Source: an uncultured archaeon
Lineage (GTDB): Archaea; Micrarchaeota; Micrarchaeia; Anstonellales; Bilamarchaeaceae
Assembly (NCBI GenBank): GCA_963734525.1
Contig: CAVTHI010000008.1
Span: forward strand, 216,450-280,449
Direction: 5' to 3'
Length of the DNA stretch: 64,000 bases
Below are positions 1 to 64,000 of this stretch, piece by piece (within the stretch, counting starts at the first letter, position 1; the number at the start of each line of letters is the position of its first letter). The notes under the pieces were generated by a model. It saw only the letters and a list, made by a program, of their open reading frames with translations. It ran no database searches and was not told the DNA's origin. The position numbers were made by a program, and so were the translations under genes.

Positions 1-706
1 TCAGCGTGTATGCGAGGAAGTTCAGCCTGCCTACGACATCATCCGGGTCTGAATCGAAGTGGTTGTCACCCTTGATCCAGAGAGCCTGCATCTCAACGTA
101 TGAGTTGCCTGAGTCGTCGTCCACGACTGCCTTGTCCGCAAACACGGAGAACTGCTCGCCGCCGACCTTGTACATGAACTCCTCAGTCGGCCCGATGTTT
201 CCTGTAAGGCCGTCTGTGAAGGGGTTCGCGCCTTCGGAGGTGTCTGAGCCGCCCATTTCGTATGCCTGGTCGGAGTCGCCCGCATCAGCGTTCGGCTCTC
301 TGTCGAGCAATGCCCTGTTCAGGTAGTCGCCTATCAGGTTGTTGCCCGTCCAGGTGCCCGCTGCAATCGAGCCCGGCACGGTTATCTCCAACCTTGCCTT
401 CTCGTTGCTGATGCTGCAGGTGCCCGTCGCTGCTCCGCCGCTTGGCGTGCAAGCCGCGGTTCCGGATACCTGTGCTGTCAGGGTCTGGCTCTTGTAGGTC
501 TCGCTTACCATTTTCCCGGCAATCAAGGCAGCTGCGACACCGTCGCTCGGCTGGGCCTTGCTGCCCACGACGACCTTCGCCACTGGGGCGCCGTTGTCGT
601 CGACCAGCGTCGTTGAACCGAACATAAGTCCGGCGAACGCCGCTGAACTGGCCAAGATTGTCGCACCAGCGACAATCGCGCCGATTTTTTTCAGGTTCAC
701 TTTCAT
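1..706 (-). CDS. Secreted surface (S-layer-like) protein, N-terminal 235 codons; the 3' part lies outside the window
   Basis: Absent from the ORF track (no stop in window). My translation of the minus strand from ATG 706-704 stays open to position 2: MKVNLKKIGAIVAGATILASSAAFAGLMFGSTTLVDDNGAPVAKVVVGSKAQPSDGVAAALIAGKMVSETYKSQ... The start looks like a signal peptide. GAGGTGA Shine-Dalgarno at 711-717. The VVVGS.A..DGVAAA motif is reminiscent of archaeal S-layer N-terminal domains. Confidence 0.55.
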   Translation of the reverse strand, partial: MKVNLKKIGAIVAGATILASSAAFAGLMFGSTTLVDDNGAPVAKVVVGSKAQPSDGVAAALIAGKMVSETYKSQTLTAQVSGTAACTPSGGAATGTCSISNEKARLEITVPGSIAAGTWTGNNLIGDYLNRALLDREPNADAGDSDQAYEMGGSDTSEGANPFTDGLTGNIGPTEEFMYKVGGEQFSVFADKAVVDDDSGNSYVEMQALWIKGDNHFDSDPDDVVGRLNFLAYTL

Positions 707-1009
707 TCTTTCACCTCAATTTTTTTTACACCGTCTTTCTCTCGAAGGGCCGTCGAAAAATAATTATCGACGGTGTTTGCTGTTTATGCTACGGCCCGAA
801 AACACCGGAGAGAGTTCCCTCCGGCTTAGATAGGGCACACCCTATCTCGATTCTGAGAGCATGACTGACAAAATGTTTATAAACGTTATCCCTGTCCATA
901 AACTGCAGTTTATAAATTCAAGTTTTAATTAAGACAATAATCGTAGGTAGTCTACGCTGATAAACGAAGAATTCACTGTGCCGTCGTTGCATTGATTGGC
1001 CGGACCTTC

Positions 1010-1870
1010 TTATATATCTATCGCAAGCCCGTCTATGGCGATTTCGGTCTTGGGGAATATCGCCTGGGCCTGCTCGAGCAGCAGGGCGGCGTCCGAATAC
1101 CTGGGGCTGATGTGCGTCAGCACCAGGCGGGATGCGCCCGCGCTTTTGGCAATCTTCGCGGCGCCCTCTGCGGTGCTGTGGTTGCGCTCCTTCGCTTCCT
1201 CGCCCTTGGAGGAGTCGAACGTGGCCTCGTGGACGAGGAGGTCCGCCCCCTTCGCCGCCTCGATGGTGTTCTCGTCCGGGGAGCAGTCGCCGGTGTAAAC
1301 GATTTTCCGCCCCTTCTTGGTCCAGGTGATGTCTTCCAGCCGGATTACGCCCTTCTCGGTCTTCACCCGGCCCTTCTGCTGGATTTCGCGGAACTGCGTT
1401 CCCTTGAGGCCGAGCGAATGCGCCTTGTCCTCGTGGAACTTCACCCGCTCCGCCTCCTCGAAAGCGAGCCCGTGCGAGCCGCGGCAATGCTTCACCGGAA
1501 ACGCGCTTACCGAGAATCCGCGCCCGCGATAGATTTCGCCCGCCTTAATCTTCTCGGTTTTCGCGAACGTGTATCCTTCGACGTCCAGCCCCCTGGGGAG
1601 GAAGAGCCGGACGGGCCGGGGCGAAGGCGAGGAGAGCTTGAGCGTCTCGAGGAGGCCGTAGAGGCCGAGGTAATGGTCGAGGTGCGGATGCGTTATGAAC
1701 ACAGAGCCGATGCTCCCGTAGCCGACGTGATAGCGCATGAGCTGGCGCTGCGTGCCTTCGCCGCAGTCCCAGAGCATCAGCTCGCTCTCGTATTTTATCG
1801 CAATTCCAGGCATCCCGCGCTCGATTGTCGGGGTGCTGCCGGACGTGCCGAGGAATGTGACGCGTAACAT
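1010..1870 (-). CDS. rnz: Ribonuclease Z (tRNA 3' endonuclease, metallo-beta-lactamase fold)
   Basis: 286-aa ORF. MLRVTFLGTSGSTPT start, HxHxDH motif (ITHPHLDHYLG), LLVHEATF and LVLTHISPRY motifs typical of short-form RNase Z. Confidence 0.9.
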   Translation of the reverse strand: MLRVTFLGTSGSTPTIERGMPGIAIKYESELMLWDCGEGTQRQLMRYHVGYGSIGSVFITHPHLDHYLGLYGLLETLKLSSPSPRPVRLFLPRGLDVEGYTFAKTEKIKAGEIYRGRGFSVSAFPVKHCRGSHGLAFEEAERVKFHEDKAHSLGLKGTQFREIQQKGRVKTEKGVIRLEDITWTKKGRKIVYTGDCSPDENTIEAAKGADLLVHEATFDSSKGEEAKERNHSTAEGAAKIAKSAGASRLVLTHISPRYSDAALLLEQAQAIFPKTEIAIDGLAIDI

Positions 1871-1991
1871 ACGGACAGGAATGGGGGGAATCGCTTTTTA
1901 TTTATGAGGCACATGCCGTTAAGCCCCGGGCGGATGCTGGTTCCGAAGCGGCTGCGGCATGTTTATATAAATTGCCGGAGTCGGCTTCTTC

Positions 1992-2765
1992 ATGCCACAG
2001 AATTTTTTCATCACAGGACTGCCTAAGGCGGGTAAGACAATGTTGCTGAGGAGGCTCATAAAAGCCCTGAAGGCCCAGGGCCTGAAAGTGGGCGGCCTTA
2101 TAAGCCCGGAGGAGACGCACCACGGGACGAGGACGGGCTTCTTCGTCAAGGACATCGGCACCGGCAGGATAGCCAGGCTCGCGGACCTGGATGCAGACGG
2201 GCCGAAAGTCAGCAAATACCACGTGGACGTCAAATCTTTCGAGAGCGTCGCGGTGCCGGCGATGGAGGGCTTCGAAGGCTACGACGTCGTCGTAATAGAC
2301 GAGGTCGGCCCGATGGAGCTCAAAAGCGCGAAGTTCGCCGACCTTCTCGACCGCATACTCGAATCAGACACGCCGCTGATAGCGTCGCTCCATGAGGACT
2401 TCGCCCCGAAATACGTCGTCAACGGGGACGTCATACTCCTTGCCGAGAACAACCGCGAGGCGGTCTATGACGAGCTCATGGAGAGCATAAGGAGCATCGG
2501 CAAAAAAACGGCGAAGAAGAAGGCCAAGCCGGAGCCCGCTAAAGCCGCGAAGAAAACAGCGGCCAAAGCGGAAAAGAAAGCCGCCGGGAAACCCGCCGCG
2601 GCGAAGAAGGAGAAGAAACCGGAAAGGAAGGCCGCCGCGCCCAAGGTTGCGCAGATGAAGGGGGAAAAGAAAGCGGCAGGGAAGAAACCCGGGCCGAAAA
2701 AAGAGGAGAGGAAGGGCGAGAAGAAGGGATTCTTCCACCACATAAAGGACCTTTTGCACGGCTGA
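1992..2765 (+). CDS. THEP1-like nucleoside-triphosphatase with long Lys/Ala-rich C-terminal tail
   Basis: Walker A FITGLPKAGKT, Walker B VVVIDEVGPMEL, SKYHVD motif. The last ~95 codons are AKK/KKE low complexity. Confidence 0.75.
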   Translation: MPQNFFITGLPKAGKTMLLRRLIKALKAQGLKVGGLISPEETHHGTRTGFFVKDIGTGRIARLADLDADGPKVSKYHVDVKSFESVAVPAMEGFEGYDVVVIDEVGPMELKSAKFADLLDRILESDTPLIASLHEDFAPKYVVNGDVILLAENNREAVYDELMESIRSIGKKTAKKKAKPEPAKAAKKTAAKAEKKAAGKPAAAKKEKKPERKAAAPKVAQMKGEKKAAGKKPGPKKEERKGEKKGFFHHIKDLLHG

Positions 2766-2782
2766 TGTTTCCAGCCGCCGCA

Positions 2783-3421
2783 TCATTTTCTCTTTCTGCT
2801 CTTTGTCTTGTTTTTTGTTTCGCTTTTCCCTACGTTCATCTTCCTGCCTTTCGCTTGCCGCTTCCCCCATTCGACTATGAGCGCGTGGTACTCCTTGAAG
2901 AGCCGGACGTCCTGCGGGAGCGAGGACTCGAAGAACGAGCGGTAGTCGTCGTAATCCTTCCCTTCGAATAGGCGGTGGTGCGCGCAGAAGCGGCGAGTGT
3001 ACGAGTCGATTACGAAATAGGGGAGGCCGTAGGCATAGAGGAGAATCGAGTCCGCGGTCTCCTTCCCCACGCCCTTGATGCTTAGAAGCTCCTCGCGCGA
3101 CGGCATCGACCCGCGCTTTTCTATCTCGACGAATTTCCCGGTGAGCACCCTCAGGCGCACGGCCTTCTGCCGGAAGAAGCCGCAGGGACGGATGAGGGTT
3201 TCGAGTTCCGCGTTCCGGGTTTCGAGGATAGCCTCGGGCGACATCTTGCCTGCGGATTTCAGGTTCGCGATGGCCTTCTCGACGTTCCTCCAGTTCGTGT
3301 TCTGGGTGAGGAGCGCGCCTGCGACGACCTCGAACTGCGTTTCGGCTGGCCACCAATGCTGCGGCCCGTATTCGGCAAGCAAAGTGCGGTAGAGCGCGGC
3401 GGCCTTGTTCGCCTTGTCCAT
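2783..3421 (-). CDS. Endonuclease III-related HhH-GPD family protein with short basic tail
   Basis: WWPAETQFEVVAGALLTQNTNW, helix-hairpin-helix LLSIKGVGKETADSILLYA, VIDSYTRR. Lys/Arg-rich C-terminus. Confidence 0.8.
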   Translation of the reverse strand: MDKANKAAALYRTLLAEYGPQHWWPAETQFEVVAGALLTQNTNWRNVEKAIANLKSAGKMSPEAILETRNAELETLIRPCGFFRQKAVRLRVLTGKFVEIEKRGSMPSREELLSIKGVGKETADSILLYAYGLPYFVIDSYTRRFCAHHRLFEGKDYDDYRSFFESSLPQDVRLFKEYHALIVEWGKRQAKGRKMNVGKSETKNKTKSRKRK

Positions 3422-3455
3422 GGGATGATTCTGCGCCCCAGGGTTAAATAAAGAA

Positions 3456-4814
3456 TCAGAACAGCAGTTCGGGCGTCATGTCCTTCCTCTGGTGGACGTA
3501 CTCTTCGCGCAGGCTCTCGAGGATGCCCTCCAGGTCCGGCGCGGAGATTCCCAGGCCGAGGACCACGTCGCGCAGCTCGTGCAGGTGCTCCCTCGAGTCC
3601 GGCGAGGTCGGAAGCGGAATCAATGGCACGACGCCCTTGGCTTCGAGCCCGGCGGCCTCTTTCTCAAGGCCGATGAGCGCCTTCGCGCTGGAGAGGGCTT
3701 TTGCAAGCTCCTGCCCCGTGGCTATCGGGTCGAGCTCGCGCTTCACCCGGCGGATGAAATAGAGCATGTCCGGCTTCTGCAGCGGAAGCGCGCTGAACCC
3801 GAATCCGCGCCCGAGGAGTATGAGCCTCGACGCGAAATCCACGCTCAGCGGGATTTTTTTCGTGGAGAAAAGGATGTATGACGGCTGGTGGCCGAACAGC
3901 GCGGCGGAATAGAGGAGTATGTGCATCTCCCTGCGCTTTTCCGCCTTCACCGACGAGCGCCCGAGGGCCATCACGCCGTTTTCAAGCATGTGGCCGTCCA
4001 TCGCCCCGACCATCTTTCCCGAGCGGTCCTTCATGCAGACGATGAAATATCCCTGCGCGTCCTCGTGCGCGTCCTTGCCTGATTTCGACAGCGCTATCAT
4101 GGCTTCGTGGTATTCGGGACAGCCGCGGGCGAGCGAGAAGAACGCGAGCCCCTCCTCGAATATCGCGCGCCGGAGGCGCAGGCGGTCCTCCCATTCCGGA
4201 AGCATGTCGAGCGCGGGATTTAGCGGGACCGCGAGCGGCCCGTCGTCATGGCGGCTCGCATCGATGTGCGGAGGCGGGGATGGCGGCACAGGCTGCATAG
4301 GCGGCACGGGCTTCGCAACAGGCTGTACCGGCGGCGCTATGGCGGCGGCTTTCGGAGCAGGTGGGACGTTTGCGAGGGGGATTGCGGGGGCGACGACCAT
4401 CGGCGCTTTCTTTTCTTCGATGACAAGAAGCTGGTTCTGCGGCACTGCCGGCTTTTCCTTTTCCGGCGCCTGCACCTTGGTCTTGGCGGGTTTTTTCGGC
4501 TGTTTGAAAGCGCGCTTTTGCGCGGCAGGCTGTTTTACCGCGGCGCGGGCTTTCATCACTGGTCGGACGGTTTTTTTCCTGACGGCTTTTGCGGCCGGCT
4601 TTTTCCGGGCGGATGCCGGCCGGGCTTTTTTCATCGCGGCGGATTTTTTGGGCGCCTTCTTGGCCGCGGCCTTTTTCATCACCGGGGTTTTCTTCTGCGC
4701 CGCCTTTTTCGGCGCCGACTTCGCCTTGGCTGGCTTCGGGGATTTTTTCGAATAGGACTTCACAGGTTTCGGCCTGGTTTTTTTTGCCGGGGCCTTCCTG
4801 GCGGCTTTTGCCAT
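3456..4814 (-). CDS. Hypothetical protein: ~130-codon Lys/Ala/Pro-rich (histone H1-like) N-terminus, Pro-rich linker, globular C-terminal domain of unknown family
   Basis: 452-aa ORF with an AKKAPKK-type N-terminus. The C-terminal half is non-repetitive (GYFIVCMKDRSGKMVGAMDGHMLENGV...). Competing plus-strand ORFs are Gly/Arg/Phe junk. Confidence 0.6.
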   Translation of the reverse strand: MAKAARKAPAKKTRPKPVKSYSKKSPKPAKAKSAPKKAAQKKTPVMKKAAAKKAPKKSAAMKKARPASARKKPAAKAVRKKTVRPVMKARAAVKQPAAQKRAFKQPKKPAKTKVQAPEKEKPAVPQNQLLVIEEKKAPMVVAPAIPLANVPPAPKAAAIAPPVQPVAKPVPPMQPVPPSPPPHIDASRHDDGPLAVPLNPALDMLPEWEDRLRLRRAIFEEGLAFFSLARGCPEYHEAMIALSKSGKDAHEDAQGYFIVCMKDRSGKMVGAMDGHMLENGVMALGRSSVKAEKRREMHILLYSAALFGHQPSYILFSTKKIPLSVDFASRLILLGRGFGFSALPLQKPDMLYFIRRVKRELDPIATGQELAKALSSAKALIGLEKEAAGLEAKGVVPLIPLPTSPDSREHLHELRDVVLGLGISAPDLEGILESLREEYVHQRKDMTPELLF

Positions 4815-4844
4815 GCATAGGAAAAGAAGTCAAGGGATATAAAT

Positions 4845-5345
4845 CTACTGAGAAGCGAGCCTTGAGAGGACGTCCGCCGCCTTGCGGAGAAGCGCGAAGT
4901 CGTTCGGCGGGTATGGGTCGATGCAGTTCACGGCGCCGGATTCGAGGAGCGGCTCCGCGGCCCGGATTACCGAGCCCACATACGCGCAGAGTATGACCGC
5001 GCATTTGGGATTCGCCTGCCGGAACGATTCCAGCGCGCTGACGAGTTCGGGCGTCCTCTGCTCGAAATATCGCGAACTCCGCAGGATGAGTATGTCGGCC
5101 TCAATCGGCGCCTTGGCGAGGAATTCCTCGGTCGTGACGGGACGGCTCTTCTCGCCGGCGCCGCATTGTTCGAAAACGGAGTATCTCAGGACCGTGGATT
5201 CCATCTGGAAATCCCGGCCGTCCGTGACGAACACTATCGTCTTGCCCCGGACCGCATTGCCCAGCAGCTCGCGGCTCTGCTCAAGGTCGCCGAAAACGCC
5301 CTTGCGCTCGGGCGCACGTGTGCTGAAGTATCTCTGCCCGGCCAT
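4845..5345 (-). CDS. Hypothetical protein, receiver/flavodoxin-like pattern lacking the acceptor Asp (paralog 1)
   Basis: 166 aa. Alignable with the upstream neighbour (GKTIVFVTDGRD..., ADILILRSSRYFEQ, NPKCAVILCAY). Its start abuts the upstream stop. Confidence 0.55.
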   Translation of the reverse strand: MAGQRYFSTRAPERKGVFGDLEQSRELLGNAVRGKTIVFVTDGRDFQMESTVLRYSVFEQCGAGEKSRPVTTEEFLAKAPIEADILILRSSRYFEQRTPELVSALESFRQANPKCAVILCAYVGSVIRAAEPLLESGAVNCIDPYPPNDFALLRKAADVLSRLASQ

Positions 5346-5828
5346 TTATTTTTCACCCTCCATCCGCATCCTGGCCGCTTCCACAATCGTGCGAAGGTCG
5401 TTGCTGACTATGGAATCGTCAAGGACGTCCACGAGCCTGCTTTCGGCCAGCGGCGCTGCGAACCTGAACACGGAGGGGTCGAATGCGACCAGGATGATGA
5501 CCGCCTCAGGGTTGTCCCGCCTCAGGCGCTCGAGCGCGGATTTCAGCTTGTCCAGGTCATAAGCGAACTCCCTGGAGCTCCTAAGCAGGATGAAATCCGC
5601 CTTTGCCGAGCCGCCGGAAAAAAGTTCGGAGTATTTGATGACCTGGCCCTTAGCCCCGAGGACATCGAAAACCGTGTGCTGGAGCAGCATGGATTCGATG
5701 TCGTGGTCGCAACCGTCCACGAAGATGGCTATGCTCTTCCCCCGGAACGCGTTCAGGTGCCCCTCGTCCAATACGCCGCCGAATTTGCCCGCGGGCTTGC
5801 CATCCTGCCGGGTCGTCCTCCGCCTCAT
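5346..5828 (-). CDS. Hypothetical protein, receiver/flavodoxin-like pattern (paralog 2)
   Basis: 160 aa with GKSIAIFVDGCDHD, ADFILLRSSREFAY and NPEAVIILVAF motifs. Tandem with 4845-5345. Confidence 0.55.
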   Translation of the reverse strand: MRRRTTRQDGKPAGKFGGVLDEGHLNAFRGKSIAIFVDGCDHDIESMLLQHTVFDVLGAKGQVIKYSELFSGGSAKADFILLRSSREFAYDLDKLKSALERLRRDNPEAVIILVAFDPSVFRFAAPLAESRLVDVLDDSIVSNDLRTIVEAARMRMEGEK

Positions 5829-5905
5829 CCAATCACATTATAGAAGTTGGAAAGAAATGTTTATAACAGATGCTCTTTTAAGACGTTGCAGGCAAATCAT
5901 GATAT

Positions 5906-6487
5906 ATGTCGCAGGCAAGGGTGGAGCAGGACGACAACGTGACCATAGTCCATACCAAGATTCCCGATGCGGTCGTTACCAGCATAACGGTCAAATCCCT
6001 CGAGCAGGTGCACCAGACGGTCCGCCTTTCGAGCCAGTCCGAAGCGTACCTCCGGAGGATGGGCTACAGCCAGAAATTCTGCGATGCGCTCGTATTGCTG
6101 CTCAACTCCATGACGAACACGGTCATCAACACGGCATCGAATGAGGAGGCGCTCAGGAGGCAGCGGGGACCGCGCGACCCGAACATGGATTATTCCCGCC
6201 CTGAGCAGCCCGAAAGGATGCAGATGCCCACGAACCTCCGCGAGGCGTACATGTTCCTCGGCGAAGGGCGCGACGCGCTCCTGATGCCCAATTACGGGCC
6301 GTATTTCCCGAACACGACGCAGTATCCGGACATCTACAAGGCGTTCGCCTCGCCCGAGGGGCAGAGGTTCATGAACAGGTACGTCGTGACCGGATGGGTG
6401 AGGCAGGACCCTGCGACGCAGGAATGGATAGTCGCGCCCCCGGCCCCGCTCGCGCAGATAACCCCTGCAAGGACCGCAGAACGATGA
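5906..6487 (+). CDS. Hypothetical protein
   Basis: 193-aa ORF of normal composition, no motif recognised. The antisense ORF 5897-6559 is Arg/Pro-rich. Confidence 0.5.
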   Translation: MSQARVEQDDNVTIVHTKIPDAVVTSITVKSLEQVHQTVRLSSQSEAYLRRMGYSQKFCDALVLLLNSMTNTVINTASNEEALRRQRGPRDPNMDYSRPEQPERMQMPTNLREAYMFLGEGRDALLMPNYGPYFPNTTQYPDIYKAFASPEGQRFMNRYVVTGWVRQDPATQEWIVAPPAPLAQITPARTAER

Positions 6488-6570
6488 GAGGAGCGCGCTT
6501 ATTCTTTGCATCCGCGGGATGCCACCGGCATAAGAGGCATTAAAAACACATTTTTCCATTAATAATAAAC

Positions 6571-7113
6571 ATGGAGAGGACAGCCCGCACCAAGGAACGC
6601 TACCTGCGCCTGATGAAAGTCAGCGATGCCGCACGGGGCGCCAACTCATTCGGGCTTTTCCGCACAGGGAACGGCCTCGAGAGGATACAGCGCGAGCTCG
6701 CCCACTTCCCCACGCTTCCGGATAAAATCCGCCCGCAGAGGGCTGAGAGGATAATCGAGCATGTGGAAAAGGCTGAAGCGCGGCTCGAAGACGAGCATTC
6801 GGACGTCGGCCTCGCGCACAATGTCAAGGGAAGGGGGAGGCGCGGGCTGGTGGTGTCATGCGTGCTGTTCGCCGCGCAAGTGGCAACTGCTTTCGTTACC
6901 GTGCTAAAACCATGGTTCACCCCGGATTTTCTGGAGAAATACCATCCGACCTCGATTGCCGGCCTCGCGATTCTCGCGCTCGCCGCATTCCCGATACGGG
7001 ACTTCCTGTTCGTTTACCGGTTCGGGAAGCTGAAGGAGAAGATAGGCACCGTGCTCGAGGAAATCAAGGCGGACATGCGGAAGGAACGCGACAAGAAGGA
7101 CGTTGGTAATTAG
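6571..7113 (+). CDS. Hypothetical membrane protein (two predicted TM helices)
   Basis: 180 aa with hydrophobic stretches LVVSCVLFAAQVATAFVTVL and IAGLAILALAAFPIRDFLFV. Confidence 0.5.
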   Translation: MERTARTKERYLRLMKVSDAARGANSFGLFRTGNGLERIQRELAHFPTLPDKIRPQRAERIIEHVEKAEARLEDEHSDVGLAHNVKGRGRRGLVVSCVLFAAQVATAFVTVLKPWFTPDFLEKYHPTSIAGLAILALAAFPIRDFLFVYRFGKLKEKIGTVLEEIKADMRKERDKKDVGN

Positions 7114-7136
7114 AACCTATCCGGGCAAATTTTCCC

Positions 7137-7763
7137 ATGGCGGAATCCTTCAAGGCATTCATCGCGCGGCTTTTCAAGGCGATTAAAAACGGGGATACGG
7201 CGGTCCTCAAGGCGGTTTATCTCGACTGGTTCGAGTCTTCCGCGGTCATGCCGGACAGGGGATTCGAGGATTTCATAGCCGCCGCGCTCCCGGACCTTAG
7301 GCAGCTGCCGGCGAACAAGCTTGCGAGCGAGGAAAGCTTCGACGATTTCTGCATCGCGCATTTCAAGGGCAGGGACGGCTCGGAGTTGTCTCTCACATTC
7401 AGGAAGAAAGGCGATTCGTTCATATTTTTCAACGAGAGGTCGGGCTTCGCGGCGTTCAGCAAGGTGTACGCGCTGAACTACGTCCTCGACGGCGGGAAGC
7501 TCCGGGTGCTCTTCAACGGGAAGCGGTCGCCGATTATCCATGAAATCGAATCCTCCGGCTTCGTCAGCTTCATCAACTCGGCGCTGAAAGTTGGCGCGAA
7601 CGAGATTACGCTGGAGCCGGTCGAAGCGGGCAAGAGCGTCAAGGCGTCGATAAGGATAAGCAGCGGCGCTGAAGGGGAGATAATGGAGAGCGCGGCGGGC
7701 GACGTCCTGAGCTGGGATGGAAATGTGAGCGCGCCTGTGACGCTGAAGTTCGATGCGAAATGA
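7137..7763 (+). CDS. Hypothetical protein
   Basis: 208-aa ORF with balanced composition and no recognised motif. Confidence 0.55.
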   Translation: MAESFKAFIARLFKAIKNGDTAVLKAVYLDWFESSAVMPDRGFEDFIAAALPDLRQLPANKLASEESFDDFCIAHFKGRDGSELSLTFRKKGDSFIFFNERSGFAAFSKVYALNYVLDGGKLRVLFNGKRSPIIHEIESSGFVSFINSALKVGANEITLEPVEAGKSVKASIRISSGAEGEIMESAAGDVLSWDGNVSAPVTLKFDAK

Positions 7764-8921
7764 TTATGCCAGTTGCCGCGGGGCTTCCTCATGGGGCGGC
7801 GTGTTTTGCCGCCCGCCCGGAGGCGGCGCCTGGACAATCCCGTTAGCCCGGTTTATCGCATCTATCGCCTGCTGCATCGCCATTTGGACGGAAGCATTGG
7901 TTTCTCTTGATAATGCGGCCCGCAGGGGAGCCATGGCGTTCATATCCCCGATTCTTCCAAGCGACTGCGCGGCAAGAGTCCTTACCGAAGGGTCCGTGTT
8001 GGGCAGGCATAGGAGCAATGCCGAGATGGAGGCGGGCCCGCCGATAGTGCTGAGGATTATCGCGGCGGAACCCTTAATCGCGGGGTCGGGATCTACTTGA
8101 AGGGCACGGCCAACCGAGGAAATCAGGCCCCGGTCGTTGGTCTGCAAAGCCGTAGCGCCCAGCAATCCGAGCGCGTCCGAACGGACGAAGCGGTCGGGGT
8201 CTGTATCAACGACCCGGCCCAGCATCTGCCCGACTTGGATTTTTTCAGCCCTTCCGAGGTTCCGGATATCCCCCAGCGCATCAATGACGACCATACGGAC
8301 GTTTGAGTCCGGATCCCAAAGCCCGTTCAGGAGGGGCTGCAATACGGCTGCGTTCTGGTTGCTGTTTCGGATATCCACGAGCCCGCGCGCTGCAGAATAC
8401 CTGACTGCGGAGGACGTGTCATGGCCTAATGCAATAGACAGGGGTTGCAAAACATTGGCTCCGCCGATTGACCCGAGCGCCCTTGCGGCGGATGCCCGCA
8501 CGGTCTCTTCAGTATCAGTTGAAAGCAAGCCGAGCAATGGGGCCACTGCGCTCTGCTCCCTCAGCCCGCCCAGGACATAAGCCGCTGTTTCCCTGGTTGT
8601 TGCATCGGAGCTGGAAAGGGACGCGATTAATGAGGGGACCATGCTCCTGTCCCCGATGCTTATCAAGGCATCCGCGGCGGCCCGCCTCAGCTGCGCATCC
8701 GGGTTCGCAAGAAGGCTTGTAAGCGCCGGGACGGCAGGGACGGCCCCGGCATTCCCCAACTGCCCGGCCGCGCTGATTTGCGATGCGATATGCGCGTTAA
8801 ACGCTGCCGTGTATGAGGAAATGTTTTTTCCCGGGGATGCTGGAGGGATTGCGGGGGGTGGGGTAATCAGGATTTGAATCAGCTGTTCCATCTCGTCCTT
8901 CTTCATCGGTGCGCCTGCCAT
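7764..8921 (-). CDS. HEAT-repeat (PBS-lyase-type) protein
   Basis: Repeated ~31-aa units of the form AVPALTSLLANPDAQLRRAAADALISIGD / AVAPLLGLLSTDTEETVRASAARALGSIG across 385 aa. Confidence 0.8.
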   Translation of the reverse strand: MAGAPMKKDEMEQLIQILITPPPAIPPASPGKNISSYTAAFNAHIASQISAAGQLGNAGAVPAVPALTSLLANPDAQLRRAAADALISIGDRSMVPSLIASLSSSDATTRETAAYVLGGLREQSAVAPLLGLLSTDTEETVRASAARALGSIGGANVLQPLSIALGHDTSSAVRYSAARGLVDIRNSNQNAAVLQPLLNGLWDPDSNVRMVVIDALGDIRNLGRAEKIQVGQMLGRVVDTDPDRFVRSDALGLLGATALQTNDRGLISSVGRALQVDPDPAIKGSAAIILSTIGGPASISALLLCLPNTDPSVRTLAAQSLGRIGDMNAMAPLRAALSRETNASVQMAMQQAIDAINRANGIVQAPPPGGRQNTPPHEEAPRQLA

Positions 8922-9007
8922 GAATTATTAACATTCCGAATATTTTCAAATGGCGGGGATGAAATAGAATAATTTTATCAGGACGGGAATCATCAAAAAA
9001 AGGGATT

Positions 9008-9129
9008 TGGGCCCGCGCGGAATCGAACCGCGAATCTCCCGCGTGTGAGGCGGACGTCATAACCAATGTCGCACTCTTTCTGGTGCAGCTCTTTAGGCAT
9101 CCCGAAAGAGGTGCTTCGACTACGAGCCC
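9008..9129 (-). tRNA. tRNA-Val (anticodon CAC) with a ~47-nt intron in the D-arm (about 9070-9116)
   Basis: Hand-folded cloverleaf. Acceptor GGGCUCG/CGGGCCC, T-arm CGCGG-UUCGAUU-CCGCG, anticodon arm UCCGC-CUCACAC-GCGGG (CAC at 9047-9045), D-arm GUCG-ACAUUGGUUA-UGAC only after removing 47 nt. No encoded CCA. Confidence 0.75.
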
Positions 9130-9198
9130 TTCAAATAAGCGAAACAGTATCGTTGGAAAGGATTTTTATATTATTCCGAGGCACTTCATCAGTCACAC

Positions 9199-9317
9199 AG
9201 CCCCGTAGTCTAGAGCCTTGAGCGGCAAGCCGTTCAAGATATGCCATCAAGGCTGGCAACGGTCAAGGATAGGGGACTTTGGATCCCTTGACACCGGTTC
9301 GAATCCGGTCGGGGCTA
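9199..9317 (+). tRNA. tRNA-Gln (anticodon UUG) with a ~41-46-nt intron in the D-loop (about 9214-9259)
   Basis: Acceptor AGCCCCG/CGGGGCU, T-arm ACCGG-UUCGAAU-CCGGU, anticodon arm GGGGA-CUUUGGA-UCCCU (UUG at 9279-9281), D-stem GUCU/GGAU. The insert contains a perfect 8-bp helix AGCCUUGA/UCAAGGCU (9214-9221 / 9247-9254). TATA-like TTTTTATATT lies ~27 nt upstream. Confidence 0.75.
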
Positions 9318-9329
9318 TTTTCCATTAGT

Positions 9330-9830
9330 TTGCAGACATCAAGCGGGGTTGGGCTCAAGGAAAATGACCCGCCGGGTACGAAGTGCCCGCAAGGGCTAAT
9401 CGTATTTCCCACTGTGCGTGGTTCTTAGGCGGAATTGCCCGGCTCGCTCTGCGAAAAAATCTCAGGGTGGACCCTTAGGAAATCCGCCACGAGCGGGTCC
9501 ATTTCAGGCCGCGGCCAGCAACTGGTCACCTGAACATATCCAGCGTAAACGGCGCACGGAACACCATCGCTAGGGCGCTTTCATTCTCGCCGCGGGCGGT
9601 GAATTCTCAAAATAAACGAAACGAAACCTTCGGCCGCTGCTCCATGTAATCCGTTCGACGGTAGGTTGGTCCTTGCGAGGAATCCGGTCTTTTTCCCGCC
9701 ACGTAAGCGTACTCCGGGCTGGATGCGCTGATGACCGGGGAGCCGGCTGAACGGCCGGGGGCCTGCTCCGATGGGGAACGGGTCCGCCGGCAGGGATCGC
9801 TGCTTTCGTCGCATATTATCACATTTAGTG
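9330..9830. ncRNA. Candidate structured ncRNA(s), family unassigned (SRP RNA and/or RNase P RNA should be tested)
   Basis: 0.5 kb with only short Arg/Pro-rich ORFs, next to two tRNAs. Many GC helices with tetraloops (GCCC-GCAA-GGGC ~9383-9396, CCU-UGCG-AGG ~9669-9680). A CAUGUAAUCC element (~9643-9652) resembles the SRP Alu-domain UGUAAU motif. I could not place the universal RNase P or SRP helix-8 motifs confidently. Confidence 0.3.
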
Positions 9831-9891
9831 TATTAATCTTCTCCCAAAAAGAGGGCAATCGGGCTGCAATTACGGATTCAGGCGCAGGATG

Positions 9892-10221
9892 CTAATGCGT
9901 GGCCTTGCCGCCGTGCTTCGTGCGCAGGGGGCAGCAGCGGAACATCTCCTTCATATCGTAGAACATGGTGCAGAAAAGATTGCAGGCGCCCATGAGCTCC
10001 TTCCTGCCCTTTTTCGTCAGCGAATACGCCTTGTTCTCGTCCGCGCTAATCAGGCCCTTCTCGCGGAGCTCCTTCAGCGCCGGATATAGCGTGCCCGGGG
10101 AGGGCTTCGTGCCGCGCCGCTTCTCCAGCTCCTCCGACAGTTCGGCCCCGGTCATGCTCTTCTTGCCTATCATCCAGAGGATGATGTAGGAGAGGAACCC
10201 CTTCATGTCGCAGCACGCCAT
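9892..10221 (-). CDS. PadR-family transcriptional regulator with CC motifs at both ends
   Basis: 109 aa. Winged-helix signature MTGAELSEELEKRRGTKPSPGTLYPALKELREKGLI. N-terminal MACCD and C-terminal FRCCP. Confidence 0.85.
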   Translation of the reverse strand: MACCDMKGFLSYIILWMIGKKSMTGAELSEELEKRRGTKPSPGTLYPALKELREKGLISADENKAYSLTKKGRKELMGACNLFCTMFYDMKEMFRCCPLRTKHGGKATH

Positions 10222-10262
10222 GGATTGTATGCAGCACCGGGGATATTTAGCCCTTTCGCTTA

Positions 10263-10325
10263 TATCGGATGACCGATAGCATTAAATGGGGTTGCGCCCC
10301 AGATAGTAGTATCGGATAACCGATA
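10263..10325. promoter_or_regulatory. Two copies of a 16-bp palindrome TATCGGAT(G/A)ACCGATA in the padR / micro-ORF divergent intergenic region (putative operators)
   Basis: Copies at 10263-10278 and 10310-10325. Arms TATCGG/CCGATA with a 4-nt spacer. Located between padR ATG (10221, minus) and the small-ORF ATG (10340, plus). Confidence 0.5.
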
Positions 10326-10339
10326 GATGGGGTGAAATC

Positions 10340-10474
10340 ATGAAAGGGAAGGAATGCAAGGTAGTCTGCGACGGGAAGGAAGTGGCGACGCTGACATGCT
10401 CGGAAGACGGCTTCAGCGTGAAATGCAATGAAGAGTGCAAGAAGATGTGCAAGGGCATGAAAGGATGCTGCTGA
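10340..10474 (+). CDS. 44-codon Cys-rich micro-protein (possible metal-binding peptide)
   Basis: Below the ORF-track length cutoff. ATG 10340 is preceded by GGTGA (10331-10335). Translation: MKGKECKVVCDGKEVATLTCSEDGFSVKCNEECKKMCKGMKGCC, with 8 Cys. Confidence 0.5.
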   Translation: MKGKECKVVCDGKEVATLTCSEDGFSVKCNEECKKMCKGMKGCC

Positions 10475-10546
10475 GCGCGCATCCGTTTTTCTTTTTTTCA
10501 ACGAGTTATATAAGGCTATTCCGGGTATCATGCTTACGGTGGTCGC

Positions 10547-11055
10547 ATGGAAGCGCTTGAAGCCATTTACACGAGGAAAAGCGTCAGGAAGTTCGAGGAG
10601 GGCGAAGTGCCGGAAGAGCTAATCAGGAAAATCCTGAAGGCGGGCATGTCCGCCCCGTCCGCGGGAAACGCCCAGCCCTGGCAGTTCGTCGTCATCACGC
10701 GAAAAGAAGGTTCTTGGCGAGATTCCGGAAGATGTCCCCTTATGCCGAATGCACGGCCAAGGCCCCGCTTGCGATACTCGTCTGCGGCGACAAGAAACTG
10801 GAGAAGCACAAGGACTACTGGGTGCAGGACTGCGCCGCGGCGTCCCAGAACATGCTTCTTGCGGCTCATGCGCTCGGCCTCGGGGCCGTCTGGACCGGCG
10901 CATACCCGATGGAGGACACGATGAAGGGGCTCAGGATCCTCATGAAGCTGCCGGAGCACGTCGTCCCGTTCTCGCTGATTGTCATCGGGTATCCCGCCGA
11001 AGGGGGCAGGAAGGAGAGGTTCAGCGAGGAGCGCGTGCACAACGACCGATGGTGA
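10547..11055 (+). pseudogene. Nitroreductase-family gene interrupted by one frameshift (pseudogene or assembly indel)
   Basis: ORF 10547-10924 is nitroreductase-like only to ...SAPSAGNAQPWQFVVITRKE. The rest of the family sequence (LARFRKMSPYAECTAKAPLAILVCGDKK...VIGYPAEG) continues in ORF 10714-11055. The switch lies near the A4 run at 10702-10705. Confidence 0.8.
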
Positions 11056-11064
11056 TTTTCCGCA

Positions 11065-11904
11065 TCAGATAAGGACCATCATCAGGCCAAGGACAATCAT
11101 CAGGATTGCCGCATACTTGTAGGCGCTCAGCTTCTCGCCGAGAAGAAATGCGACGCGGGCACGCTGACGAGCGGGGTTCCCGCGACTATCACCGACGTCA
11201 ATGCGACGCCGATGCCCGCGACGGCGTAGGTGTAGAGCAGGGCCCCGAGGAAGATGATGAAGCTGCGCGCCGCTGATCAGCGGCGCCTGCGAGGAGGGCG
11301 GCGGGGAGAGGTCCTTCCCCTTCGCAAGGTAGTAGGCGAGGACGAAGAACGCGACGCCGGACTCGAGCATGAGCGTCGTCATGTAGGGCCCCATCGAAGG
11401 GATGAAAATCTTGATGAAGCTGTAATAGTATCCCCAGCCGATTACCGTCAGGACAAGGTAGAGCACGCCCTTTTCCAGCCGAAAGCTCCTGATGTCCTCG
11501 AATGCCAGCACGAATGCGGAAAGGACCACGAGCGCGGCCCCGCCGAACTGGAATATGCTCAGGCTCTCCCCGAATACCGTGACGCCGAGGAAAACCACGA
11601 CGAGCACGTAGAGGGAGCCGAGCGGCGCGAGGATGCTCGCCTTTCCGGATTCGAACGCCTTGAAGAACGCGGCCCCTGCGGCGGCCCCGACGATGGACTG
11701 GACGATATACGCCGGAAGGAGCTCGGGCGGGAAGACGAAGGGGACGCCAAGCAATAGCGCGCCGGCGAAAAGCAAGGCGATGAACGCGATGCTATTGTAG
11801 ACGATGGCCTTGTACCTGCCGCTGTGCGATATCGTCTTCTTCGTCAGCGTGTCGGCGATGCCGCCGCATAGCGTCGCCCCGAGGGCGAGGTCGATGCCGG
11901 GCAT
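11065..11904 (-). CDS. EamA/DMT-family transporter with two apparently compensating frameshifts
   Basis: Multi-TM protein. Residues ~205-255 (GAQLHHLPRGPALHLRRRGHRRRIDVGDSRGNPARQRARV) are nonsense. An alternative frame there reads FIIFLGALLYTYAVAGIGVALTSVIVAGTPLVSV, which matches paralog 58045-58896. Shifts lie near 11260-11280 and 11140-11165. Confidence 0.75.
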   Translation of the reverse strand: MPGIDLALGATLCGGIADTLTKKTISHSGRYKAIVYNSIAFIALLFAGALLLGVPFVFPPELLPAYIVQSIVGAAAGAAFFKAFESGKASILAPLGSLYVLVVVFLGVTVFGESLSIFQFGGAALVVLSAFVLAFEDIRSFRLEKGVLYLVLTVIGWGYYYSFIKIFIPSMGPYMTTLMLESGVAFFVLAYYLAKGKDLSPPPSSQAPLISGAQLHHLPRGPALHLRRRGHRRRIDVGDSRGNPARQRARVAFLLGEKLSAYKYAAILMIVLGLMMVLI

Positions 11905-13344
11905 TCAGTATTGCCTCGCGGCATAAAGGTAGATGGTCGCTTCCTTGCCGCACGAGACGCATTTCTTGCCGTTTGGCTTCTCGTCGTTGCCGAAAAGCGA
12001 GCCGCGGATGTTCGCCGAGTGCGCCTCCTTGACCTTGTCTGCGCAGGGCTCGCCATCCATCGCATCGGTGCAGAACGGGACGCGGACGAATCCGTGGCCC
12101 TTTTCGAGCGCCGCGCCAAGCTCGTCCATCGAATCCGCGTGCGAGACCTTGCCCGAGAACCACTTGTCGGCTTTTTCCTTGAGGTTCTTGTCAATCAACT
12201 GCGCAAGCTCGTCGAGCTTCGCGTCGACCTCTTTTGTGGGCACCTTGAGCTTCTCGCCCGTGTCGCGGCGCACGACGATTACAATGTCCGCCTCGACATC
12301 CCGCATGCCGATTTCGATGCGCAATGGGACGCCTTTCATCTCCCATTCGTTGAACTTGAAGCCCGGCGTGCGGTCGGAATCGTCTATCTTCGAGAAAAAG
12401 CAGCATTCGATTGATTTCTTCACTTCTGCACAGCGCGCGAGCACCTTCTCCTTCGTGTCCTCCTTGATGATGGGCACGATTACGACCTGGAGGGGCGCGA
12501 GGCGGACCGGAAGCACGAGGCCCCGGTCGTCGCCGTGCGTGGCTATCACAGCGGCGTAGATGCGCGAGATGCAGGGACCGTAGCACGTCTGCCATACGAA
12601 CTCGTCCTTGCCCTGCTCGTCGGTGTATTTGATGTTGAACGCCTTCGAGAAGTGCTGGCCCAGCATGTGCGTGGACGGCAGCTGCAGCGCGCGCCCGTCC
12701 GGCATGAGCGTGTCCGCGGCGAACGTGTTCTCCGCGCCCGCGAACTTGTCCCACTGCGGCCTCTGGAAGAACATGAACGGCACGCAGAAGCGGCCGTGTA
12801 TGACCTCTTCCGCCATCTCCATGTCCTCGCGCACCTGAGCCATCGCCTGCTCCCTTGTCGCGAAGCAGTCGTGCGTCTCGATCCAGTGGAATTCCCGCGA
12901 GCGGATGAACGGCTTGGTCGCCTTGGTCTCGTGCCTCCACACCTGGCAGCGCTGGTAAATCTTCAGCGGCAAGTCGCGCGTCCCGTGTATCCAGAGCGAG
13001 TACATGGAATACATCGCGGTCTCGCTGGTCGGCCTCATCGCGTAGCGCTCCTCGAGCTTGCTGCCCCCGGCTTCCGTCACCCAGAACACTTCGGGCACGA
13101 AGCCCTTCACATGGTCGCTCTCGCGCGTGAAATAGCTTTCCGGAATCAATGCCGGGAAGAGCGCGGGCAGGTGCCCCCTGGACTCGACCGCCTCCTCGTA
13201 CATGCCGTACATGCGGTTCATCGTCATGACCGCCCAGGGCATGAAGACGACGAACCCCTTTATGCCGTAGCGGAGGTCGCACAGCTGCGCCTCCTTGGTT
13301 ATCGTATTATACCATTCTGAAAAATCCGATTTGCTGAGTTTCAT
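11905..13344 (-). CDS. proS: Prolyl-tRNA synthetase, archaeal/eukaryotic type
   Basis: 479 aa with class II aaRS core motifs. The C-terminal Zn-binding domain ends ...CVSCGKEATIYLYAARQY. Confidence 0.95.
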   Translation of the reverse strand: MKLSKSDFSEWYNTITKEAQLCDLRYGIKGFVVFMPWAVMTMNRMYGMYEEAVESRGHLPALFPALIPESYFTRESDHVKGFVPEVFWVTEAGGSKLEERYAMRPTSETAMYSMYSLWIHGTRDLPLKIYQRCQVWRHETKATKPFIRSREFHWIETHDCFATREQAMAQVREDMEMAEEVIHGRFCVPFMFFQRPQWDKFAGAENTFAADTLMPDGRALQLPSTHMLGQHFSKAFNIKYTDEQGKDEFVWQTCYGPCISRIYAAVIATHGDDRGLVLPVRLAPLQVVIVPIIKEDTKEKVLARCAEVKKSIECCFFSKIDDSDRTPGFKFNEWEMKGVPLRIEIGMRDVEADIVIVVRRDTGEKLKVPTKEVDAKLDELAQLIDKNLKEKADKWFSGKVSHADSMDELGAALEKGHGFVRVPFCTDAMDGEPCADKVKEAHSANIRGSLFGNDEKPNGKKCVSCGKEATIYLYAARQY

Positions 13345-13868
13345 AGGAAAGCCGACTCCAGGTTAAGAAGTACCGTGAATGCTGATTCGATTGAAGGCCT
13401 TGCCGCGAACACGATGAGAAAAATCGCCGCGGAAAGGACGAGGGCCACCGCGATGTTCCCTTTTTTCAGCTCGGACAGCTCGTTCACGCCGGTGGTGATG
13501 CGGTCGACGAGGTTTATCGCGAGGAATATCATGAGCACGCTCAGGATGAGCCCGAGGAGGTAGTTCAGGACGGTGAATGCGAGGATGAGCGATACCGTCT
13601 GGAGCGGGATTATCGTTGTCGGGAATTGTATCGCGAACACAATCTCGCCGATTCTCTGCTCCATCAGGAGGAGCATCCCGGCCATCACGGATACCAGGAG
13701 GATTCCGATGGCGACATTGCCCTTCTTCATCTCCTTCCACTCCTCGAGCTCAGGCGTCATCCTGTCGAAGAACCCGACTCCGGCATAGAGCGCGCCGGCG
13801 GAGAGGACGATGGATGAGAGAATCCGGACCACCGCTATCACGATTCCTATAAATAGTTCCTGAGCCAT
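13341..13868 (-). CDS. DUF350-like membrane protein (two repeats)
   Basis: 175 aa, 4-5 TM. Duplicated E(W/L)K(E/K).KKGN(V/I)A(I/V) motif. ATGA overlap with the proS start. Confidence 0.65.
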   Translation of the reverse strand: MAQELFIGIVIAVVRILSSIVLSAGALYAGVGFFDRMTPELEEWKEMKKGNVAIGILLVSVMAGMLLLMEQRIGEIVFAIQFPTTIIPLQTVSLILAFTVLNYLLGLILSVLMIFLAINLVDRITTGVNELSELKKGNIAVALVLSAAIFLIVFAARPSIESAFTVLLNLESAFL

Positions 13869-13916
13869 AACTTTTGGAATTGGACGAAATCGGTTTTAAA
13901 GGTTGGTGAACAGGGG

Positions 13917-15266
13917 ATGGGAAGGGACGAGTCCGGTTTTCTTGAACGCTGCGCCGAGCTACGCACGCTCGCGTTCTCGTTCAAGGACCCGCTGATCATC
14001 CACCATTACGACGCGGACGGCGTAAGCTCGGGCGCGCTTGTAGCAGGGGCGTTCATGGACGAGGGAAAATCGTTCCGCCGCGAATGCATCAAGAAACTAG
14101 ATGATGCGGCTATCGAAAGATACTCGAGGGAGCCGGAACTGATATTCGTCGATTTGGGCGGCGGCAACAGGCGCGTGGACGAGCTGAAGGACGTGCTAAT
14201 CATCGACCACCACCAGACCGAAGGAATCGGCAAGCCCCAGGCGAACCCCATGCTGCATGGCCTGGACGGCGGCGGGGAACTGAGCGCGGCAGGGACCGCA
14301 TACTGCGTTTTCCGCAAGAGGCCGGACCTCGCAATCGTCGGGGCGGTCGGTGACATGCAGCATCCGCTTGCCGGCATGAACAGGTGGGTCCTGTCCGAAG
14401 GGGAAAAAAGCGGCGATGTGTTGGTCGAGGAGGATTTGTCTTTCTACGGGCGCTACTGCAGGCCGCTCGTCCAGTTCCTCGCGTTCTGCGACGACCCGTT
14501 CATACCGGGCATCTCGTACCGCGAGGACAAGGCGCAGGAACTTCTGGCCGAGCTGGGCATCGGCCTTGAGAAGAGGTTCCCGGATGCCGGGGACCATAAG
14601 CAGGGCTTGCGCGTGTATGCCGACCTCGATGATGACGAGAAGAGGAGGCTGGTCAGCGCGCTCGCAAAAATCCTGATAGGGGGGAACCGCATGAGGGGCC
14701 TGAACGAGCTTATCGGCGAGAGCTACGTCTTCCCGAAGCGCCAGCGCGACGAGACGTTCGAGGCCAACGAGTTCAGCACCCTGCTGAACGCGTGCGGCAG
14801 GCACTCCCGGCCGGAGATAGGCGTTCGCGTCTGCCTCGGCGACTCGGGCGCGCAGGAGGAGGCGAGGAAGCTGCTGGCGCTGCACCGGCGCAGCCTCCGA
14901 GACGGGATGAGCTTCGCGTCCAATCATGTGCAGGATTTCGGGGCGTTCTATTTCCTTGACGGCCGCGGCATAATCGACGAAGGGATAGTGGGCGTCGTGT
15001 GCGGCATGGCACTCTCGCAGGCGTGGGAAAAGCCGATAATCGGCGCGGCCCTCGGCGAAAACGGCACTATCAAGATTTCGGGCCGCTCGCCGCGGGGGCT
15101 GGTCGAACATGGGATGAACCTCAGCGATCTCATGAAGGCGGCCTGCATCGCTTCCGGCGGAATCGGCGGCGGGCACAATGTCGCGGCCGGGGCGTCCATC
15201 CCGGAAGGGAGAATCAACGAGTTCCTGCTTTCCGCCGGGGAATACGTGCGCGGACGCCGGAAATGA
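13917..15266 (+). CDS. DHH/DHHA1 phosphoesterase, RecJ-like
   Basis: Motifs HHYDADGVSSG, FVDLGGG, LIIDHHQ and C-terminal GGGHNVAAG. Confidence 0.8.
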   Translation: MGRDESGFLERCAELRTLAFSFKDPLIIHHYDADGVSSGALVAGAFMDEGKSFRRECIKKLDDAAIERYSREPELIFVDLGGGNRRVDELKDVLIIDHHQTEGIGKPQANPMLHGLDGGGELSAAGTAYCVFRKRPDLAIVGAVGDMQHPLAGMNRWVLSEGEKSGDVLVEEDLSFYGRYCRPLVQFLAFCDDPFIPGISYREDKAQELLAELGIGLEKRFPDAGDHKQGLRVYADLDDDEKRRLVSALAKILIGGNRMRGLNELIGESYVFPKRQRDETFEANEFSTLLNACGRHSRPEIGVRVCLGDSGAQEEARKLLALHRRSLRDGMSFASNHVQDFGAFYFLDGRGIIDEGIVGVVCGMALSQAWEKPIIGAALGENGTIKISGRSPRGLVEHGMNLSDLMKAACIASGGIGGGHNVAAGASIPEGRINEFLLSAGEYVRGRRK

Positions 15267-15321
15267 GGGACTTCGACAATAACCGATGGCGCCTTGGCAA
15301 GATTTATAAGCATGAGCCAGC

Positions 15322-16474
15322 TTGAGAGGATTGATGAGACACCTCACTCACAGGGCTAACGCTCATCCGGCGCAAATCGGGAGGCAGGAAACGCGCCGGG
15401 CCCAGGATGCCGCAAGGCGGACAATCGAGGGGCAGAAGGTACACCTCTCGGGCAGGTCCATGTGGCGCGGCTATTGGTATGGAAAGGGAGCGATAGCCAA
15501 GTGGAACCGCGTCGAGCAGGTTCTCACCGGCATGAAGTGGAGCTACTACACGGGCAAGCAGGTGAAGACGGCCCAGATTTCGCTCCTTGAAAACCATCAC
15601 GCAGGCGTCGGCATGGGACTGGATGGGGCCGCGGCGGAAAAAAAGGACGGCAGCGGAAATTCCTCCGGGATGCCCGCGCACGCCAAGGAGATTTCCAGGG
15701 CAATCACGGATTTCAGCGCTCAGGATGAGCCGATGCATGCGCACGGCACGCAGGAAACCGGACGAATTGATACTCGAATATCCGCGCCCAGTGCAGCCCG
15801 GATTCATGCCCATGAAGGACTGGGCGCGGCAGGGCCGGAGGGAGAGAAGCGCACCGCAAGCCCGCACGACATAGCGCTGGCCTCACCGGGAAATCACCAG
15901 GCCGCATCTTCCGACGCGCCTTGTTCCAGCATCGGCATCGAGGCATTCGCAACCCACACCCCAATCCCGGCGGGCAATCATGTTCCTTTGAGCGCAGAGG
16001 CGGTTGCGGCCGGCGAGCGCCATATGGGCCAGCCACGTTCCGGCACGGCGAGGGGCACGCAGGGGGCGGCGGATGCAGCATCCGGCGCCTTCTCGCCCGG
16101 GGCGATGGACATCCCCGCGGCGGTCATCGCATTTTCAGATGCGTTGTCATCTGCGGTATTTGGAATCATCCGCCATGCCGGCATCGGCCGCGATAAATCC
16201 GGGAAAAACCATGCGGCCGCGAGGCGTGACGGCGCAGGAGGCGTTGCCTTCCTTGAACTTCCACCCGAAGCATGCGAATCCGACGAACATGATTTACGCG
16301 CCGTCTTCGGCGCAAGACGCGCCGGCGTCTGGATACAGGCAGGGATACGGCGCGCCTGAAAACATGAACACGGGTGCGGGGCATGCGCACCGGCCCGCAG
16401 TGCATGTGGGCGCACCGAAAAGAAAAAGCGTCCAGTTGAAAGTGGCGCGCGCGGACGCGCTCCCCCCGCAGTGA
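15322..16474 (+). CDS. Hypothetical low-complexity His/Ala/Gly-rich protein; frame and boundaries uncertain
   Basis: ORF 15322-16359 is followed by ORF 16004-16474, whose tail (NFHPKHANPTNMIYAPSS...GAGHAHRPAVHVG) looks like a continuation after a frameshift near ~16240. Recurrent HAH motifs. All six frames are open here, so support is weak. Confidence 0.3.
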
Positions 16475-16475
16475 A

Positions 16476-17075
16476 TCAGGACTTGTTTTCCGGCTTCATG
16501 AGCTTGAGCGTGCCGTCGTACACCGCGAAGAGGCCCTTGGTTTTCGCATCCTCGGCCCCCGCAAGCGCGACCGCGGCATCGATGTGCCCTTTCACCACGG
16601 ACCAGTCGCGCTGCGGCGGGTCGTTGTGGTAGCAGAGGAGCTGGTCCCGGACGACTATCCTGCGCGTGGAGTCGTAGAGGACGAATTTGACGGTGCTGGC
16701 CGTCTCGTACAGGACTATGCCGTACGGGGTCGCCGGGAGGTTCAGCCGGCCCATCCCGAGGCCCGAAAGCAGCGCGCTGAGGTTGGAATTCTCGGTCGCC
16801 GAGTAGAAGCGCGTGCCGGCCCCTTCGAAAAGGAGCAGCTCGCGCGGCGCGGAGATGGCGGCCTCGATTTCCTTGCCCCAGCCGCTTGCGAGCATGCTGA
16901 GCCCGCCGTGCACCTGCTCCTTCGTGCGCCTCTCAAGGCGGATAGGCTGCGGGGCGGATTGGCCGGCCCCCATCCTTTCCCGGAGCTTCTCGAAGTAGGA
17001 ATGCGGCACCGGGGCGATGAGCTTCGGCGCCAGCCGGGCATCCGTTTGAGCGCGGCTCGAGGCTTTTTTTGCCAT
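16476..17075 (-). CDS. Hypothetical protein, 'Y family' (paralogs at 42276-42884 and 42908-43273)
   Basis: 199 aa. The C-terminal ~140 aa aligns with both right-flank ORFs (RRIVVRDQLLCYHNDPPQRDWSVVKGHIDAAVA...KGLFAVYDGTLKL). Confidence 0.6.
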   Translation of the reverse strand: MAKKASSRAQTDARLAPKLIAPVPHSYFEKLRERMGAGQSAPQPIRLERRTKEQVHGGLSMLASGWGKEIEAAISAPRELLLFEGAGTRFYSATENSNLSALLSGLGMGRLNLPATPYGIVLYETASTVKFVLYDSTRRIVVRDQLLCYHNDPPQRDWSVVKGHIDAAVALAGAEDAKTKGLFAVYDGTLKLMKPENKS

Positions 17076-17157
17076 GGGGTGAGATATGATAAGAAACCGT
17101 TATTAATCGCACCTTTTCGGCGGATGAGAGCCGGATTATTGTCGGGGAGGGGGGGTG

Positions 17158-17661
17158 CTATCCCTTTTGCGCCCCTTCCGGGGACGGCGATACGATTGCG
17201 TCGTAAATCTTCGAGGATATGACATCCTGGCGCGAGATGTCCTCCTTCAGGAAAATCCCGCGGGGCGCATCGATGAATATAAGCGAGCTTTTCTCCCCTT
17301 CCTTTATTATGGAGACGTACCGGACCTTCACCCATGACGGGGCCGGAAGGCCCTTGGCGAAGCAGTCGGCCGGCGAGTCCTCCTCGCGCATCGGGAACGG
17401 CTGGACGCTCAACGTATCATAGAACTCCGTCTCCGCGTTGATTCCGCGCACCATCCTGTCCGGAAGGCGCATGAATTTCCTCAGCTCCGGGCCGAGCTCG
17501 AATCCGAGCGTCCGGAACGCATGGAACACGCCCTCGCGCCCTACATGCTCGGACGCGCTCCGCTTCGGGAATTTCAGGACTTCGCCGCCTGCGGGCTTCT
17601 CCGCCGCGCCGCCGGCTTTCACCGAGTCAGTTTTTCTCCGTACAGGCATGTCATGACCCAT
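17158..17661 (-). CDS. Hypothetical protein
   Basis: 167-aa ORF in the same minus-strand cluster. Overlaps the upstream gene by 11 nt. Confidence 0.5.
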   Translation of the reverse strand: MGHDMPVRRKTDSVKAGGAAEKPAGGEVLKFPKRSASEHVGREGVFHAFRTLGFELGPELRKFMRLPDRMVRGINAETEFYDTLSVQPFPMREEDSPADCFAKGLPAPSWVKVRYVSIIKEGEKSSLIFIDAPRGIFLKEDISRQDVISSKIYDAIVSPSPEGAQKG

Positions 17662-18199
17662 CCAGTTCGTCCGCGAGCCGCTTCTTGTATTCGGCCACCG
17701 CTTCGTCGAGCGACGCGGCCCGGAGGCCGCAGATTTCCGAGCAGGCGGCCAGCATCGGTTCCAGGTCGTCGTATTCGTCGAGCACCTGGTCCGACGGGAG
17801 GCCGTAGTATCTTTCGGAGAGCAGGTTGAGGACGCTTTCCTTCAGCGAGAGGAGGAGCGAGAACGAGCCCGCCCGGTTCTCCTTCAGGATTATTTCGCGA
17901 ATCTTGCCGGTCCGCTCGAGAAGGTAGCCTGCGAGGCAGAGCCTGGCCACGGCGACGTCGAACGCCGCCGAGCCTTCGGGGATTTTTGAAAGGGATTCCG
18001 CCTGCGCTTTCCGCCGGGATTCCGCTTCGGTGAGCCCCTTGGAGGCTTTCTCTTCCTTGAGGAGCTCGGAGGGGACTTTTTCCGCGCCGCTTTTTGCCAG
18101 CGCCTTGTAGAATTCTATCGCATCCGCGCGGTTCGTCTCGTGGATCTTGAGCGCGAACGAGCGTTCGATTTCGTATTTTTTCGGGCCTTCTTCCGGCAT
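17651..18199 (-). CDS. Hypothetical helical protein (tandem paralog of 18300-18878)
   Basis: 182 aa. Shares RLCLAGYLLERTGK and DEYDDLEPMLAACSEICGLRAASLDEAVAEYKKRLADELD blocks with its neighbour. Confidence 0.6.
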   Translation of the reverse strand: MPEEGPKKYEIERSFALKIHETNRADAIEFYKALAKSGAEKVPSELLKEEKASKGLTEAESRRKAQAESLSKIPEGSAAFDVAVARLCLAGYLLERTGKIREIILKENRAGSFSLLLSLKESVLNLLSERYYGLPSDQVLDEYDDLEPMLAACSEICGLRAASLDEAVAEYKKRLADELDGS

Positions 18200-18299
18200 G
18201 ATATTGAAAGGGCAGAGAGATAATAAAAAGCTTTAGGCGATTATGGGGCCGGCCCCGCGCGGCGCATTGGCGGCGCGGGTTTTTCGGAATGGGGCATGG

Positions 18300-18878
18300 T
18301 TAAGCGACATCCGGAAGGGAGTCGATGGTGTCCGCCGCCTTCTTCCGGTATTGCTTGACCGCAAGCCCCAGGCTCATCATCTGGACGCCGGAGCAGGAGG
18401 CGCACGCGATTATGGTCGCCTCGTTGTCCAGGTAGTCGTCGATGATCCGCTCGGGGCTTTTCGAGAAGAAGCCATCGTCCAGAATGCGGCGGATTGACGC
18501 GAATGCGCTGGTGAATAATGACGTGAGGGCCGGGTTTTTGCGTTCGGTCGCGGCATCGAGCATTTCACCGTTCTTGTCGAGAAGGTACATCGCGACCGCC
18601 AGCCGTTCTATCCTCAAGTCGAAATCCGTCGGGAAACCCCCCTTGCAGAGTTCGCGGACCAGGCTTTCCATCTCGGTTTTCATCTGCCCCTTGAATGCGG
18701 TCAGCTCCCACGCGGTCCTGCGGGCTTCCAGCTGCATCTCGGCCGGCGCCCTTGAATGCGCGCCGTCCACGAGGGCGCTGAACCCCCTGACGACGCTCCG
18801 AAGGTTGGCCTGGCGGTTGTCAAGTATCCTCAATTCTTGTTCGCTCAGGACGCGGCCCGCCATATGGCTGTTTTGCAC
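18300..18878 (-). CDS. Hypothetical helical protein (tandem paralog of 17651-18199)
   Basis: 192 aa with RLAVAMYLLDKNGE and DDYLDNEATIIACASCSGVQMMSLGLAVKQYRKKAADTID blocks. TTTATAAA box ~23-30 nt upstream of the start. Confidence 0.6.
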   Translation of the reverse strand: MQNSHMAGRVLSEQELRILDNRQANLRSVVRGFSALVDGAHSRAPAEMQLEARRTAWELTAFKGQMKTEMESLVRELCKGGFPTDFDLRIERLAVAMYLLDKNGEMLDAATERKNPALTSLFTSAFASIRRILDDGFFSKSPERIIDDYLDNEATIIACASCSGVQMMSLGLAVKQYRKKAADTIDSLPDVA

Positions 18879-18979
18879 GGAAATGTTTATAAACAGGGCA
18901 AAAAAAGGGGCATTTTCGGGTGATTGGGGCGGCCCCGGATTCGCAGAAACGTCCAGACGACAGTGGAAGCCGCACTAGA

Positions 18980-19039
18980 TTTAAATATTCGCGCGTTGCG
19001 ATACTAGCTAGTAATATTATAGGCTGTCGTTCAAAGGTG
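18980..19039 (+). promoter_or_regulatory. Putative promoter and RBS of the giant locus
   Basis: AT-rich TATA-like boxes TTTAAATATT (18980-18989) and TAATATTATA (19012-19021). AAAGGTG Shine-Dalgarno at 19033-19039, 7 nt before ATG 19047. Confidence 0.4.
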
Positions 19040-19046
19040 TCATGCT

Positions 19047-19403
19047 ATGGTAAAAAGGAGCGCTCCGAACGTCCCCGGCTCCGGAAGCGGGAGAGGCCAG
19101 GATGAGGAATCCGCCAGCGGCGGCGGGTTATATTCCGTCTCGGCGATAGACGATATGGAAAGGCAGGCCCTGGACAAGGCGAACAAGGCCATTTCCGCAA
19201 TCGAGAACGCCATCGCGGTCTGGGAGGCGTCGCAGGACAAGCCCGAGGACCTGAAACCCCGCATGATACGGCTCAAGTATTTCTATGACGCGCTCTCGAA
19301 CTGGGAGAAAAAGCTGCTTAAAAGCATGGGAAGGAAGGACCAGGTCGGCGAACGGGTCGAGAGGCTCAAGGAATTCACCGACATCTGCCTGACGTACTCG
19401 TGA
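19047..19403 (+). CDS. 118-codon acidic helical protein, first gene of the giant locus
   Basis: Clean ATG with SD. Sequence ...MERQALDKANKAISAIENAIAVWEASQDKPEDLKPRMIRLKYFYDALSNWEKKLL... Its stop overlaps the next start (GTGA at 19400-19403). Confidence 0.6.
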   Translation: MVKRSAPNVPGSGSGRGQDEESASGGGLYSVSAIDDMERQALDKANKAISAIENAIAVWEASQDKPEDLKPRMIRLKYFYDALSNWEKKLLKSMGRKDQVGERVERLKEFTDICLTYS

Positions 19404-20566
19404 TTGCCATGGGAGGACAATTCGCAGAACGGACCGCGGCACCCCCGCAGGCGGGGATACCGGCCATGCAGATTACGGCGGCGGACAACATACTTCGGGA
19501 GCTCAGCAGCCAGAGCCAGCGCGGGCGCGAGCAGGCGCCGCAAGCCCGCCAGGCTATAGAGGCCGGCGAAGCCACCCTGGTTGCCGCCAGGGGACTGGCC
19601 CAAAGCTTCACCCGCCCGAGGGCAGAAGGAGGCCTCGGCTACCAGCCGCGCCACGGGACTACCGTGGAACAGAGGCGCCAGGAAGAGCTCGCCCGCCTGA
19701 CAACGGCGAGGGAAAGGCTCGTCGAACTGCGCGGGCACACTTTCGGAGACGCAGTCGTAGACCAGAATTTCCGGAGGGTCCTCGACGCCCAGATAGGGGT
19801 AGTCGATGCGGCGCTGGTGCGCGTCCACGGGGGGACGAAGCCGGTCACCACAGATGACGTCGACCATGCGCATAACAGCATGAACCAGGTCCAGGGGAAC
19901 ACCGGCCAGATTGTCGAGGTCGCGACGACGGTCACCGCGGCCATGAGGGCAGGCCTGCCGCCCGAGCTCGCGCGCAACGCGTCCGCGGCCCTGCATTTCC
20001 ACCAGTCCGGCCAGGCGCTGAGGGCGAGGCTGATTCTTCGCGGAGTCAGCGAGACCGCGCGGAGAAGTGACACGTTCCTTTCGCAGGACGGCAGCGGACA
20101 GCTCGACGCGATTACGGCCACGACGACACAGCTCGCGGACACAACGAGAACGATGTCGGACCAGGACCTGGCGAGGGCCGGGCAGGACATCACGAACATC
20201 ATGGGCGGGGCCGATGCGTTAGCGGCCGCCAGGATGGAGGCGGCCAGGCAGGCATTCGACGCGCAGAACCGCACGCTGCGCTCCACGCTCGCTTCCGAAA
20301 CCAATGAAAGGATGAAGGTCCAGCTCAGGGACATCATCGCGGACAACGAAGCGATGCTGGCACGGCTCCAGAGGGGGAGCACGAATCCGCCCGAGCGAGC
20401 AGGAGCTCAGGCTGTTGTCTTCGAGGACGCTGGCCGTCCGCTCCATGTGCGAGGATTTGGCCAGGACGCCGGCCGGGCCTGCGGGAGCCGGCCAGCCGCA
20501 TCTACAGCGCCGCGCTCACGGTGCTCGACACGCCCCCGACCGCGCAGGAGAACGCGGACGCGATAA
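19400..20566 (+). CDS. Giant-locus segment 1: Ala/Arg/Gln/Thr-rich helical protein, probable N-terminus of the mega-ORF
   Basis: GTG 19400 (or ATG 19409) is coupled to the upstream stop. The last ~40-60 codons (…GRACGSRPAASTAPRSRCSTRPRPRRRTRTR) look out of frame. Confidence 0.65.
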   Translation: MIAMGGQFAERTAAPPQAGIPAMQITAADNILRELSSQSQRGREQAPQARQAIEAGEATLVAARGLAQSFTRPRAEGGLGYQPRHGTTVEQRRQEELARLTTARERLVELRGHTFGDAVVDQNFRRVLDAQIGVVDAALVRVHGGTKPVTTDDVDHAHNSMNQVQGNTGQIVEVATTVTAAMRAGLPPELARNASAALHFHQSGQALRARLILRGVSETARRSDTFLSQDGSGQLDAITATTTQLADTTRTMSDQDLARAGQDITNIMGGADALAAARMEAARQAFDAQNRTLRSTLASETNERMKVQLRDIIADNEAMLARLQRGSTNPPERAGAQAVVFEDAGRPLHVRGFGQDAGRACGSRPAASTAPRSRCSTRPRPRRRTRTR

Positions 20567-21807
20567 TGGGGAGGTTCAACACGCTGATGGCGGCAAGCTC
20601 CGCGCTGAGGATGTATCCCGCCACGTCGGGCGCGCTCGGACGGGAGCAGACGCAGAGGAGGAACACGATAACGCGCGAGGCGCAGGCAATCGCCGAAGCG
20701 GAAACTCCGCAGGCGCGCGCCGCGGCCGAGCGCCAGCTGACGACGACGCTTGCGACATACGTGTCGCGCGACATCACCGCGGTCGCAGGGGCGGTGCCCG
20801 GCGAGGCGAGGACCGCGCTCGATGCAATCGCCGCGCCGCTGGCGCAGCCAGGGACTGCGACGACCGCACAGGTCCAGGCCGGCATGCAGGCGCTTGCCGC
20901 GGTCGCCCGGCTCGGCGACGCGATATCGCCGTCGCACCGGATGGACCAGGACACGAGGAACGGCGTAATCGCGATTTACGCCCGGGCGCTCACGGCGCTT
21001 CCCCAGGCCGGGGGCATGGAAGCGTTCAACACGCAGATTGCGCTGGCGGGAAGGTATGCCGAAAGCCCAGCGCAACGGGCCGAGATTGCGCGCGTTTCGG
21101 AAAGGGCCGCTCAGGGCGGCGAGGGGCTCCAGCTCGCGCAGAGATACCTCGAGGCGGACAGGCAGGTGAACACGGTCCGCGAGCAGCGCAGGGGATTGCC
21201 CGCCGGAAGCGAGGCGGCAAGGGCGCTCGACATCATCGTCACGAACCTGGAAACGTACCGGACGAAAATCGCGGCCGGGCAGGACATCGCGACCGAACAG
21301 CAGATAACGGACTGGACCGCGAGAATCAGGCGGGACAAGGATACGGACCCGGCCATCGCTAGGCAGGTCGAACGCAGGAGGGCCGCCATATTGGCCGAGA
21401 ACCCCACGATGGATCCCGCGGCCGCCGAGGCCCAGGCGATATCGTCGATGGGACGCGAGATGGCGAATGCGTCCGAGCAGAGCAGGATAACAACGCTCCT
21501 CGAAGCGGGCGAACAGATGATGCGGGCGCTCCAGACGCCGCACCTGGCCGGCAGCCTCAAGAACGACCTGGGCAGGATTTTCAGGCTCGCCATCGACGCC
21601 ATCTCCCAGGGCAATGCGCAGGACGGGGCCACGTACAGGGACGCGGCCACGGCTTACCTGTCGCTGCGCGGAAGCCGCAACGCGAGGGACCGCGCGGACA
21701 TAATGCAGATTGTCCGCGCGAGCCGAACAAGCCACGCCTGCGGCGGGGCAGGGCAGGTTCACGGACGTGCAAATCCGCTCCCTCCAGGTTTACCGCCAGT
21801 TCGGTGA
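20521..21807 (+). CDS. Giant-locus segment 2 (helical)
   Basis: Only a GTG start. The frame is already open and reads sensibly upstream (…LREPASRIYSAALT|VLDTPPTAQENADAIMGRF). The tail …SHACGGAGQVHGRANPLPPGLPPVR looks out of frame. Confidence 0.65.
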   Translation: MLDTPPTAQENADAIMGRFNTLMAASSALRMYPATSGALGREQTQRRNTITREAQAIAEAETPQARAAAERQLTTTLATYVSRDITAVAGAVPGEARTALDAIAAPLAQPGTATTAQVQAGMQALAAVARLGDAISPSHRMDQDTRNGVIAIYARALTALPQAGGMEAFNTQIALAGRYAESPAQRAEIARVSERAAQGGEGLQLAQRYLEADRQVNTVREQRRGLPAGSEAARALDIIVTNLETYRTKIAAGQDIATEQQITDWTARIRRDKDTDPAIARQVERRRAAILAENPTMDPAAAEAQAISSMGREMANASEQSRITTLLEAGEQMMRALQTPHLAGSLKNDLGRIFRLAIDAISQGNAQDGATYRDAATAYLSLRGSRNARDRADIMQIVRASRTSHACGGAGQVHGRANPLPPGLPPVR

Positions 21808-23341
21808 ATATGAATCCAGGATTACGGACAGGGGGACGTTCAACAACGCGCGCGCATATTTCGATTTGGCGCTCATCGCCGCAAGGGGCAACGACCCGCG
21901 CCAGTTCCAGGCCATCCTCGACATGGCGAACCTTTACGCGGGGATGAGCACGATTCCGGAGAGCTCGATGACGCCCGACCTCCTTCGCCAGCGGAACGAG
22001 GCGAGGAGCTTCGTCACCGCCCAACTCGGGGATTACAGCGCCGACCGCAACATCAGGGGCGGGAAAAGGCTGCTCGACCTAAACAGCGAAGGCAGCCGCA
22101 CATGGCGGCTCGGGAGGGGCGTCGAGCTGAGGCCGATAGCCAGGGCGCTCGTTTCCACTAACGCCCCGGCAACTGCGGAACATCCGCACGAGACGATTGC
22201 AGGCGCGCTCGGCAACGGGAATGCCGCAGCGGGCCTGACCGCGTTCCAGCAGATAGCGGCGCAAACCAACACCCACATGCAGAGCATGGATGCGGTGCAG
22301 TTCGAGCAGAGGGCGCGCACCTTAGAGGGCGGGGACGAGGGCTCGAGGACCAGGACGCGCATGGACAGGCGCTACAGCCGCGAGGGCACCAGGCTCCGCA
22401 ACTCCGCAACAGCGGCCGAGAGGGCGGGCGATGCGGCGCTGGCAAGATACTACCGCGACCAGGCCGAGCTCGTGGACCCGCAGACATTGCGCGGCAATGT
22501 CGCGTCCGCAAGGGACATATACAGGCGCAGCACCGAGGAGAGGGCGCTTGCGACGAGGCTGTCCGCAGACGCGGTCAATGTGGCGACGCCGGATGCCGCC
22601 CGCGAGAGGCAGAGCGCGGAAGCGCTGATAGCCCTGCTACCCGAGGGGCAGAGGGCTGATTTCACAAGAAGGCTCACCGAAGCCGGCGACAATGCCGGAA
22701 GGGTGCGCGCAGTTTATACCGACGTGCTCGTAGCCCAGCTTCCCGAACGCGAAAGGACGCAGTTCACGCAGATGCGCCAGCAAGCCGGCCAGCTCGACCT
22801 CCCCAGGTCGAGGGCGGTGGCCACGCGGATGATAAGCATGCTGCCCGAGGGGATGCGGGCGGGATACACAGAGCGCCTCCGGGCGGCGGGTGAAAACCTC
22901 GAAACGACGCGAGGCATCGTGCAGGAAATCATGCACGTGCAGCTCGTGGGCGGCGAGGCCCAGCTCCACGCGGGGCGGAGCATGGACCTCCGCACGCAGG
23001 CGAATACCGTCCTCGAAGGCACATCGACGCTCGACCGCAGCGTCGGCCTCGATACGAGAAGGGCCGAGAGCGGAAGGCAGGAGCTGGTGGTCGGCATCAG
23101 GACGACGATAGCCATGGCAAGCGGCTATGCGACGGACCTGCTCGGCAACGTGCTCATGGAACCGCAGGGCGAGGGAGCCGCGCAGAGGCAGGTTCCGGTG
23201 AGGGCGCCCCCCGACGCGGTGCAGCTCCAGCGCGAGCAGGCGCGTCTCGCGCTCTCGAGCGGGACGACGGCTCGTCCAGGTCCAGGAGCAGACAAGAGCG
23301 ACGAGGGACCGCGGCCTTGCATCCGCAAGGACACTTGCTGA
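21710..23341 (+). CDS. Giant-locus segment 3 (helical; start of the LP-motif repeats)
   Basis: TTG is the only possible start, 6 nt after in-frame TAA 21701. Contains ALIALLPEGQRADFTRRL, LVAQLPERERTQFTQMR and MISMLPEGMRAGYTERL. Confidence 0.65.
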   Translation: MSARAEQATPAAGQGRFTDVQIRSLQVYRQFGEYESRITDRGTFNNARAYFDLALIAARGNDPRQFQAILDMANLYAGMSTIPESSMTPDLLRQRNEARSFVTAQLGDYSADRNIRGGKRLLDLNSEGSRTWRLGRGVELRPIARALVSTNAPATAEHPHETIAGALGNGNAAAGLTAFQQIAAQTNTHMQSMDAVQFEQRARTLEGGDEGSRTRTRMDRRYSREGTRLRNSATAAERAGDAALARYYRDQAELVDPQTLRGNVASARDIYRRSTEERALATRLSADAVNVATPDAARERQSAEALIALLPEGQRADFTRRLTEAGDNAGRVRAVYTDVLVAQLPERERTQFTQMRQQAGQLDLPRSRAVATRMISMLPEGMRAGYTERLRAAGENLETTRGIVQEIMHVQLVGGEAQLHAGRSMDLRTQANTVLEGTSTLDRSVGLDTRRAESGRQELVVGIRTTIAMASGYATDLLGNVLMEPQGEGAAQRQVPVRAPPDAVQLQREQARLALSSGTTARPGPGADKSDEGPRPCIRKDTC

Positions 23342-24700
23342 GGGACAACAACATCACGCAGGCGACAGCCCTTATAAACCGCATGATAGACCTGCTTCCC
23401 GAGGGCAGGAAGGCGGAGTTCAGGTCGAGGATTGCCGCCGCCAATCAAAGGAATGAAGGCGAATCGGAAAGCGCGTTCCGGCTCAGGCAAAATGGCATCC
23501 TCCAATCAACGTATGCGGAACTGGGCAATCTCACAGGCACGCGGACGACGAACGAGCAGGGCAACTTGATTTATGATACGGTCGGAAATTATGCGGATTA
23601 TCGTGTCGTTTCGGGGATGTTCTGGTCCGAGCGGTTCGATGCCGCAGGCTCTGCGATGAACGGCGCTGCCGCAACCATCGGCATCCAGTCGAATCGCGCC
23701 GGCATGTGGGTCACGAACCGCGTATTCGCGATTCAAAGGGAGGCGGCCGCTGAACGGACAGGCTTCCCTCCGGGGATGAATGCTATTGCTTCTGCGCTGT
23801 TATCGCCAGAAGGATTGGGGCTGGCCGGCGGAAGGACAGTGACCCCCCCGACTGACGCGACGCTCAATGAGATAATAAGCCACCTTCCGGCGGATAAGCG
23901 CGCCGATTACCAGGCGCGGCTTGCCAGGATAAGGGAGGCGGAGGGCCGCGCGGGAGCCGCAAGGCCCGGCACCCCAGATGCCATCACAAGGGACATTTTC
24001 ATGGAGGGCGGAGGCAGGCAGGGCCTCCTCGAATCCCTTGCGAGCGAACGGATTAGGACGCCGGCTGGAAGGGACGTGAACCTGCTCACAACCATCGCCA
24101 GCCGCAGCCCCCTATACTTCGATGCGGAAGGATATGACAGGAGGTTCGTCTCGGCGCAGGCGGCCGTGGACAGGGGCAATGTCGCCGAAGGGAACAGGAT
24201 TCTTCTCGGGCTGACCGGCGGGCGCCAGCGCGACGGGACCGAGGTCGTCGGTGACATCGAAATCGGCCAGGGAATGGAATCGAGCGATATCAGGCGCTTC
24301 ACGCTTAGGGCCTCGGCATGGACCCAGGAGAGGGCCAGGTCCGGCGTCCGCGGGGAATTCATGGAGGGCGCGCCGCCAGGCACGGAAGAGACGCGCGCAA
24401 GGCAGATGAGGGAGGACCGGAATCTGGCAATCGTCCCGGTTCTCGAAGCCCTGGAAGGCAGCATGGGAAGAAGCGTTTCCGAGCTGAATGCGGCGGCGAC
24501 TGCGAACGAGAGGGCGAGGGACGAAATCGGAACGACAAGGACTGTGCTGAGGGTCAACGATTCACTCGTAGCAAACCTCTGGGCCATGCTTCCGAGGGAT
24601 GCCGCCTCCAGGTACGACGCCCGCATTGACGAGATGAACGCGGGGGGGACGTCTCCGACAAGGCGCAATGAAATCGCGCGCGAGCTTTACGCCGAGATGC
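22618..24700 (+). repeat. Six dispersed copies of a helical 'LP' motif (hh..hLPxxxRAx[YF]xxRh) spanning the segment 3/4 junction
   Basis: Copies near 22621, 22727, 22828, 23381, 23868 and 24569. Examples: MIDLLPEGRKAEFRSRI, IISHLPADKRADYQARL, LWAMLPRDAASRYDARI. Confidence 0.6.
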
Positions 24701-27700
24701 GCACGCATCCGGAGGAGTTCCGGCAGGCGAGGGAAGACCTGCTAACTCACAGCGGCACATATTTCACCCCATACCGGGCCCAGCTCGAGGCGGATGGAGA
24801 GACTACGTATGCCGAAGGCAGGCACCAGCAGCGCAGCGTCGGCTGGACGTATGCGAGGCTGCAGTTAACGTCGATGCAGGACGATTTGAGGATGGGTGAC
24901 CAGGCCCAGACCTACAGGGAGGGGAGAAGCGCCCAGACACAGCACGCAAGGGACGCTCTCGACCGGGCGAAAGGAAGGCCGGGCAGGATGTACCTCATCT
25001 CGGACGCGCACAGGGAACACGCGGCGAGGAGGGCCGAGGCCGCGCTTGCCATGCTCCATGAGGACAACGACTACCGCGCGCAGGACATACTCCGCAGCAA
25101 CGAGACATTGACCGCGCCAGTATACGAGTTCCACGGCCCGAGCCGCGACTGGAATTATGCGCGGGTGGGGACGGATGTCAACATCTACAGCGATAGGAGC
25201 GGCAGCGGAAGGCGCATCGGAGGCCGCCAGATAAACCCGATTGACGAGATGGACACGCTCAACCGCGCCGAGAACATGGAGCTCACGAGCTATACCGACA
25301 GCGACCTGTTCTATGATTCCAGGGCGCGCGTCCGGCCGCAATTTGAAACGATAGGCCGGAACCAGACGGACCTGCAGCTTGGGCTCCTCGGGTTCCGCAG
25401 GGTCCCTCTTCTCAACGATCCTGACGGATACACCCACCGCATCGTATCATGGACGCCTGCATCCGAAGCGGAGTACGCGAGGGTTAATGACGCCTACACG
25501 CAGTTCATGCGCCTTCGCGGGCAGATGCAGTCATCGGTTTTCCAGCACGATTCGCCATGGGGCGACGACCCGCAACTCCGGTTCCTTGAGCGGACCGCAG
25601 AGCGCACTTCGAACGCGGCTTTGTCGGTATACGAACTCCAGCCATACCGAATGGATGAAAGGCCCACCGGCACGAACGCTGAAAGGCTGGCGGCATCCCA
25701 AAGCAGGCTGAGGGACAGCGGATTGTTCGTCCAGGAGGGGAACCAATATGTCGACAGGGATTTTGCGACAAGGGATGCGCTATCTAGCATGACGAACTAC
25801 CGCAGCGGCTACAACGTCGTCTGCGGAGTCGGCGAGTTCGCGGTCGCAACCGCAGGCGTCGTCTTCGCGCCGGTCACCGGAGGGGCGTCCCTCGCACTCA
25901 CGGTCGGCGTCGGCGCAATGGGCGTGCACCGCGGATTAGTCATGAGGGAGCAGGCCGGCGAGTGGACCGGCATGGCGACGTTCACTACGGTCATGGGCGG
26001 AATCGGGATGGTCCTGCCTGTTGCCGGCGAACTCGCAGGAGGGGGCAGGCTGCTTGCAGGCGGCGCTGAGCTGGCAAGCGAACTCTCTGCAGGAAGCAGG
26101 ATTGGAACCGCGGCGACGGAAACCGCAGTCGCATTGACAAGGAGCCAGAGGGCCCTCCAGTGGGCTGTGGGCGTCGGCAACGAGGCGAACTGGGCGCAGA
26201 GATATGTCGGGCGCACTGTGCTCGGCGCGTATGAATTGAACCTGGCACAGCGCGGCGTGCACGTGATGGGAACCGGCATGATGGCCGGCGGCTTCGCTCA
26301 GTTCGGCTACCAGCTCCCGCAGATGATAGAGGGCGTGCGCCGTGGCGACATGGCCTGGTTCGAGGCGGCCTTCGGCGGCTTCCAGGCGATCGTCCAGCCC
26401 ATGGCGCAGGCGGGCTTCGTGCAGTTCCGCGTGGGGCAGGCGGCAAGGGGAGGCGGCATTCCAGCTTACAGGCCCGCGTGGCAGCAGGGAGTCGAGGCGG
26501 TTTTCCTCGGCCACCCGCTGACGCTGGGGCAGGAGCACGCGCAGTCTCTTGCTTATCACAACGCGCGGATAGAATTCAATGCCCTCCCGCAGACGGTGAG
26601 GGAATCTTACGTTTCATTCAGGGACAGCACGGGAATACGGCTGCCGCCGGACGTCGAGGTTCGCGTCCTGCGGGAGTACCGCGCGGCGAACGAGCAGGGG
26701 ACCGCGAGGAACTTCCAGGAATTCGCGTCAGGTTCCAGGGATGTGCAGGTCGCGCGGCTCGAAGCGGTCCGCGACGCGATTGTCGAGGGGAGGGTGAGGC
26801 TGTCCGAACTGCCCCGCGACCAGCAGGAATATATCCGGACGAGGCAGGCCGGCGGCAGCGAAGCCGCCGCGCTGACCGCCCGCGACCTGGCCATCGCAGA
26901 ATCCAGGGCGCCTGCGCCAAGGACGCCTGAGACGGTCGCGGAGCAGAGCAGGGCGACCCTTGAGCGGCTCGACCGCGCCGCGGAGATGCGCGACCGGAGG
27001 GACGCCGCGGCCGCCGCAGTCCAGCTGAGGCAGGAGAGGACGGATTTGAGCGGCTCGTTCGATGCGGCTTTCACCGGGAGGAGCTCGGACGGGACGACGA
27101 CCACTTACACGCTCGGCAGGGGCGAATCCGCAATCACGTTCGGGGAGCAGCACGTCTCGCTCGCGACCGACCTCGCATTCAACGCGCAGAGGATTGTGCG
27201 GAGGCCGGAAGGCCAGACGATGGAGCGCGCGGCCGCTGAAGCGCGGACGAGAATCCGCGCCCAGCTTGAGCCGGAGGTCCGCGCGAACAGGATGAGCGTG
27301 GCTGACGCCGAGCGGATTACCGGCGAAAGGATGAGCCGCGTCGAGCAGATGGCCCGCGACCCGGAGTTCGTCCGCGCCACGCCGCGCGACGGGGCGGCGA
27401 ACAGGGGCGAACAGCTGCGCCTCGGGCTCGAGAGCGCGGGATTCCTGCCAGAAATCGCTCCAGGCCGGATGTCATCAGGGCGAGGAACTCGGTCGAAGTC
27501 CTCAGGATTCTTAACAGCAGGGAGCTCACGCCGAACGACCTTGAGGTTTTCGCTTTCAGGAGGCAGCAGCAGTCCGAGGAAGCGGAGACGAGCGCGCTGG
27601 GCATGGAGACTCGCGCCGCAAGGTTGCGCGAGAGCAACCCCCAATCGCGCGAGGCTACAGCGCTCGACGCGAGCGCGCAGAGGCTCCGCGCGGAAGCGGC

Positions 27701-28182
27701 GGGGCTGGAAAACAGCGCGAACACGTTACTATCTGAGGCTGCGGGAAGAAGGACCGTTGCCAGGGCCGGGGAGCTCAGGACGAGGGCTGAGCGCCTCGAA
27801 TACCGCGCCCTGCTCGACCAAGGCCAGGCAGAGGCGCTCCGCGGAAGGGCCGCGGGATTGCGCGCGGAAGCCGAGAGGATGTCGCCGCAGCCCGCGAGGC
27901 GGGAAGGCAGGATGTCGGCGCGCGCTCCGGACGTTCCGGAGGTGCTTGCGAATGTCAGCCCCGAAAGGTATGCGGCATCGGCGCTCAGGAACAGGGCGCT
28001 TGACCTGGAGCAGGCGGCAGCGGCGAACGAGGCGCGCGCTTCGAGGATGGGCCCCGAGGACAGGCAGGCTACGGCAGGGATTGCCGCCGGTTTCCGCGAG
28101 GCCGCAAGGGCCATGCGCACGCAGGCGGAGCAGTTCGAATCCGGAAGCGTCACGGTCACACCCGAAGGAGTCCAGGCGCTGA
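23317..28182 (+). CDS. Giant-locus segment 4: LP-motif repeats, globular region, Gly-zipper hydrophobic core. Genuine coding in this frame probably ends ~27460
   Basis: TTG start only. Sensible sequence runs to …LGLESAGFLPEIAPG, followed by ~240 codons of Arg/Ser/Gly junk. Hydrophobic GVGEFAVATAGVVFAPVTGGASLALTVGVGAMGV / TTVMGGIGMVLPVAGELAGGG at 25806-26070. Confidence 0.7.
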   Translation: MHPQGHLLRDNNITQATALINRMIDLLPEGRKAEFRSRIAAANQRNEGESESAFRLRQNGILQSTYAELGNLTGTRTTNEQGNLIYDTVGNYADYRVVSGMFWSERFDAAGSAMNGAAATIGIQSNRAGMWVTNRVFAIQREAAAERTGFPPGMNAIASALLSPEGLGLAGGRTVTPPTDATLNEIISHLPADKRADYQARLARIREAEGRAGAARPGTPDAITRDIFMEGGGRQGLLESLASERIRTPAGRDVNLLTTIASRSPLYFDAEGYDRRFVSAQAAVDRGNVAEGNRILLGLTGGRQRDGTEVVGDIEIGQGMESSDIRRFTLRASAWTQERARSGVRGEFMEGAPPGTEETRARQMREDRNLAIVPVLEALEGSMGRSVSELNAAATANERARDEIGTTRTVLRVNDSLVANLWAMLPRDAASRYDARIDEMNAGGTSPTRRNEIARELYAEMRTHPEEFRQAREDLLTHSGTYFTPYRAQLEADGETTYAEGRHQQRSVGWTYARLQLTSMQDDLRMGDQAQTYREGRSAQTQHARDALDRAKGRPGRMYLISDAHREHAARRAEAALAMLHEDNDYRAQDILRSNETLTAPVYEFHGPSRDWNYARVGTDVNIYSDRSGSGRRIGGRQINPIDEMDTLNRAENMELTSYTDSDLFYDSRARVRPQFETIGRNQTDLQLGLLGFRRVPLLNDPDGYTHRIVSWTPASEAEYARVNDAYTQFMRLRGQMQSSVFQHDSPWGDDPQLRFLERTAERTSNAALSVYELQPYRMDERPTGTNAERLAASQSRLRDSGLFVQEGNQYVDRDFATRDALSSMTNYRSGYNVVCGVGEFAVATAGVVFAPVTGGASLALTVGVGAMGVHRGLVMREQAGEWTGMATFTTVMGGIGMVLPVAGELAGGGRLLAGGAELASELSAGSRIGTAATETAVALTRSQRALQWAVGVGNEANWAQRYVGRTVLGAYELNLAQRGVHVMGTGMMAGGFAQFGYQLPQMIEGVRRGDMAWFEAAFGGFQAIVQPMAQAGFVQFRVGQAARGGGIPAYRPAWQQGVEAVFLGHPLTLGQEHAQSLAYHNARIEFNALPQTVRESYVSFRDSTGIRLPPDVEVRVLREYRAANEQGTARNFQEFASGSRDVQVARLEAVRDAIVEGRVRLSELPRDQQEYIRTRQAGGSEAAALTARDLAIAESRAPAPRTPETVAEQSRATLERLDRAAEMRDRRDAAAAAVQLRQERTDLSGSFDAAFTGRSSDGTTTTYTLGRGESAITFGEQHVSLATDLAFNAQRIVRRPEGQTMERAAAEARTRIRAQLEPEVRANRMSVADAERITGERMSRVEQMARDPEFVRATPRDGAANRGEQLRLGLESAGFLPEIAPGRMSSGRGTRSKSSGFLTAGSSRRTTLRFSLSGGSSSPRKRRRARWAWRLAPQGCARATPNRARLQRSTRARRGSARKRRGWKTARTRYYLRLREEGPLPGPGSSGRGLSASNTAPCSTKARQRRSAEGPRDCARKPRGCRRSPRGGKAGCRRALRTFRRCLRMSAPKGMRHRRSGTGRLTWSRRQRRTRRALRGWAPRTGRLRQGLPPVSARPQGPCARRRSSSNPEASRSHPKESRR

Positions 28183-31100
28183 GAAGCAGGGCCGGCGAAT
28201 TGCGCGCCGAGGCGCAGCAGCTGCGCACGCGGAGGGATGCGGACATCCAGCGCGCCGCCGCCCTTGAGCGCAGCGGAAGGGGCGAGGAGGCCCAGGCAAT
28301 CAGGAGGGGCGCGGCGAGAACCGGGGCTGAAATCTCATCCCGCGAAAACGAAGCCGTGTTCCTCACGCGCGAAGCGTCGAACCTGGAAACGATACTCAGG
28401 GCGAGAAGCGGCGAGGCCACAAGGCCCGCCGCGGCGCCATCGCGCAGGACGCGCGCGGCCGAGGGCGTGGACGAATCTTCGCCGGCGAGATTCATCTCCG
28501 ACGATGCGATAGGGACGAGGATAATAGAGCGCGCCCTCGCCCCGAGGGACAACCCGTCCCAGCAGCAGGAGTGGTTCGTAGGCGGCGAGCGCATGACGGT
28601 AGGAAACAACACCGAGGTCGTGACTACCCGCAGGGTGCTTCAGACCGTCGACACGTGGGTGCGCGGCATGGCGCGCGCTGGACAGGAAAGCGACATCATC
28701 GTGCTGAGCGGCGACAAGCGCCTGCTGAACAACATCAACAACGCGCTCGGGCGCCCAATCGGGGACCGGGCCCTATCCGCCTACCGCGAGGTCCTGCGCC
28801 GCGCGGTGAACGGGGCCGCGGGCGAAGGAACGCCGTTCCTGCTCCGCCCGTCGCAGAGCGGGGATGAAGTGCTTGCGGTCATAGTGGTTCCGAGAGGCCG
28901 CGGACAGGCGGTGCGCGAGGCGCTCGCCGCGGGAGTCAGGAGGGCCGAGGCGGACGTGCTCCAGGAAAGGCTGAATCCGGAGCATCCTGAAAGCCTCGCC
29001 GCCGCATCGAGGATGGTTAGGGACCCGAGAGGCCTCGTTTCCGCCGCTGTTGAGATTGGCGATGTCGTCCAGGTGCGGAGGGGCCAAGGCGGGGAGGTCA
29101 CTGCCACCGGCGTGCGCCAGGATGGAAGCACTTACAACGCGGAGGTCGCGAGGACCGACGCGCAGGGAAGGGAGACGCGCGAAATCGCCGGCCCGGCGCT
29201 CAGCCGCGCCGACGACCCGAGATGGGGGCCGGACCTCAGAAGGAGGCTCGGCGTTCGGGAGCAGATGGACATCACGCTCGGCCTCGAGCCGCTGGAAACC
29301 GCGCGCGTAAGGGACGCGCTGTCAAGGCAGCGGAGCGGCCAGGTGCTAAGGCCCGAGGAGCAACGCGTCGTCGCGGAAGTCCAAAGGCGCGTCGGGGAGG
29401 GCGCATCCGAGGATGCCGCCGTGTTCGCTACGGCCCAGGCGCGGGCGACCGTGTCCCCGACGGAAAGGGTGAGCGGACTCACATTCGAAGTAAGGCTCGA
29501 GGTCACGGACCCGGCCACGCTCGCGCGGATGCGTGCGCTCCTGCCCGAAAGCAACAAGGGGCTGGCCGAACTCGCATCGAACAGGTTCGGCATCAGGGGC
29601 CTCAACACATTCCTCGGCCACCAGGGCTCGAACGGGATAGTGACGTCAGTCGAGCACGCCGTCGGCGATTTCGCATCGTCGCCCTATGCGAGGCAGCGGG
29701 GAATCCGCGTGCGGCGCCTGGGCACCATGAAGTATATAATAGAAGGGGGCAACGCGGCCGACATGCGCATGATGCGCAGGATGATAGACCGCCAGCTCAG
29801 CTCGGACCACGCGCAGATGCGCATGAGCAGGACGACGCACCACGCCCAGCTTACGGACGTGACCGGCGAAACTGCCCTCGCCCACGCGCAGAACGGGCAT
29901 CTTTCGGTAGACCGGAGGCAGGACCCGTCGCGCAGGACGGACTGGGACGGGGAAACCAGGCTCTATGAGATGGCCAACTCGATTCTCTCGAACATATCAG
30001 TCCGCGACGAGGCGTCGCTTGCGAGGATGCTCGGGCCCGAGGGCTACAGGCTTCTCCGCGACAGCGGAGTCCTCGACATGGTACGGGGCAATGCGGAGGC
30101 GGGATTCGGAAGATACGCGAACGGCCCGATAAGGAATTTCGAGGATTTCGTCCGCGCCCTGCGCCAGGAAGTCGGCGGGGAGCGCGGAAGGACTATGGAG
30201 AGCGCGTTCAGGAGGTTCATCATCGAGAACGAGCCGGTGCTGAGCCGTAGGTTCGCGACCGAGAGGACGGAATTGTCCGCACCCGAAGTCTCTGGCCGCA
30301 TTGCGACCAGGAGGCAGGAAATCGGCCGGGTTTATGAAAGGCGCACGGGAACGCTCACCCCGTCCGAACAGCAGACCGTGACGAGGGTCGACGAGCTCGT
30401 CCGCACGCGCGGGATGACCGCCGAGCGGGCGATGGATTATGTCGCAGACGAGCAGGTGAGGCCGCACGCAGTCAACGCCGATGCGACGCATATCGAAGGG
30501 GAGCAGCGCACCTTCACCGCGATGGCGCCCGAATTCCAGGACACGCGCGTCGTGCAGGGGGACGGGAGCACGGTCAGGCTCGGGGACGCGCCGAGGGGAA
30601 GGCTGATAGGCCGCCTCGACGACACGTTCGAGACGTCAGGCTCTTCCGCAGGCGTTTTCCGCGGCGAGGTGCTGGTGAACGGACAGCCGGCCGAAGTGGC
30701 GATTAAATTATACAGGGATCCGCCCGGTGCGACGCACGACCAGCCGGCCACGCCCGCGAGATGGAGGCGGATGATAAGGTATGCGCAGGAAGAGGTGAAT
30801 TCCCTGCGCACGCTTTCTGAAATCAGGGTGAACCTGCCCGACGAGCACGGCGTCATGCGCGAGGTCCCGCTCGGACCGGCGGTGATAGGGTTCGTGCAGG
30901 TCGACGGCAACCCCGCGATAGCGATGGAGCGCGTGCAAGGCCGCGCGATCGACGAATTGACGCCGAGCGAGATAAGGAGGTTCGTCACGCCGAGGACCTA
31001 CGAGCAGCTGCGCACCATGTGGGATGCATTGCACCGCGCGGGATACGACATCGGCGATTTCCAGTTCGCGGTCCTCACGTCCGACCAGCGCGTCAACGGC

Positions 31101-34100
31101 GTGCAGAGAAGGGCCGGCGAGATAGTGTTCTGGGATGCCGGCGGCCTGGCGCCGCTCGCGAGGAACATGAGTCCGAAATCCGCGGATTACCAGGTGAACT
31201 TCCATGAGAGGGTCGCCGAGGCAATCCTGATATCCGATTATATGTGGCGCGAGGGACCTGACGGCGAGCAAATTCCGCGGAGGCCGCAGGCGGAGTTCAC
31301 TGCGCTTGACACGGCGCTCCGCGGCGCTCTTGGCGTGCCGGCAGACCGCCAGGTGACGACTGCCGACCTCCTCACCCAGTTCCGCGATATGGGCCAGAGC
31401 GGACCGCAGGGAACGGATGTGGGATTCTCGGCCGCGCAGCGCAGGCAGGCGGTGGCGGATTATCTTTCGCGCATGCCGGACCGCGCAGAAGCGGCGAGGC
31501 TCGAAACTACGCTCAGGGATATCGAGGCGGGTTCGGGAATGGCATTCCTTCCGCCGAGGGCGGAAGCCGCGGCCGCGCAGAGGCGCGCCGCGACAGCGGG
31601 AGCGCCGGCGGAGAGGGGGGATACGACCACGCCGATGCCGCCCCGCGAGCCGACGCAGCCCCCGCGCGAGCCATCACAAAGGCCGCGCGAACCGTCGCAG
31701 AGGCCGCGCGAGCCTTCGCAACAGCAGCGCGAGCCCACTCCGGAAGAAAGGGCCGACACCGAGCCGTCGCCGCCGCAGGCGAGGCCGCCTTCGAGGCCCA
31801 ATGAGTCCGCCCAGCTGCGCCCTGTTGAAGATGTGACGGGAGTGCCGAGGCAGGCGTTCGACGACATCCGCGCAGGCATGGCCATTCCGGACATCATCGA
31901 CAGGCTTTCGCAGGGCAACGCTACCGCGGCGAGAAGGCTTGAGAATGCCGTCGGGCCAATGCTTAGGGACCCGGTATTCAGCGAAAGATTCAGGCTCGCC
32001 TCGGATACTGAGAAAGCGATGATTGTCGAATCGCTGGCAAGGGGAAGGGCGCCAGCGGATGCATTCATGGATTTGGGCGCACTGACCGCACCCAGGACCG
32101 CGCAGGAATTCGAATCGCTCACGGCGAGGCTCGCGGCGCTTCCGGCCCAGGAGAGAAACCTGCGGCTCACCGAAATCAGGGCGGCGAACTCCCTGCTTGC
32201 GGACGCGGTCGGAATCGCCGCCGCAGAACCGTCGCCGCAAAGGAGGGCCCGCCTCGCGACCGAGTTCGAGACAGCGATGGGAGAGCGCGGGCGCATCGCC
32301 GAAGTCGAACGGGCAAGGGGCGCGCGCACGCCCGCCGAGCTCCGGGACCAGGAGGAAGCGCTGATACGCCGCACGGCAACGGACAGGGGATTGGATGCCG
32401 AGGCGGCCGTCAGGAATTACGGGGCCGGAGGGACGGAAGGCAGGCTCAATGCCATAGCGGGCCTGGGCGCCGATGTGACGCGCGTCCGCGCGCAGTTCCA
32501 GCGCGAGCAGGACAGGATAGGGCGCATGGCCGACGGACCTGCGAAGGACCATGCCCAGCAGCGCCTGGACCGGGCCGGGGAGGATTTGTTCGCGCTTTAC
32601 ACGAGAGGGAACCTCCAGGGCAGCATAAGCGGCCTTCCGGGTTTCGAGGGGGCGACGGTCGCCAGCATATCATTCCTTCCGGGGATGAGGGGCGTCTATG
32701 AGGTCCGCATGTCGAACAACCGGCGCGTCTTCATAAAGATGGAGGACGTTTCGGCCGCGGGCTTGGGCCGCGATTTGGCGGCTACGCGCGGATTGTACAC
32801 TTCCGAAATCCATGGCGGGTTCTCTTACGAGACAGGGCTCAGTTACCGCAACGGGACGCCGGTCCGGCAGGAGTACGGAATCATCGAGGACATCCATGAT
32901 GCGGCCGGCCGCAACATCCGCATCCGGCTCCCGTCAGGGCCTGCCGAGGATGTCCGCGTGGTGGGCGTCTCGATGCTGAGGCACGAGGTGCTCGAGGTCC
33001 CGCGGCCGCCGGCCGCAGGTGCATCGCCTGCGGAAGTGCAGGCGTACCAGCAGCGCCTCGCGAGGTTCACGTCCGACCCGGTCATCCGGGAATTCTACAG
33101 GCTTTCCGGGACGCCGCAGGGGCGCGAGACGCTCATGCAGGCGTGGAACGCATACCATGAATTGTCGAGGCGCTCGCTTCTCGGGGACAGGTACGCGCGC
33201 AACACCGCGGCAGTCCTCGTCGAGAGGGCGAACGGCGAGCGCGTCCTCACGTTCCAGCCGATAGACATGGATGCCGTGGGGTGGAGGGTATTGTCCAATC
33301 CGGATGGCACGCCCAATTTCATGTTCTTCAACAGGGACTTCGCGGACGCCAGCACGGATTTCGTCCAGAGGGCGTCGAGCGCGAGCCTGGCCGCTGAAAG
33401 CATCGGCCTCCTTCCCGCAGGGGTTCCGGCATATGCATTTGGCGACGCGATGTTCAGCCAGCGCGCGCAGAGGCCGCTTCCCCCGGAGATACCTCCGCAA
33501 AGGCAGGCAGGGCGCGACATCATCGCCCGCCATGACGGCCAGCCTTTCGGCGCAGGCTATGACACGACAAGCGGCGAGTACAGCCCGGTCGGAGGCACTG
33601 CCGTCCACGGTGGAAGGACGAGGTTCATCGAGCGGGCCGACGGGCGCATGAGGATGTACGCGGACGAGATGAACCCGCTGATGGAAGCCAACCTTTCGCC
33701 GCAGGCGAGGGCGGACTACGCGCGCGAGCAGCAGGAACGCATGCGCAGCGTGCGGAGAAGGCCTGGCGGAGGAGGTGGAGGCCCGCCGCCGCTTCCGGCG
33801 GCAAGACAGTCGTCAGGCCCGGTCGTCGAGATTACGGACGGGCAGATAATACGCGAGCCTTCGGCCCCGGCACCGAGGCCGAGCGGAAGAGCGCCGTCGC
33901 AGCGTCCTGAGCGGACGATGGAGGTTTCCGATTCCGATATAGTCCATGACGCTCCGGCGGTTCCGCCGGAGCAGCCCCCAGCTCCTTCGCAAAGGCGCGG
34001 CCCGCCTCCGCTTCCGACGCAGCGCGATGCGACGATGAATGTTTCCGATTCAGAATTGATTATCGAACCGCCGGCGGCACCGGCAAGGCGCGGGCCGCCT

Positions 34101-35528
34101 CCGCTCCCTCCCGCCGAGCCGGCCCAGGCGCCGTCGCGCAGGGGACCCCCGCCTCTCCCGCCAGAGCAGGCGCAGCAGCCGCGGCGCGGGCCGCCGCCGC
34201 TTCCAGCCAGAGGGGAGCGCACACAGCCGCTTACAGAGGCGGACATGATTCCGGTCCAGCCCCCAGGGCGCACGCCTCCGCCCCCGCCACCATCGGCGCA
34301 GGCAAGGAGGGCGCCCGCAGGGCCGCAGCCCCAGGTGAATCCCGTCGACCTCGTCCAGCCGGCTAACCTTGCAACGTTCGCCAACAGGCTCGCGGCCAAC
34401 GATGCCGCGGCGGTGCGCGACCTGGCAGCCATGCCGCCGCAGGTGCGCGACACGGTAAACGCCCTCATGCTGAGGATGGGCGGAGCGCCGAGAAGCCCCC
34501 AGGAGCAGGCGACGCTCGCCCGCGAATTCTCCGGAAGGGTGCTTGCGACGCGGCTGATTGCGGACCCGGAAACGCTGTGGAGGTTCGCCTCCACCTTCAG
34601 GTTCGGCGAGACCGCATCGGGCGTCACGCCCGAACAGACCGCCATGCTCAATTCGCTCCCCCCCTCCGTCCGCGGGACCGTGCTTGAATTCGCCGGGAGG
34701 CTGAGGAACGAATGGAGCGCGAGGGATGCGCTCGAACCCGGATACACCGAAAGGATAACCAGGCAGATAGATGTCGAAACCGTGCGGGACTTGTACGTCT
34801 CGCACAGGGCAGGAACCAGAATCACCGACCCGGCCGACCGCATGGCTGTCGAGTATGTCACCGCAGGCGGGAGGACTCCCGACCCCGCGACGCGCGAAGG
34901 CGCAAGGCTGATTGAGGCCGCCGCGGTCATGCGCAACGCCGCGAGGAGGCTTGTGGAAGCATCGGGCGGGTCTGCGGACGCGCTCGCAGCGGCGCGGGTA
35001 AATGCCGAAACCGTCAGGACAGGCCAGAGGCCGAATGATTTCAACAGGGCTTTGGCATACGACTTCATCAATGATTTGGCGCAGGCCAGCGCGGCTGCCG
35101 CCGGACGCGGAGTGCCCACAGCAGAGGATTACCTGTATGCAACAGTGACGCATGCATATTTCACGAGGGCCGGGAGCGCCGACACGGCGAGAATCTCCGG
35201 CACCCATTATTTCCCCGGAAGCGACGCAATCGAACAGCATGTCACCGCGACGCTGGAATGGGGCGGGCAGAGTTTCAATATCCGGATTTTCCGGGACAGG
35301 GTGAATTTCGGGGATGTGGAACCGGCGAGGGCAGTCGGCGAGCCGAGCTGGCCGTCATGGCAGATGAGGGACGCGTTCCTGAGATACGCACAGCGCACGC
35401 TGCGCGGGCCCGCTCGAAGAGGCGGTGCGCCCGGTCATGCGCGCGATACCGAGGGAAGCGGGGCAGGATGCCAGGGCGTGGGCCGCCGCGACGCGCGCGA
35501 ATCCGACCGGCGACATCCAGATACCTAG
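27603..35528 (+). CDS. Giant-locus segment 5 (2641 codons): coiled coil, two GGDEF-like modules, ePK-like fold, PI3K/PI4K-like module, Pro-rich arrays
   Basis: The frame is open and sensible upstream of ATG 27603 from ~27460 (RPDVIRARNSVEVLRILNSRELTPNDLEVFAFRRQQQ…). The tail after …AFLRYAQRTLRG looks out of frame. Motifs are listed under findings. Confidence 0.75.
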   Translation: METRAARLRESNPQSREATALDASAQRLRAEAAGLENSANTLLSEAAGRRTVARAGELRTRAERLEYRALLDQGQAEALRGRAAGLRAEAERMSPQPARREGRMSARAPDVPEVLANVSPERYAASALRNRALDLEQAAAANEARASRMGPEDRQATAGIAAGFREAARAMRTQAEQFESGSVTVTPEGVQALRSRAGELRAEAQQLRTRRDADIQRAAALERSGRGEEAQAIRRGAARTGAEISSRENEAVFLTREASNLETILRARSGEATRPAAAPSRRTRAAEGVDESSPARFISDDAIGTRIIERALAPRDNPSQQQEWFVGGERMTVGNNTEVVTTRRVLQTVDTWVRGMARAGQESDIIVLSGDKRLLNNINNALGRPIGDRALSAYREVLRRAVNGAAGEGTPFLLRPSQSGDEVLAVIVVPRGRGQAVREALAAGVRRAEADVLQERLNPEHPESLAAASRMVRDPRGLVSAAVEIGDVVQVRRGQGGEVTATGVRQDGSTYNAEVARTDAQGRETREIAGPALSRADDPRWGPDLRRRLGVREQMDITLGLEPLETARVRDALSRQRSGQVLRPEEQRVVAEVQRRVGEGASEDAAVFATAQARATVSPTERVSGLTFEVRLEVTDPATLARMRALLPESNKGLAELASNRFGIRGLNTFLGHQGSNGIVTSVEHAVGDFASSPYARQRGIRVRRLGTMKYIIEGGNAADMRMMRRMIDRQLSSDHAQMRMSRTTHHAQLTDVTGETALAHAQNGHLSVDRRQDPSRRTDWDGETRLYEMANSILSNISVRDEASLARMLGPEGYRLLRDSGVLDMVRGNAEAGFGRYANGPIRNFEDFVRALRQEVGGERGRTMESAFRRFIIENEPVLSRRFATERTELSAPEVSGRIATRRQEIGRVYERRTGTLTPSEQQTVTRVDELVRTRGMTAERAMDYVADEQVRPHAVNADATHIEGEQRTFTAMAPEFQDTRVVQGDGSTVRLGDAPRGRLIGRLDDTFETSGSSAGVFRGEVLVNGQPAEVAIKLYRDPPGATHDQPATPARWRRMIRYAQEEVNSLRTLSEIRVNLPDEHGVMREVPLGPAVIGFVQVDGNPAIAMERVQGRAIDELTPSEIRRFVTPRTYEQLRTMWDALHRAGYDIGDFQFAVLTSDQRVNGVQRRAGEIVFWDAGGLAPLARNMSPKSADYQVNFHERVAEAILISDYMWREGPDGEQIPRRPQAEFTALDTALRGALGVPADRQVTTADLLTQFRDMGQSGPQGTDVGFSAAQRRQAVADYLSRMPDRAEAARLETTLRDIEAGSGMAFLPPRAEAAAAQRRAATAGAPAERGDTTTPMPPREPTQPPREPSQRPREPSQRPREPSQQQREPTPEERADTEPSPPQARPPSRPNESAQLRPVEDVTGVPRQAFDDIRAGMAIPDIIDRLSQGNATAARRLENAVGPMLRDPVFSERFRLASDTEKAMIVESLARGRAPADAFMDLGALTAPRTAQEFESLTARLAALPAQERNLRLTEIRAANSLLADAVGIAAAEPSPQRRARLATEFETAMGERGRIAEVERARGARTPAELRDQEEALIRRTATDRGLDAEAAVRNYGAGGTEGRLNAIAGLGADVTRVRAQFQREQDRIGRMADGPAKDHAQQRLDRAGEDLFALYTRGNLQGSISGLPGFEGATVASISFLPGMRGVYEVRMSNNRRVFIKMEDVSAAGLGRDLAATRGLYTSEIHGGFSYETGLSYRNGTPVRQEYGIIEDIHDAAGRNIRIRLPSGPAEDVRVVGVSMLRHEVLEVPRPPAAGASPAEVQAYQQRLARFTSDPVIREFYRLSGTPQGRETLMQAWNAYHELSRRSLLGDRYARNTAAVLVERANGERVLTFQPIDMDAVGWRVLSNPDGTPNFMFFNRDFADASTDFVQRASSASLAAESIGLLPAGVPAYAFGDAMFSQRAQRPLPPEIPPQRQAGRDIIARHDGQPFGAGYDTTSGEYSPVGGTAVHGGRTRFIERADGRMRMYADEMNPLMEANLSPQARADYAREQQERMRSVRRRPGGGGGGPPPLPAARQSSGPVVEITDGQIIREPSAPAPRPSGRAPSQRPERTMEVSDSDIVHDAPAVPPEQPPAPSQRRGPPPLPTQRDATMNVSDSELIIEPPAAPARRGPPPLPPAEPAQAPSRRGPPPLPPEQAQQPRRGPPPLPARGERTQPLTEADMIPVQPPGRTPPPPPPSAQARRAPAGPQPQVNPVDLVQPANLATFANRLAANDAAAVRDLAAMPPQVRDTVNALMLRMGGAPRSPQEQATLAREFSGRVLATRLIADPETLWRFASTFRFGETASGVTPEQTAMLNSLPPSVRGTVLEFAGRLRNEWSARDALEPGYTERITRQIDVETVRDLYVSHRAGTRITDPADRMAVEYVTAGGRTPDPATREGARLIEAAAVMRNAARRLVEASGGSADALAAARVNAETVRTGQRPNDFNRALAYDFINDLAQASAAAAGRGVPTAEDYLYATVTHAYFTRAGSADTARISGTHYFPGSDAIEQHVTATLEWGGQSFNIRIFRDRVNFGDVEPARAVGEPSWPSWQMRDAFLRYAQRTLRGPARRGGAPGHARDTEGSGAGCQGVGRRDARESDRRHPDT
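31641..31742 (+). repeat. Tandem 7-aa/21-nt repeat PREPSQR (about 4.5 copies)
   Basis: PREPTQP PREPSQR PREPSQR PREPSQQQ REPTP, read directly from the sequence. Confidence 0.85.
33766..34335 (+). repeat. Proline-rich array: 5x GPPPLP cores (4 as RRGPPPLP) interleaved with acidic [VI](S/T)D(S/G)[DE/Q][IL][IV] motifs, ending in PPPPPP
   Basis: GGGGGPPPLP…VVEITDGQIIREP…MEVSDSDIVHDAP…QRRGPPPLP…MNVSDSELIIEPP…ARRGPPPLP…SRRGPPPLP…PRRGPPPLP…LTEADMIPVQPPGRTPPPPPPS. Confidence 0.85.
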
Positions 35529-38500
35529 GACGAGGCCAGGCCGCGCTCCCCCGGCGCAGACATCGATGACGCCTGAGGAGGTCGTCAGGGTTCATCTTAC
35601 CGCAGATACGGGCGGAAGGGCGGATGCTGCAGCCGCCCTGATGCGCATGCCCCCGCGCGACCGTGCACGGACCGTCGAATTGCTCCGTGAAAGGGCGCGC
35701 CCGCTTGAGGAACGCGCAGGAGCGATGGAGGCCGAGGCGAGGAGGCTTGAGGCACAGACCGCGCCGCAGGAAACGAACATCGTCCAGAGGCAGCAGGGCG
35801 CCGAGGCCGAAGCTACAAGGCTCTTCGAAGAGGGTCGCCAGCTCAGCACCCAGGCGCAGGCGGCCGAGGCGCGCGGGGATGCTCCCGAAGCCGCCCGGTT
35901 ACGGACCGAGCAGAACCGCATTGAAACGCAGGCTTACGAGAGGGATGCCGAAGGCAGGCGCCTCGCCATCGAGCTTAGCCGCGTCCGGGAGCCTGCCAAC
36001 AACCTGCGAAACGACGCAGCCGGACTGAGGACCCAGGCGCAATACTGGAACGAGCATGCGATGTTCTACCGCGAGCTGGGAAGCCTCAGCGGCGATGCGG
36101 GCACGAACATTTCCACGATGTTCATGATTCCGAGGGAAGAGCTTGCATCGATATACGCCCGTGCGCCCACATTATCCGAAGCGAGGCAGGCGATTTATGA
36201 CCGCCTCGGAATACGGCTCGGGGACCTTCCCCCGCTCGAAGTCAGGAGCGACGCGTATAAGAGCTTCAACTCGCTTGCGGACGACCCGTACATAGCGGGC
36301 ATGATGCTCACCGGGGACCTTTTCCGCAACATCGAGCAGATGGTGAGGCCGGACATGCTCGGCCTCCAGCCGGGCGACCGCGTGGTCGTGAGGGGCATAA
36401 GCTTCCAGAACGGCCTGGTCGGCGCATACCGCATCAGGCTCGAAGTCGTGGACAGCACGGGAAACCCGAGGACATTCACGGACCGGGGCGGGAATTCCAG
36501 GGACAGCATGACCGTCTTCGCGAAGAGGCAGGACCTGCGTCCCGATGCGGTCGGCTCGGAAGGAGGCTCGCTCACCGGGGCGCCATCGCCGCAGATTCGC
36601 GTGACCGGGCCGAACGGAAACCTTTCATACGTATCGCCCGAAGGGCATACAATCAACTACGGCATCATGCGCGACATACATGATTTCAGCGGGGAAGTGG
36701 CCGCGGGCGGGCACCGCCTGCAGGTCACGGTCGACGCCGCGGAAGACCTGTACAGCCTCGTGTTCAGGCAGGAGGGTGCGCGCGATGCTGGAAGGCAGCA
36801 ATTGTTCGCCGAACTGCGGGACAACCCGGACCAGTTCATCGAGGCGCTCGGCTATGCGCAGACCGGATTCGCCGCGGCCGGGTTCTATGACAGGCACGAG
36901 GCGAACGTCTGGGCGATGTGGCTCCGGATAGGTAACCAGCCGCCCGCGGAAGCCGCGCGCATGGCGCAAAGCCTCCGCGGCCAGGGCTACCGCGTCCGGG
37001 ACAACGGTGACGGCTCGTTCAGCTTCCTGCGCTTCGGCGCGATTGATTCGGATACGTTCGGTTCCTACCGCGCGACGGTCCGCGAGGACGACAGCATCTC
37101 GCTGCGCCCGATGGCCAACCAGTTGACGACGGACATGCACCGCGTTTTCGTTCATTTGACATATGAGATGAATACCGCGGAAATGACATTGGCGGCCTCG
37201 CAAGGAAGAAGGCCGCGCCTCCTCACAGTCGAGCAGGTCATTGAAAGGTCGTTCGGCGCGAACATGGACGGGCCGTGGATACGGGGCATGCGCAGATGGG
37301 CCACCGAGTTCAGCCCGACCACGGAGCAGGGCAGGAGATTCAATGATTCGATGAGGGGCCTGCTGAGCAACTACCACGGCCAGCGCAGCGGCATGGGATT
37401 CGCGATGGAAGGGGCCCAGCTCGGGAGGTTCGAGAGCGACGGCTACGTGCCGGTCCCCTCGGCCCTCAACGGCTCGCCGGTCACAATCGTGGACGGCATG
37501 GACGGAAGGGCGAGCTTCCTCGCTACCGGCAGGATTGCCACGAACCCGACAATCGGGGAATCCGCAAACAGGCGCATCATCGCGGCTATACCCGAAGGGC
37601 AGGACAGGTTCCTTATCAGGACTGATGATTTGCACAGGACGCAGCGGACTGCGCTGCGCGGCGCCCTCGGCTCTGCGGCAACAGAGTTCAGGACCGCAGG
37701 CGTCGGGGGGAGAACCTATCTCGTCATAAGCGACCCGGCGGCGATACCGCAGCAATACCTTGACAGGACGATATCGGTCAACAGGACCGGCGATGTCCTC
37801 TACTCGTACAACTATGGCTCCTTCATGACAATGTTCCCGGAGGGCAGGAGAATGTTTATGCTCCGCGTCGACAACCTGCCCCGGTCGGATGCCCGGGCGG
37901 CCGGCAGGATTCGCGGGGCACAGCCGCTTGAGCTCGGGATAACAGGCGAAAGAAGATATGTGATCGTAGAGAATCCGGACAGCATCCCGCAGGCCCTCAG
38001 GGACCGTGCCGTCGAAGTCGTGAGGCACGAAAACCGCCTGATGGGAGCCGAAGGGATGGCAACCAACATCGGGATACTGCATACGAGGACCATCGGCGCG
38101 GTCAGGATGTTCGACCACGTGATGGGCATGGGCGACGCCGGCTGGAGGAGCCTCTGGCAGGGCGTCCGCGACGGCTTGATGACTGCAGAGGGGAACGAGC
38201 GCGCCGCCGGCGGGCAGGACTTCCTCATGAGGAGGGTTCCCCAGCCGAATGTGCGGCAGGCGCTCCCGCCGGAGTATGGCGGCCCGGCAAGGACCGCGCC
38301 GCTTCCGCCTGATGCGAACCCGCCGGGCGGCGCGCCGCCCGTGGCGCCTCCGCCAGTTCCACCGCAGGCGGCACCTTCGCGGGGACCGGACGGAACGATA
38401 AGGGGAGTCACTCCGCCAGCGGATGCGCAGGCGCAAAGGCCGCCGTCCCAGCCGCCACCGCCGCCGGTTCCGCGGCAGTCTGCACCGCCTGAAGCGGTGC

Positions 38501-39903
38501 CGAGCGATGCGAGGCCTACCGCGGTGCGCCCGCCGGAACCGCTGCCATCGGATGCAAGGCAGACGCAGAGACGCGGGCCTGCAGAGCCGATTCCATCGCA
38601 AAGGAGGCCGGCAGAACAGGTGCCACCGATTCCTTCTGAAGCAAGGCCGACAACACGCCAGGCTCCGCCGCCCCCGGCACCAGACGTGACGCTAAGGCGG
38701 GAAGGGCCGGTTCCGCCGCAGGCCATTCCCACTGACGCGAGGCCCACGCAAAGAATGGAATTGGGCGGGGCAGCGGCATATCCAGGAATGGCAGCGCAGG
38801 GCCGGGGATTCGGGCATAACGGTCTGCCGGGACGCATTTATGCTCCTGAAGAAGTGATGAAGGCGGGAGGCATCGCGAATGCCGCAGCCGGACGGACGGT
38901 GGAGGGCATCAGCGCCGCGGACGGCCGCGTCGCAGCGGAGCTCGCATTGCAGACGCCGTTCGTGCAGGCAGGGGCGGATGCACGGATGCGGATGGCGCTC
39001 ATAGCGATGGACAACGCCTCGATTGTCCGCGGCGAAAGCTCGATTCCCGTAAGGCAAAGGAATCCGGTGCAGGGCTCGATGAACGCCGAGCTTTCCGCAG
39101 CAGTCACCCAGACGGACGCCGCCGGCATGAGATACCGGGATGTCAGCGCATTTTACGACCGCGAAACAGGGGCGATAACCGCAATCGGGGCAAGGGGGCA
39201 GGGAGAGCGGGTCACAATCAGGGTCAACATGGACGACGGGCGCATCTTCAGCGTCAGCGGCACGGGCGAGGTGCATCCGTCGGTCGCAGCGCTTAGGGGA
39301 CATCAGATAATCGAGCCCCCGGCGCCCATAAGCGGAGGGCCGAGGGGAGGCCCGAGCGGGGGCGGCCCGGGCAGCGTCCGTGAAACGGCCGCTTTGGCGC
39401 AACGGGTGATGGGGGCGGAGCCCGCCGCGATTGCCAGCCTTGCATCGGCTTCGCAGGAAACGCGCCTCGCCGTCGGATTCGAGATTGCGGGGAGGTTGGA
39501 ACTCACGGATGCGAGGCATCTTGCCGGATTCGCCCGCGACCTGGTGATGTATGACCTTCATCGGTCCGGGCGGCGCCCGATAACGAACCCTGCGGATTTG
39601 GCAAGGGTCACGGAAAGCGCGAGGCGCATCGAGCTTCTGCCGGAACCAATCAGGAGGGCGGTCAGGGCCGTAAGCTCGGATGCCGGTTTCGGGCTGAATT
39701 CATTGCAGGATGATACAAGATTCAACAGGTTCGTCGGTAACCGGAGGACCGGCGGCGCATTGATAGAGACCGCGCGCGGGGCCATCATGCGCGCCATGCC
39801 GGCCGGGGACGATGTCCAATTGAGGATGGCTGTTGGCGCCGAAGAGATGGGAATGCCCCGTGCGCCGGGACAGGAGGGAAGGCCGGGCGGGGCAGGGGCA
39901 TGA
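35425..39903 (+). CDS. Giant-locus segment 6 (1492 codons): coiled coil, second PI3K/PI4K-like module, tandem ~80-aa duplication, Pro-rich array, C-terminal domain
   Basis: GTG start. The frame opens at 35383 and reads …GPLEEAV|RPVMRAIPREAG. It ends in a clean ATGA overlap with the next gene (39900-39903). Confidence 0.75.
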   Translation: MRPVMRAIPREAGQDARAWAAATRANPTGDIQIPRTRPGRAPPAQTSMTPEEVVRVHLTADTGGRADAAAALMRMPPRDRARTVELLRERARPLEERAGAMEAEARRLEAQTAPQETNIVQRQQGAEAEATRLFEEGRQLSTQAQAAEARGDAPEAARLRTEQNRIETQAYERDAEGRRLAIELSRVREPANNLRNDAAGLRTQAQYWNEHAMFYRELGSLSGDAGTNISTMFMIPREELASIYARAPTLSEARQAIYDRLGIRLGDLPPLEVRSDAYKSFNSLADDPYIAGMMLTGDLFRNIEQMVRPDMLGLQPGDRVVVRGISFQNGLVGAYRIRLEVVDSTGNPRTFTDRGGNSRDSMTVFAKRQDLRPDAVGSEGGSLTGAPSPQIRVTGPNGNLSYVSPEGHTINYGIMRDIHDFSGEVAAGGHRLQVTVDAAEDLYSLVFRQEGARDAGRQQLFAELRDNPDQFIEALGYAQTGFAAAGFYDRHEANVWAMWLRIGNQPPAEAARMAQSLRGQGYRVRDNGDGSFSFLRFGAIDSDTFGSYRATVREDDSISLRPMANQLTTDMHRVFVHLTYEMNTAEMTLAASQGRRPRLLTVEQVIERSFGANMDGPWIRGMRRWATEFSPTTEQGRRFNDSMRGLLSNYHGQRSGMGFAMEGAQLGRFESDGYVPVPSALNGSPVTIVDGMDGRASFLATGRIATNPTIGESANRRIIAAIPEGQDRFLIRTDDLHRTQRTALRGALGSAATEFRTAGVGGRTYLVISDPAAIPQQYLDRTISVNRTGDVLYSYNYGSFMTMFPEGRRMFMLRVDNLPRSDARAAGRIRGAQPLELGITGERRYVIVENPDSIPQALRDRAVEVVRHENRLMGAEGMATNIGILHTRTIGAVRMFDHVMGMGDAGWRSLWQGVRDGLMTAEGNERAAGGQDFLMRRVPQPNVRQALPPEYGGPARTAPLPPDANPPGGAPPVAPPPVPPQAAPSRGPDGTIRGVTPPADAQAQRPPSQPPPPPVPRQSAPPEAVPSDARPTAVRPPEPLPSDARQTQRRGPAEPIPSQRRPAEQVPPIPSEARPTTRQAPPPPAPDVTLRREGPVPPQAIPTDARPTQRMELGGAAAYPGMAAQGRGFGHNGLPGRIYAPEEVMKAGGIANAAAGRTVEGISAADGRVAAELALQTPFVQAGADARMRMALIAMDNASIVRGESSIPVRQRNPVQGSMNAELSAAVTQTDAAGMRYRDVSAFYDRETGAITAIGARGQGERVTIRVNMDDGRIFSVSGTGEVHPSVAALRGHQIIEPPAPISGGPRGGPSGGGPGSVRETAALAQRVMGAEPAAIASLASASQETRLAVGFEIAGRLELTDARHLAGFARDLVMYDLHRSGRRPITNPADLARVTESARRIELLPEPIRRAVRAVSSDAGFGLNSLQDDTRFNRFVGNRRTGGALIETARGAIMRAMPAGDDVQLRMAVGAEEMGMPRAPGQEGRPGGAGA
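37591..38040 (+). repeat. Tandem duplication of a ~75-80-aa module inside segment 6
   Basis: PEGQDRFLIRTDDLHRTQRTALRGALGSAATEFRTAGVGGRTYLVISDPAAIPQQYLDRTISV versus PEGRRMFMLRVDNLPRSDARAAGRIRGAQPLELGITGERRYVIVENPDSIPQALRDRAVEV. Confidence 0.7.
38491..38750 (+). repeat. Five copies of [AEP]x[VLI]P(S/T)(D/E/Q)(A/R)R(P/Q)(T/A) within a wider Pro-rich tract (38230-38760)
   Basis: EAVPSDARPT, EPLPSDARQT, EPIPSQRRPA, PPIPSEARPT, QAIPTDARPT. Confidence 0.8.
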
Positions 39904-41360
39904 GGGGCGCGGATGCGCCAAGGGCCATGGATGAGACTGCAGCCTCGCCTGATTCGGCCCGCGTCCAGCCGCCGCTGAGGCCGCCGTCACTCGGCGAAAT
40001 GCCGAATTCGCGCAGGTCCCCCTCGCCCGCCAGGCAAGCGCAGAGGCCCGCCGAGCAGGCCGAATCGGGTTTCACGCTCAGCCGCGCAATCGCAGGGTCA
40101 AGGCCCGAGGTTGCATTCGCGCAGCTGCATCCTGCGGAAGTTCCGGGCCGGCCGGGATATGTCATGCGCAACGGTGAAGAGGTTGCGGCATACCATGTCA
40201 TCCAGCATACGGAGAACGTAGCCCGCGCCGCATATGACCTGACGCTGGCGAGGGCAAGGGCCGGCGACTTCACCGCACAGGACAGGACGCTTTTCGGTTC
40301 CCCGGAAGGGAAGGCGCAGTTCATGTCGCAGGTCGGCATACTCCATGACGCAGACCCGAGGCGTGACGCGGGAGCGCCCGCCCGCGTCCCGGCGACTCTC
40401 GAGTGGATGAGGTCCCAGGAGGGCAGGACGTTCATGAGGGAGAGGTTCGGCTGGGACGAATCCACGCCCCAAGGCAGGTTGAGGATTGCCATGGCCGGGG
40501 CGATAATCCAGCGCACCGAATTCCCATTCGATTCCAAGACAAGGCCGGTCAGGACATGGCCGAATGACCCCGAGGCCGCCAGGACTGCGATAGGCGGCCA
40601 CTACGGGACGGAATCGCCTACCGCGAGGTACACGAACATGGTGAGGGAAATCTCGGGGCTGTCCCCGGACGCCCGCGATTTCGTGCTGCGCGAAGCGGCG
40701 TTCTTCTCGGAATATGCCGACAAGTCGAGCTGGTACTTCGAGAGGCCGGACGTCGCTTTGCTGACAGTCACGGGCCTTACCAACGAAGTCCGGGCGGTCC
40801 TTCCGCCGGGAGTCAATGCCCCGGACTTCCTTCCGACCACGCGCGGCCAGTTCCTTGATTCGATAGGAAGGCCCGCGAGCTTCGGCGAGGATGCGCGCAT
40901 TGCGAGGGAGCTGGGGGCGCCTGAGCCGAGGATACCCGGCAGGGACGAAATGATCGGGATGCTGGGCGCGGGCCAGAGGCGGAACTGGGCATCCACCAAC
41001 GAGATGTTCGGGCTGGTTGAGATTTACCACAGGAGATGGGACGTGGCCGCGCCCACGAATCCCGAAGAGCTCGCGCGTTTCAATTCATTGCTGAGCGCCG
41101 ACCCGGCGACAAGAGAGGCGCAGGTTGCCATGCTCCGGGGATTGCGCTCGGAGAACCTGGACACGGCGCAGGCCGCGAGGGGGATAGCGCAGGGCTTTGA
41201 CAGAGAGGGATGCCGGTGCGGTCGAACGGTCGTCGCCTGCGCCCCGCCAGCTCTCGCCAGCGGAACAGGCGAACGCGGAATTGATGCGGGCATCATTGAT
41301 TCCGGATACGTTCCAGAACGAGATAATCGCGAGGATGCCGGAAATCCTGAGGTTGAATGA
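39900..41360 (+). CDS. HD-domain-like protein with disordered Pro/Arg-rich N-terminus; probably continues into 41197-41964 after a frameshift near ~41200
   Basis: ATG 39900 overlaps the upstream stop (ATGA). AYHVIQHTENVARAAYDL … VGILHDADPRRD fits the H…HD…D metal-site pattern. The tail …EGCRCGRTVVACAPPALASGTGERG looks out of frame. Confidence 0.6.
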   Translation: MRGADAPRAMDETAASPDSARVQPPLRPPSLGEMPNSRRSPSPARQAQRPAEQAESGFTLSRAIAGSRPEVAFAQLHPAEVPGRPGYVMRNGEEVAAYHVIQHTENVARAAYDLTLARARAGDFTAQDRTLFGSPEGKAQFMSQVGILHDADPRRDAGAPARVPATLEWMRSQEGRTFMRERFGWDESTPQGRLRIAMAGAIIQRTEFPFDSKTRPVRTWPNDPEAARTAIGGHYGTESPTARYTNMVREISGLSPDARDFVLREAAFFSEYADKSSWYFERPDVALLTVTGLTNEVRAVLPPGVNAPDFLPTTRGQFLDSIGRPASFGEDARIARELGAPEPRIPGRDEMIGMLGAGQRRNWASTNEMFGLVEIYHRRWDVAAPTNPEELARFNSLLSADPATREAQVAMLRGLRSENLDTAQAARGIAQGFDREGCRCGRTVVACAPPALASGTGERGIDAGIIDSGYVPERDNREDAGNPEVE

Positions 41361-41964
41361 TGCGCAGTACACCACGGCATTGGAGAGGCTTGAAATCCTG
41401 ACAGGCCTCGGCCAGACCCCCGCACTGGCAGTCCTGAAGCTGGTGACGGACAGGCCGGACGTGCTCACCATGCCGGATGCGGGGTTCAACCTGCTTTTGG
41501 CCAGGATAGAGCAGCGTGCCGATATCATCAACAGGCTGACCGGCGGCGACCAGAGAATCATGTCGGCGAGGGGGCTCAACTATTTCGACGACAGCGGCGT
41601 CCTGTTCCTGGACATAGCCGAGATAACGAGGAGGGGCAACCTGCCGCTTCCGAACCCGCCCCCCGCCCCGGTTCCAACCGCAAGGGAGCCGCCTCAGGGT
41701 ACGCTCAACCGGAGGTTCAGCACCTTGGATGTGAAGAGGATTTTCGAGCACATGGGATACGTGTTCGTCGGAAGGACCGGGGAGAACATCATGAGGCACC
41801 CCGACGGGCGGACTGCGTCCATTCCTGAAGCGCGCGAAGTGGCGGGCGGCACGCTAAACAGCGTCCTGCAGAACAACGGGATCACCAGGAGGCAGTTCTT
41901 CGAGGCGGCAAGGGACGCCGGGGTCATCACGAGGCAGGTCGCGCGGCAGGTCTTGGGAGAGTGA
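41197..41964 (+). CDS. Helical region ending in a HicA/YcfA-like domain (about 41715-41964)
   Basis: TTG start only. C-terminus LDVKRIFEHMGYVFVGRTGENIMRHPDGRTASIPEAREVAGGTLNSVLQNNGITRRQFFEAARD follows the HicA pattern, but GEN replaces the usual GSH. Confidence 0.6.
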   Translation: MTERDAGAVERSSPAPRQLSPAEQANAELMRASLIPDTFQNEIIARMPEILRLNDAQYTTALERLEILTGLGQTPALAVLKLVTDRPDVLTMPDAGFNLLLARIEQRADIINRLTGGDQRIMSARGLNYFDDSGVLFLDIAEITRRGNLPLPNPPPAPVPTAREPPQGTLNRRFSTLDVKRIFEHMGYVFVGRTGENIMRHPDGRTASIPEAREVAGGTLNSVLQNNGITRRQFFEAARDAGVITRQVARQVLGE

Positions 41965-41980
41965 AACGGGAGTGACGCTT

Positions 41981-42232
41981 ATGGAAGACGACAAGGAGAT
42001 AGTGAAGGTCGAGGGATTCAACGTGAAGGTCTGGAAGGAGGATGGGACGTTCATCGCCGAGGTCCAGGAACTCCCCGGATGCGTGAACGAAGGCAAGTCC
42101 AAGGAGGAGGTCCTCGGCAAGATACAAAAAACGATTGTCGCTTATGTATCATCGATGGCTGGCGACCTCCCGAAAAAACCCCCGGCCAAGCCGGGCGGCA
42201 AAGGCGGGCCGAAGAAGAGGGTATTGAACTGA
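41981..42232 (+). CDS. hicB: HicB-like (UPF0150 fold) small protein with basic tail; candidate antitoxin/immunity
   Basis: ATG 41981 lies 16 nt after the upstream stop, with GGGAG SD at 41968-41972. KVEGFNVKVWKEDGTFIAEVQELPGCVNEGKSKEEVLGKIQKTIVAYV fits the HicB N-terminal domain. No RHH/HTH domain, only a KKPPAKPGGKGGPKKR tail. Confidence 0.7.
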   Translation: MEDDKEIVKVEGFNVKVWKEDGTFIAEVQELPGCVNEGKSKEEVLGKIQKTIVAYVSSMAGDLPKKPPAKPGGKGGPKKRVLN

Positions 42233-42275
42233 ACGCGAGGGCCGGGAAAAATAGCATTCGGATAGAAAGGAAATT

Positions 42276-42884
42276 TCATTTTTTCTCTGCGGGCGGGACA
42301 TTGGCGCGCCCGATTGTAGGCGCTTCCGGAACGGCCGGTCCGGCGAACCGCAGGGAGCCGTCGTATATCGCAACGAGCCCGCCCTTCCTGGCATCCTCGC
42401 TCGACGCGCCGGCCTCTGCCGACCTTATCGCGCTCTTGACCGCGCCCCAGTCCAGCTCCGGGGGGGTGTTGTGGTAGCAGACAATCCGCTGGCGAACTAT
42501 TATCCTGCGCTCCGGGTCGGCAAGGACGAAATAGACCGTCCCCGCACGCTCGTGAAGGCCGAGCCCGTATGACATGCCGGAAACGTCCGGCGACGCCCCC
42601 ATCGCAAGGGACATGAGGATGTTGCTGATGGAGAAATTCGCGTCGGATGAATAGTATTGCGACGAGCCGCCCGTGCTTTCGTAGAGCATGGCAGGCATGG
42701 AGAGCTTGCTTTCCAGCTCCGAGTCCCAGCCACGTGCGAGCCCTTTCAGCCTTTTGATGACGTCGGCCGATGATACGCGCCTGTAATTATCCATGATAGC
42801 CACCGGGGATACGGCCTTTGCGAACGGCCTTTTTGCAGATTCCGCGCCGGTTTTCGCTGGACCAGATGATGAGGCTCTTGCCAT
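42276..42884 (-). CDS. Hypothetical protein, 'Y family' paralog
   Basis: The track ORF starts at 43031. I prefer ATG 42884 (MARASSSGPAKTG…), which leaves a 23-nt gap after the upstream gene. The C-terminal domain aligns with 16476-17075. Confidence 0.6.
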   Translation of the reverse strand: MARASSSGPAKTGAESAKRPFAKAVSPVAIMDNYRRVSSADVIKRLKGLARGWDSELESKLSMPAMLYESTGGSSQYYSSDANFSISNILMSLAMGASPDVSGMSYGLGLHERAGTVYFVLADPERRIIVRQRIVCYHNTPPELDWGAVKSAIRSAEAGASSEDARKGGLVAIYDGSLRFAGPAVPEAPTIGRANVPPAEKK

Positions 42885-42907
42885 GATGTGATTTGCCAGG
42901 AAATGTT

Positions 42908-43273
42908 TTAAAGCCGGATTGTCCGGATGCTGTTTTCCTTGTTCACGACGAAATCGAACGCTTCGCCGCCGGATTCGCGCTCCCGGACCGCCCCGAGCGC
43001 GTCGCGGACGGACCTGATGAACGAGTCCCATGAGGCATTTTCGGAAAACGCCCCGGAGATGGAATCACAGACGATTATTTTCCTCCTGCGGTCGAGGAGG
43101 GTGCAGAATACGCTGCTCCCGTGCTCGCTTACATGGATGCCGTACTCGGGCAGGGCGCTAGGCATCGGCTCTCCGGCCATGAGCGAGCCGAAGACCCTGC
43201 CGATGCCTTTTGCGGCATCGGACGAGACGGACGTGGCATCGCCGACCAGGTAGAGGGCATCAGGCATGGCCAA
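42908..43273 (-). CDS. Hypothetical protein, short 'Y family' paralog
   Basis: 121 aa. EYGIHVSEHGSSVFCTLLDRRRKIIVCDSISGAFSENASWDSFIRSVRDAL aligns with the other two members. Confidence 0.55.
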   Translation of the reverse strand: MAMPDALYLVGDATSVSSDAAKGIGRVFGSLMAGEPMPSALPEYGIHVSEHGSSVFCTLLDRRRKIIVCDSISGAFSENASWDSFIRSVRDALGAVRERESGGEAFDFVVNKENSIRTIRL

Positions 43274-43445
43274 TACGTCTGATAGCTCCTTCGGGGCGGA
43301 CGCCAGTCCCGCCCAGCATGTCCAGCACCTCGGCTTTCGCCACCTTGAAAGAATCTTCGGCCATAATGCCGCCGCCGCGGAATTTGCCCGCCTTGGCCTT
43401 GCGTGCGCGGGTTATCGGGATGACGACGCCTGCTTTTTCGCTCAT
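43260..43445 (-). CDS. Small hypothetical protein (61 aa), possibly leaderless
   Basis: MSEKAGVVIPITRARKAKAGKFRGGGIMAEDSFKVAKAEVLDML… A TTAATTTTAAA box lies ~30 nt upstream of the ATG. First gene of the minus-strand trio. Confidence 0.35.
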   Translation of the reverse strand: MSEKAGVVIPITRARKAKAGKFRGGGIMAEDSFKVAKAEVLDMLGGTGVRPEGAIRRIGHA

Positions 43446-43673
43446 GGATACATCGAAGGTTCAAACTTCTTTAAAATTAATGTGCCTCCGGGCGCTGCCC
43501 GGCTGGCGGCCCATTTAAACCAGATATAGTAATAAATTACAACAAAAATTCGTTTTTTTGCCAAAAAAAGCGCACTAAATGTTCTGAAAAAACACCACTT
43601 GACTCCAACTTTACGCACAGTCTGGGCAACATTTATATACATTATGGAACTAACCTATTATGGTTCATGCTCG

Positions 43674-43750
43674 TTTTGAAGTGCATGGGAGGATAACTGG
43701 TCGCCTTGCCAGCGGAGCGATCCGCTGGCCTAATTTTATTCACTTCAAAA
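43674..43750 (+). ncRNA. Candidate small structured RNA (nested hairpins)
   Basis: 10-bp outer stem UUUUGAAGUG/CACUUCAAAA (43674-43683 / 43741-43750) encloses an 8-bp helix CCAGCGGA-GCGA-UCCGCUGG (~43709-43728). TTTATATA box at 43632-43639 and a T-rich run after 43750. No family recognised. Confidence 0.25.
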
Positions 43751-43815
43751 ATTATTTTTCACTCCAGTGTTACCCATAGATAGGATTTAAACCCGCACGC
43801 CCCGAGGCGTTACAT

Positions 43816-43911
43816 ATGATAGAAATCGATGGCTCTTACGGCGAGGGCGGTTGGTTTGAACGGCGGCCCGTTCAAAGCCCACCCTCGCCATCAGGTGCTT
43901 CCAATGATTGA
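43816..43911 (+). promoter_or_regulatory. 31-codon upstream ORF / leader of rtcA that copies the first 12 codons of rtcA
   Basis: ATGATAGAAATCGATGGCTCTTACGGCGAGGGCGG (43816-43850) versus the rtcA start ATGATTGAGATAGACGGCTCTTACGGCGAGGGTGG (43904-43938). The uORF stop TGA 43909-43911 overlaps the rtcA ATG region. ATTTAAA box ~27 nt upstream of 43816. Imperfect ~18-bp hairpin at 43840-43889. Confidence 0.55.
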
Positions 43912-44869
43912 GATAGACGGCTCTTACGGCGAGGGTGGCGGGCAAATCATCCGCACCTCGCTCACTCTCTCGGCGATAACGCAGAAGCCGATACGAATCA
44001 CCGGCATCCGCGCGAACCGCCCGAATCCGGGCCTGCAGCCCCAGCACCTCACGGCGTGCAAGGCCGTGAGGAACGTATGCCGGGGAACGCTCGGCGGGGC
44101 GGAGATAGGCGGCAGGGAGCTGACATTCGAGCCCGGGCCGATTGTCGGGGGGAAATACGAATTCGACATCGGGACGGCCGGCTCCGTGACGCTCGTGGCA
44201 CAGGCCCTTCTCCCGATACTCCTTGGGGCGGCAAAGGAGAGCGAACTGAGGATAATCGGGGGCACGCACGTCATGAAATCGCCCGGTTACGACTATTTCG
44301 AGAACGTCTTCGTTCCTGCGGTGGGGCGCTTCGGCGCCGATGTCGATTGCCGGATGCTGAAGGCGGGGTATTATCCGAGGGGCGGGGGGGAAATCGAGGT
44401 GAAAATCAGGCCGTCCCGCCTTCATGGCAACGTCCTCTGGCCCAGCGGGGATGAGGAAGCGCAGGTCCTGATAAGGCTTTCCGGCCTCCCGCCGGCAATA
44501 GCGGTCCGCGAGAAGAAGATTTTCGTCCAGAATGGCATCGAGCGCATCCGCGTGCGCCAGGACGAATCACTGTCGCTTGGCAACGCGGTGACCGCATGGC
44601 GGGGATGCAGGGGCGCATACGCCCTCGGCGAGAAGGGGAAGCGCGCGGAGGCCGTGGCGCAGGAGACGTACGACGCGCTGAAGGCCGAGGACGGGGATGT
44701 CGACATGCACCTTGCCGACCAGCTCCTGCTTTATTCGGTCCTTGCGGATGGGCCGACAAGCTACTGCACGAGCGCCATCAGCGAGCATCTCCGGACAAAC
44801 GCCTATGTGATATCCAAGTTCCTGGACAGGAAGCCCGTTCTCACGGGCTCCCGCGTGGATGTCGGATGA
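43904..44869 (+). CDS. rtcA: RNA 3'-terminal phosphate cyclase
   Basis: MIEIDGSYGEGGGQIIRTSLTLSAIT…RANRPNPGLQPQHL…GTAGSVTLVAQALLP… AGGTG SD at 43893-43897. The track start 43829 adds a non-conserved extension and is rejected. Confidence 0.9.
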   Translation: MIEIDGSYGEGGGQIIRTSLTLSAITQKPIRITGIRANRPNPGLQPQHLTACKAVRNVCRGTLGGAEIGGRELTFEPGPIVGGKYEFDIGTAGSVTLVAQALLPILLGAAKESELRIIGGTHVMKSPGYDYFENVFVPAVGRFGADVDCRMLKAGYYPRGGGEIEVKIRPSRLHGNVLWPSGDEEAQVLIRLSGLPPAIAVREKKIFVQNGIERIRVRQDESLSLGNAVTAWRGCRGAYALGEKGKRAEAVAQETYDALKAEDGDVDMHLADQLLLYSVLADGPTSYCTSAISEHLRTNAYVISKFLDRKPVLTGSRVDVG

Positions 44870-44911
44870 ATTGCCTATATTTATAATCATTTTGTTATAT
44901 ATTTTGTAACA

Positions 44912-45631
44912 ATGAAAACCGCCAGAACCAGGTATATCTGCTGGGATTTGGACGAAACCCTGGGTTTCTTCCGCCCGGGAAAAAAATCCGAATTCATGAA
45001 AGGCCTGCCCTCGCTGCTGGAGGAGCTCCAGAAGAGGGGGGTCAGGAACCTGATTACGACGGCGTCGCCCTCATTATACGCAACGCTGGCGCTGAAGAGG
45101 ACGGGGACGGGCCATCTTTTCGACGCGGTATTCGGATGCGAGACGGTCTGCCCGGACAACAGGTACAAGAGATACGGGCCGGTGGCCGACTCGCTCGGCA
45201 TTCGCAGGCATGATGCCATCGACAGGATGCTTGTGGTGGGCAATGCGGACAGGGATTCTTCGGCCGACCTCGACCTCGTGACGGTCATCTACCCTGATGC
45301 TATAAAGAACGATGCATCGGTCGTGGCGGCCGTGCTCGGAAGGCTCATGGAACACGATTCATGGTGGTATGGCTTCGAAATGATGCTAAACGGAGTGAGC
45401 GCGCCCCGCAACAACGGCATTTTCGAAGGCGGGGAACTCCATATCGAGGATGTCCTGGTTTCCGTCGGCCGTGTCGGGGAAAACGACTTCATGCACAAGA
45501 ACGAGATGCTTGTTCTCGTGACCAGGGCGGGCGTCCACAGGCGCGCCGATATCGCATGCAAAGAAGAGCCCTTCGAAGTGCGGGAGCGGGAAGTCGAGGC
45601 TGCCCTTGCGGGCGCGGTCGCAGCAGTCTAG
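44912..45631 (+). CDS. HAD-superfamily hydrolase
   Basis: Motif I ICWDLDETLG, motif II ITTAS, motif IV VVGNADRD. Confidence 0.7.
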   Translation: MKTARTRYICWDLDETLGFFRPGKKSEFMKGLPSLLEELQKRGVRNLITTASPSLYATLALKRTGTGHLFDAVFGCETVCPDNRYKRYGPVADSLGIRRHDAIDRMLVVGNADRDSSADLDLVTVIYPDAIKNDASVVAAVLGRLMEHDSWWYGFEMMLNGVSAPRNNGIFEGGELHIEDVLVSVGRVGENDFMHKNEMLVLVTRAGVHRRADIACKEEPFEVREREVEAALAGAVAAV

Positions 45632-45636
45632 GAAAA

Positions 45637-46224
45637 TCAGGACTTCTGGGCTTCGGTCACCGAGATAACGGTCCCGTTCCGGTGGACGTCCACGAGATAG
45701 TATGAGAGCGCGCCCGGGGCGTCCCATCTCACGAGCCAGGATTCCTTGTCGACCTTCTCAGCGACGCTCGGCACTGCCGCGTCGTTCGAGTTGATGTAGG
45801 TATTGACCGCGCCCGTCCCGGGGAACGTGTGCGAGGCGATTATCGCCTCCTCAGCGAACGCGATTGTGCAGATGCCCTCGGTGCAGACGCTGCAGCCGCT
45901 TGTAATGACCTCGGCCGGCTGCGGGATGAAGTTCTGGGCCGGATAGTTGTAGAATATGTGCGAGCGCTCGGGGCATGGCGAATCCGGGTTTTCGGTGACC
46001 TTTGCCTTGACCTCGAAATAATGCGCCCCGTAGGGGTTCGTCTTCTGGATTATCGTCATTATGGATAAGTCCGCCCCGGGATACTTGTTCCCGAGGTCTT
46101 CCATGACGAACTTGCTGGCATCGGCCTCGACCACGTTGACCTGGAAGAACTCGATGAGCTTGATGAGCACTGCTATTATCAGTATGAGCCCGATTATGAG
46201 CAGAAGCTCCCGCTTTATCGCCAT
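45637..46224 (-). CDS. Hypothetical membrane-anchored extracellular protein
   Basis: N-terminal TM LLLIIGLILIIAVLIKLI, then a globular domain with several Cys. Confidence 0.65.
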   Translation of the reverse strand: MAIKRELLLIIGLILIIAVLIKLIEFFQVNVVEADASKFVMEDLGNKYPGADLSIMTIIQKTNPYGAHYFEVKAKVTENPDSPCPERSHIFYNYPAQNFIPQPAEVITSGCSVCTEGICTIAFAEEAIIASHTFPGTGAVNTYINSNDAAVPSVAEKVDKESWLVRWDAPGALSYYLVDVHRNGTVISVTEAQKS

Positions 46225-46251
46225 GAACCCTACACCCGCTCAAGCTTTTTA

Positions 46252-46587
46252 TTACTTGCCTTCTCCGAGCGAAACGATGGCCTGGGCGATGTCCCCGCCG
46301 CTTTTTTCGAGCGCGGCCTTGGCATCGGCTTCCGAACAGCCCGTCTGCTCCATGACCATCTTGATGTCGTCGGATGAGGATTTCTCCTCGACGCGGATGT
46401 TGCCGGCTATCTGGAACGACGCCTGGCCCTGCATGGTGATTTTCGTCACCTGGGGCTGCTCGACGACTATGGTGGAACCGGACGACGTCTCGATTGTGAC
46501 CTTCGTCGCTTCGATTTCCTCGCTCCGGATGCCCATCTGCTTCATTAGCGCCTGCATCTTCTTCGGGTCCATGCCGCCGGGAATCAT
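46252..46587 (-). CDS. nac: Nascent polypeptide-associated complex protein (NAC alpha homolog)
   Basis: MIPGGMDPKKMQALMKQMGI… NAC domain plus C-terminal UBA-like SEADAKAALEKSGGDIAQAI. Confidence 0.9.
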   Translation of the reverse strand: MIPGGMDPKKMQALMKQMGIRSEEIEATKVTIETSSGSTIVVEQPQVTKITMQGQASFQIAGNIRVEEKSSSDDIKMVMEQTGCSEADAKAALEKSGGDIAQAIVSLGEGK

Positions 46588-46724
46588 AAGTATTACCTCG
46601 ATTGGACAGTATAAGAAGGATAAGGAAAAGAGAGGGGCATCGCCCCGATACGGATATTTTCATCCGGAGAATAACAGGATGAAGTTTGATGAAACTTTAA
46701 CCAGGGTCAAACCGAGGTAAAGTT

Positions 46725-47329
46725 TCATTTGAAGACTTCGCCGCGCTCGGACTTGCGGATCTCGACGCGCCTCATCTTCGTTATCGTCTTCAGCCTGCTG
46801 AAAATCTTCGACGAGAAGCGTCCGTAGATGACGTCCTGTATCACTTCGTCGAAGTTCTTCTCGGTTATTCCCTTGCGCGTCTCGTCCACGAGGAGGTTGC
46901 GGAGGTTCCTCCGCGTGTTCTCGCTGACGCGCGCGCCCGTGACCGCGATTATCTTGAGGCGGAGGGTCTCGTTGTCCTTGGTCTTCTCGTCCACGACCTG
47001 GTGGATGAGCGACTTGCCGCGCCTGGCGAACGTCCTGATGAACGAGGGCGCGATGTCGTGGCCGAGGAGCATGGTGTTGGCGTCGTTGCCGTTGACGTCC
47101 TTAATCCTGAAGCGCAGGGTGGTGAACATCGCCATCTGGGATGCGCCGCCCATGCCGAGCTCCATGAGGCTGGCCTTCACGATGCGGTTCGGGAGCCTCT
47201 TGTCGTCCGATGCGACGACTTCGCAGAGCTCCTTGAACTCGAACATCGACGGTGCCTTCACCGAGTACCATTTCTTCGCTTTCCATTTGTCTACAGTCTT
47301 GACTTTCTTGCCTGCTATAGAATCACCAT
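46725..47329 (-). CDS. rps3ae: Ribosomal protein eS1 (S3Ae); 5' end disturbed by a probable indel
   Basis: Track ORF 46725-47261 (KAPSMFEF…). The conserved N-terminus AGKKVKTVDKWKAKKWYS is in frame upstream (to 47315) but has no start codon. ATG 47329-47327 overlaps the rps15 stop (TGATG) and hits TAG after 4 codons in a different frame. Confidence 0.85.
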
Positions 47330-47784
47330 CACTTTACGAGCAATGACGCCTTCTCGCGGTTGTATCTCCAACCCGGCGGAAGCATCCCTTTGGATGAGTA
47401 GTATTTCACGAGCCTCTGTATCTTGGACTCCACATGGCCCAGCTTGACCAGGTTGTGGGTGTCGTTCTTCGAGGCCTTCAGGTGCCCGGTCACGCGGACC
47501 GCCTTCTTGATGAGGTTGAGGAGGTCTTCCGGGTATTCGCCGAGAGCCTTCTCCTTGGCGAGGTATGCCCTGAGAGACATGCCGAGCTGGGAGCGGAGGT
47601 TCGCGACGCCGTGCTGGTCGCGGAGGACCAGGCCGATTTTCGCCGGCGGCACGCCTTCGCGGGCCATCTTGAGGATGATGTCCTCTATCTCTGCCTTCTT
47701 GGCAGCCGTCCATTCCGGAACGTCGGTCGTCTTCGGCCTCTTGGTCCCGGCCTTTCCTTTCTTCTTTGAATGCAATCTTGCCAT
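47329..47784 (-). CDS. rps15: Ribosomal protein uS15 (S15P/S13e)
   Basis: MARLHSKKKGKAGTKRP…LVLRDQHGV…HLKASKNDTHNLVKLGHVESKIQRLVKYY. Confidence 0.95.
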   Translation of the reverse strand: MARLHSKKKGKAGTKRPKTTDVPEWTAAKKAEIEDIILKMAREGVPPAKIGLVLRDQHGVANLRSQLGMSLRAYLAKEKALGEYPEDLLNLIKKAVRVTGHLKASKNDTHNLVKLGHVESKIQRLVKYYSSKGMLPPGWRYNREKASLLVK

Positions 47785-47815
47785 AGTTATTCCTCGCGTT
47801 TATACGTCGAGAACT

Positions 47816-48382
47816 CTAAGGTTCTAGACTTTTGGAGAATTCTAGAAGAGATTTATATCTATGTGAGATGTTGTTTTTTAAAAGTATGTTTTCCGCGAAC
47901 GTCTGAGGATAACCCCGCGGCACGAAGATGGGGTCGTACCCGAATCCGCCCGCCCCGCGCGCCCCCTCCGCTATCGCCCCGTCGCAGCGCCCCTTGAACA
48001 CGCGGACCGACTTGCCGTCGTGGTATGCGATGCATGCCTCGAAGTACGCCGAGCGGCCGCCGGCATCCGCCATCAGCTTCAGGATGCCGCCATTCCCCAG
48101 CTTCTTCTGCACCCAGGCCGAGTATGTCCCGGGAAAGCCCATCAGCGCGCTGATGAAAAGGCCCGTGTCCTCGGTGTATACGGGCTTCCCGCATTTTTCG
48201 AAGGCGGCTTTCACCGCGTCGACGGCTATCTCCTCCAGGCTGTCCGAGCGGAGCTCGCGGTGCTGGAATGGCAGGTGCTTCAGCTTAGTGCTTCCCGCCC
48301 TCGTGGAAAAGAACGACGACGCTTCTTCGAACTTATGAGCATTCGATGTCGCGAAAAGGATTTCCAACCATAACACCCTCAT
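47816..48382 (-). CDS. rdgB: dITP/XTP pyrophosphatase (Ham1/RdgB family)
   Basis: ILFATSNAHKFEE, EDTGLFI and GFGYDPIFVP motifs. Confidence 0.9.
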   Translation of the reverse strand: MRVLWLEILFATSNAHKFEEASSFFSTRAGSTKLKHLPFQHRELRSDSLEEIAVDAVKAAFEKCGKPVYTEDTGLFISALMGFPGTYSAWVQKKLGNGGILKLMADAGGRSAYFEACIAYHDGKSVRVFKGRCDGAIAEGARGAGGFGYDPIFVPRGYPQTFAENILLKNNISHRYKSLLEFSKSLEP

Positions 48383-48498
48383 TTTTTTCCGCAGTCAAGG
48401 ATAAAAACGGGCGTTTTGCCCCGGTTGGTTTCCTGTTTGAAGCAAATGAACATATATTTAAAAATATATGGAATAAATAAACCGATAGTGAAAAGATA

Positions 48499-48945
48499 AT
48501 GGAAGAAAAACTCGATGGGAAGGACTTTGCGCTGATTGAGGAGCTCCGGAAGGATTCGAAGCTCTCCGAGCAGAAATTGGCAAGGAAGACCAGTATACCC
48601 ATGACAACGGTGCACAACCGTCTGAGGAAGCTGCGCGGGCTTGGCGTGATTACCGGATACACGATCCGGCTGGACCATGCCAAGCTCGGCAGGCCTCTGA
48701 TTGCGTATGTCCTTCTCAAGGCGGCTCCCGGAACGGACCAGAAACGCCTGCTGATGCAGATAGCATCCATGCCGCTCGTCTGCGAGGCGGCGATTGTGGC
48801 GGGGAGCGAATTCGACATCGTGCTGAAGGCAAGAGCCCCGGCCCTGAAAGACCTCAACGGCATGGTCGTCGACGGGTTGAGGGGGCACAAGGGGATTGCC
48901 GATTCGAGGATGATGATAAGCTACGAGCGCATCGACAATGAATGA
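48499..48945 (+). CDS. Lrp/AsnC-family transcriptional regulator
   Basis: N-terminal HTH (DFALIEELRKDSKLSEQKLARKTSIPMTTVHNRLRKL) plus a RAM-like C-terminal domain. Confidence 0.9.
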   Translation: MEEKLDGKDFALIEELRKDSKLSEQKLARKTSIPMTTVHNRLRKLRGLGVITGYTIRLDHAKLGRPLIAYVLLKAAPGTDQKRLLMQIASMPLVCEAAIVAGSEFDIVLKARAPALKDLNGMVVDGLRGHKGIADSRMMISYERIDNE

Positions 48946-48961
48946 TACTGGAGAGGCGGTC

Positions 48962-49802
48962 ATGATGAAGAAGGAAAAGGACGCAAAACCACAAGAAGAC
49001 AGGCAACAGGTCAAGATAGAGACGGTGAGGCATAAGCCGGAAGGAACAGCCCCAAAAACTGGCATCGAATGCACCCGCGCCGGGCGCGGCGGAACCGGGA
49101 GCGGGCGCGGAGCCGCCGAAGCCGCCGGACCCGGCCCAGCAGGAGATGGCAGCGCTCCTCAAAGAGATAGACGCGGCCATGTTCTCGGTCCGGTTCTACC
49201 CCGTTGCGGTGAACGAGCAGGCGAAGGAAGAGGCGCTCGCGAAGCTCGAGGGGATTTACTCCAAGGGGAGCGAGACCGTCCGGCAGATGCTGATGTACAT
49301 GATACACGAGTATCTCGCGACTAGCGTCGACCTGAAGACCATCCACACGCTCGAATATTTCAAGATGAAGAATCCTGGGACCGATTCGGCCCAGCAGAGG
49401 ATGAACGTCTACCGCGCGATATTCAACTACAACACTTCGCTGGAGGGCCTCATCGAGTTCGTCAAGCTCCTCGGGAGGCTCCGGGGGAGCGACGATGCCG
49501 TGAAGCTGCTGACATACCACTACTCGCACCTCTGCTTCATCGAGAACGAGGCGAGCCACGTTATCCGCGCGGCCATCCTGGATTCGCTCGGGAAGGCGGA
49601 ATCGAGGTATGCCCTGCGCGCGCTGCTCGACTATGCGGAATACACCGACAACGAGCGCTCGTTCGGCAGGATAGTCAGCGCCCTCATCGAATGGGAGGAG
49701 AAGCTCGACTCGCTCAAGATGCCGGAGAAGGAGAAGCACGAGGTAAAGGAGAAGCTCAAGAAAATCGTCACGAGCGAGTTCGGGGGCTCGCACTATGGCT
49801 AA
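48962..49802 (+). CDS. Hypothetical helical protein; N-terminal ~60 codons reached only through a frameshift at a C4A5 run
   Basis: Track ORF 49146-49802 is well behaved. Its frame is open from 49029 (…KLASNAPAPGAAEPGAGAEPPKPPDPAQQE|MAALLKEI). ATG 48962 (MMKKEKDAKPQEDRQQVKIETVRHKPEGTAPK) joins it if one base is changed in CCCCAAAAA at 49050-49058. Confidence 0.55.
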
Positions 49803-50364
49803 GGGCATCCGGCATCCGGCGCCCGGCATCCCCAGGATAATCAAGCTGAAGGACGGCAGGATTGCGGCAATCGGCTTCCTCTCCGCCAGGGATAGCGCAC
49901 GCGAGCTCCAGTCGTTCATCAATGCATTCGTCCGGGAAGGCTCGTTCCTGCTTTACGACAGGAAAACCAGCCTCAAGGACGAGATGAAATGGAAGAAGGC
50001 CAAGCTCGCGGATTATAGGAAAGGAAACGGGCAGGTGCTGGTCGCCCGCGTCGATGGGAAGATAGCCGGCACGAGCGATGCGAGGCGGGAACCGTTCAAG
50101 GGAAGGGAGAATGTCTGCCTCGGTATTGCGATTGGTTCGGGATATCGCGGCATAGGGCTCGGCGAGACGCTTCTGCGGCTCAACATCGAAACCGTCAGGA
50201 AGCGCCAGAAGCCGAAAAACATCTACTTATCCGTCCAATCCCCGAACCTCCCGGCCCGCGCGCTATACCGCAAGCTCGGCTTCAGGGAGTTCGCGGTATT
50301 CCCGAAATGGCTGAAGCAGGACGGGAAATACGTCGACCACATCTTCATGAAGCTGGAGCGATAA
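49795..50364 (+). CDS. GNAT-family N-acetyltransferase
   Basis: GIAIGSGYRGIGLGETLL (motif A) and ARALYRKLGF. Confidence 0.8.
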   Translation: MAKGIRHPAPGIPRIIKLKDGRIAAIGFLSARDSARELQSFINAFVREGSFLLYDRKTSLKDEMKWKKAKLADYRKGNGQVLVARVDGKIAGTSDARREPFKGRENVCLGIAIGSGYRGIGLGETLLRLNIETVRKRQKPKNIYLSVQSPNLPARALYRKLGFREFAVFPKWLKQDGKYVDHIFMKLER

Positions 50365-50405
50365 AAAAACACGCGCGCGGTTCGTTATTCAATCTACAAT
50401 CGGCG

Positions 50406-51413
50406 CTAATTGACATGCGTGAACTCGAGCTGCGTCCTGCACTGCGAGTCTTCCTGGAAGTAGCCCTGGATGAACAGCTTGAAGTATCCGAGAATCGGTA
50501 TGCGGCCGATGACCTTCCCGCGCAGGTTCTCCTGGGGGACCGGGCGGTTGTACATGCCCGTCCCGTAATCATACGCCTGCAAATCGAGGAGCGGGTTGTT
50601 GTCGCCGCGCGTCAGGTAGTAGTATTTCCCGTCCACGCCAATCCGGAACAGCGCACGGTGCACGATGTCGCCCACGCGCGAGTAGAAGTCGCCCGCCGGG
50701 GGCTGGTACACGACGATGTCGTTCGAGAAGTTCGCCAGGTAATCCGTGCCCTTGAACGTGACGGTTTTCAGGCACGGCATGTAAGCCGAGCTTCCGTTCG
50801 AGAAGGAGAACGGGCAGCGTTCGTATTTGTAGGTGAACGCGCCCTTCTTTTCGACGAATGATGCGGGCGTGCGGATGAATTCCTGGCACATCGGCGTCTT
50901 CGAGTTCGCCGAGCAGTACGGGAAGAGCGAGCCGTCCATCGAGACGTTGCCGCCGGGATATGAGACATATGCCCGCTCATTCAGCGAGTCGAGCTCGGCC
51001 TGCGTCATTTCGATGCCGTACGCCTGGACCGGCGCGCCCTGCACGATGACGAAATCCCCGCGCTGGAGGTTGGGGAGCATGCTGCAGGAGACCACCGCGG
51101 AAATCGGCGAGCTGGTGTTGAGCAGGAACGATGCGCCGAACCATATGCAGAGCGCGACTATGAGCGCGATTGCCGTATCGAGCGCCTCGTGCTTCCACCC
51201 GTGCTTCTGTGCGCCTTCCTTGACTTCGAGCGTGACGAAATAGCCGATTTCAAGCGCCACGAGTATCGCGAAAAGGAGGGGGAGGAAATTAAGGGAGCTC
51301 TTCGGGTCCCCGAACAGCGCGTTCGTAATAAGTGCGAGGGCGAGCGTGCCTGCGAGGACGAGCGCCTGAACGGGCGTCTTCCGGAGGCTCTCGCGGATTT
51401 CCACAATCATCAT
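50406..51413 (-). CDS. Signal peptidase I, archaeal/eukaryotic S26B type, with a long insert
   Basis: N-terminal TM segments, then the Ser box VVSCSMLPNLQRGDFVIV and the YYYLTRGDNNPLLD box. Confidence 0.8.
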   Translation of the reverse strand: MMIVEIRESLRKTPVQALVLAGTLALALITNALFGDPKSSLNFLPLLFAILVALEIGYFVTLEVKEGAQKHGWKHEALDTAIALIVALCIWFGASFLLNTSSPISAVVSCSMLPNLQRGDFVIVQGAPVQAYGIEMTQAELDSLNERAYVSYPGGNVSMDGSLFPYCSANSKTPMCQEFIRTPASFVEKKGAFTYKYERCPFSFSNGSSAYMPCLKTVTFKGTDYLANFSNDIVVYQPPAGDFYSRVGDIVHRALFRIGVDGKYYYLTRGDNNPLLDLQAYDYGTGMYNRPVPQENLRGKVIGRIPILGYFKLFIQGYFQEDSQCRTQLEFTHVN

Positions 51414-51685
51414 TTCACGATGTCCCGGAACTGCGCCTTGAACTCGGTGACCTCTTTCTTGATTTCGTCCAGCTTCTCGAGGACGAGCTTCCCCGGCTCG
51501 CCCTTCTTGGTCCGGATGTAGATTTTCGGCTCCCCGACAATCGGGTGCTCGACCTTGAACGAAGCGAATTCGACGTCCTTGTCCTCTCCGAGCTTCTCAG
51601 CGAGCAGCTGGGCGAGCGACTGGTCCGCTCCCCGGAGTTCCATTTCAAGCACGTTCTTTTCGTTTGTGAGTATCTTCACGTCCAT
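51410..51685 (-). CDS. rpo11: DNA-directed RNA polymerase subunit L (Rpo11)
   Basis: MDVKILTNEKNVLEMELRGADQSLAQLLAEKL…FKVEHPIVGEPKIYIRT. ATGA overlap with the downstream gene. Confidence 0.9.
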   Translation of the reverse strand: MDVKILTNEKNVLEMELRGADQSLAQLLAEKLGEDKDVEFASFKVEHPIVGEPKIYIRTKKGEPGKLVLEKLDEIKKEVTEFKAQFRDIVK

Positions 51686-51727
51686 TCAAATCCCTCCGAA
51701 ACGATAATTTGCCAATTGGCAGGATTG

Positions 51728-52429
51728 CTAGTATGCCCCTTCCCTTCCGCCCGGTCCCGGCCTCCTGCCGAAGCTCCTGCGCGGCCCGGCGCCCCTTTCG
51801 CGCCCCCTGAAACGGTCGCCTCCGCCCCCGCGGAACTCCCTTCTCGGGAAGCGCTCGCGGGGCTCTTCCGGCGGCGGGGTTTCTCCCTCTTTCAGCGGCA
51901 GTTTCCGCCTTTCCTTCCAGAAGCACTTCGGGCAGATGAAGATGCGCTCCTTCTCGCCCATCCTGCTCCTGCATTTGGGGCAGAATGCGCTAAGGACGCC
52001 GCAGTCGCCCGGGAACATGCTTATCTCGTATCCGGTCCTCTCGACCTTCTGGATTTTCGCCTTGATGATGTCGCCTATCTTGACCTCGTCGCGCAAATCC
52101 CGCACATAGCCGCTCCTTATCGCGGTCACTGGAAGGACGGCCTCGAACTCGACGCCCCTTGCGCCGCCTTCGGCCTCCTCGGCGCTGATGCAGCCGGCGA
52201 TGGCCTTGTTCGGGCTCGCCTTGATTATCACGCAGTACGCGCTCATGCCTATGACGGGCTGCTTGAGGGTGCGCCCCTTGCGCCTGACCTCGGCCTTTCC
52301 GGGAACGCTCGCGTCCTCGCCGACTCCTGCGGAGTAGACCTCATCCTTTTCCGAATACGTGTTCTCGCCCGGCTCGGCCTCTTCGGCGCTCGAGAGGTGG
52401 TCTCCAGGCAGGACTAGCTTCTTTTCCAT
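51728..52429 (-). CDS. csl4: Exosome RNA-binding subunit Csl4 with Arg/Gly-rich tail
   Basis: N-terminal domain plus S1-like fold. Zn ribbon CPKCRSRMGEKERIFICPKC. C-terminal RERFPRREFRGGGGDRFRGRERG. Confidence 0.85.
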   Translation of the reverse strand: MEKKLVLPGDHLSSAEEAEPGENTYSEKDEVYSAGVGEDASVPGKAEVRRKGRTLKQPVIGMSAYCVIIKASPNKAIAGCISAEEAEGGARGVEFEAVLPVTAIRSGYVRDLRDEVKIGDIIKAKIQKVERTGYEISMFPGDCGVLSAFCPKCRSRMGEKERIFICPKCFWKERRKLPLKEGETPPPEEPRERFPRREFRGGGGDRFRGRERGAGPRRSFGRRPGPGGREGAY

Positions 52430-52524
52430 GAAAATGCCTCTGGCATGTCAAATAGGATTTACTATTGAAAAGGAAGAGTTTTTAAAGATGAATAATGCGT
52501 TTCTCTTCTTATAGAGGGCATTTG

Positions 52525-53766
52525 ATGAAACGGCCGATTCTGGTCCTTTGCATAGACCGCGACAACGACCTGTTCGAGAAGGGGAAGGTCAGCGGGCCCC
52601 TTGTCGGGCGGGAAAGGAACCTCCAGGGGGCGATAGCCCTTTCGCTGGCAGACCCCGAGGACCCGGACTCGAACGCGGTGTTCTACGCCATCAAGATTTA
52701 CGACCAGATGCGGGCCGAGAACTACAATGTCGAGGTGGTGACGCTGACCGGCGACAAGAAGCTGGGCTACCGCGCCGACAAGGAAATCAGCTCGCAGCTC
52801 GACAAGATAATAACCGAGCTGAACCCGGCCTCGTGCGTGCTCATCTCGGACGGCGCGTCCGACGAGGAGATTCTTCCGATAATCAAGTCGCGCCTGAAGG
52901 TGGACTCGACGAAAATCGTGTTCATCAAGCAGGCCAAGGAGCTTGAAAAGACGTATTTCGTAATACTCGAGAAGCTGCGCGACCCGCATTTCGCCAAGAC
53001 GATAATCGGGATTCCGGCCCTCCTTCTCCTCCTCACCGCCATCTCCATATACCTGGGGATGGGATGGATGCCGATAGTCGCTGTCGTCGCCGTCTACGCG
53101 CTGCTGCGCGTCTACGGGGTGGAGGACTGGGCAATGGACGTCTTCCGGGACTTCCGCTTCTCGTTCGAGCGCACGAGCTGGATAGGGTACATCGGCGGCG
53201 CGACCGTGTTCATGATAGGCGTCTTCGTCGGCTACCAGACCCTGCAGAAGGGGATTGCGCTCGGCCTGCCTAACGACAAGCTGATGGCCCTCGTCGTGGG
53301 AAGCGTGAGCTGGATAGCGTTCACCGCCATATTGCTGATTCTCGTGGGCAAGATCATCGACTCGCTCATGGAGAAGAAGAAATACAGGATAACGAAGTAC
53401 ATGATGTATTCGGCCGCGCTCGCGCTCTCGACGCTCGTCATCCTCGTCGGAACCAGCTGGATAGCCAACCTGAACGAGCCGTACGTCGATTTCGGGACGT
53501 TCCTCTTCACCATCGCCTTCTCCCTCGTGCTGGGCTACATCGCGACGTATGTCGTCAACTGGTACCGCAAGGAAGTGCTCACGGAGATGAAAATCGAGGG
53601 CAAGGAGGCCATCTCAGAGCGGGGCACTTACCTCGGCAAGATAGTCGGCATCGACGCCAGGCACGGCAAGATAATCATCCAGACGATTTTCGAGAAAAGG
53701 TACTCGCTCCCGATGTCCGCGGTGAGTTCCGTCGAAGAGAACGTGGTATTGAAATCCGGGGAATGA
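52525..53766 (+). CDS. DUF373-family archaeal membrane protein
   Basis: MKRPILVLCIDRDNDLFEK… soluble N-domain followed by ~7 TM helices. ATG 52525 is preferred over 52495 (AGAGGG 7 nt upstream). Confidence 0.75.
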   Translation: MKRPILVLCIDRDNDLFEKGKVSGPLVGRERNLQGAIALSLADPEDPDSNAVFYAIKIYDQMRAENYNVEVVTLTGDKKLGYRADKEISSQLDKIITELNPASCVLISDGASDEEILPIIKSRLKVDSTKIVFIKQAKELEKTYFVILEKLRDPHFAKTIIGIPALLLLLTAISIYLGMGWMPIVAVVAVYALLRVYGVEDWAMDVFRDFRFSFERTSWIGYIGGATVFMIGVFVGYQTLQKGIALGLPNDKLMALVVGSVSWIAFTAILLILVGKIIDSLMEKKKYRITKYMMYSAALALSTLVILVGTSWIANLNEPYVDFGTFLFTIAFSLVLGYIATYVVNWYRKEVLTEMKIEGKEAISERGTYLGKIVGIDARHGKIIIQTIFEKRYSLPMSAVSSVEENVVLKSGE

Positions 53767-54176
53767 GGAAAATGGATGCTGGGAAACGGACGATGGCATG
53801 GAAAGTCGCGAGGGTGGCATCAGCGCTTTTCGCGCTGGCCGCAATCGGCGCCCTCATCATGCCCGAGGCATGGATATTCTTCACCAAAACGGCCGTCCAG
53901 GGCGATGTCTGGCCTTTCTCCGGCGCGTTCGGCTGCTACCCCGAGAAGGAGCCGTGCTGCCTCGAAGGCTACAATATGACCGCGACAACGGACAAGTGGG
54001 CCCATGCCAGCCCGCCCGTCATCTGCAGGTATTACCGCTACCCGGTGAAAGAGTATCTCATCATGCTGACGATTGTGTCGCTCGTCGTGGCCGTGGTCGC
54101 ATACGCATCCCACAAGCACGCCCCGCAGGATGAAGGGAAGCCGAAGGTCAGTCCGCCTGCGTCTTCATCTTCCTGA
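53763..54176 (+). CDS. Hypothetical membrane protein (2 TM, Cys-containing loop)
   Basis: ATGA overlap with the upstream stop. [21 protein letters not shown] and [17 protein letters not shown]. Its 3' end overlaps the convergent lonB by 29 nt. Confidence 0.5.
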
Positions 54177-56181
54177 GCAGCTCGTTTTTGGCCTTGGAGT
54201 CCTTGAGCGCGTGGGAGAGGACTTCGGATATGCTCGTGACCTTGATGATTTCTATCAGCTTCGCCCTTTCCTTGGGCAGGTAGACGTCCTGGCCGTTGGC
54301 CTGCGGGATGAGGACCTTCTTTATGCCCGAATCTATCGCGGCCTCGATTTTCCCGTTAATGCCGCCGACGGGAAGCACCCTGCCCCGCACATCGAGCGAG
54401 CCGGTCATGGCTATATCCTGCCTGACCGGAATGTCGGAGATTGCGGAAATCACGGCGACCGCGGTGGAAATCGACGCGCTGTCGCCCTCGACGCCCTCGT
54501 ATGTCTGGAGGAACTGGATGTGCAAATCGGTGCGGGCGATGGCCGTGCCGATGTATTTCTTGAATATTGCCGACACGTTGTCCACGGCCTCCTTGGCGAT
54601 GACGCCGAGCTTCCCCGTCGCAATCACCCGGCCTTCGGAACGCGACGCCGCAGGCGTGGCCTCGGCCACAATCGGGAGGACCAGCCCGGCCCGCGAGTCG
54701 CCGAGGACCGCAAGGCCGTTCACGCGGCCGACTTCGGCGCCGCTAGTCACTATGGTCTGGTATTCCCTCTTGTGCTCTATCATCTTGGCCCCGAGCTGGC
54801 TCTCGATGGACTTGAATATCTTGCCTGCTTCCAGCACTTCCTGCTTGGTCACGAGCGGGATGCCCTTCTCGCGGGCGATGTCGCCCGCCGCGCGCACCAG
54901 GCCGCCGAGCTCGCGCAGGTTCAATGTGAACCGCTTGCGCCTGCCGGACATCCTGCGCGCCTCCTCTATGATTTCGGAGACTGCATCCGCGCTGAAATGC
55001 GGGATTTTGCCGTCGCGAACGACCTCCTGGGCTATGAAGCGGACGAGGTTCTCCTCGTTTTCCGGCGTGTCCTCCATCGTGTCTTCCACGTAGACCTCGT
55101 AGCCGCCGCCCCTGATTCTGGAACGGAGCGCGGGGTGGATGTGCGCCATGTCGGGCAGGTTCCCAGCCGCGACGAGGACGAAATCGGTCGGCACGGGCTG
55201 CGTCTTCACGAGCGCGCCGGAGCTCATCTCGCTTTGCCCTGTTATCGGGTATTTCTTTTCCTGCATCGCCGTGAGTATCTCCTGCTGCCAGTTGAGCTTC
55301 ATCGACGCGACCTCGTCGATGAACAGCACGCCCTTGTTGGCCTGGTGGATGGCGCCCGCTTCGACGCGCAGGTGCGCCGGGGTTCCCAGCCCGCCCGATT
55401 GAAGCGGGTCGTGCTTGATGTCGCCGAGCAACGAGCCTGCGCGCGAGCCCGTCGCGTCTATGAACGGGGCGGCCGTGCGCTCGGTGTTGTCCACGATGAG
55501 CTTCGGGGTCGACTGCTCGGTTATCATCAGGCGCTTCCCGAGGCCGGCGGTCGCGTTGGATATGATGAACAGGAGGCCGAGGCCGAGCACGGTCACGACC
55601 GCGAGCATCTTGACATTCTCCGGGATTTCCGTGGCGAGGACCACCGCGAGTATCACGATGCCCGCAAGGGCGATGATGATTGTGGACGAGGGGCCCTTTG
55701 AGGCCGCCTCTTCGCGGGGCTTCTGGTATTGCGATATGCGCCTTCCGAGGCCCGCGGCAAGCTGCTTGCGCAACGCCGCCGCTGCAGTGGCATGCAGGAT
55801 TGGCTTGTCGGCCTTTTCGGGTTCCTTTGCGGCAGCCGGGCCTTTCCTGATGCGCTCGAGTTCCTTGGGGGAAAAGAAACGCTCCAGCTTGTTCTTCCGG
55901 ATGTATTCGAAGTCCGGGCGGGTCTTCAGTATCCGGACCATCGGCTGGTTCTCGTTGTTCGGGTTGGGATAGACGAGGACGTCCTCGAGCTCCGCGCCCT
56001 CCATGAGCTCGGCCATCGCCTGGGCCATCATGCTTTTCCCGGTTCCGGGGGGGCCGATGAGCAGGACGTTGCGCTTCTGCCTCGCCGCCTTCTTGATGAT
56101 GTCGACGGCCTTCTCCTGCCCGATTATCTGGTCAATCATCCGCTCCGGGACCTTGACCTCTGACGTGGATTTGATTTTCAT
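54148..56181 (-). CDS. lonB: Archaeal membrane-bound Lon protease (LonB)
   Basis: GPPGTGKS Walker A. TM hairpin inserted in the AAA module ([18 protein letters not shown] / [19 protein letters not shown]). Protease serine in EGDSASIS. Confidence 0.95.
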
Positions 56182-56262
56182 CGCAGAATCACTCTAGGGA
56201 TATTGGGCGCGCTGGGGATATAAATTCCTTTCTGAGCCCCGCATCCCGCAGGACGAAAAGGT

Positions 56263-57489
56263 TCATGATACTACGCGGACGCCGGAAAACGCCATCCGGG
56301 GGGCAATCAGCGAGCCGAACGTCTGCTGGGCCCTCTCCGCCCCTTCCACGGACGAGAGCATGTCGAACACGTTGCCGCTGAGCATGAAGCCCTTTATCGG
56401 CTTCTTCTCGCCCTTGTCAACGAGATAGCCCGCGCTCACCTCGAGCCCGATGTCCCCGGTGGTCGGGTTGGCGGTGTGCGAGCCGTGGGCCGAGCGGATT
56501 TCCAGGTGCCTGCCTATTTGCGCCGATGTCGTCCCAGTCCCCGGGGGCGACCACGATGTTCGACGCGCCGATTCCGGGCGGCGAGTCGTACGAGCCCCGC
56601 GCGCAGGAGCCTGATTCCCGCACGTTACGCGAGGGCGGCGGTCTCGCGGTCGTAGAGGAATGATTTCACCTCGCCGTTTTCGATGAGCGCGCGCCGCACG
56701 GACGGCGTCCCTTCGTCGTCGAACGGCCTTGCGTTGACCCCCGGTGCGAGGGCGTCGTCGAAGATGCTGAGCTTTTCCGAGAAGCGGCGGCCTTTTCCCC
56801 GCGAGCAGCGTGATTCCGCGCCTCTTCCAGTCCCCGGAAAGGGACGGAAGCAGCGTGTCGATCAGGTTCTCCAGCGCCTCGGGTCCCATGACAATCGTGT
56901 ATGTCCCGCTTTCAGGCTTGCCGGCCTTGCGCATGGAGGATGCCATCTCGGCCGCGTAGCGCCCGAATTGCGCCACGTCCTTCGGGACATGGTGCATCGA
57001 TGCGTAGTGGAAGCCGAAGCCGTCGTCGTGCATGCATTCGACGTACATGGAGAAGACCGTCTTGGCATACGAGCCCGAGAAGCCCTCGCTGTTTTCCAGA
57101 TGCATGTCCGCGCGTTCGAACGAGCTGATTATCCGGGGCTTGCCCCCTTGCGATGATGCCGCGTCCCTCGCGGATTCGACCAGCCCGCGCAGGGGTCCTG
57201 CATCATCCGTGCTTGCCGAGGAATCGAGGATTTCCATCACCCGATAATCCGCCTTCGGGGCGAAACTGAAGCCGCTCCGGACCGAAAAGCGCGAGAGGGA
57301 TTTGGCCCGCTCCAGGGCGCTTGGGATTTCGGATTCGTGCTGGCAGTGCCCGAAGCCGATGCGCCCGTCTTCGAGCACGCGCACGGCGAATCCGGTTGAG
57401 GAATCCGACTCCTTCGTCTTCAGCTCGCCGCCGCTGTATGACAGCCGGATGGCGCTGGAGTCGAAGCGGAATATCTCGTTAGCGGACAT
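56263..57489 (-). pseudogene. TldD/PmbA-family metalloprotease gene with three internal frameshifts (pseudogene or assembly indels)
   Basis: The long ORF is family-like at both ends, but residues ~230-345 are Arg-rich nonsense. Genuine sequence sits in the other two frames (GEKLFSEKLSIFDDALAPGVNARPFDDEGTPSVRRALIENGEVKSFLYDRETAALA, then NVRESGSCARGSYDSPPGIGASNIVVAPGDWDDIGA). Shifts lie near 56793-56800 (T4C4), ~56628 and ~56518. Confidence 0.8.
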
Positions 57490-57524
57490 AAGGGGTTTTA
57501 ATCTTCGCTGGGCATTTTAAACAC

Positions 57525-58061
57525 ATGAGGACATTCGTCGCCGTCCCGGTCCCGGAGGACATCCGGTTCAGGGTGGCGGAGCTCGGGAAGGAGATTGCCG
57601 GGGAGGGAATCATCCCCGTGAAGCCGCAGAACATGCACCTCACCCTCAGGTTCATCGGGGAAACGCCGGACGGGGAACTTGAATCGATTAAAAAGATCCT
57701 CGGTGCCGTGCGGTTCAGCCCTTTTTCCTGCGCCATGCGGGGCGTGGGCGTCTTCCCCAGCGAAAGTTTCGTCCGCGTCGTATGGGCAGGTTGCGATAGC
57801 GGCGGGGCCCTTGAAAAACTCGCAGATGGTGTCATCGGCTCGCTGCGGGGCTACGGCGGGGATGAAAAGTTCTCCGCGCACCTGACAATCGCCCGGGTGA
57901 AAAGGAAGTTGGACGTGCGCCCGTTCCTGCAAAGGCACGCTGGCGAGGAATTCGGCACGTTCGAAGCGAAGGAATTCCGCCTGGTGAGGAGCGACCTCGG
58001 TCCCGGCGGGCCGGAATACTCCACGCTCGCGGAATTCGGGGCGGATGCTTCGGATGCTTGA
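57525..58061 (+). CDS. thpR: RNA 2',3'-cyclic phosphodiesterase / 2'-5' RNA ligase (2H family, LigT/ThpR)
   Basis: Two HxT/S motifs: NMHLTLRFIG and SAHLTIARVK. Confidence 0.9.
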   Translation: MRTFVAVPVPEDIRFRVAELGKEIAGEGIIPVKPQNMHLTLRFIGETPDGELESIKKILGAVRFSPFSCAMRGVGVFPSESFVRVVWAGCDSGGALEKLADGVIGSLRGYGGDEKFSAHLTIARVKRKLDVRPFLQRHAGEEFGTFEAKEFRLVRSDLGPGGPEYSTLAEFGADASDA

Positions 58062-58896
58062 ATTCCTTCCGGCTATCGGCTCGCTTCTCGCGTACGGCTC
58101 GGTGGGCACGGCCTCCAAGTCCGCGATAAGCAATATCGGCAGGCACAGGGCGGTCGCGTATTCATACGTCGTGCTGGTATGCCTGCTCGCAATCGGCGCA
58201 ATCATCATCGGCTCGGCCTTCTCATTCCCGCAGGAGCTCCTTCCCGCGTTCGCTCTCCAGATTTCGATAGGAGCGCTCGGCTCGATTTCCGAGTACAAGG
58301 CCCTCCACCACGGCAAGGCGAGCGTGATAGTCCCGGTAGGCAGGATAAGCAGCGTCCTCGTCCTCGCGGCGAGCATCGCGTTCCTTTCCGAAACGCCGGG
58401 CGTCTTCCAAATCACCGGCGCGCTTATTATCGTCTGCGCCGCGCTCATCGTGGCCAGGGACGAGGGCGGGAAGGCCCGCATGGAGCCGTGGATGCCATAC
58501 CTCGCGCTTTCCATCCTCTGCCGGGCATATTATTACACGTCAATCAAGAATTTCGTCTCCGCCCTCGGGCCGTTCCAGGCCAGCCTTTTCCTCGAATGCG
58601 GGATTGCGGCATTCATCATCTCCTTCCACCTTCTCCGGGGCAAGGACCTCTCGTTGCCGAAGCCCGCGGGCCTCGCCGCGCCCGCGATTGCGGCCGGTTA
58701 CCTGCTGTTTTTCGGTTCGCTGCTTTACAGCCTTTCCGTCGGGAGCATAGGCGCGGGGATGACGTCGGCGATATACGCCGGCACGCCGATAGTGAACACG
58801 GCGCTCGCCTATTTCGTGCTTGGCGAGAAGCTGGATAAGATGAAATACGCGGCTATAGCCCTGATGGTGCTAGGGCTGATGATGATATTCGTTTGA
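58045..58896 (+). CDS. EamA/DMT-family transporter (intact paralog of 11065-11904)
   Basis: 10-TM pattern. C-terminus GEKLDKMKYAAIALMVLGLMMIFV is nearly identical to that of the paralog. Confidence 0.8.
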   Translation: MLRMLEFLPAIGSLLAYGSVGTASKSAISNIGRHRAVAYSYVVLVCLLAIGAIIIGSAFSFPQELLPAFALQISIGALGSISEYKALHHGKASVIVPVGRISSVLVLAASIAFLSETPGVFQITGALIIVCAALIVARDEGGKARMEPWMPYLALSILCRAYYYTSIKNFVSALGPFQASLFLECGIAAFIISFHLLRGKDLSLPKPAGLAAPAIAAGYLLFFGSLLYSLSVGSIGAGMTSAIYAGTPIVNTALAYFVLGEKLDKMKYAAIALMVLGLMMIFV

Positions 58897-58995
58897 TGCG
58901 CGGAAAAAGCAGGGGGGAAAGAAAAATAAAACGGAAAATCAGGGAAAATAGATTGCGGAGGCATGGAAAAAAGATGCCCCGCTTTTTCGGACGCC

Positions 58996-60037
58996 TCATT
59001 TCTTAGCCGCGCGCCCCCTCCAGATGAATATCGCCACTGCCAGCAGCAGGAGGAGCAGGATGCCGAACATGATGGGCATCATATCCGTGCTTGCGGCCGT
59101 CGGCGACCCGGTTTCGTCGCTGGCTCTCGGCATGGAATTGATTTCGATTATCCTTACTGCGCGGCCGTCCTTGAGAAGGGCGACCAGGTATTTGCCCTGC
59201 TGGCTGAGCGGAAGGCTGAAACTGCCGTTCGCATCGGTGAGGCCGGAGGAGTTCTTGCCCGCCGGGTCGGTGATGACAAAATCGCAGTTCGCGCAGGGCA
59301 GGCCGTTCTCGGTGGCGCCGCACACCTCGGTCGTCCCGACCACCCCTGAAGGCGGGCATGCGACCTCGCTGAGGATGCACTTGTTCCCGATGCATTCGTA
59401 GCCTTCCTGGCAGAGGGGGCAGCCCTCGGTGCCGCACTCATAAGCAATGAACGTATGGTTCGCAACGATGCCGCAGCCCCCGCCCACGTCTTGGCAGGAA
59501 TGGCCCGCGCATGCCTGAGTCAGCGGGCACGCCGAATCGTCGCAGCAGGCGTATTCCACGCATGTGTGGTTCTCGACGGCGCCGCACTGGCAACCCACCG
59601 CCGAGCATTCCCCTTGCACGCACGCCTGCTCGGCAGGGCATTGCGTATTGTCGAGGCAGCCGGGCTGGGGAACGCATTGCCCGCACCCGATGAGTTCGAG
59701 GGTGACCGTCTCTGCAGTGAAGTCCGGGCTGGTAACCTTGACGTCCACCTTCTTGCCGCATCCTTCGAAAACGAACAGGCCGGCGGCATCCGTATCGCCC
59801 GTGGCGACGCTGTTGGCCGAGGGCACTTCCTTGACCGACACGTGCGCATCGGTAAGGTTCTCACCCTTTCCGGTGACATGCACCATGTTGCCGGCGCAAG
59901 TGGAGTTTACCGAGACCGTCATGCTGTCTGTCGGGTCGTTGTCGTCCGGCGGGTAGTAGTTGAACGAAAAACATCAATCCCGCCAAAATCAGGACAAGAA
60001 AAAGCGGCATCAGTTTCATTGGTTTTCTGGGTTTCAT
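58996..60037 (-). CDS. Secreted Cys-rich surface protein with C-terminal TM anchor; signal peptide reached through a frameshift at an A5/T5 run
   Basis: Track ORF 58996-59922 is very Cys-rich in its centre (CGQCVPQPGCLDNTQCPAEQACVQGECSAVGCQCG…). Two beta-sandwich-like stretches (VDVKVTSPDFTAETVTLEL; NGSFSLPLSQQGKYLVALL). Anchor IMFGILLLLLLAVAIFIW. Upstream MKPRKPMKLMPLFLVLILAGLMFF joins FNYYPPDDNDPTDSMTVSV if one base is corrected at 59967-59971. Confidence 0.7.
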
Positions 60038-60196
60038 GGCTGTAAAAACATCAAAAGAGTATTTAACACATTCTGAAACCTGAAGCCACGGGCGCTGGCG
60101 ATGGGCGGGATTTGGGGGGTGGGGGGAAGACAATGAGGAACCGGAAAATAATCTGCGAACGGGAAAAAGATGAAAGATAGAAAAAAAAAGGGAGAT

Positions 60197-61117
60197 TCAG
60201 CCCGCAAGCGCGTCAAGGGCGAGCTTGAGTTTCGCGTACTCCGGGCTCGCGACGATGAGGTAGGTCTTGCTGTCCGAAGACAGGCCCCAGGCATAGCTCG
60301 AACCGCTCGCGGCCGCAGAGACCTTCGCTTTGCTCACCTTGGAGGCATCCACGAGGATGTAGAAGGTCGGGGTTCCGGCCCTGCCGGTGTTCGCGCCCGA
60401 GACGGCCTGCCAGTCGGCGGTCATATCGTCGACGGTGCTGACATACGTGTCGCCATCGACGCACGTGCCGAATGCCGCCTGGTCGAGGCCAGAGATGTTC
60501 TGGGCCAGGAGCTTCAAGTTGGCCTTCGAGTACTTCCCGTCGTTCTCCTCAGCCGTCTGCGCCATGAAGATGGCATTGTGCATCTCCCAGTATTTGCCCT
60601 GGGCGTTCGCGCACATCGCCGCGTTCGAGGCGTCCACAGACTCCTGTCCCAGGAATGCGACCGGGTAGTGCCTGAACGAGGCTTTCCCTGCCTGGACGTA
60701 TTCGGTTTCAACCTTCTTCACCGTCCCGATAATCGGGCCGTACTGTGAAGCGTATGCGTCCGCCCACGGGGAGCCGTATGCCATCCCGCAGAACGGGCAC
60801 TGGAAGTCCGAGAACTCGACGACCGTCACGGCGCCGGTGCCGGACCCCATCAGGGGCGCGGTGGAAAGCAGCGACGGAACCTGCATGACCGTCACGGCGT
60901 TGCCGCCGCTTGCGTTGCCGGTCGTGTTGCCGGTCTGCCCGCCGGTCGTTCCCCCGGTGCAGTTGTTGCACGGGGCGCAGACGGTCTGCTGGCATTTTAC
61001 AACGCCGAAACCCTGCGTCATCACGGAAATGACGAGCAATACCGCCATTCCCGTTATCAGTATGCCGTAAATCAGGTCCTTGCTTAATGTGACCGAGTTA
61101 CCTTCATTCTCTGCCAA
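60197..61117 (-). CDS. Membrane-anchored DsbA-like thiol:disulfide oxidoreductase
   Basis: N-terminal TM, Gly/Thr-rich linker, thioredoxin-fold motif VVEFSDFQCPFCG. Confidence 0.8.
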   Translation of the reverse strand: MAENEGNSVTLSKDLIYGILITGMAVLLVISVMTQGFGVVKCQQTVCAPCNNCTGGTTGGQTGNTTGNASGGNAVTVMQVPSLLSTAPLMGSGTGAVTVVEFSDFQCPFCGMAYGSPWADAYASQYGPIIGTVKKVETEYVQAGKASFRHYPVAFLGQESVDASNAAMCANAQGKYWEMHNAIFMAQTAEENDGKYSKANLKLLAQNISGLDQAAFGTCVDGDTYVSTVDDMTADWQAVSGANTGRAGTPTFYILVDASKVSKAKVSAAASGSSYAWGLSSDSKTYLIVASPEYAKLKLALDALAG

Positions 61118-61220
61118 TCAATCACCTCTCTGGCTAGTAAGGAAATTCTTTCAGTTGTCTCCGTCCGTATATTTAATTGTTTTGAAATGTTCCGGGTCCC
61201 CCCAGCGAAAGATAAAAAAT

Positions 61221-61946
61221 ATGCGCAGTATAAAGGTTCCTGCTGGTTTTATGACAACTCTCGATCGCGCCATAATCGCCTCATATGAGAAGGACGGCAA
61301 GAGGTTCGAGCTTTACGTCGACCCCGACGCGGCATACGCATACGTGGAGAAGCGGAAGCCGGACGTCAAGAACATCCTCGTCGCAGAGGAGATATACGAG
61401 GACGCGAAAAAAGGGGAGAAGGCCAAGGCCGCCGACGTCCAGAAGGTCTTCCACACCACCGACATCATGGCCATACTCGAGTTCATCCTCAGGAACGGGG
61501 AGGTCCAGCTGACGACCGAGCAGAGGAGGAAGAAGGTCGAGGAGAAGCGGAAGCAGATTCTCGCGATACTGCTGCGGGAGGCCATCGACCCCCGGACCAA
61601 GGCGCCGCACACCCAGATAAGGCTCGAGCAGGCGATGGAGCAGGCGAAGTACCATGTCGACCCGTTCAAGGACCCGCGCGAGCAGCTGGAAGAGGTCGTG
61701 AAAGCGCTCCGCCCCATAATCCCGATGAAGTTCGAGAAGGTGAGGATTGCGGTCAAGGTGCCAGCCGCCTATGCGCACAAATGCTACGGCACGCTCAAGA
61801 ATTACGGGATAGAGAAGGAGCAGTGGCTCGGCAGCGGGGACCTGGTCGTCGTGGTCGAGATTTTCGGCGGGCTCCAGGGCGAATTCTACGACAAGCTGAA
61901 CAAGCTGACGGCAGGCCAGATAGAAACCAAGGTCCTCTCGTCATAG
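61221..61946 (+). CDS. sdo1: SBDS/SDO1-family ribosome maturation protein
   Basis: …LDRAIIASYEKDGKRFELYVDPDAAYAY…EIYEDAKKGEKA… The start is ATG 61221 or 61251. The track start 61080 is an unlikely extension. Confidence 0.9.
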   Translation: MRSIKVPAGFMTTLDRAIIASYEKDGKRFELYVDPDAAYAYVEKRKPDVKNILVAEEIYEDAKKGEKAKAADVQKVFHTTDIMAILEFILRNGEVQLTTEQRRKKVEEKRKQILAILLREAIDPRTKAPHTQIRLEQAMEQAKYHVDPFKDPREQLEEVVKALRPIIPMKFEKVRIAVKVPAAYAHKCYGTLKNYGIEKEQWLGSGDLVVVVEIFGGLQGEFYDKLNKLTAGQIETKVLSS

Positions 61947-61976
61947 CCCAAACCAGCCCAAACCTGCGCCGGTGCG

Positions 61977-62237
61977 TCAGTCGAAGATTGCATCCACGCC
62001 GGTAGCTTTCAGGACGCCCAGCCGTGACAGCATCCGGTCGTCGGCCTCCAGAAGGGCGTAAAGGCCGGGTGACTTTTTCCGCATCGAGGAGAAGAACCGG
62101 TTCTTCTCCAGCAATGCCTTCTTGGCATCCGGCTTGGCACCGCTTTCGATGCGGGATATCCAATAATCGATGCGCCGCCTCGCGTCGCGGTATCCTTCCG
62201 ACTTGATGATGAGCCTGATGCCTGCAACGGTGTCCAT
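61977..62237 (-). CDS. Small hypothetical protein (86 aa) immediately downstream of the HExxH protein
   Basis: MDTVAGIRLIIKSEGYRDARRRIDYWISRIESGAKPDAKKALLEKNRFF… ATG 62237 lies 1 nt after the upstream stop. The track start at 62408 adds an Arg-rich extension. Confidence 0.5.
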   Translation of the reverse strand: MDTVAGIRLIIKSEGYRDARRRIDYWISRIESGAKPDAKKALLEKNRFFSSMRKKSPGLYALLEADDRMLSRLGVLKATGVDAIFD

Positions 62238-62238
62238 G

Positions 62239-63396
62239 TCAGTTTCCCTCCGCGATTTTCGCCCTCGCCGCGGCGACGACCGGGTTCGCTTCCCAGCCGG
62301 TGCGGTCCATGCCCCGCTCGTCCAGCCGCCCGCCCAGGAACTCAAGCGCCTGCGCGGCATCGCGTTTGGACAGCAGCGTATCGAACGTCCCCGCGCCGAG
62401 CGCTTCATCCACGAGCCTCCGGACTTCGGTGAAATCCCCGCTCAGGTACGCGGTGCGGAGAATGCCGCCCCCTCCCTCGCCCAGAAGTTGCTCCATATAA
62501 TAGCAGGCAATCGTTTCGGCCGGATATCCAATGCGCGTGGGCTCGAACCCCCGCCCGCGGACCTCCTCCTGGGATATGAGCTCTGTCAGGCCTTCGTGCA
62601 TCGACCATGAGGGAATATTCCACTGGAAGCACGCGCGGCCATCGTCGTCCCTCCATCTGACGTCCCTTCCGCCTCCGAGCCAGGATGCATAATGCAGCAG
62701 TTCGTGGAGCAGGACATGGCGCGCATCGGCTTCGCCGAACGCGAGGACGTCGTCCGGAATCACAATCGCGTTCGTGCCGACGAGATAGCCCCCGAGCGAG
62801 CCTATCATCTGGAGCTCGAGGAAAATCTGGGCGGGCGTCATGTCCTCGGTTTCGCTGAACGCGCAGAGGGTCGGCGGGGTCGCGGACATGCGCGAGGCTA
62901 TCTCCGGGCCGACCAACTGCGGCAGCCAATTGGCGGATATGTCCGATGAATATGAGGCGTAATCCGCGCTGTCGAGGGACTGCAGGGAGGGCACGGCGGA
63001 GAAATCGCCTTCGCGGACGGCCTTCTCAGGGGCCTCGCTGCCGAGGGCGGCCTCGCTGAATTCCGCGTCCGTCCCCACACGCACCGCCTGCCGCGGGTTC
63101 CTTCGGAGCGCGTCGCCCATGCGCTCGGCTATTATCCGCCCCATCTCGGAATTTCTTTCCCTGGGGGGCCGGGCAGGCTGGGCAGGCTGGCCTTCTTCGC
63201 CGGATTTCGATGACAGCGAAAATTCGATTTCGCGCGAAAAGGCGCCAAGGCCCCGCATGGAGTCCGACGCCTGCTTCATGTAACGGTCGATGCGAGCCGC
63301 CTGCGAGGGCGCAGGCGGAACCGGAATCCCGCCCGGCGCTGATGCATCAGTCCGCACCTCGCCCTCCAGGCGTGCGTTCGCGCGCTTTTCAGCCAT
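62239..63396 (-). CDS. Putative zinc metallopeptidase (HExxH) with disordered N-terminal half
   Basis: ARHVLLHELLHYASW (HExxH on the minus strand around 62693-62707) followed by SMHEGLTEL, a possible third-ligand Glu. Confidence 0.6.
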   Translation of the reverse strand: MAEKRANARLEGEVRTDASAPGGIPVPPAPSQAARIDRYMKQASDSMRGLGAFSREIEFSLSSKSGEEGQPAQPARPPRERNSEMGRIIAERMGDALRRNPRQAVRVGTDAEFSEAALGSEAPEKAVREGDFSAVPSLQSLDSADYASYSSDISANWLPQLVGPEIASRMSATPPTLCAFSETEDMTPAQIFLELQMIGSLGGYLVGTNAIVIPDDVLAFGEADARHVLLHELLHYASWLGGGRDVRWRDDDGRACFQWNIPSWSMHEGLTELISQEEVRGRGFEPTRIGYPAETIACYYMEQLLGEGGGGILRTAYLSGDFTEVRRLVDEALGAGTFDTLLSKRDAAQALEFLGGRLDERGMDRTGWEANPVVAAARAKIAEGN

Positions 63397-63477
63397 TTAA
63401 AAAAACCAGGATCGATATGCCGCTTATGGAATAAAAAGGTGCGGGTAGGGGGATGGAATCCGGCCCCGGCAATGATT

Positions 63478-64000
63478 TTACGCGAACAGGGCGCGCAGCA
63501 GGAACATGGGGCCGACCAGCTTCTTGTGGTTGTCGGGATTGAGGATTGCGTCGCTGATGACGCCGCGGACCTCCTTGCTCCGCTTCGCCTTCCCTATTAC
63601 GAGGTTCATGAGGAACTTGCTATTTGCCATCTTCTGCATCCTGTGGTTCGTGCCGATTTCATTGCCGATGTTCTCCCAGAGCGCCTTAGGGTATTCGGAG
63701 AGCGCGGACTCGGAGAAGTCGTTCTTTTCGAACGCTTTCACTATCGCCATGGACGCGTACTTCCCGCTTGTGAGCGCGTTCCCGATGCCTTCCCCGGTGA
63801 ACGGGTCGATGAGCGATGCCGCGTCGCCGACGAGAACGTAGCCATTGCCGGCCAGCTTCATCCTGCGTGATGCAAGCGGAAGCAGCCAGCTCTTTATTTC
63901 AGTCGCGCGTTTTGCGTTCTGGAACCTTGGCTTGAAGACAGGGTGGTTCTCGATGATGTCCTTCATGATTGTCTGGAGGTTCGCCTTCCTCTTTTTCATG
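63478..64000 (-). CDS. Geranylgeranyl reductase-family FAD oxidoreductase, C-terminal part (5' end outside the window)
   Basis: …GYVLVGDAASLIDPFTGEGIGNALTSG… The first Met in the track is internal. Confidence 0.85.
   Translation of the reverse strand, partial: MKKRKANLQTIMKDIIENHPVFKPRFQNAKRATEIKSWLLPLASRRMKLAGNGYVLVGDAASLIDPFTGEGIGNALTSGKYASMAIVKAFEKNDFSESALSEYPKALWENIGNEIGTNHRMQKMANSKFLMNLVIGKAKRSKEVRGVISDAILNPDNHKKLVGPMFLLRALFA

Follow-up and report, generated by a model that had tools for sequence, protein, structure and literature searches.

Polymorphic effector systems carry a toxin-immunity end, and the A chains of toxins show an Arg-over-Lys bias that has been interpreted as an escape from ubiquitin-dependent degradation (PMC4030972). 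DPANN co-cultures have revealed cytoplasmic nanotubes between host and symbiont, of a width sufficient for unfolded protein (PMC11329633). The window (the whole stretch of 64,000 nucleotides analysed) harbors a giant gene whose product can be likened to the first through an exchangeable C-terminal module and the gene downstream of it, and to the toxin A chains through a Lys content of 0.3%, vs 7.5% in the flanking ORFs. From the initial annotation of this DNA, the single mega-gene and the kinase-like modules stand, whereas the length, the gene boundary at 39900 and membership of the MARTX toxins fail.

As already noted in that annotation and confirmed by the ORF list of the window, eight + strand ORFs cover 19400-41964, each overlapping the next (Table 1). 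Comparison with relatives shows 19409-41964 to be one predicted Micrarchaeota (DPANN) gene split by nine single-base breaks, with a length of (22,556 - 3 - 7 + 2)/3 = 7,516 codons, instead of the ~6,800 proposed earlier, and 0 in-frame stops over ~7,500 codons of the repaired frame. The GTGA overlap at 19400-19403 marks a real gene boundary as claimed, although the start is probably ATG 19409, the same as in the ortholog P0003. The ATGA at 39900-39903 exists, but is a frame break through which the related contig L002 reads straight, and the HD-like and HicA-like parts, formerly taken for a separate protein, are therefore C-terminal modules of the giant protein.

Table 1. Features of the giant-gene locus (positions in the window; module names are predicted assignments).
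Feature	Position	Strand	Remarks
Small helical partner gene, 118 aa	19047..19403	+	ORF directly upstream of giant gene
Giant gene	19409..41964	+	ATG 19409 to stop 41964; ~7,516 codons after repair of nine +/-1 breaks
ORF 1 of 8	19400-20566	+	
ORF 2 of 8	20521-21807	+	
ORF 3 of 8	21710-23341	+	
ORF 4 of 8	23317-28182	+	
ORF 5 of 8	27603-35528	+	
ORF 6 of 8	35425-39903	+	
ORF 7 of 8	39900-41360	+	
ORF 8 of 8	41197-41964	+	
Frame breaks 1, 2	20383..20478	+	frame 2 to 0 near 20383-20392; 0 to 1 near 20463-20478
Frame break 3	21716..21728	+	frame 1 to 2
Frame breaks 4, 5	23262..23338	+	frame 2 to 0 near 23264; 0 to 1 near 23335; Viterbi path
Frame break 6	27459	+	window 1 nt short vs L002: GCTCC (window), GCATCC (L002)
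Frame break 7	35412	+	one additional G in window (GGGCCC[G]CTC)
Frame break 8	39894..39903	+	G-rich linker; makes apparent stop and 'ATGA overlap'
Frame break 9	41200..41208	+	frame 0 to 1; between HD-like module and HicA-like end
N-terminal helical region, ~2,100 aa	19409..25700	+	LP(E/A)G..(R/K)A.(F/Y) motif repeats
Hydrophobic Gly-rich membrane module	25708..26760	+	most hydrophobic segments 25816-26037
611-aa GG module	28464..30296	+	possible GGDEF-like palm domain at module start
Protein-kinase-fold module	30504..31271	+	Gly loop, VAIK Lys, alpha-C Glu, GDFQ, DAG
Pro-rich linker 1	31614..31826	+	PREPSQR repeats; translation; conservation poor in L001
K1, PI3K/PIKK-like kinase-fold module	32634..33476	+	AF2 + Foldseek
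Pro-rich linker 2	33759..34361	+	RRGPPPLP x4; translation; indel in L002; unconserved in L001
K2, second PI3K/PIKK-like copy	36349..37269	+	DRHEAN ... IDSD
Pro-rich linker 3	38254..38751	+	translation; indels vs L002
HD/PDE-like module	40077..41207	+	homologous blocks inside P0014, P0021, P0062, P0005
HicA-fold C-terminal domain	41728..41883	+	Pfam HicA_toxin E 7e-6, 26.5 bits vs cutoff 27
HicB-like small gene, 83 aa	41981..42232	+	14 nt 3' of giant-gene stop

The frame switches were located by the GC signal at third codon positions and by a Viterbi path through codon usage, at about 20383, 20472, 21721, 23268, 23335, 27454, 35403, 39888 and 41200; every one falls 5' of the preceding ORF's stop, and Arg/Ser/Pro-rich out-of-frame tails are apparent in the ORF translations. 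All five junction windows named earlier contain real frame changes (5/5), but those at 20390-20520 and 23280-23320 each comprise two shifts with a third-frame stretch of 70-90 nt between, and the earlier list lacked a ninth break, which separates the two terminal ORFs near 41205. The Viterbi path assigns 20383-20472 to the third frame, where the P0003 segment SQQELRIHSARTLAVRSMSEELARTPAA-LQDQTSMVF aligns first with frame 0 of the window and then with its frame 1 (breaks 1 and 2); at break 3, ADIMQICRAAEEASPQAGAGRF of P0003 faces ADIMQIVRA, then AEQATPAAGQGRF, in the window, and QEQARSSLATGMRLVALQEQIRDTRNRGLASARAQIRDNNIEQ of P0003 aligns with frames 2, 0 and 1 in succession (breaks 4 and 5). 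Break 6 is an isolated 1-nt gap in the nucleotide alignment with L002, which is 89-93% identical there, in a region (...LPEIA(S/A)RPDVI...) read in a single frame in L002 and P0003, as is ...YAQR.LRGPLE... at break 7 in L001, L002 and P0003. At break 8 the window is 1 nt short and L002 continues as ...GGAMGMRGGDAPRAMAEMPSDSARVQPP... without leaving the frame of the upstream part. Break 9 is based on the frame translations and the GAGAGGGATGCC context, frame 0 being backed up to ...AARGIAQGF by the HD-module homolog P0014 and frame 1 from ...APRQLSPAEQ onward by L002.

Intact single ORFs in three related loci bear out the earlier proposal of one mega-gene with artificial frame shifts. The syntenic ortholog P0003 (locus L003) is an uninterrupted ORF of 7,279 aa whose genomic position and neighbours on either side match those of the giant gene; blastp aligns aa 4-4035 of the repaired protein with its aa 1-4051 in one HSP at 65.7% identity, collinear from P0003 residue 1 over junctions 1-6, and tblastn of P0003 tracks the window through every frame change. 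L002, a 92%-identical metagenome contig (88-93% nt identity in alignment), keeps a single ORF open from the hydrophobic module through the HicA-like end, and isolated 1-nt window indels relative to it fall exactly at 27459, 35412 and 39894. The distal 5,000 codons form single ORFs in L001 and L002, and a Micrarchaeota MAG gene (MAG195) is continuous over 4,901+ aa and annotated with 6,147 aa. A predicted ~110-aa partner gene directly upstream of the giant gene is likewise conserved: in L003 it is a separate called gene (115 aa, 87% identical), and L005 (with two) and L006 also have homologs directly 5' of giant genes; it matched no Pfam family.

A family search retrieved 89 relatives, 42 of them at E<1e-30. 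Most of the 89 measure 3,000-7,700 aa, and those with a name are all Micrarchaeota "hypothetical proteins", in line with the archaeal origin assumed before. By these comparisons the giant gene is shown as a predicted member of an undescribed, unnamed Micrarchaeota family of giant, module-shuffled proteins, in which the order of modules varies and one small genome may hold several giant paralogs.

In the giant protein the modules follow the order helical N-terminus, Gly-rich membrane module, 611-aa GG module, protein-kinase-fold module, two PI3K/PIKK-like modules, HD/PDE-like module and HicA-fold domain; all of them fall short of the curated Pfam cutoffs. The N-terminal helical region, common to P0003, P0004, P0009 and P0010, matched no Pfam family, and its LP-motif repeats do run across the 23317 junction, as first reported (repeat similarity E 0.002). 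The membrane module contains the sole Kyte-Doolittle peaks in 7,510 aa (aa 2126-2168 and 2177-2199), and reappears at aa ~1,800-2,900 in 18 members of the family. Rather than the "two similar supermodules" once described, there is only one duplicated kinase module, together with coiled-coil, helical and Pro-rich linkers that set its two copies apart.

The kinase folds are the part of the structure and profile check that held up. For the ePK-like module, present in 51 proteins, the AF2 model (pLDDT 92.7, pTM 0.88) predicts a protein-kinase/Rio1-like fold: with Foldseek, 299 PDB structures matched at E<=1e-3, and among the matches listed 50/50 are protein kinases, with A. fulgidus Rio1 showing the best TM (0.49); profile matches in the PDB include A-Raf (E 0.004) and StkP (E 0.02). 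K1 is modelled (pLDDT 94.8, pTM 0.90) as a PI3K/PIKK-like kinase fold, agreeing with the PI3K/PI4K-like assignment made before; K2 is a second copy of this module. The top Foldseek matches of K1 are VPS34, ATM, PI3K-delta and DNA-PK (E 3e-4 and up, probability 0.8-0.97), at low TM-scores of 0.25-0.3. In the K1 family alignment (n=21; no Pfam family in 21/21 members) D185, R186, N190 and D211 never vary, nor do the DRxxxN and IDxD motifs, and K35 hardly does. K2 was retrieved by an iterated HMM search seeded with K1 (E 3.5e-54), direct BLAST similarity between the two being weak (E 0.003), and is 69-93% identical to its orthologs. Across the kinase modules the catalytic Lys, Asp and Asn vary little or not at all. 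The GGDEF-like and HD-like calls, in contrast, stay sub-threshold. The GG module turns up as one block in P0003, P0005, P0008, P0029, P0064 and P0095 and has no sequence match in the PDB; Pfam GGDEF matches the window (E 0.086) and 3/7 homologs (best E 6e-4), all below cutoff. The HD/PDE-like module, internal in other giant proteins and missing from L002 (window 39985-41234), has invariant H40, H44, H90, D91 and D215, and its profile match to PDE6 catalytic domains is weak (E 0.25-1.4).

At the C-terminal end, the HicA-fold domain aligns with PDB 1WHZ (E 0.002; GGH aligned to GEN, PFH to PEA). Asn replaces the catalytic His, so the nuclease-like toxin end proposed at first is doubtful and this domain may be no toxin. 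The HicB-like gene said to close the locus finds weak support (Pfam UPF0150-like E 8e-4, under cutoff; PDB TTHA1013 E 0.22, TTHA1756 E 1.6). It is conserved in L002, an unrelated 130-aa ORF takes its place in L003, and no small same-strand gene follows the giant gene in MAG195. C-terminus and downstream small gene thus differ among relatives, which agrees with the earlier notion of a polymorphic-toxin-like end.

Besides its low Lys content, the entire giant protein has one Cys. The bias belongs to individual proteins, since one contig encodes both P0004 (0.3% K) and its paralog P0011 (6.6% K), and in half of the family Lys is not scarce.

The joint explanation that we favour, with moderate confidence, is a single intact giant gene, with breaks due to errors, encoding a membrane-anchored, host-directed kinase effector; the host-directed role is plausible. 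The central hydrophobic module would anchor the protein in, or insert it into, a membrane, and the ATP-dependent kinase modules, with catalytic residues intact, would act in a cytoplasm, most plausibly that of the host cell where it touches the symbiont. The C-terminal module, which is exchangeable, would together with its downstream partner gene behave like the toxin-immunity end known from polymorphic effector systems, and the near-total avoidance of Lys and Cys would suit passage unfolded into a foreign cytoplasm and survival there. Host-symbiont cytoplasmic nanotubes may provide the delivery route; the symbiont in the nanotube co-culture is reportedly a Micrarchaeota member.

The kinase modules could equally work inside the symbiont itself. 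An intact protein confined to the symbiont, as a membrane-tethered signalling or scaffold protein, would have its kinases and possible cyclase and phosphodiesterase regulate the Micrarchaeota cell, e.g. at the contact site. This would fit the folds of signalling type, the central position of the membrane module, ATP supplied by the symbiont's own cytoplasm and the vertical inheritance of the gene at a fixed chromosomal position adjoining ribosomal-protein genes, as well as the fact that, as before, no signal peptide or secretion domain was seen in the giant protein and no secretion genes in the window. It leaves unexplained, however, the protein-specific avoidance of Lys and Cys, the shuffled modules with variable C-terminus and changing downstream gene, and the several giant paralogs per small genome, and we consider it rather unlikely.

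The nine breaks most likely stem from errors in sequencing or assembly, since flanking housekeeping genes are frameshifted as well and purifying selection on the window copy is strong. Frameshifts also disrupt a nitroreductase gene, a gene at 43311 and, with at least 3 shifts, a PmbA/TldD gene; the background frameshifts noted earlier are real, at ~1 per 6-8 kb and not 1 per 4-5 kb. A recently inactivated pseudogene in this strain, amid ongoing decay of a reduced symbiont genome, would account for such further broken genes, for the location of the breaks outside long homopolymers and for their density (9 in 22.6 kb in the giant gene vs 5-7 in 41 kb of flanks; Poisson P 0.002-0.016). Yet lineage-specific substitutions (200 synonymous and 32 non-synonymous in the window, 180 and 46 in the intact L002) display no relaxation, the repaired frame lacks nonsense codons, and the PmbA/TldD gene has 3 breaks in ~400 nt with every piece family-typical. 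A second contig (ENA, NCBI) is equally fragmented upstream of P0005, which points to a property of the assembly, and real inactivation appears improbable. That the public record is right in annotating eight separate, translationally coupled genes, among them P0001 (486 aa) and P0002 (1,445 aa), each ORF having some ATG, GTG or TTG start available, is hardly credible, being already contradicted by the single ORF across the junctions in the related loci, by a coding frame signal that switches before the upstream stops and by homolog alignment that continues through the out-of-frame overlaps.

With the locus read as one intact gene for a host-directed effector, the Micrarchaeota would possess a kinase-rich, giant, lysine-free protein family that probably acts on the host cell.

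The eight abutting ORFs into which the public record splits the giant locus form one gene of 7,516 codons, whose corrected model carries nine ±1 breaks, of which seven are apparent insertions and two are deletions, and whose length arithmetic closes (see table). GC is 63-68% across the locus versus 56-62% in the flanks, with a strong A-over-T skew, and third-position GC in 300-nt windows reveals one strong coding frame everywhere, which jumps each time well ahead of the stop of the upstream ORF. The tiling had been described in the initial annotation together with out-of-frame tails and downstream frames that open early, and all of this is present in the window sequence: the tails of the upstream ORFs are Arg/Ser/Pro-rich nonsense, and the downstream frames are already open and sensible ahead of their nominal starts.

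Coordinates of the features discussed, in nucleotides of the window
Feature	Position	Strand	Remark
Nitroreductase-family gene	10542-11052	+	split by a frameshift near 10690
Low-scoring region, 1.2 kb	15316-16469	+	only a 347-aa ORF; frame change near 16222
Array of small genes, upstream	16476-18878	-	
Partner gene of the giant	19047-19403		118 aa
Giant gene, corrected model	19409-41964	+	start ATG 19409, stop 41964
ORF of the tiling	19400-20566	+	
ORF of the tiling	20521-21807	+	
ORF of the tiling	21710-23341	+	
ORF of the tiling	23317-28182	+	
ORF of the tiling	27603-35528	+	
ORF of the tiling	35425-39903	+	
ORF of the tiling	39900-41360	+	
ORF of the tiling	41197-41964	+	
Frame jumps, third-position GC	~20400, 21650, 23200, 27400, 35400, 39900, 41100	+	
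Frame changes, codon-usage Viterbi path	20383, 20472, 21721, 23268, 23335, 27454, 35403, 39888, 41200	+	
HD-like block	39985-41234	+	insertion relative to L002
Array of small genes, downstream	42279-43455	-	
ORF in the downstream array	42279-43064	-	by synteny, counterpart of a 264-aa ankyrin-repeat protein called in L003
Gene with frame change	42911-43455	-	extra G at 43311
Conserved intergenic segment	43616-43742		127 nt, upstream of an RtcA-like gene
PmbA/TldD metallopeptidase gene	56270-57498	-	at least three frame changes in ~400 nt

The only exact matches to the window ORFs were fragments from the record itself (P0001 and P0002), and it is the relatives that establish the gene model. The ortholog P0003 (7,279 aa) is a single called gene in L003, a locus of a Logan assembly whose neighbours match those of the window on both sides. 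It follows the window DNA through all frame changes, resolving the junctions near 20400 and 23300 into two shifts each, with 70-90 nt read in the third frame; its residues 1-4051 align with aa 4-4035 of the repaired window protein in one HSP (65.7% identity, 4,072 columns), and two further blocks show 68-71% identity. A scan of one genome per species gave a relative with 57% identity, L001, on a contig from "Candidatus Micrarchaeota archaeon isolate MAG195", where an ORF of 4,901+ aa, which enters the locus open and stops at 14713, aligns with aa 1315-6806 of the repaired protein without frame change. The full MAG195 gene is annotated as 6,147 aa (P0004, MEW6035941.1) and shows 27-56% identity to the window protein. 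Closest is L002, a JGI metagenome contig with 88-93% DNA identity to window 25416-45793, which reads as a single ORF of 5,069+ aa from the hydrophobic module through the HicA-like end; the isolated, non-compensated 1-nt indels that separate it from the window within the gene lie exactly at the junctions (-1 at 27459, +1 at 35412 and -1 at 39894). These uninterrupted ORFs in L001, L002 and L003 support the single broken mega-gene that had been proposed from the sequence, with a different end. The proposed gene boundary at the ATGA at 39900 is lost, since L002 reads "…GGAMGMRGGDAPRAMAEMPSDSARVQPP…" in frame with the upstream part; the gene runs beyond 39903 to its stop at 41964, and what had been taken for a separate HD/HicA-like protein is the giant's own C-terminus, with HD-like blocks internal in other giants.

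The breaks very probably reflect sequence or assembly error. Frameshifts of the same sort occur in the flanks: the nitroreductase gene reads 'MEALEAIYTRKSVRKF...QPWQFVVITRKE' in frame 2 and then '...YAECTAKAPLAILVCGDKK...' in frame 1; in the PmbA/TldD gene the match to the Pfam C-terminal domain is confined to profile positions 135-219, and sequence typical of the family goes on in the other two frames; and the minus-strand gene downstream of the giant has, at the very point where its coding frame changes, one G more than L002 (CCC[G]CCC). No in-frame stop was found in the repaired giant gene. When single-nucleotide codon changes are polarized with L003 as outgroup, the window lineage shows 200 synonymous and 32 non-synonymous changes and the intact L002 lineage 180 and 46, so constraint on the window copy is not relaxed. 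The same fragmentation pattern recurs upstream of P0005 on a second contig that, like that of the window, is in ENA and NCBI (L004:1-6008), where abutting same-strand ORFs of 1,567+, 122, 271, 114 and 823 aa run into a 6,174-aa gene; the giant gene there is probably longer than annotated. Taken together, the flank frameshifts, the stop-free repaired frame, the lineage counts and the L004 pattern make the breaks read as errors. Some doubt is left by their density, 2-3 times that of the flanks (P 0.002-0.016), and by their position outside long homopolymers, and we regard very recent real mutations as improbable. Programmed frameshifting is rejected, given nine sites of mixed sign that are not in the relatives. 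The breaks themselves, as very likely artefacts, hold no biological interest, which belongs to the gene behind them; the locus is an example of giant genes hidden by single-base assembly errors, of which the public record annotates fragments, with a similar case at the second contig. Elsewhere in the window, the low-scoring 1.2-kb region may be another broken or non-coding stretch.

An exhaustive HMMER scan found 89 related proteins, 42 of them at E<1e-30 and many of 4,500-7,700 aa, and the named homologs all belong to Micrarchaeota or Micrarchaeia; together with the archaeal flanks and the MAG195 relative, this places the window in a DPANN archaeon of the same group. Iterated searches within this set found the protein-kinase-fold module in 51 proteins and 84 copies of the PI3K-like K module spread over 57 proteins, many of which have two or three; the hydrophobic module is in 18 proteins, the 611-aa GG module in about nine and the HD-like module in five. 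Their order varies among family members, being T-G-P-K-K-H in the window, G-P-H-K-K in P0005, T-K-K-P in P0009 and P-G-K-K-K in P0008 (T, hydrophobic; G, GG; P, protein-kinase-fold; K, PI3K-like; H, HD-like). A giant protein from Omnitrophota (P0063, 7,727 aa, annotated as 'glycoside hydrolase family 15 protein') has in common with the family the protein-kinase-fold module only.

The genomic setting is equally conserved. The giant gene of the window is flanked by archaeal housekeeping proteins (S3Ae, S15, NAC, Lon and ProRS), and the search of MAGs for syntenic loci that the initial annotation had called for returned relatives with the same neighbours: RTC, NAC, S3Ae, S15 and Ham1 downstream in L003, L004 and L006, and ProRS, DUF350 and DHH upstream in L005. 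Helical ORFs of ~106-124 aa homologous to the partner gene lie directly upstream of giants in L003, L005 (twice) and L006, and this small ORF should be counted within the system. Hence, the assignment of the window gene to an unnamed Micrarchaeota family of giant modular proteins (P0003-P0095) is well supported at the sequence level by collinear homology, genomic position and the partner. Family genes are conserved across many Micrarchaeota MAGs. Our literature search found no paper on this giant family, which is undescribed and whose kinase modules belong to a type that domain databases lack. A recent horizontal island is rejected, since the locus is syntenic in relatives and its higher GC is explained by Lys-to-Arg replacement; a scan of viral contigs with the K-module profile found no relatives, and thus no sign of a virus or mobile-element origin.

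Several genomes hold two giants close together. A second giant gene lies a few kb from the first at L003:1-5812, L005:27626-30210 and L006:1-1406 and on the MAG195 contig (P0011), the sizes being 3,003+, 5,879, 3,980 and 6,652 aa; two giants take up ~38 kb of the 47-kb MAG195 contig. It should also be noted that opposite-strand arrays of small genes (150-260 aa) flank the giant on both sides. They match no Pfam family, one L003 member carries ankyrin repeats, which are uncommon in archaea, and similar arrays occur in L003, L005 and L006; some upstream and downstream members are paralogs at 23-41% identity. With 87% identity to MAG195, the intergenic segment ahead of the RtcA-like gene is much better conserved than its surroundings; neither a tRNA nor, even at E<=1, an Rfam match was found in it, and Rfam and tRNA scans of the window as a whole found nothing.

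Concerning the modules, direct Pfam scans, run on the ORFs and on 700-aa tiles, gave nothing above cutoff, and phmmer searches of the two largest segments against the PDB gave no match. The protein-kinase-fold module was modelled at pLDDT 92.7 from a 20-sequence alignment, and Foldseek against the PDB gave 299 matches with E<=1e-3, of which the 50 listed are without exception protein kinases (probability 1.00), the best TM-score among the matches listed being that of archaeal Rio1 (0.49). Its sequence profile matches kinase N-lobes (A-Raf, E 0.004), and the VAIK Lys, alpha-C Glu, catalytic-loop Asp and DAG Asp are conserved, with E97 and D211 invariant and K68 and D185 nearly so. Pfam Pkinase and RIO1 give no match above cutoff (RIO1 reaches 11.5 bits, with the cutoff at 22, and E 0.23). 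The model thus presents a predicted bilobal kinase fold of the ePK/RIO superfamily, bearing out the ePK-like fold suggested initially.

The K module was modelled at pLDDT 94.8 from a 21-sequence alignment. Its best Foldseek matches are the catalytic domains of VPS34, ATM, PI3K-delta and DNA-PK (E from 3e-4, probability 0.8-0.97, with low TM-scores of 0.25-0.3); the top 21 are VPS34 (PIK3C3), ATM and PI3K-delta, with macrolide and aminoglycoside phosphotransferases and protein kinases coming after the PI3K/PIKK matches. None of the 21 K-module sequences matches Pfam PI3_PI4_kinase (PF00454), only the third copy of MAG195 reaching E 0.23, and profiles of the two window copies, K1 and K2, match no PDB sequence. 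Hence, on the fold model, the K module is a predicted kinase-like fold with a PI3K-type catalytic loop and no member of PF00454. Among the 21 sequences D185, R186, N190 and D211 do not vary and K35 hardly does, which makes the K modules look catalytically competent; a six-sequence MAFFT alignment of the K copies, with its catalytic loop misaligned, was left out. The duplicated PI3K/PI4K-like fold of the initial annotation is thus recovered, nearest to PI3K/PIKK catalytic domains. Of its "two similar supermodules" the duplicated K module stands, but the rest consists of coiled-coil and Pro-rich linkers around the copies, and a tiling self-comparison of the giant protein gave the LP repeat only.

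The remaining modules are less well defined. The only strongly hydrophobic segments of the 7,510-aa protein, taken as its membrane segments, lie at aa 2126-2199. For the GG module, Pfam GGDEF (PF00990) is the only family matched by more than one homolog (3/7, best E 6e-4), but all matches are sub-cutoff; the window copy scores 13.1 bits against a cutoff of 23.8 with 'SGDEV' where GGDEF is expected, and the module profile matches nothing in the PDB. The module is possibly GGDEF-like, the earlier assignment being kept to that extent. The HD-like module has H40, H44, H90, D91 and D215 invariant and matches no Pfam family; four of its five weak PDB matches are PDE6 catalytic domains (E 0.25-1.4), and it is possibly of the HD/class I phosphodiesterase superfamily. 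Homologous blocks lie deep inside the giants P0014, P0021, P0062 and P0005.

The last ~60 aa of the 7,516-aa protein form a HicA-fold domain (Pfam HicA_toxin, PF07927, 26.5 bits against a cutoff of 27; PDB 1WHZ, E 0.002). The His of the HicA GSH motif is required for toxicity; here it is replaced by Asn (GGH versus GEN in the 1WHZ alignment) and the second His is absent, so the nuclease-like end first envisaged becomes a HicA-fold domain with Asn for the catalytic His. An 83-aa ORF 14 nt on is weakly HicB/UPF0150-like, below cutoff, in keeping with the HicB-like gene said to close the operon. This end varies: among close relatives at the locus (window, L002, L003 and MAG195) the C-termini are HD plus HicA-like, HicA-like alone, an unrelated ~500-aa end and a third kinase module. 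The small downstream gene changes along with the C-terminus, being HicB-like in the window and L002, an unrelated 130-aa ORF in L003 and missing in MAG195.

The composition of the protein is as distinctive as its modules. Lys makes up 0.3% of it (25 residues) and Arg 12.2%, with a single Cys in 7,510 aa, versus 7.5% Lys, 6.1% Arg and 1.1% Cys in the pooled flanking ORFs. About half of the family avoids Lys in this way (P0003, P0004, P0005, P0008, P0010 and P0012 are equally Lys-poor), while the remainder has normal Lys (5-8% in P0009, P0011, P0014, P0016, P0021, P0029 and P0095); the tabulated members are all nearly Cys-free. Lys-poor P0004 and Lys-normal P0011 sit on one MAG195 contig, hence the bias is protein-specific, and Lys-to-Arg replacement accounts for the raised GC of the locus. 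Lys is found at the invariant or nearly invariant alignment columns K68, K35, K85, K365, K423 and K216. Arg-over-Lys bias in toxin A chains has been interpreted as escape from ubiquitin-dependent degradation (PMC4030972). The protein-specific loss of nearly all Lys and Cys is a strong selective signal and suggests exposure to a foreign cytoplasm.

Among known systems, the locus appears to come nearest in its working to a polymorphic effector system, with a looser resemblance to multi-effector toxins of the MARTX type; it belongs to neither, because no trafficking domain, RTX repeats or cysteine protease domain were found. With the polymorphic toxins (Rhs, CDI and MAFB-type; Zhang, Aravind and colleagues) it has in common a very long protein whose C-terminal module differs between close relatives on a conserved body, a small downstream gene changing with it, and modules shuffled across the family. 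However, Pfam recognises in it neither a domain for trafficking or secretion nor Rhs/YD or filamentous haemagglutinin repeats, the variable end has no catalytic HicA His, the bulk is conserved kinase-type enzymes rather than a delivery stalk, and the host of the system is an archaeon. No signal-peptide-like N-terminus was found in the giant protein, nor secretion genes among the called neighbours of the giants, so of the polymorphic-toxin likeness drawn initially the variable end stands, without trafficking domain or linked secretion system. With MARTX and large clostridial toxins the giant shares several enzyme modules on one multi-thousand-residue polypeptide and a hydrophobic, Gly-rich region with the potential for membrane insertion, but it has no RtxA repeats, cysteine-protease processing domain, glucosyltransferase or CROP repeats, and no sequence or fold match. 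MARTX membership, as distinct from likeness, is therefore rejected: the defining RtxA repeats, cysteine protease domain and type I secretion operon were not found in the window, and the protein holds a single Cys.

Giant SPEARE proteins of Nanohaloarchaeota were reportedly described by Hamm et al. 2019. Giant nanohaloarchaeal proteins are also found in PMC10266531. Like the SPEARE proteins, the giant archaeovorins of Omnitrophota (bioRxiv 10.1101/2023.11.21.568195) resemble the window protein as multi-domain proteins of 5,000+ aa, often fragmented in assemblies, from reduced-genome episymbionts or predators, with host interaction as their proposed role. The domains are of protease, adhesion and restriction-endonuclease type in SPEARE proteins and glycosyl hydrolases, peptidases and similar in archaeovorins, whereas Pfam found none of these in the window giant. 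The lifestyle context is thus common and the domains are not; SPEARE membership is rejected on the serine protease, adhesion and restriction-endonuclease domains not found. Legionella LepB, MavQ and LegA5 are bacterial effector kinases with PI3K/PI4K-like or atypical kinase folds. The K modules are alike in a fold nearest PI3K/PIKK catalytic domains, with DRxxxN and IDxD motifs, and the setting is similar in that Micrarchaeota rely on hosts for lipids (PMC8975820), but no sequence homology is detectable (PI3_PI4_kinase 0/21) and delivery of the giant is putative. HicAB pairs show the same hicA-hicB order as the window, where, however, HicA is the tail of a giant protein with Asn in its GSH motif and the HicB match is sub-cutoff.

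The kinases need ATP, so the three kinase-fold modules of the window protein, with their catalytic residues intact, would work in a cytoplasm. Tentatively, we favour that of a host, with the giant gene product acting as a multi-kinase effector that is inserted in a membrane and directed at the host: module shuffling, an end that varies together with its partner gene, several paralogs within a reduced genome and selective Lys/Cys loss would form a pattern of conflict or host interaction. Cytoplasm-bridging nanotubes "wide enough for … unfolded protein transport" have been described in a DPANN co-culture (PMC11329633). Ranked second, and rather unlikely, is a signalling scaffold internal to the symbiont; it has on its side that no secretion signal was found on the giant protein, but housekeeping signalling would poorly match the shuffling, the variable end, the several paralogs and the Lys/Cys loss.

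The host-directed effector can be given a more specific and decidedly speculative form, in which Micrarchaeota would encode lysine-free, cysteine-free giant multi-kinase effectors, threaded into the host and acting on its lipids or proteins, with Lys-to-Arg replacement being protective. The unfolded protein would pass into the host archaeon through cytoplasmic bridges or nanotubes of the kind observed at DPANN-host contacts, and its central Gly-rich module would anchor it in a membrane. The symbiont of the nanotube co-culture is presumably itself a member of the Micrarchaeota. Once inside, the PI3K-like and Rio-like kinases, possibly joined by modules with cyclase and phosphodiesterase activity, would reprogram the lipids or proteins of the host, while the loss of Lys would keep the host from tagging the protein at lysines, by ubiquitin-like or SAMP conjugation, and from clearing it through the proteasome, as an archaeal counterpart to the Arg-over-Lys bias of ERAD-exploiting toxin A chains; the Lys-rich paralogs of the same genomes would be the versions staying at home.

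To our knowledge, little is understood of how DPANN archaea manipulate their hosts, and Micrarchaeota have no defined effector proteins. For a genome of the usual ~1 Mb, one or several such giant genes can occupy 2-5% of the total, and the one described here is, through its domain content and composition, a good lead.

Follow-up and report, generated by a model that had tools for sequence, protein, structure and literature searches.

The window (the whole 64,000-nucleotide stretch of DNA analyzed here) carries a giant gene that lies in seven reading-frame pieces and is colinear with a 7,279-aa protein, P0001, through frames 2, 3, 1, 2, 1, 3, and 1. Within it are a conserved cassette of two palm-like modules and a distinct C-terminal module. 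Their positions are given below, with residues in cassette numbering.

19409..41360, + strand: giant gene, about 7,317 codons
28545..29900, + strand: conserved tandem-palm cassette, about 450 residues (42 homologues, recovered by exhaustive phmmer)
28620..29084, + strand: module 1, GGDEF-like palm, alpha-beta1-alpha-alpha-beta2-beta3-alpha-beta4 (profiles, hhalign, Foldseek)
28713-28718, + strand: D57-K58 of module 1
28737-28739, + strand: N65 of module 1
28764-28766, + strand: D74 of module 1
28845-28847, + strand: R101 of module 1
28857-28871, + strand: S-G-D107-E108-V of module 1 (D107/E108 at 28863-28868)
29085..29444, + strand: beta-rich insert and three-helix linker (AlphaFold secondary structure)
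29445..29888, + strand: module 2, degenerate palm-like domain (AlphaFold, Foldseek, hhalign)
29556-29558 to 29604-29606, + strand: conserved residues K338, E342, and N346 of module 2, followed by N354 in the motif FGIRGLNTFLGH (K338 first, N354 last)
29718-29735, + strand: LGTMKY hairpin of module 2
39900..41360, + strand: C-terminal module of the giant protein, continuing the giant open reading frame (ORF) in the metagenome locus L020

The giant gene has a G+C content of 66%, and its product contains many coiled-coil-like Ala/Arg/Glu segments and proline-rich repeats. Apart from a sub-threshold GGDEF match, neither the window pieces nor three further giant homologues yielded any Pfam domain. 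Scans of the window for tRNAs and Rfam families were both empty, tblastn found no internal paralogues within the window, and a protein kinase reading of the "VAIK" region (about 30650-31300) was unsupported in a PDB phmmer search.

An initial sequence-only reading had described an archaeal giant protein. The host is archaeal, and intact relatives reach 6,800 to 7,300 codons; one locus about 90% nucleotide-identical to the window gene (L020) is a single, stop-free open frame of 6,822 codons. As encoded in the window, however, the gene is not one ORF, being split by about seven single-base indels near positions 20390, 20473, 21721, 23268-23337, 27459, 35412, and 39894. These indels are uncompensated relative to L020 and P0001, the neighboring genes tested (RecJ, ProRS, LonB, and RtcA) appear full length, and at least one indel, at 27459, lies outside any homopolymer, all of which speaks for a pseudogene in this genome; the modules would then not be produced by this organism, irrespective of the family in other genomes. 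Yet the roughly 7,300 codons of the seven pieces hold no in-frame stop, and comparison of the window with L020 gives a dN/dS of 0.15 overall, 0.148 across the surrounding 2,600 codons, and 0.025 in the core of module 1 (28623-28949), which is under strong purifying selection and more constrained than any other part of the protein. Several indels fall within short G/C runs, as consensus errors in a gene of this base composition would, and this favors assembly error or very recent inactivation. We regard a pseudogene as possible, but as the less probable explanation of the frameshifts.

Modules 1 and 2 form one rigid cassette, which opens with a small beta sheet at the N-terminus and continues through module 1, the beta-rich insert with the helical linker, and module 2; the AlphaFold2 model of the whole has a pLDDT of 95.0 and a pTM of 0.89. 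Among the 42 homologues the two modules always co-occur at fixed spacing, in giant and stand-alone proteins alike; the insert and linker are shorter or missing in the stand-alone homologues. The cassette was found only in giant proteins of the Micrarchaeota (DPANN) and in some stand-alone proteins of approximately 520-570 residues, from at least 12 species-level genomes that are Micrarchaeota or unclassified archaeal. Mean column identity in a 40-sequence homologue alignment, from which all residue counts below are taken, is only about 24%, and the giant homologues vary among related genomes in length and module order. The peptides first quoted for the two modules (TTRRVLQ...GVRRAE at 28623-28949 and NRFGIRGL...YIIEGGN at 29580-29753) do lie inside the ranges assigned to them, on the + strand and in the frame of ORF 27603-35528, but the proposed start at 28606 is out of frame, and direct translation of 28606-29800 gives a different frame.

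The family is readily overlooked. A word-indexed homologue search with a 467-aa region was empty and one with the family alignment recovered P0032 only; a PDB search with the single sequence of the region gave only a spurious Rab match; looking up the exact sequences of the window ORF and of RecJ retrieved no record; and no curated model in Pfam, NCBIfam, or PADLOC matched the family at threshold. Viral contigs hold no relative of the cassette, and an origin in a mobile element or virus was set aside, as was membership of a defense system, the cassette having no PADLOC match. Two weak, nuclease-like PADLOC matches (E 0.013 and 0.033), located at C-termini in stand-alone homologues, were not supported when aligned.

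For module 1, four methods identify the same family. Pfam PF00990 (GGDEF) matches it at 16.6 bits (E 0.007, profile positions 24-72), short of the curated gathering cut-off of 23.8 bits, and scores 13.6 bits on the whole cassette; the same model gives weak matches in 15 of the 40 homologues (best E 9.9e-5), whereas any other family appears in at most one. Comparison by hhalign of the module 1 family profile with an alignment of six Escherichia coli GGDEF domains and one Thermotoga maritima fragment gave a Prob of 91.5% and a P of 8.6e-7 over 74 columns, against P values of 0.23-0.37 for reversed or unrelated control alignments. In a PDB profile search, seven of the eight listed matches (E 0.16-0.6) are diguanylate cyclases or GGDEF proteins, the last-ranked being an immunity protein, and the alignments pass through DK opposite D[KL] and SDE opposite GDE. 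Foldseek searches of the PDB with the cassette model placed diguanylate cyclases first (5llw, 4zvf, 6ttr, and 7e6g; probability 0.99-1.0, about 150 columns, TM (target) 0.34-0.46, rmsd 5-6 Å), at modest E-values of about 3e-3, none being 0.001 or lower. In a viral library, a guanylate cyclase from a Pandoravirus and the AdrA diguanylate cyclase of a phage ranked highest.

The residue register agrees with these matches. D57, the beta-1 metal-ligand Asp, is present in all 40 homologues and is aligned by HMMER and hhalign with the first D of the GGDEF DxD; K58, D107, and E108 are likewise invariant, the last two aligning with the [D/E]-E of GG[D/E]EF. N65 is conserved in 38 and R101 in 37 of the 40, and the D74 position holds D in 32, N in seven, and T in one. 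Although the SGDEV of module 1 aligns with GG[DE]EF, the glycines and Phe of that signature are unconserved in the family: the residue before D107 is S (26) or G (14), the one further upstream is variable, and E108 is followed by V, T, G, or A and never by F. Compared with GGDEF, the signature hairpin has two extra residues, and the C-terminal half of the module departs from the canonical domain.

Since each search taken alone is below threshold (16.6 bits in Pfam, E 0.16-0.6 with PDB profiles, E 3e-3 in Foldseek), the motifs might resemble GGDEF by chance, without homology. We consider this extremely improbable: four independent methods agree on family and register, the hhalign controls are worse by five to six orders of magnitude, and the Pfam model is matched by 15 divergent homologues, so that the Foldseek result, the Pfam counts, and the controlled hhalign comparison effectively refute it. 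By profile and structure-model comparison, then, module 1 is a very divergent, remote GGDEF homologue, which bears out the motif-by-motif match, with both acidic metal positions kept, that had been proposed from the letters of the sequence.

Module 2 had been described at the outset as keeping the fold in degenerate form, and the searches agree. Its AlphaFold model alone has a pLDDT of 94.2, and its best small-domain Foldseek matches are the GGDEF domains of WspR, DgcB, and GcbC (probability about 0.9, TM 0.40-0.44); a herpesvirus primase, Abi-P2, and reverse transcriptases are also matched. Comparison with GGDEF by hhalign (P 6.6e-4; controls 0.05-0.56) aligns the motif GiRGlNTf.Gh.gaN with FKxINDxxGHxxGD and places LGTMKY on the GGEEF hairpin. 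Asn stands in place of the metal Asp, Thr and Met occupy the acid positions of the signature hairpin, and the Asp of "GD" is replaced by Asn (N363 in 33 of 40), while K338 and N354 are invariant among the homologues. These results are consistent with a palm-like fold, more weakly supported than that of module 1. Between the two modules hhalign gave a nonsignificant P of 0.06 over 16 columns, and an internal duplication is thus not demonstrable from sequence alone.

The breadth of these module 2 matches bears on whether the cassette could instead be a polymerase- or primase-like palm, that is, a template-independent or protein-primed polymerase resembling AbiK, Abi-P2, or DRT proteins, or a protein nucleotidyl-transferase, within a giant effector. 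Searched alone, module 2 resembles herpesvirus primase, Abi-P2, and the DRT4/6, retron, and group II intron reverse transcriptases to about the same degree as GGDEF; its profile also has a weak match to a maturase reverse transcriptase, at the YADD hairpin of the latter, and Pol I and Cas10 palms also occur among the whole-cassette Foldseek matches. Such matches are low in probability or TM-score, however, and fall in the module that lacks catalytic acids, whereas module 1 matches GGDEF specifically by Pfam, PDB profile, hhalign, and Foldseek and holds the Asn and Asp of diguanylate-cyclase-type guanine contact; no fingers or thumb subdomain was recognized. We therefore think a polymerase-like activity improbable.

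In the GGDEF enzymes PleD and WspR, the Asn of "IND" and the Asp of "GD" are established guanine contacts. Module 1 retains both, and GTP is therefore its likely substrate. We suggest that the cassette is a lineage-specific (Micrarchaeota/DPANN) two-palm unit derived from the GGDEF/nucleotidyl-cyclase fold, with module 1 working and module 2 dead, a reading that we think somewhat better than even. Module 1 is predicted to be a Mg2+-dependent nucleotidyltransferase, most likely a working one, and module 2 would be a catalytically dead palm fixed against it. By analogy with dimeric GGDEF domains, class III cyclases with their C1-C2 halves, and the two Cas10 palms, module 2 probably provides the second half of a nucleotide site, for either an acceptor or an allosteric nucleotide, and the cassette would link nucleotides to make a di- or oligonucleotide, either linear or cyclic.

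It is also conceivable that both palms are noncatalytic and that the cassette senses nucleotides by binding them or acts as a structural scaffold in the giant protein, like the degenerate GGDEF domains of bacterial receptors. The canonical GG..F signature is gone, the Pfam score is under the cut-off, the C-terminal half of module 1 is unlike GGDEF, and Pfam searches, the neighboring ORFs, and NCBIfam/PADLOC profile searches revealed no recognizable sensor domain, receptor, or phosphodiesterase near the cassette. Receptor-type degenerate GGDEF domains, however, usually lack the metal ligands, whereas D57, D107, and E108 are invariant here across 40 sequences of such low identity, and the dN/dS of module 1 is the lowest in the protein. 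A pseudoenzyme seems to us unlikely, if less so than a polymerase-like palm, and we retain the reading of a working module 1 beside a dead module 2.

An HD-domain protein had also been proposed at the end of the same operon. The region concerned, 39900..41360, does encode an H..HD motif (YHxxQHTxNV ... ILHDAD), and four homologues share, without variation, its H39/H43 ... H89-D90 ... D92 pattern. The 1-nt deletion near 39894 makes the region a separate ORF in the window; in L020 it continues the frame of the giant protein as its C-terminal module. The module also occurs inside P0016 and P0012, slightly upstream of their cassettes, and in P0003. Pfam (E up to 10), NCBIfam, PDB phmmer, and PDB profile searches gave no match to it, and no HD protein was found among the neighboring ORFs at 42-48 kb. 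The wider proposal that Micrarchaeota, and perhaps other DPANN archaea, keep an active GGDEF-derived nucleotide synthase within giant multi-module proteins, maybe with an HD-like hydrolase in the same polypeptide, is a tentative one, to which we give a minority share of belief. If true, it would be the first lineage-wide archaeal GGDEF-type di- or oligonucleotide system, and its product could be used in the symbiont's own signaling or be delivered to manipulate the host.

Published reviews (PMC5847659; PMC10249747) are in line with the premise that GGDEF cyclases are essentially bacterial: in archaea, they say, such enzymes and c-di-GMP are essentially unknown. Detection of c-di-GMP has never been achieved in an archaeon, and diguanylate cyclases occur almost exclusively in bacteria (PMC10249747); a 2018 census counted one GGDEF domain in archaea, along with another, inactivated, in Ca. 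Micrarchaeum (PMC5847659). The novelty here lies in a conserved archaeal family, under strong purifying selection and with intact catalytic residues, that is invisible to the curated Pfam, NCBIfam, and PADLOC models; DPANN archaea may thus have GGDEF-type chemistry in a form missed by domain censuses. In 7,000-residue proteins of obligate symbionts that otherwise defy annotation, the cassette is the first predicted enzymatic module to be recognizable, and it offers a concrete, expressible target of about 450 residues with which to ask whether nucleotide messengers of the GGDEF type are made by archaea.

Giant proteins of DPANN archaea are known, among them the "SPEARE" or giant surface proteins of nanohaloarchaea (PMC10266531). 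Like these, the window protein is a several-thousand-residue product of an ultra-small symbiotic archaeon, with length and module order that vary from one related genome to another; it differs in that no signal peptide was seen and no Ig-like or VirB4 domain was recognized in it. In pairing an active with an inactive palm the cassette resembles Cas10/Cmr2 of type III CRISPR systems, likewise a multi-domain protein of archaea, which makes oligonucleotide messengers. Cas10/Cmr2 also has an HD domain, and the giant protein has its H..HD-motif module, for which the HD assignment is without profile support. Cas10 palms, suggested at the outset as the archaeal relatives, are not close to the cassette (Foldseek probability 0.28-0.30 for 4doz and 9arw); the cassette lacks the GGDD motif, a CRISPR context, and any PADLOC match.

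Tandem C1-C2 class III cyclases (mammalian and soluble adenylyl cyclases) likewise carry two palms per chain, one metal-binding and one degenerate, and class III cyclases are among the cassette Foldseek matches (4cm0, 6r4p, 1wc6, and 1ab8). Superposition on 4cm0, 6r4p, and 4ust is nevertheless poor (430-445 columns, TM 0.15-0.22, rmsd 16-20 Å), and the sequence signal favors GGDEF. In composite bacterial GGDEF-EAL proteins a degenerate GGDEF domain serves as a nucleotide sensor. There too a dead GGDEF-type domain stands beside an active domain, but the partner in the cassette is another GGDEF-type palm and not an EAL domain, and module 2 has further lost the guanine-contact Asp.

From the GGDEF diguanylate cyclases themselves (PF00990; PleD, WspR, DosC, and DgcZ), module 1 differs in its signature, [S/G]-D-E-[V/T/G/A] in place of GG[D/E]EF; in an invariant Lys directly after the catalytic Asp (DK) and "LN" for "FK"; in having no RxxD I-site and a C-terminal half remodeled with a beta-rich insert; in being always fused to a dead palm partner, with no REC, PAS, or GAF sensor; and in belonging to a family confined to Micrarchaeota and embedded in proteins as long as 7,300 residues. 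It shares with them the beta1-alpha-alpha-beta2-beta3-alpha palm, the metal Asp at the end of beta-1, the acidic pair in the beta2-beta3 hairpin, the Arg that precedes this hairpin, and the Asn and Asp at the guanine-contact positions, and they are its top match by every method applied.

The paired palm-like modules lie in a cassette of about 450 residues (28545-29900; module 1 at 28620-29084, module 2 at 29445-29888), itself part of a giant gene that is interrupted in this assembly. The peptides that the sequence-only reading quoted for the modules come from the + strand and share the frame of ORF 27603-35528; that reading's start coordinate, 28606, is out of frame, so direct translation of 28606-29800 gives another frame. 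The features are as follows.

About 19409-41360, + strand: giant gene, from colinearity with the homologue P0001 and the open frame of contig L020
28623-28949, + strand: quoted module 1 peptide, frame of ORF 27603-35528
29580-29753, + strand: quoted module 2 peptide, frame of ORF 27603-35528
39900-41360, + strand: module with an H..HD..D-like pattern (motifs YHxxQHTxNV … ILHDAD, SEYADKSSWYF)

P0001, a protein of 7,279 residues from another assembly, is 79% identical over the region and colinear with the window from 19409 on, through window frames 2,3,1,2,1,3,1. L020, a metagenome contig, shares ~90% DNA identity with window positions 19372-39985 and carries a single unbroken open frame: 6,822 codons, extending past the contig at either end. 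Relative to these intact relatives the window's gene is in seven frame pieces, and isolated single-base indels distinguish it from L020 near 20390, 20473, 21721, 23268-23337, 27459, 35412, and 39894. The last cuts ORF 39900-41360 off from the rest; L020 reads through this junction without interruption (…PGGAMGMRGGDAPRAM…), and the real giant gene therefore spans about 19409-41360, roughly 7,317 codons. Because none of the seven pieces contains an in-frame stop and dN/dS against L020 is low (0.148 across 2,609 codons), we think indels introduced in assembly, or an inactivation that is very recent, likelier than an old pseudogene: either assembly errors may cluster in this 66% G+C gene, or it may have become a pseudogene only very recently. 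The rival explanation that the giant gene is not expressed in this genome has to be weighed with the same observations, the broken frames on one side and the stop-free pieces and low dN/dS on the other.

The G+C content of 19409-41360 is 66.0% (59.5% in both flanks), and its coding strand has a strong purine bias (A>T, G>C). The neighboring genes are of archaeal type, namely RecJ and LonB in their archaeal forms, family-I ProRS, and RtcA. ORF 41197-41964 overlaps the gene's end and probably starts further downstream; its C-terminal ~50 residues (about 41728-41883) match the HicA toxin family at a score slightly under the cut-off (E 6.8e-6, 26.5 bits, cut-off 27). The giant protein is strongly hydrophobic at one place only (about 25813-25935, NVVCGVGEFAVATAGVVFAPVTGGASLALTVGV), a Gly/Ala/Val-rich region that could make up one or two transmembrane or glycine-zipper elements. 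Repeats include 21-nt tandem units that code for PREP(S/T)QR four or five times over (31637-31735) and five copies of the proline-rich motif (R)RGPPPLP (33780-34210), resembling profilin- or SH3-binding tracts. Downstream of the cassette (about 30650-31300), a 'VAIKLYRD' motif resembles the protein-kinase VAIK strand; no kinase was matched by phmmer against PDB sequences.

In the ~7,300 codons the only Pfam match is to GGDEF (PF00990) in module 1 (E 0.007, 16.6 bits, profile positions 24-72), below the family cut-off of 23.8 bits; the window's frame pieces and three further giant homologues gave no other Pfam domain. When 40 cassette sequences were scanned singly, 15 matched GGDEF (best E 9.9e-5), and no competing Pfam family was matched by more than one member. 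A family profile searched against the PDB gave eight weak matches, the best seven being diguanylate cyclases or GGDEF proteins, in alignments that begin at the first helix, take in 'DK…LN.IN…G…GD', and end with 'SDE' placed on 'GDEF'. Against an alignment of real GGDEF domains (Escherichia coli DgcF, DgcZ, DgcJ, DgcP, DgcN, and DosC from NC_000913.3, plus a Thermotoga maritima fragment), hhalign matched module 1 over 74 columns (Prob 91.5%, P 8.6e-7; P 0.37 for the reversed GGDEF alignment and 0.23 for an unrelated one). The AlphaFold2 model of the cassette, built from the 40-sequence alignment, is a confident single body (pLDDT 95.0, pTM 0.89). Its best Foldseek matches in the PDB are the diguanylate cyclases 5llw, 6et7, 4zvf, 6ttr, and 7e6g (probability 0.99-1.0; 18-22% identity over about 150 columns), followed by class III cyclases, Cas10, and Pol I and reverse-transcriptase palms, and in the viral library the leading matches are a guanylate cyclase of a Pandoravirus and an AdrA diguanylate cyclase of a phage. 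No Foldseek E-value is better than a modest 3e-3, and TM-scores are 0.34-0.46. The claim that module 1 is a GGDEF-type domain is thus strongly supported by Pfam, PDB profile, hhalign, and structural comparison; it is a distant homologue and not typical of the family.

The catalytic positions are conserved far beyond the average of the alignment. Numbering from nt 28545 as residue 1, D57 occupies the place of the first Asp of DxD, and D107-E108 fall on residues three and four of GG[D/E]EF; these acidic metal positions, said by the sequence-only reading to be kept, are present in 40/40 sequences, as is K58, in an alignment whose mean column identity is only about 24%. R101, ahead of the hairpin, is found in 37, and the positions that we take to be guanine contacts, as in PleD-type cyclases, are also largely retained (N65 in 38; D74 as 32 D, 7 N, and 1 T). 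Between the window and L020, dN/dS is 0.025 in module 1, 0.10 in the cassette, and 0.15 in the surrounding 2,600 codons, making module 1 the most constrained stretch measured and indicating purifying selection.

Module 2, modeled alone, is also confident (pLDDT 94.2), and its Foldseek matches are weak (E 0.03-0.1) yet coherent: GGDEF domains of WspR, DgcB, and GcbC (probability about 0.9, TM 0.40-0.44, about 150 columns), herpesvirus primase, Abi-P2, and reverse transcriptases of the DRT and retron or group II kinds. An hhalign comparison with the GGDEF alignment (P 6.6e-4; controls 0.05-0.56) reproduces the register proposed earlier, with GIRGLNTFLGHxGxN on FKxINDxxGHxxGD and LGTMKY on the GGEEF hairpin; modules 1 and 2 have no significant match when compared directly by hhalign. 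The metal-binding Asp is replaced by Asn (28/40) or Gly (10/40), the 'GD' Asp by Asn (33/40), and the hairpin acids by Thr/His/Tyr and Leu/Met. These residues rule out GGDEF-style metal binding by module 2, and its description as a degenerate GGDEF-like palm is moderately supported. It has invariant (K338, N354) and near-invariant residues (E315, E342, G358, Y397) of its own, and is therefore under selection for some role.

A word-indexed search with the cassette region found no homologues; exhaustive phmmer against 1.84 billion representatives found 42. Nearly all have both modules at fixed spacing, an obligate pairing within a cassette of 360-470 residues, placed variably in larger proteins of 1,000-7,300 residues or standing alone in proteins of 512-574. 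All 14 loci in species-representative genomes (12 different MAGs, some with two copies) are labeled Micrarchaeota or unclassified archaeal MAGs, including one Ca. Bilamarchaeum (class Micrarchaeia) and one 'Candidatus ainarchaeum sp.'; an archaeal ribosomal-protein operon adjoins one stand-alone copy. The sole annotation of one homologue is 'proline-rich domain-containing protein' (Micrarchaeota archaeon), no relatives were found on viral contigs, and NCBIfam and PADLOC hold no model of the cassette. Stand-alone homologues (P0027-P0042; locus L001, 8001-9581) share a conserved helical C-terminal extension of ~150 residues (vLD..DF, iRDtEDlvw.lR, WlfeFa) that the giant proteins lack; two weak PADLOC nuclease-like matches to it look like noise.

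The HD protein proposed at the operon's end proved to be a module of the same giant ORF in L020. Its H..HD motif is present and its invariant pattern recurs in three other Micrarchaeota giant proteins; in homologues P0016 and P0012 its end precedes the cassette by about 200 residues, and in P0003 it lies downstream. Module and cassette are genuinely associated. No match came from Pfam (E up to 10), NCBIfam, phmmer against the PDB, or a four-sequence profile against the PDB, so the HD assignment is a motif-based one.

The best-supported reading of the cassette is an intramolecular pair of GGDEF-type palms, one presumably active and one dead. The data establish homology and fold, retention of the metal ligands and guanine-contact positions, constant pairing of the modules, and purifying selection. 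Beyond that, module 1 would bind GTP-Mg2+ and transfer a nucleotidyl group, module 2 might provide the site for the acceptor or an allosteric nucleotide, by analogy with GGDEF dimers, C1-C2 cyclases, and Cas10, and the product may be a linear or cyclic di- or oligonucleotide. Two rivals are a non-catalytic sensor or scaffold, with the lost GG..F signature in its favor and the invariant acids of module 1 against it, and a polymerase-like activity, given the polymerase palms that rank behind the diguanylate cyclases.

The feature singled out by the sequence-only reading is real, and full-text literature searches found no published description of it. A 2018 census counted one archaeal GGDEF domain in all, from Methanocella, besides an inactivated REC-GGDEF of Ca. 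Micrarchaeum, and raised possible contamination for such genes (PMC5847659); a 2023 review describes c-di-GMP as undetected in archaea and diguanylate cyclases as almost exclusively bacterial (PMC10249747). Giant proteins of other DPANN archaea have been described as related to the cell surface or to secretion and as carrying Ig-like and VirB4-like domains (PMC10266531), whereas this one has neither, nor any N-terminal signal-like segment that we could see. Whole-cassette superposition on soluble adenylyl cyclase and Cas10 is poor (TM 0.15-0.22), and the module arrangement is therefore not simply theirs. Unlike GGDEF domains, module 1 does not keep the two glycines and Phe of the signature ([S/G]DE[V/T/G/A] instead) and has no RxxD inhibitory site; its hairpin is two residues longer, 'LN' replaces 'FK', an invariant Lys follows the catalytic Asp, and the C-terminal half carries a beta-rich insert. 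PF00990 membership fails by score and by the GG..F signature, and we therefore class the cassette as a GGDEF-type palm variant that is new and specific to its lineage, its activity predicted and its window copy frameshifted in the assembly.

Follow-up and report, generated by a model that had tools for sequence, protein, structure and literature searches.

A proline- and acidic-motif array in a giant multi-enzyme protein restricted to one Micrarchaeota genus: a possible docking linker

The window, that is, the whole stretch of 64,000 nucleotides analysed here, contains an open frame, P0001, whose product holds a proline-rich array flanked by two predicted domains. The translation of positions 27603-35525 on the forward strand is the sequence quoted in the initial annotation. 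The features of the locus are as follows.

27603..35528, forward strand: open frame P0001, 2641 aa, which holds the array (ORF list and translation)
about 19409-39903: giant gene of ~6,800-7,300 residues that includes P0001, split into frames in the present assembly
32520..33755, forward strand: predicted kinase-fold domain resembling PI3K/PIKK, immediately before the array on its N-terminal side; catalytic loop GDRYARN, motif IDMD
33765..33797, forward strand: Gly run and proline motif 1, GGGGGGPPPLP, aa 2055-2065; Gly run and PPP also in P0009 and P0010
33822..33860, forward strand: acidic motif A1, VVEITDGQIIREP; IEITDGQIIREP in P0009, with 12 of 13 residues identical
33918..33956, forward strand: acidic motif A2, MEVSDSDIVHDAP; orthologous to MQVSDSDLIPGS in P0009 and MTVRDSDIVEE in P0010
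33922..34038, forward strand: 39-aa unit (EVSDSDIV...RRGPPPLP...TMN), 117 nt, absent in the landfill-metagenome relatives X3 and X7
33993..34016, forward strand: proline motif 2, RRGPPPLP, read from the translation
34035..34073, forward strand: acidic motif A3, MNVSDSELIIEPP; orthologous to MQVSESDLLPGS in P0009
34086..34109, forward strand: proline motif 3, RRGPPPLP; aligned to RRATPAPPPP of P0009
34137..34160, forward strand: proline motif 4, RRGPPPLP; RRGPPPLPPQ in the relative X7
34182..34205, forward strand: proline motif 5, RRGPPPLP; aligned to RRSQPPPPPS of P0009
34230..34265, forward strand: acidic motif A4, LTEADMIPVQPP; LTEADLIPVQQP in P0009
34266..34295, forward strand: proline motif 6, GRTPPPPPPS; RPVPPPLPP at the same site of P0009
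34335..34361, forward strand: fifth acidic-type motif, VNPVDLVQP, which opens the C-terminal flanking domain
34335..35420, forward strand: C-terminal flanking domain, VNPVDLVQP followed by a predicted ~14 helices, a sheet of four strands and a closing helix (AF2 pLDDT 80-94)
35409..35412, forward strand: frame break between P0001 and P0003, a surplus base within a GGGCCC run, in the present assembly only

The orthologue P0009 is encoded by a single ORF of 7279 aa. At the GGGCCC run between P0001 and P0003, the X1 and X3 contigs are each one base shorter, and both P0009 and P0010 read uninterrupted across the break point (LRGPLE...MRAIP). The array-bearing giant protein, a multi-enzyme protein of ~7,000 residues, is restricted to one genus of Candidatus Micrarchaeota, which belong to the symbiotic DPANN archaea, and its family has 52 representatives among 1.84 billion proteins. 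The genome measures 1.15 Mb and is archaeal, since LonB, archaeal-type ProRS and DUF373 are present. Its kind was recovered from groundwater, soil and landfill metagenomes. A halophilic, nanohaloarchaeal SPEARE-like identity was considered and rejected, because the relatives belong to Micrarchaeota and the housekeeping proteins lack an acidic character. A homologue search with aa 1900-2641 returned, among the matches listed, only the protein itself. When loci related to aa 1500-2600 were sought in genome contigs, patterns matched and none was confirmed as a relative. Rfam and tRNA scans of the 64-kb window gave no match, none of the RNA sequencing runs searched contains the stretch, and a search of the literature on giant proteins of DPANN or Micrarchaeota found nothing covering this family. 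The giant protein also possesses a membrane-inserting glycine-zipper core, carries kinase-fold, GGDEF-like, HD and HicA-like modules, and lacks lysine almost wholly; these features would fit an effector directed at a host.

The kinase-fold domain was modelled by AF2 with pLDDT values of 90-98 over model residues 1-412. Foldseek searches against PDB related it to ATM, DNA-PKcs, Tel1, VPS34 and Tyr kinases, with E values of 5e-4 to 1e-2 and a probability of up to 0.95. For the C-terminal flanking domain, the best Foldseek match in PDB had an E value of 0.65, phmmer against PDB sequences gave nothing significant, and Pfam assigned no family to P0001 at E <= 0.1. As modelled, the fold of this domain has no known relative. 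The array itself showed pLDDT values below 50 and no secondary structure throughout in two models, compared with 80-98 for the flanking domains. No rise in pLDDT was observed on any motif, and therefore no docking onto the adjoining kinase-fold or C-terminal domain is predicted, these being the two modelled domains of the many in the protein. Docking in cis onto either of them was rejected on account of this flat confidence.

The array linker spans aa 2055-2253 of P0001, about 190 residues, and lies about two thirds along the giant protein. The stretch 33765-34361 encodes five GPPPLP cores, of which four read RRGPPPLP, together with a single PPPPPP tract and four or five motifs of the acidic-hydrophobic type. 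The translation of P0001 bears out the array of proline and acidic motifs that the initial annotation had described, in the order it gave; its description of the two types as alternating overstated the regularity, the real order being P-A-A-P-A-P-P-P-A-P. The spacer lengths that it listed (24, 22, 13, 6, 4, 10, 8 and 9) are only approximate, and we count 8, 19, 12, 6, 4, 9, 7, 8 and 0 residues. The PPPLP copies themselves are irregularly spaced, by 73, 31, 17 and 15 aa, and the residue preceding PPP is Gly or Thr in every copy.

Both motif types show signs of purifying selection at the protein level. In the relative X7, which is ~90% identical, motif 4 differs by six nucleotide changes distributed over 5 of its 9 codons, all of them synonymous, including a Leu codon changed from CTC to TTG. 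Across the family, with the window protein and P0009 left out of the count, the non-Pro residue x of PPPxP is Leu in 10 of 23 cases, Met in 2, Ile in 1 and Val in 1 (binomial p = 6e-6 at a Leu frequency of 8%). In the rest of the array-bearing genome, Leu occupies this position in 4 of 37 cases. Lys or Arg usually stands 1-3 residues ahead of the proline motif across the family. The motif is also found in the low-GC, Lys-rich relatives P0019, P0026 and P0047. Two composite words are retained as well: PPP[LM]P-x(2-4)-GPGGT[KR][IL]xGG in the second linker of P0026, P0019 and P0009, and PPPLP-x-M.P..VV.V, which opens modules in P0019 and P0060. At the orthologous array, the PPPLP cores have become PPPPP(S) in P0009 (62% identity) and are lost in P0010 (52% identity), which has ERTTP-type repeats instead. 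The presence of RPVPPPLPP in P0009 at the site of GRTPPPPPPS indicates that PPPPPP and PPPLP are interchangeable.

The acidic motif occurs at orthologous sites in both P0009 and P0010, amid spacers that diverge, and it is better conserved than the proline motif. A regular expression for it matched 18 times in the family, against 5.05 +/- 2.3 times in shuffled sequences, an enrichment that is partly circular because the expression was composed after the instances had been seen; 11 of the 18 matches lie in a Pro-rich context, where 0.045 would be expected. The proposal of a second, regularly spaced element between the proline motifs thus holds for its conservation and fails for its regular spacing, which varies in orthologues.

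Spacing and copy number of the motifs vary between orthologues, and the linker measures about 190 aa in both P0001 and P0010, against about 290 aa in P0009. The X3 contig jumps from 33921 to 34039, an in-frame loss of 117 nt. A loose end of X7 has GREPSQRPD immediately before 34031. The 39-aa unit is a copy-number polymorphism between relatives. Short-read contigs of the independent run X1 (97-99% alike) span the array without indels, so the array is no assembly artefact. Other linkers of P0001 and the giant protein carry unrelated short repeats, such as PREPSQ five times at 31641-31736 and PSDARPT at 38497-38748, and this fits generic fast-evolving low-complexity linkers.

Candidate receptors were sought with Pfam HMMs in 31 genomes of the genus, a search confined to the symbiont side. 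The initial annotation had raised SH3, profilin, WW and EVH1-like folds as possible partners, and none of them was found above cut-off in the 31 genomes. The individual counts were 0/31 for SH3_1 (PF00018); 0/31 for SH3_3 (PF08239), which matched in 6 control bacteria; 0/31 for WW (PF00397), which likewise had no match in any control genome; 0/31 for profilin (PF00235), with a control set that contains no eukaryote; and 0/31 for WH1 (EVH1). MIT (PF04212) was also at 0/31 above cut-off, with Sulfolobus and methanogen controls positive. Multivalent arrays of proline motifs typify eukaryotic signalling, as well as the bacterial effectors that hijack it, and we know of none described in archaea. 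The only well-known archaeal pair of proline motif and receptor is the MIM2 of ESCRT-III with MIT. We rejected a MIM2/MIT pairing, since the array motif fits only the LP of Phi-P-x-Phi-P-x-x-P-Phi-P and MIT was absent above cut-off from the 31 genomes. Selection on the motifs, in a genus with no recognisable SH3, WW, profilin, EVH1 or MIT, points to a proline-recognition module not yet described or to a target in the host.

We put the probability at about 50% that the array is a fast-evolving, disordered, multivalent linker whose two motif types dock a putative partner, possibly a host protein. Because selection keeps both motifs, they look like docking sites. The basic motif [RK][RK]-x-PPP[LP]P would be expected to form a polyproline-II helix, and the acidic-hydrophobic motif [MIV]-x-V-[ST]-[DE]-S-[DE]-[LI]-[IVL] to bind as a short beta-strand. 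Jointly they may act as multivalent, low-affinity docking sites that keep one or more partner proteins beside the adjoining kinase-fold domain, with the copy number tuned through gain or loss of the 39-residue unit. The partner that we infer could be a symbiont domain of non-canonical type. It could also be a host protein, which would come within reach if the giant protein, or its C-terminal part, entered the host cell or touched it. In a cultured pair of Micrarchaeota and host, nanotubes whose lumen is 4.4 nm wide appear to connect the cytoplasms, and the authors described them as wide enough for the transport of unfolded protein (PMC11329633). Such a connection between the cytoplasms of symbiont and host makes it plausible that a giant protein could reach host proteins.

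A bolder extension of the docking reading, which we regard as speculative and improbable, would make the giant protein a multi-enzyme effector directed at the host. Its RRxPPP[LP]P and acidic motifs would then constitute an archaeal form of motif mimicry, a set of multivalent docking sites that capture archaeal host proteins by way of a proline-recognition module new to archaea. Arms-race evolution of motif type and copy number would explain the switches from PPPLP to PPPPPS and the gain and loss of units.

The array might instead serve as a passive spacer, an extended polyproline-II tether, resistant to proteases, that keeps the kinase fold and the next module a set distance apart in the manner of TonB or the wall-spanning segments of surface proteins, its words arising by local duplication and having no partner. 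We take this to be rather unlikely, though the free variation of length, copy number and spacing would be expected of a tether, as would the full disorder predicted by AF2, the disappearance of polyproline cores in P0010, the unrelated repeats in other linkers of the family and the failure to find receptor domains in the 31 genomes of the genus. A spacer has no need of Leu precisely at the fourth position of PPPxP (10/23, p = 6e-6), nor of the preceding basic pair. It also leaves unexplained the six synonymous and zero replacement changes in one motif copy and the persistence of the acidic-hydrophobic word at orthologous sites amid diverging spacers.

Regulation in cis by phosphorylation seems less credible still. 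Here the S-D-S-[DE] cores, together with the T-P words of sister linkers, would be substrates of the protein's own kinase-fold domains, and the motifs would fold back on one of its domains, serving to inhibit it or as a scaffold. Directly before the array stands a kinase-fold domain whose DRxxxN-type loop is intact, and SDSD and SDSE fit the site patterns of acidophilic Ser kinases. However, AF2 predicted no docking of the motifs on either neighbour, kinase-fold or C-terminal (2 of many domains), and to our knowledge no PI3K/PIKK-like fold is an acidophilic Ser kinase.

The initial annotation had itself named what would speak against a functional array, namely a compositional by-product of GC-rich proline codons (CCN) with no conserved motif spacing in homologues. 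Spacing and copy number are indeed not conserved, but the objection from GC content fails because signs of purifying selection are seen in both motifs. The gene has a GC content of 66-68% against 59% for the genome, and the array segment is 28% Pro. The GPPPLP DNA pattern gave 28 matches genus-wide, fewer than the 33 of a reversed control, and a whole-genus enrichment in this word was dropped on that ground. A sixth in-genome instance, RRRGPAPPPLPRGPGGK at C8:148487 on the reverse strand, was discarded as non-coding, since it overlaps, in another frame, a CBS-domain gene that precedes a TruD-like gene. Within the segment, however, at least three PPPLP were obtained in 0 of 200,000 residue shuffles, with a maximum of 2 against the 5 observed. 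Six-frame open frames of at least 80 aa across the whole 1.15-Mb genome contain 11 PPPLP, 5 of them inside the 430-nt stretch of the array. Tandem Repeats Finder detected no DNA repeat array over 33766-34335; the copies are 63-94% identical as DNA and differ in their Gly, Pro, Leu and Arg codons. Together with the motif in low-GC, Lys-rich homologues, the Leu preference at a fixed position and the solely synonymous changes in a motif copy of the relative, these counts already largely refute a functionless by-product, which we hold to be very improbable.

Least credible of all is a genuine element of FH1/WASP type, one that would supply profilin-actin or attract SH3, WW or EVH1 proteins belonging to the eukaryote-like cytoskeleton of an Asgard or eukaryotic partner: its words are those of FH1, class I SH3 and group II WW ligands, and part of the literature on 'PPPLP' concerns CrkII/Grb2 SH3, Abl SH3 and profilin-formin interactions, but no FH2, WH2 or VCA follows the array, profilin, SH3, WW and WH1 are at 0/31 genus genomes, Gly or Thr stands where the EVH1 core requires an aromatic residue or Leu before PPPP, the metagenomes of origin come from groundwater, soil and landfill, and the hosts of Micrarchaeota known so far are Thermoplasmatales and Sulfolobales archaea (PMC11329633).

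If the docking reading is right, the motif peptides (RRGPPPLPPE; TMEVSDSDIVHD) are short and defined enough to be used as baits for the partner, perhaps a host protein, of an uncultured Micrarchaeota lineage, and they might provide the first functional handle on a family of ~7,000-residue proteins. If the array merely tethers, it is an ordinary low-complexity linker.

Among known systems, the array recalls formin FH1 and the proline-rich regions of WASP/WIP, which are likewise disordered and carry several xPPPLP or polyproline tracts beside a catalytic or effector domain. They bind multivalently, as the array would, and their tract number and spacing vary between homologues, as they do in the array. 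Membership of the FH1/WASP family, under which the array had been filed, is not supported: according to Pfam, the PDB sequence search and Foldseek (best E 0.65), the domain downstream is not FH2, WH2 or VCA, and profilin went undetected in the 31 genomes of the symbiont genus. In place of the WH2-CA region of WASP/WAVE/WIP, there is a 360-residue helical domain. Unlike those systems, moreover, the array belongs to a DPANN archaeon, adjoins a PI3K/PIKK-like kinase fold as well as the helical domain, and has a second, interleaved acidic motif of putative beta type.

The likening of the cores to eukaryote-type ligands survives as a match of letters. RGPPPLP corresponds to the class I SH3 pattern (+x-Phi-P-x-Phi-P) letter for letter in four copies and contains PPLP, the group II WW word, and the family, like class I SH3 ligands, keeps a basic residue 1-3 positions before PPP. 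In contrast to SH3 and WW ligands, Leu is replaced by Pro (PPPPPS) at orthologous sites, a change poorly tolerated by classic SH3 and WW pockets. The class I EVH1 core [FWYL]PPPP does not occur, as Gly or Thr precedes PPP.

The proline-rich arrays of injected effectors and surface proteins with which bacteria subvert the actin regulators of their hosts (EspF, EspFU-TccP and Listeria ActA) resemble this one in that the unit combines a proline docking word with a second motif. They are also disordered and multivalent, and their unit number differs between strains, comparable to the 39-aa unit missing in X3 and X7. Their tandem DNA repeats are nearly identical and have a fixed length, whereas the units described here are irregular and old (63-94% identity); the target would be an archaeal rather than a eukaryotic host, with delivery putative. 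TonB and wall-spanning Pro-rich spacers share with the array an extended polyproline-II segment with acidic/basic alternation, placed between functional domains. These spacers consist of dipeptide-type repeats with neither a position-specific core nor a second motif, whereas the array has both, and both carry signs of selection.

The array lies in P0001, an open frame holding one piece of a giant protein of about 7,000 residues, and was placed by translation as follows.

27603-35528, plus strand: P0001 open frame, 2,641 codons
33765-34361, plus strand: array, P0001 residues 2055-2253
Array order, elements 1-3: GGGGGGPPPLP, then VVEITDGQIIREP, then MEVSDSDIVHDAP
Array order, elements 4-6: RRGPPPLP, then MNVSDSELIIEPP, then RRGPPPLP three times (consecutive proline motifs)
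Array order, end: LTEADMIPVQPP, then GRTPPPPPPS, then VNPVDLVQP (start of the next domain)

The array is thereby confirmed. The motif words and their order in the initial annotation match residues 2055-2253 exactly; its spacer lengths were approximate, the true ones being 8, 19, 12, 6, 4, 9, 7, 8, and 0 residues. Proline makes up 28% of the segment, and 5 of the 11 PPPLP words in open frames of at least 80 aa across the 1.15-Mb genome lie in the array, and of the rest at least one falls in an alternative frame that does not code. Tandem Repeats Finder (TRF) reported no DNA tandem repeat across the stretch. The proline-motif copies share 63-94% DNA identity, with differing Gly, Pro, Leu, and Arg codons, and no indel interrupts the array in contigs of X1, a separate short-read run that is 97-99% alike. 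Searched as a DNA pattern in 31 genomes of the genus, GPPPLP shows no enrichment (28 matches versus 33 for the reversed control), so the five copies are a local expansion.

Between the window and P0009, a single-frame orthologue of 7,279 aa (62% identity), the proline motif is kept as the class RR-x-PPP[LP]P: RRGPPPLP aligns to RRATPPPPS and RRSQPPPPPS, and GRTPPPPPPS to RPVPPPLPP. The orthologue P0010 (6,147 aa, 52%) has lost the class and carries ERTTP-type words instead. Across the family, counted without the window protein and P0009, the variable position of PPPxP is Leu in 10 of 23 non-proline cases (Met 2, Ile 1, Val 1; binomial p = 6e-6 at a Leu frequency of 8%, the sites coming from only six proteins); elsewhere in this genome it is Leu in 4 of 37. 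Lys or Arg usually stands 1-3 residues upstream. The motif is also present in the low-GC, Lys-rich members P0019, P0026, and P0047, where GC bias cannot account for it, and occurs in two conserved composites, PPP[LM]P-x(2-4)-GPGGT[KR][IL]xGG in the second linker and PPPLP-x-M.P..VV.V at module starts. Copy 4 reads RRGPPPLPPQ in X7, a landfill relative about 90% identical, where all six nucleotide changes within nine motif codons are synonymous, including Leu CTC to TTG.

The second interleaved motif proposed from the window holds up in relatives. Acidic motifs occupy matching sites in P0009 (IEITDGQIIREP, MQVSDSDLIPGS, MQVSESDLLPGS, LTEADLIPVQQP, and VTPADLTQP), three are also kept in P0010 (MTVRDSDIVEE, IPVTTDMIVEE, and MSPVDLVQP), and the spacers between them diverge. 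A regular expression for the motif, composed after seeing examples and hence giving a partly circular test, matched 18 times in the family versus 5.05 ± 2.3 in block shuffles; 11 of the 18 fell in Pro-rich context (2.5% of positions), where 0.045 were expected. The orthologous sites, the retained proline class, the Leu preference, and the synonymous-only change indicate that the motifs are more than low complexity, and selection on both is credible from these sequence comparisons.

Neither spacing nor copy number is conserved in relatives. The linker runs to about 290 aa in P0009, compared with about 190 aa in the window and P0010. Two landfill relatives, X3 and X7, are each short of exactly one 117-nt unit (EVSDSDIV...RRGPPPLP...TMN), a loss that fuses the second and third acidic motifs without shifting the frame; in X3, window positions 34261-34377 are swapped for 118 other letters. 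Other linkers of the giant protein carry unrelated short repeats, such as PSDARPT at 38497-38748. Another linker, upstream of the kinase-fold domain (31641-31736), contains heptad-like PREP[ST]Q repeats, five in number (TRF period 21, 4.7 copies), with the same repeat type in P0009 and ERTTP-type words in P0010. The second linker opens with LPPEYGGP, conserved in the window (38263-38418, residues 947-998 of P0003, the next frame downstream), P0009, P0019, and P0026; its PPP[LM]P...GPGGT[KR][IL]xGG composite is degenerate in the window (PPPVPPQAAPSRGPDGTIRGVTPP) and intact in relatives.

AlphaFold2, with 12 input sequences, modeled P0001 residues 1640-2051 with high confidence as a domain (pLDDT 90-98). 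The PDB entries closest to it are ATM, DNA-PKcs, Tel1, VPS34, and tyrosine kinases (E 5e-4 to 1e-2, probability at most 0.95), and GDRYARN and IDMD motifs agree with them; the predicted domain N-terminal of the array therefore has a protein-kinase fold of the PI3K/PIKK-like type. Residues 2247-2606, modeled separately, form a confident helical domain that closes with a four-strand sheet (pLDDT 80-94), with no Pfam, PDB sequence, or Foldseek match (best Foldseek E 0.65). This C-terminal domain (34335-35420) is a candidate new fold; only about five cluster representatives exist worldwide. In both models the array has pLDDT below 50 throughout and no secondary structure, and no motif shows a local pLDDT rise; the prediction is thus a disordered array docked on neither neighbor.

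The flanking genes are archaeal (LonB with LID domain, ProRS with ProRS-C_1, DUF373), LonB relatives (71-94% identity) are labeled Candidatus Micrarchaeota, Micrarchaeia, or Bilamarchaeaceae, and genomes of the order span 0.8-1.6 Mb; the source organism is thus a DPANN symbiont belonging to Anstonellales/Bilamarchaeaceae, a group reported from groundwater (PMC8561730). Related sequence is present in runs that sampled groundwater, subsurface, soil, freshwater, and landfill. Giant-protein homologues (open frames of 4,600-8,600 residues) are present in 20 of the 24 further genomes sampled from the genus and in 0 of 16 from 13 other genera of the order, and only 52 relatives were found among 1.84 billion representative proteins. 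Several genomes hold 2-4 giant paralogues each. In the window the gene (~19409-39903) is split into at least five frames. The P0001/P0003 break comes from a single additional base within a GGGCCC run (35409-35412); because contigs of two other runs lack it and the orthologues P0009 and P0010 read through, at least this break is an assembly error or private to the strain. Breaks near 20540, 21750, 23330, and 27600-28180 may have arisen likewise, and the low completeness estimate (53%; 1.15 Mb, 9 contigs) may partly reflect such errors. GC is 63-68% at 20000-42000, versus 56-62% in the flanks and 59% genome-wide. Lysine is nearly absent from P0001 (8 of 2,641 aa) and P0003 (3 of 1,492), where Arg makes up 12-13%, versus 4-8% lysine in housekeeping proteins of the window, and is bimodal in the family (P0009-P0047; 0.1-0.4% or 4-10%). 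This depletion exceeds the effect of genome GC bias and could reflect avoidance of Lys-directed tagging or proteases.

The receptor domains suggested initially, and MIT, were sought by HMM in six frames of 31 genomes of the genus. SH3_1, bacterial SH3_3 (matched in six control bacteria), WW and profilin (each matched in 0 control genomes), WH1, and MIT (matched in Sulfolobus and methanogen controls) gave nothing above cut-off. The result excludes canonical sequence families in the symbiont; divergent folds and host proteins lie beyond its reach. For one Micrarchaeota-host pair in culture, the two cytoplasms appear to be connected by nanotubes whose lumen measures 4.4 nm (PMC11329633), and the giant-protein family, found among sampled genomes in one genus of obligate-symbiont-type archaea, combines many enzyme-like modules. 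These make a host protein a plausible candidate target.

We infer, with a probability of about 0.5, that the array is a fast-evolving disordered linker bearing two selected short linear motif types. A basic polyproline-II motif and an acidic beta-strand-type motif would together form multivalent docking sites adjoining the kinase-fold domain, their number changed through gain or loss of the 39-residue unit. A passive polyproline tether, which the predicted disorder would suit and the acidic motifs retained at orthologous sites speak against, is a doubtful second. A phospho-regulatory or cis-regulatory segment is unlikely; the neighboring kinase-fold domain would suit it, and the absence of predicted docking on that domain speaks against it. 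A compositional by-product, which unconserved spacing would suit, is highly improbable: each of 200,000 residue shuffles yielded at most two PPPLP, versus five observed. The array's interest is moderate, since motif peptides are a concrete bait for partners of this uncultured DPANN lineage's giant protein.

The likelihood of a true FH1/WASP element is the slightest, the initial filing reflecting resemblance rather than membership: no FH2, WH2, or VCA follows the array, and profilin was undetectable in the 31 genomes. The array appears to work like FH1 and SH3-ligand arrays; no SH3, WW, or EVH1 domain is detectable in those genomes. Neither the EVH1 core nor the MIM2 pattern fits it. It stands outside the FH1, WASP, SH3-ligand, EVH1, MIM2, and tandem-repeat effector families. 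Its closest likeness is to the two-motif effector repeats of EspF/EspFU type; although its units do not form a tandem DNA array of near-identical copies, it shares with them disorder and multivalency, the pairing of two motif kinds in each unit, and a unit number that varies between strains.
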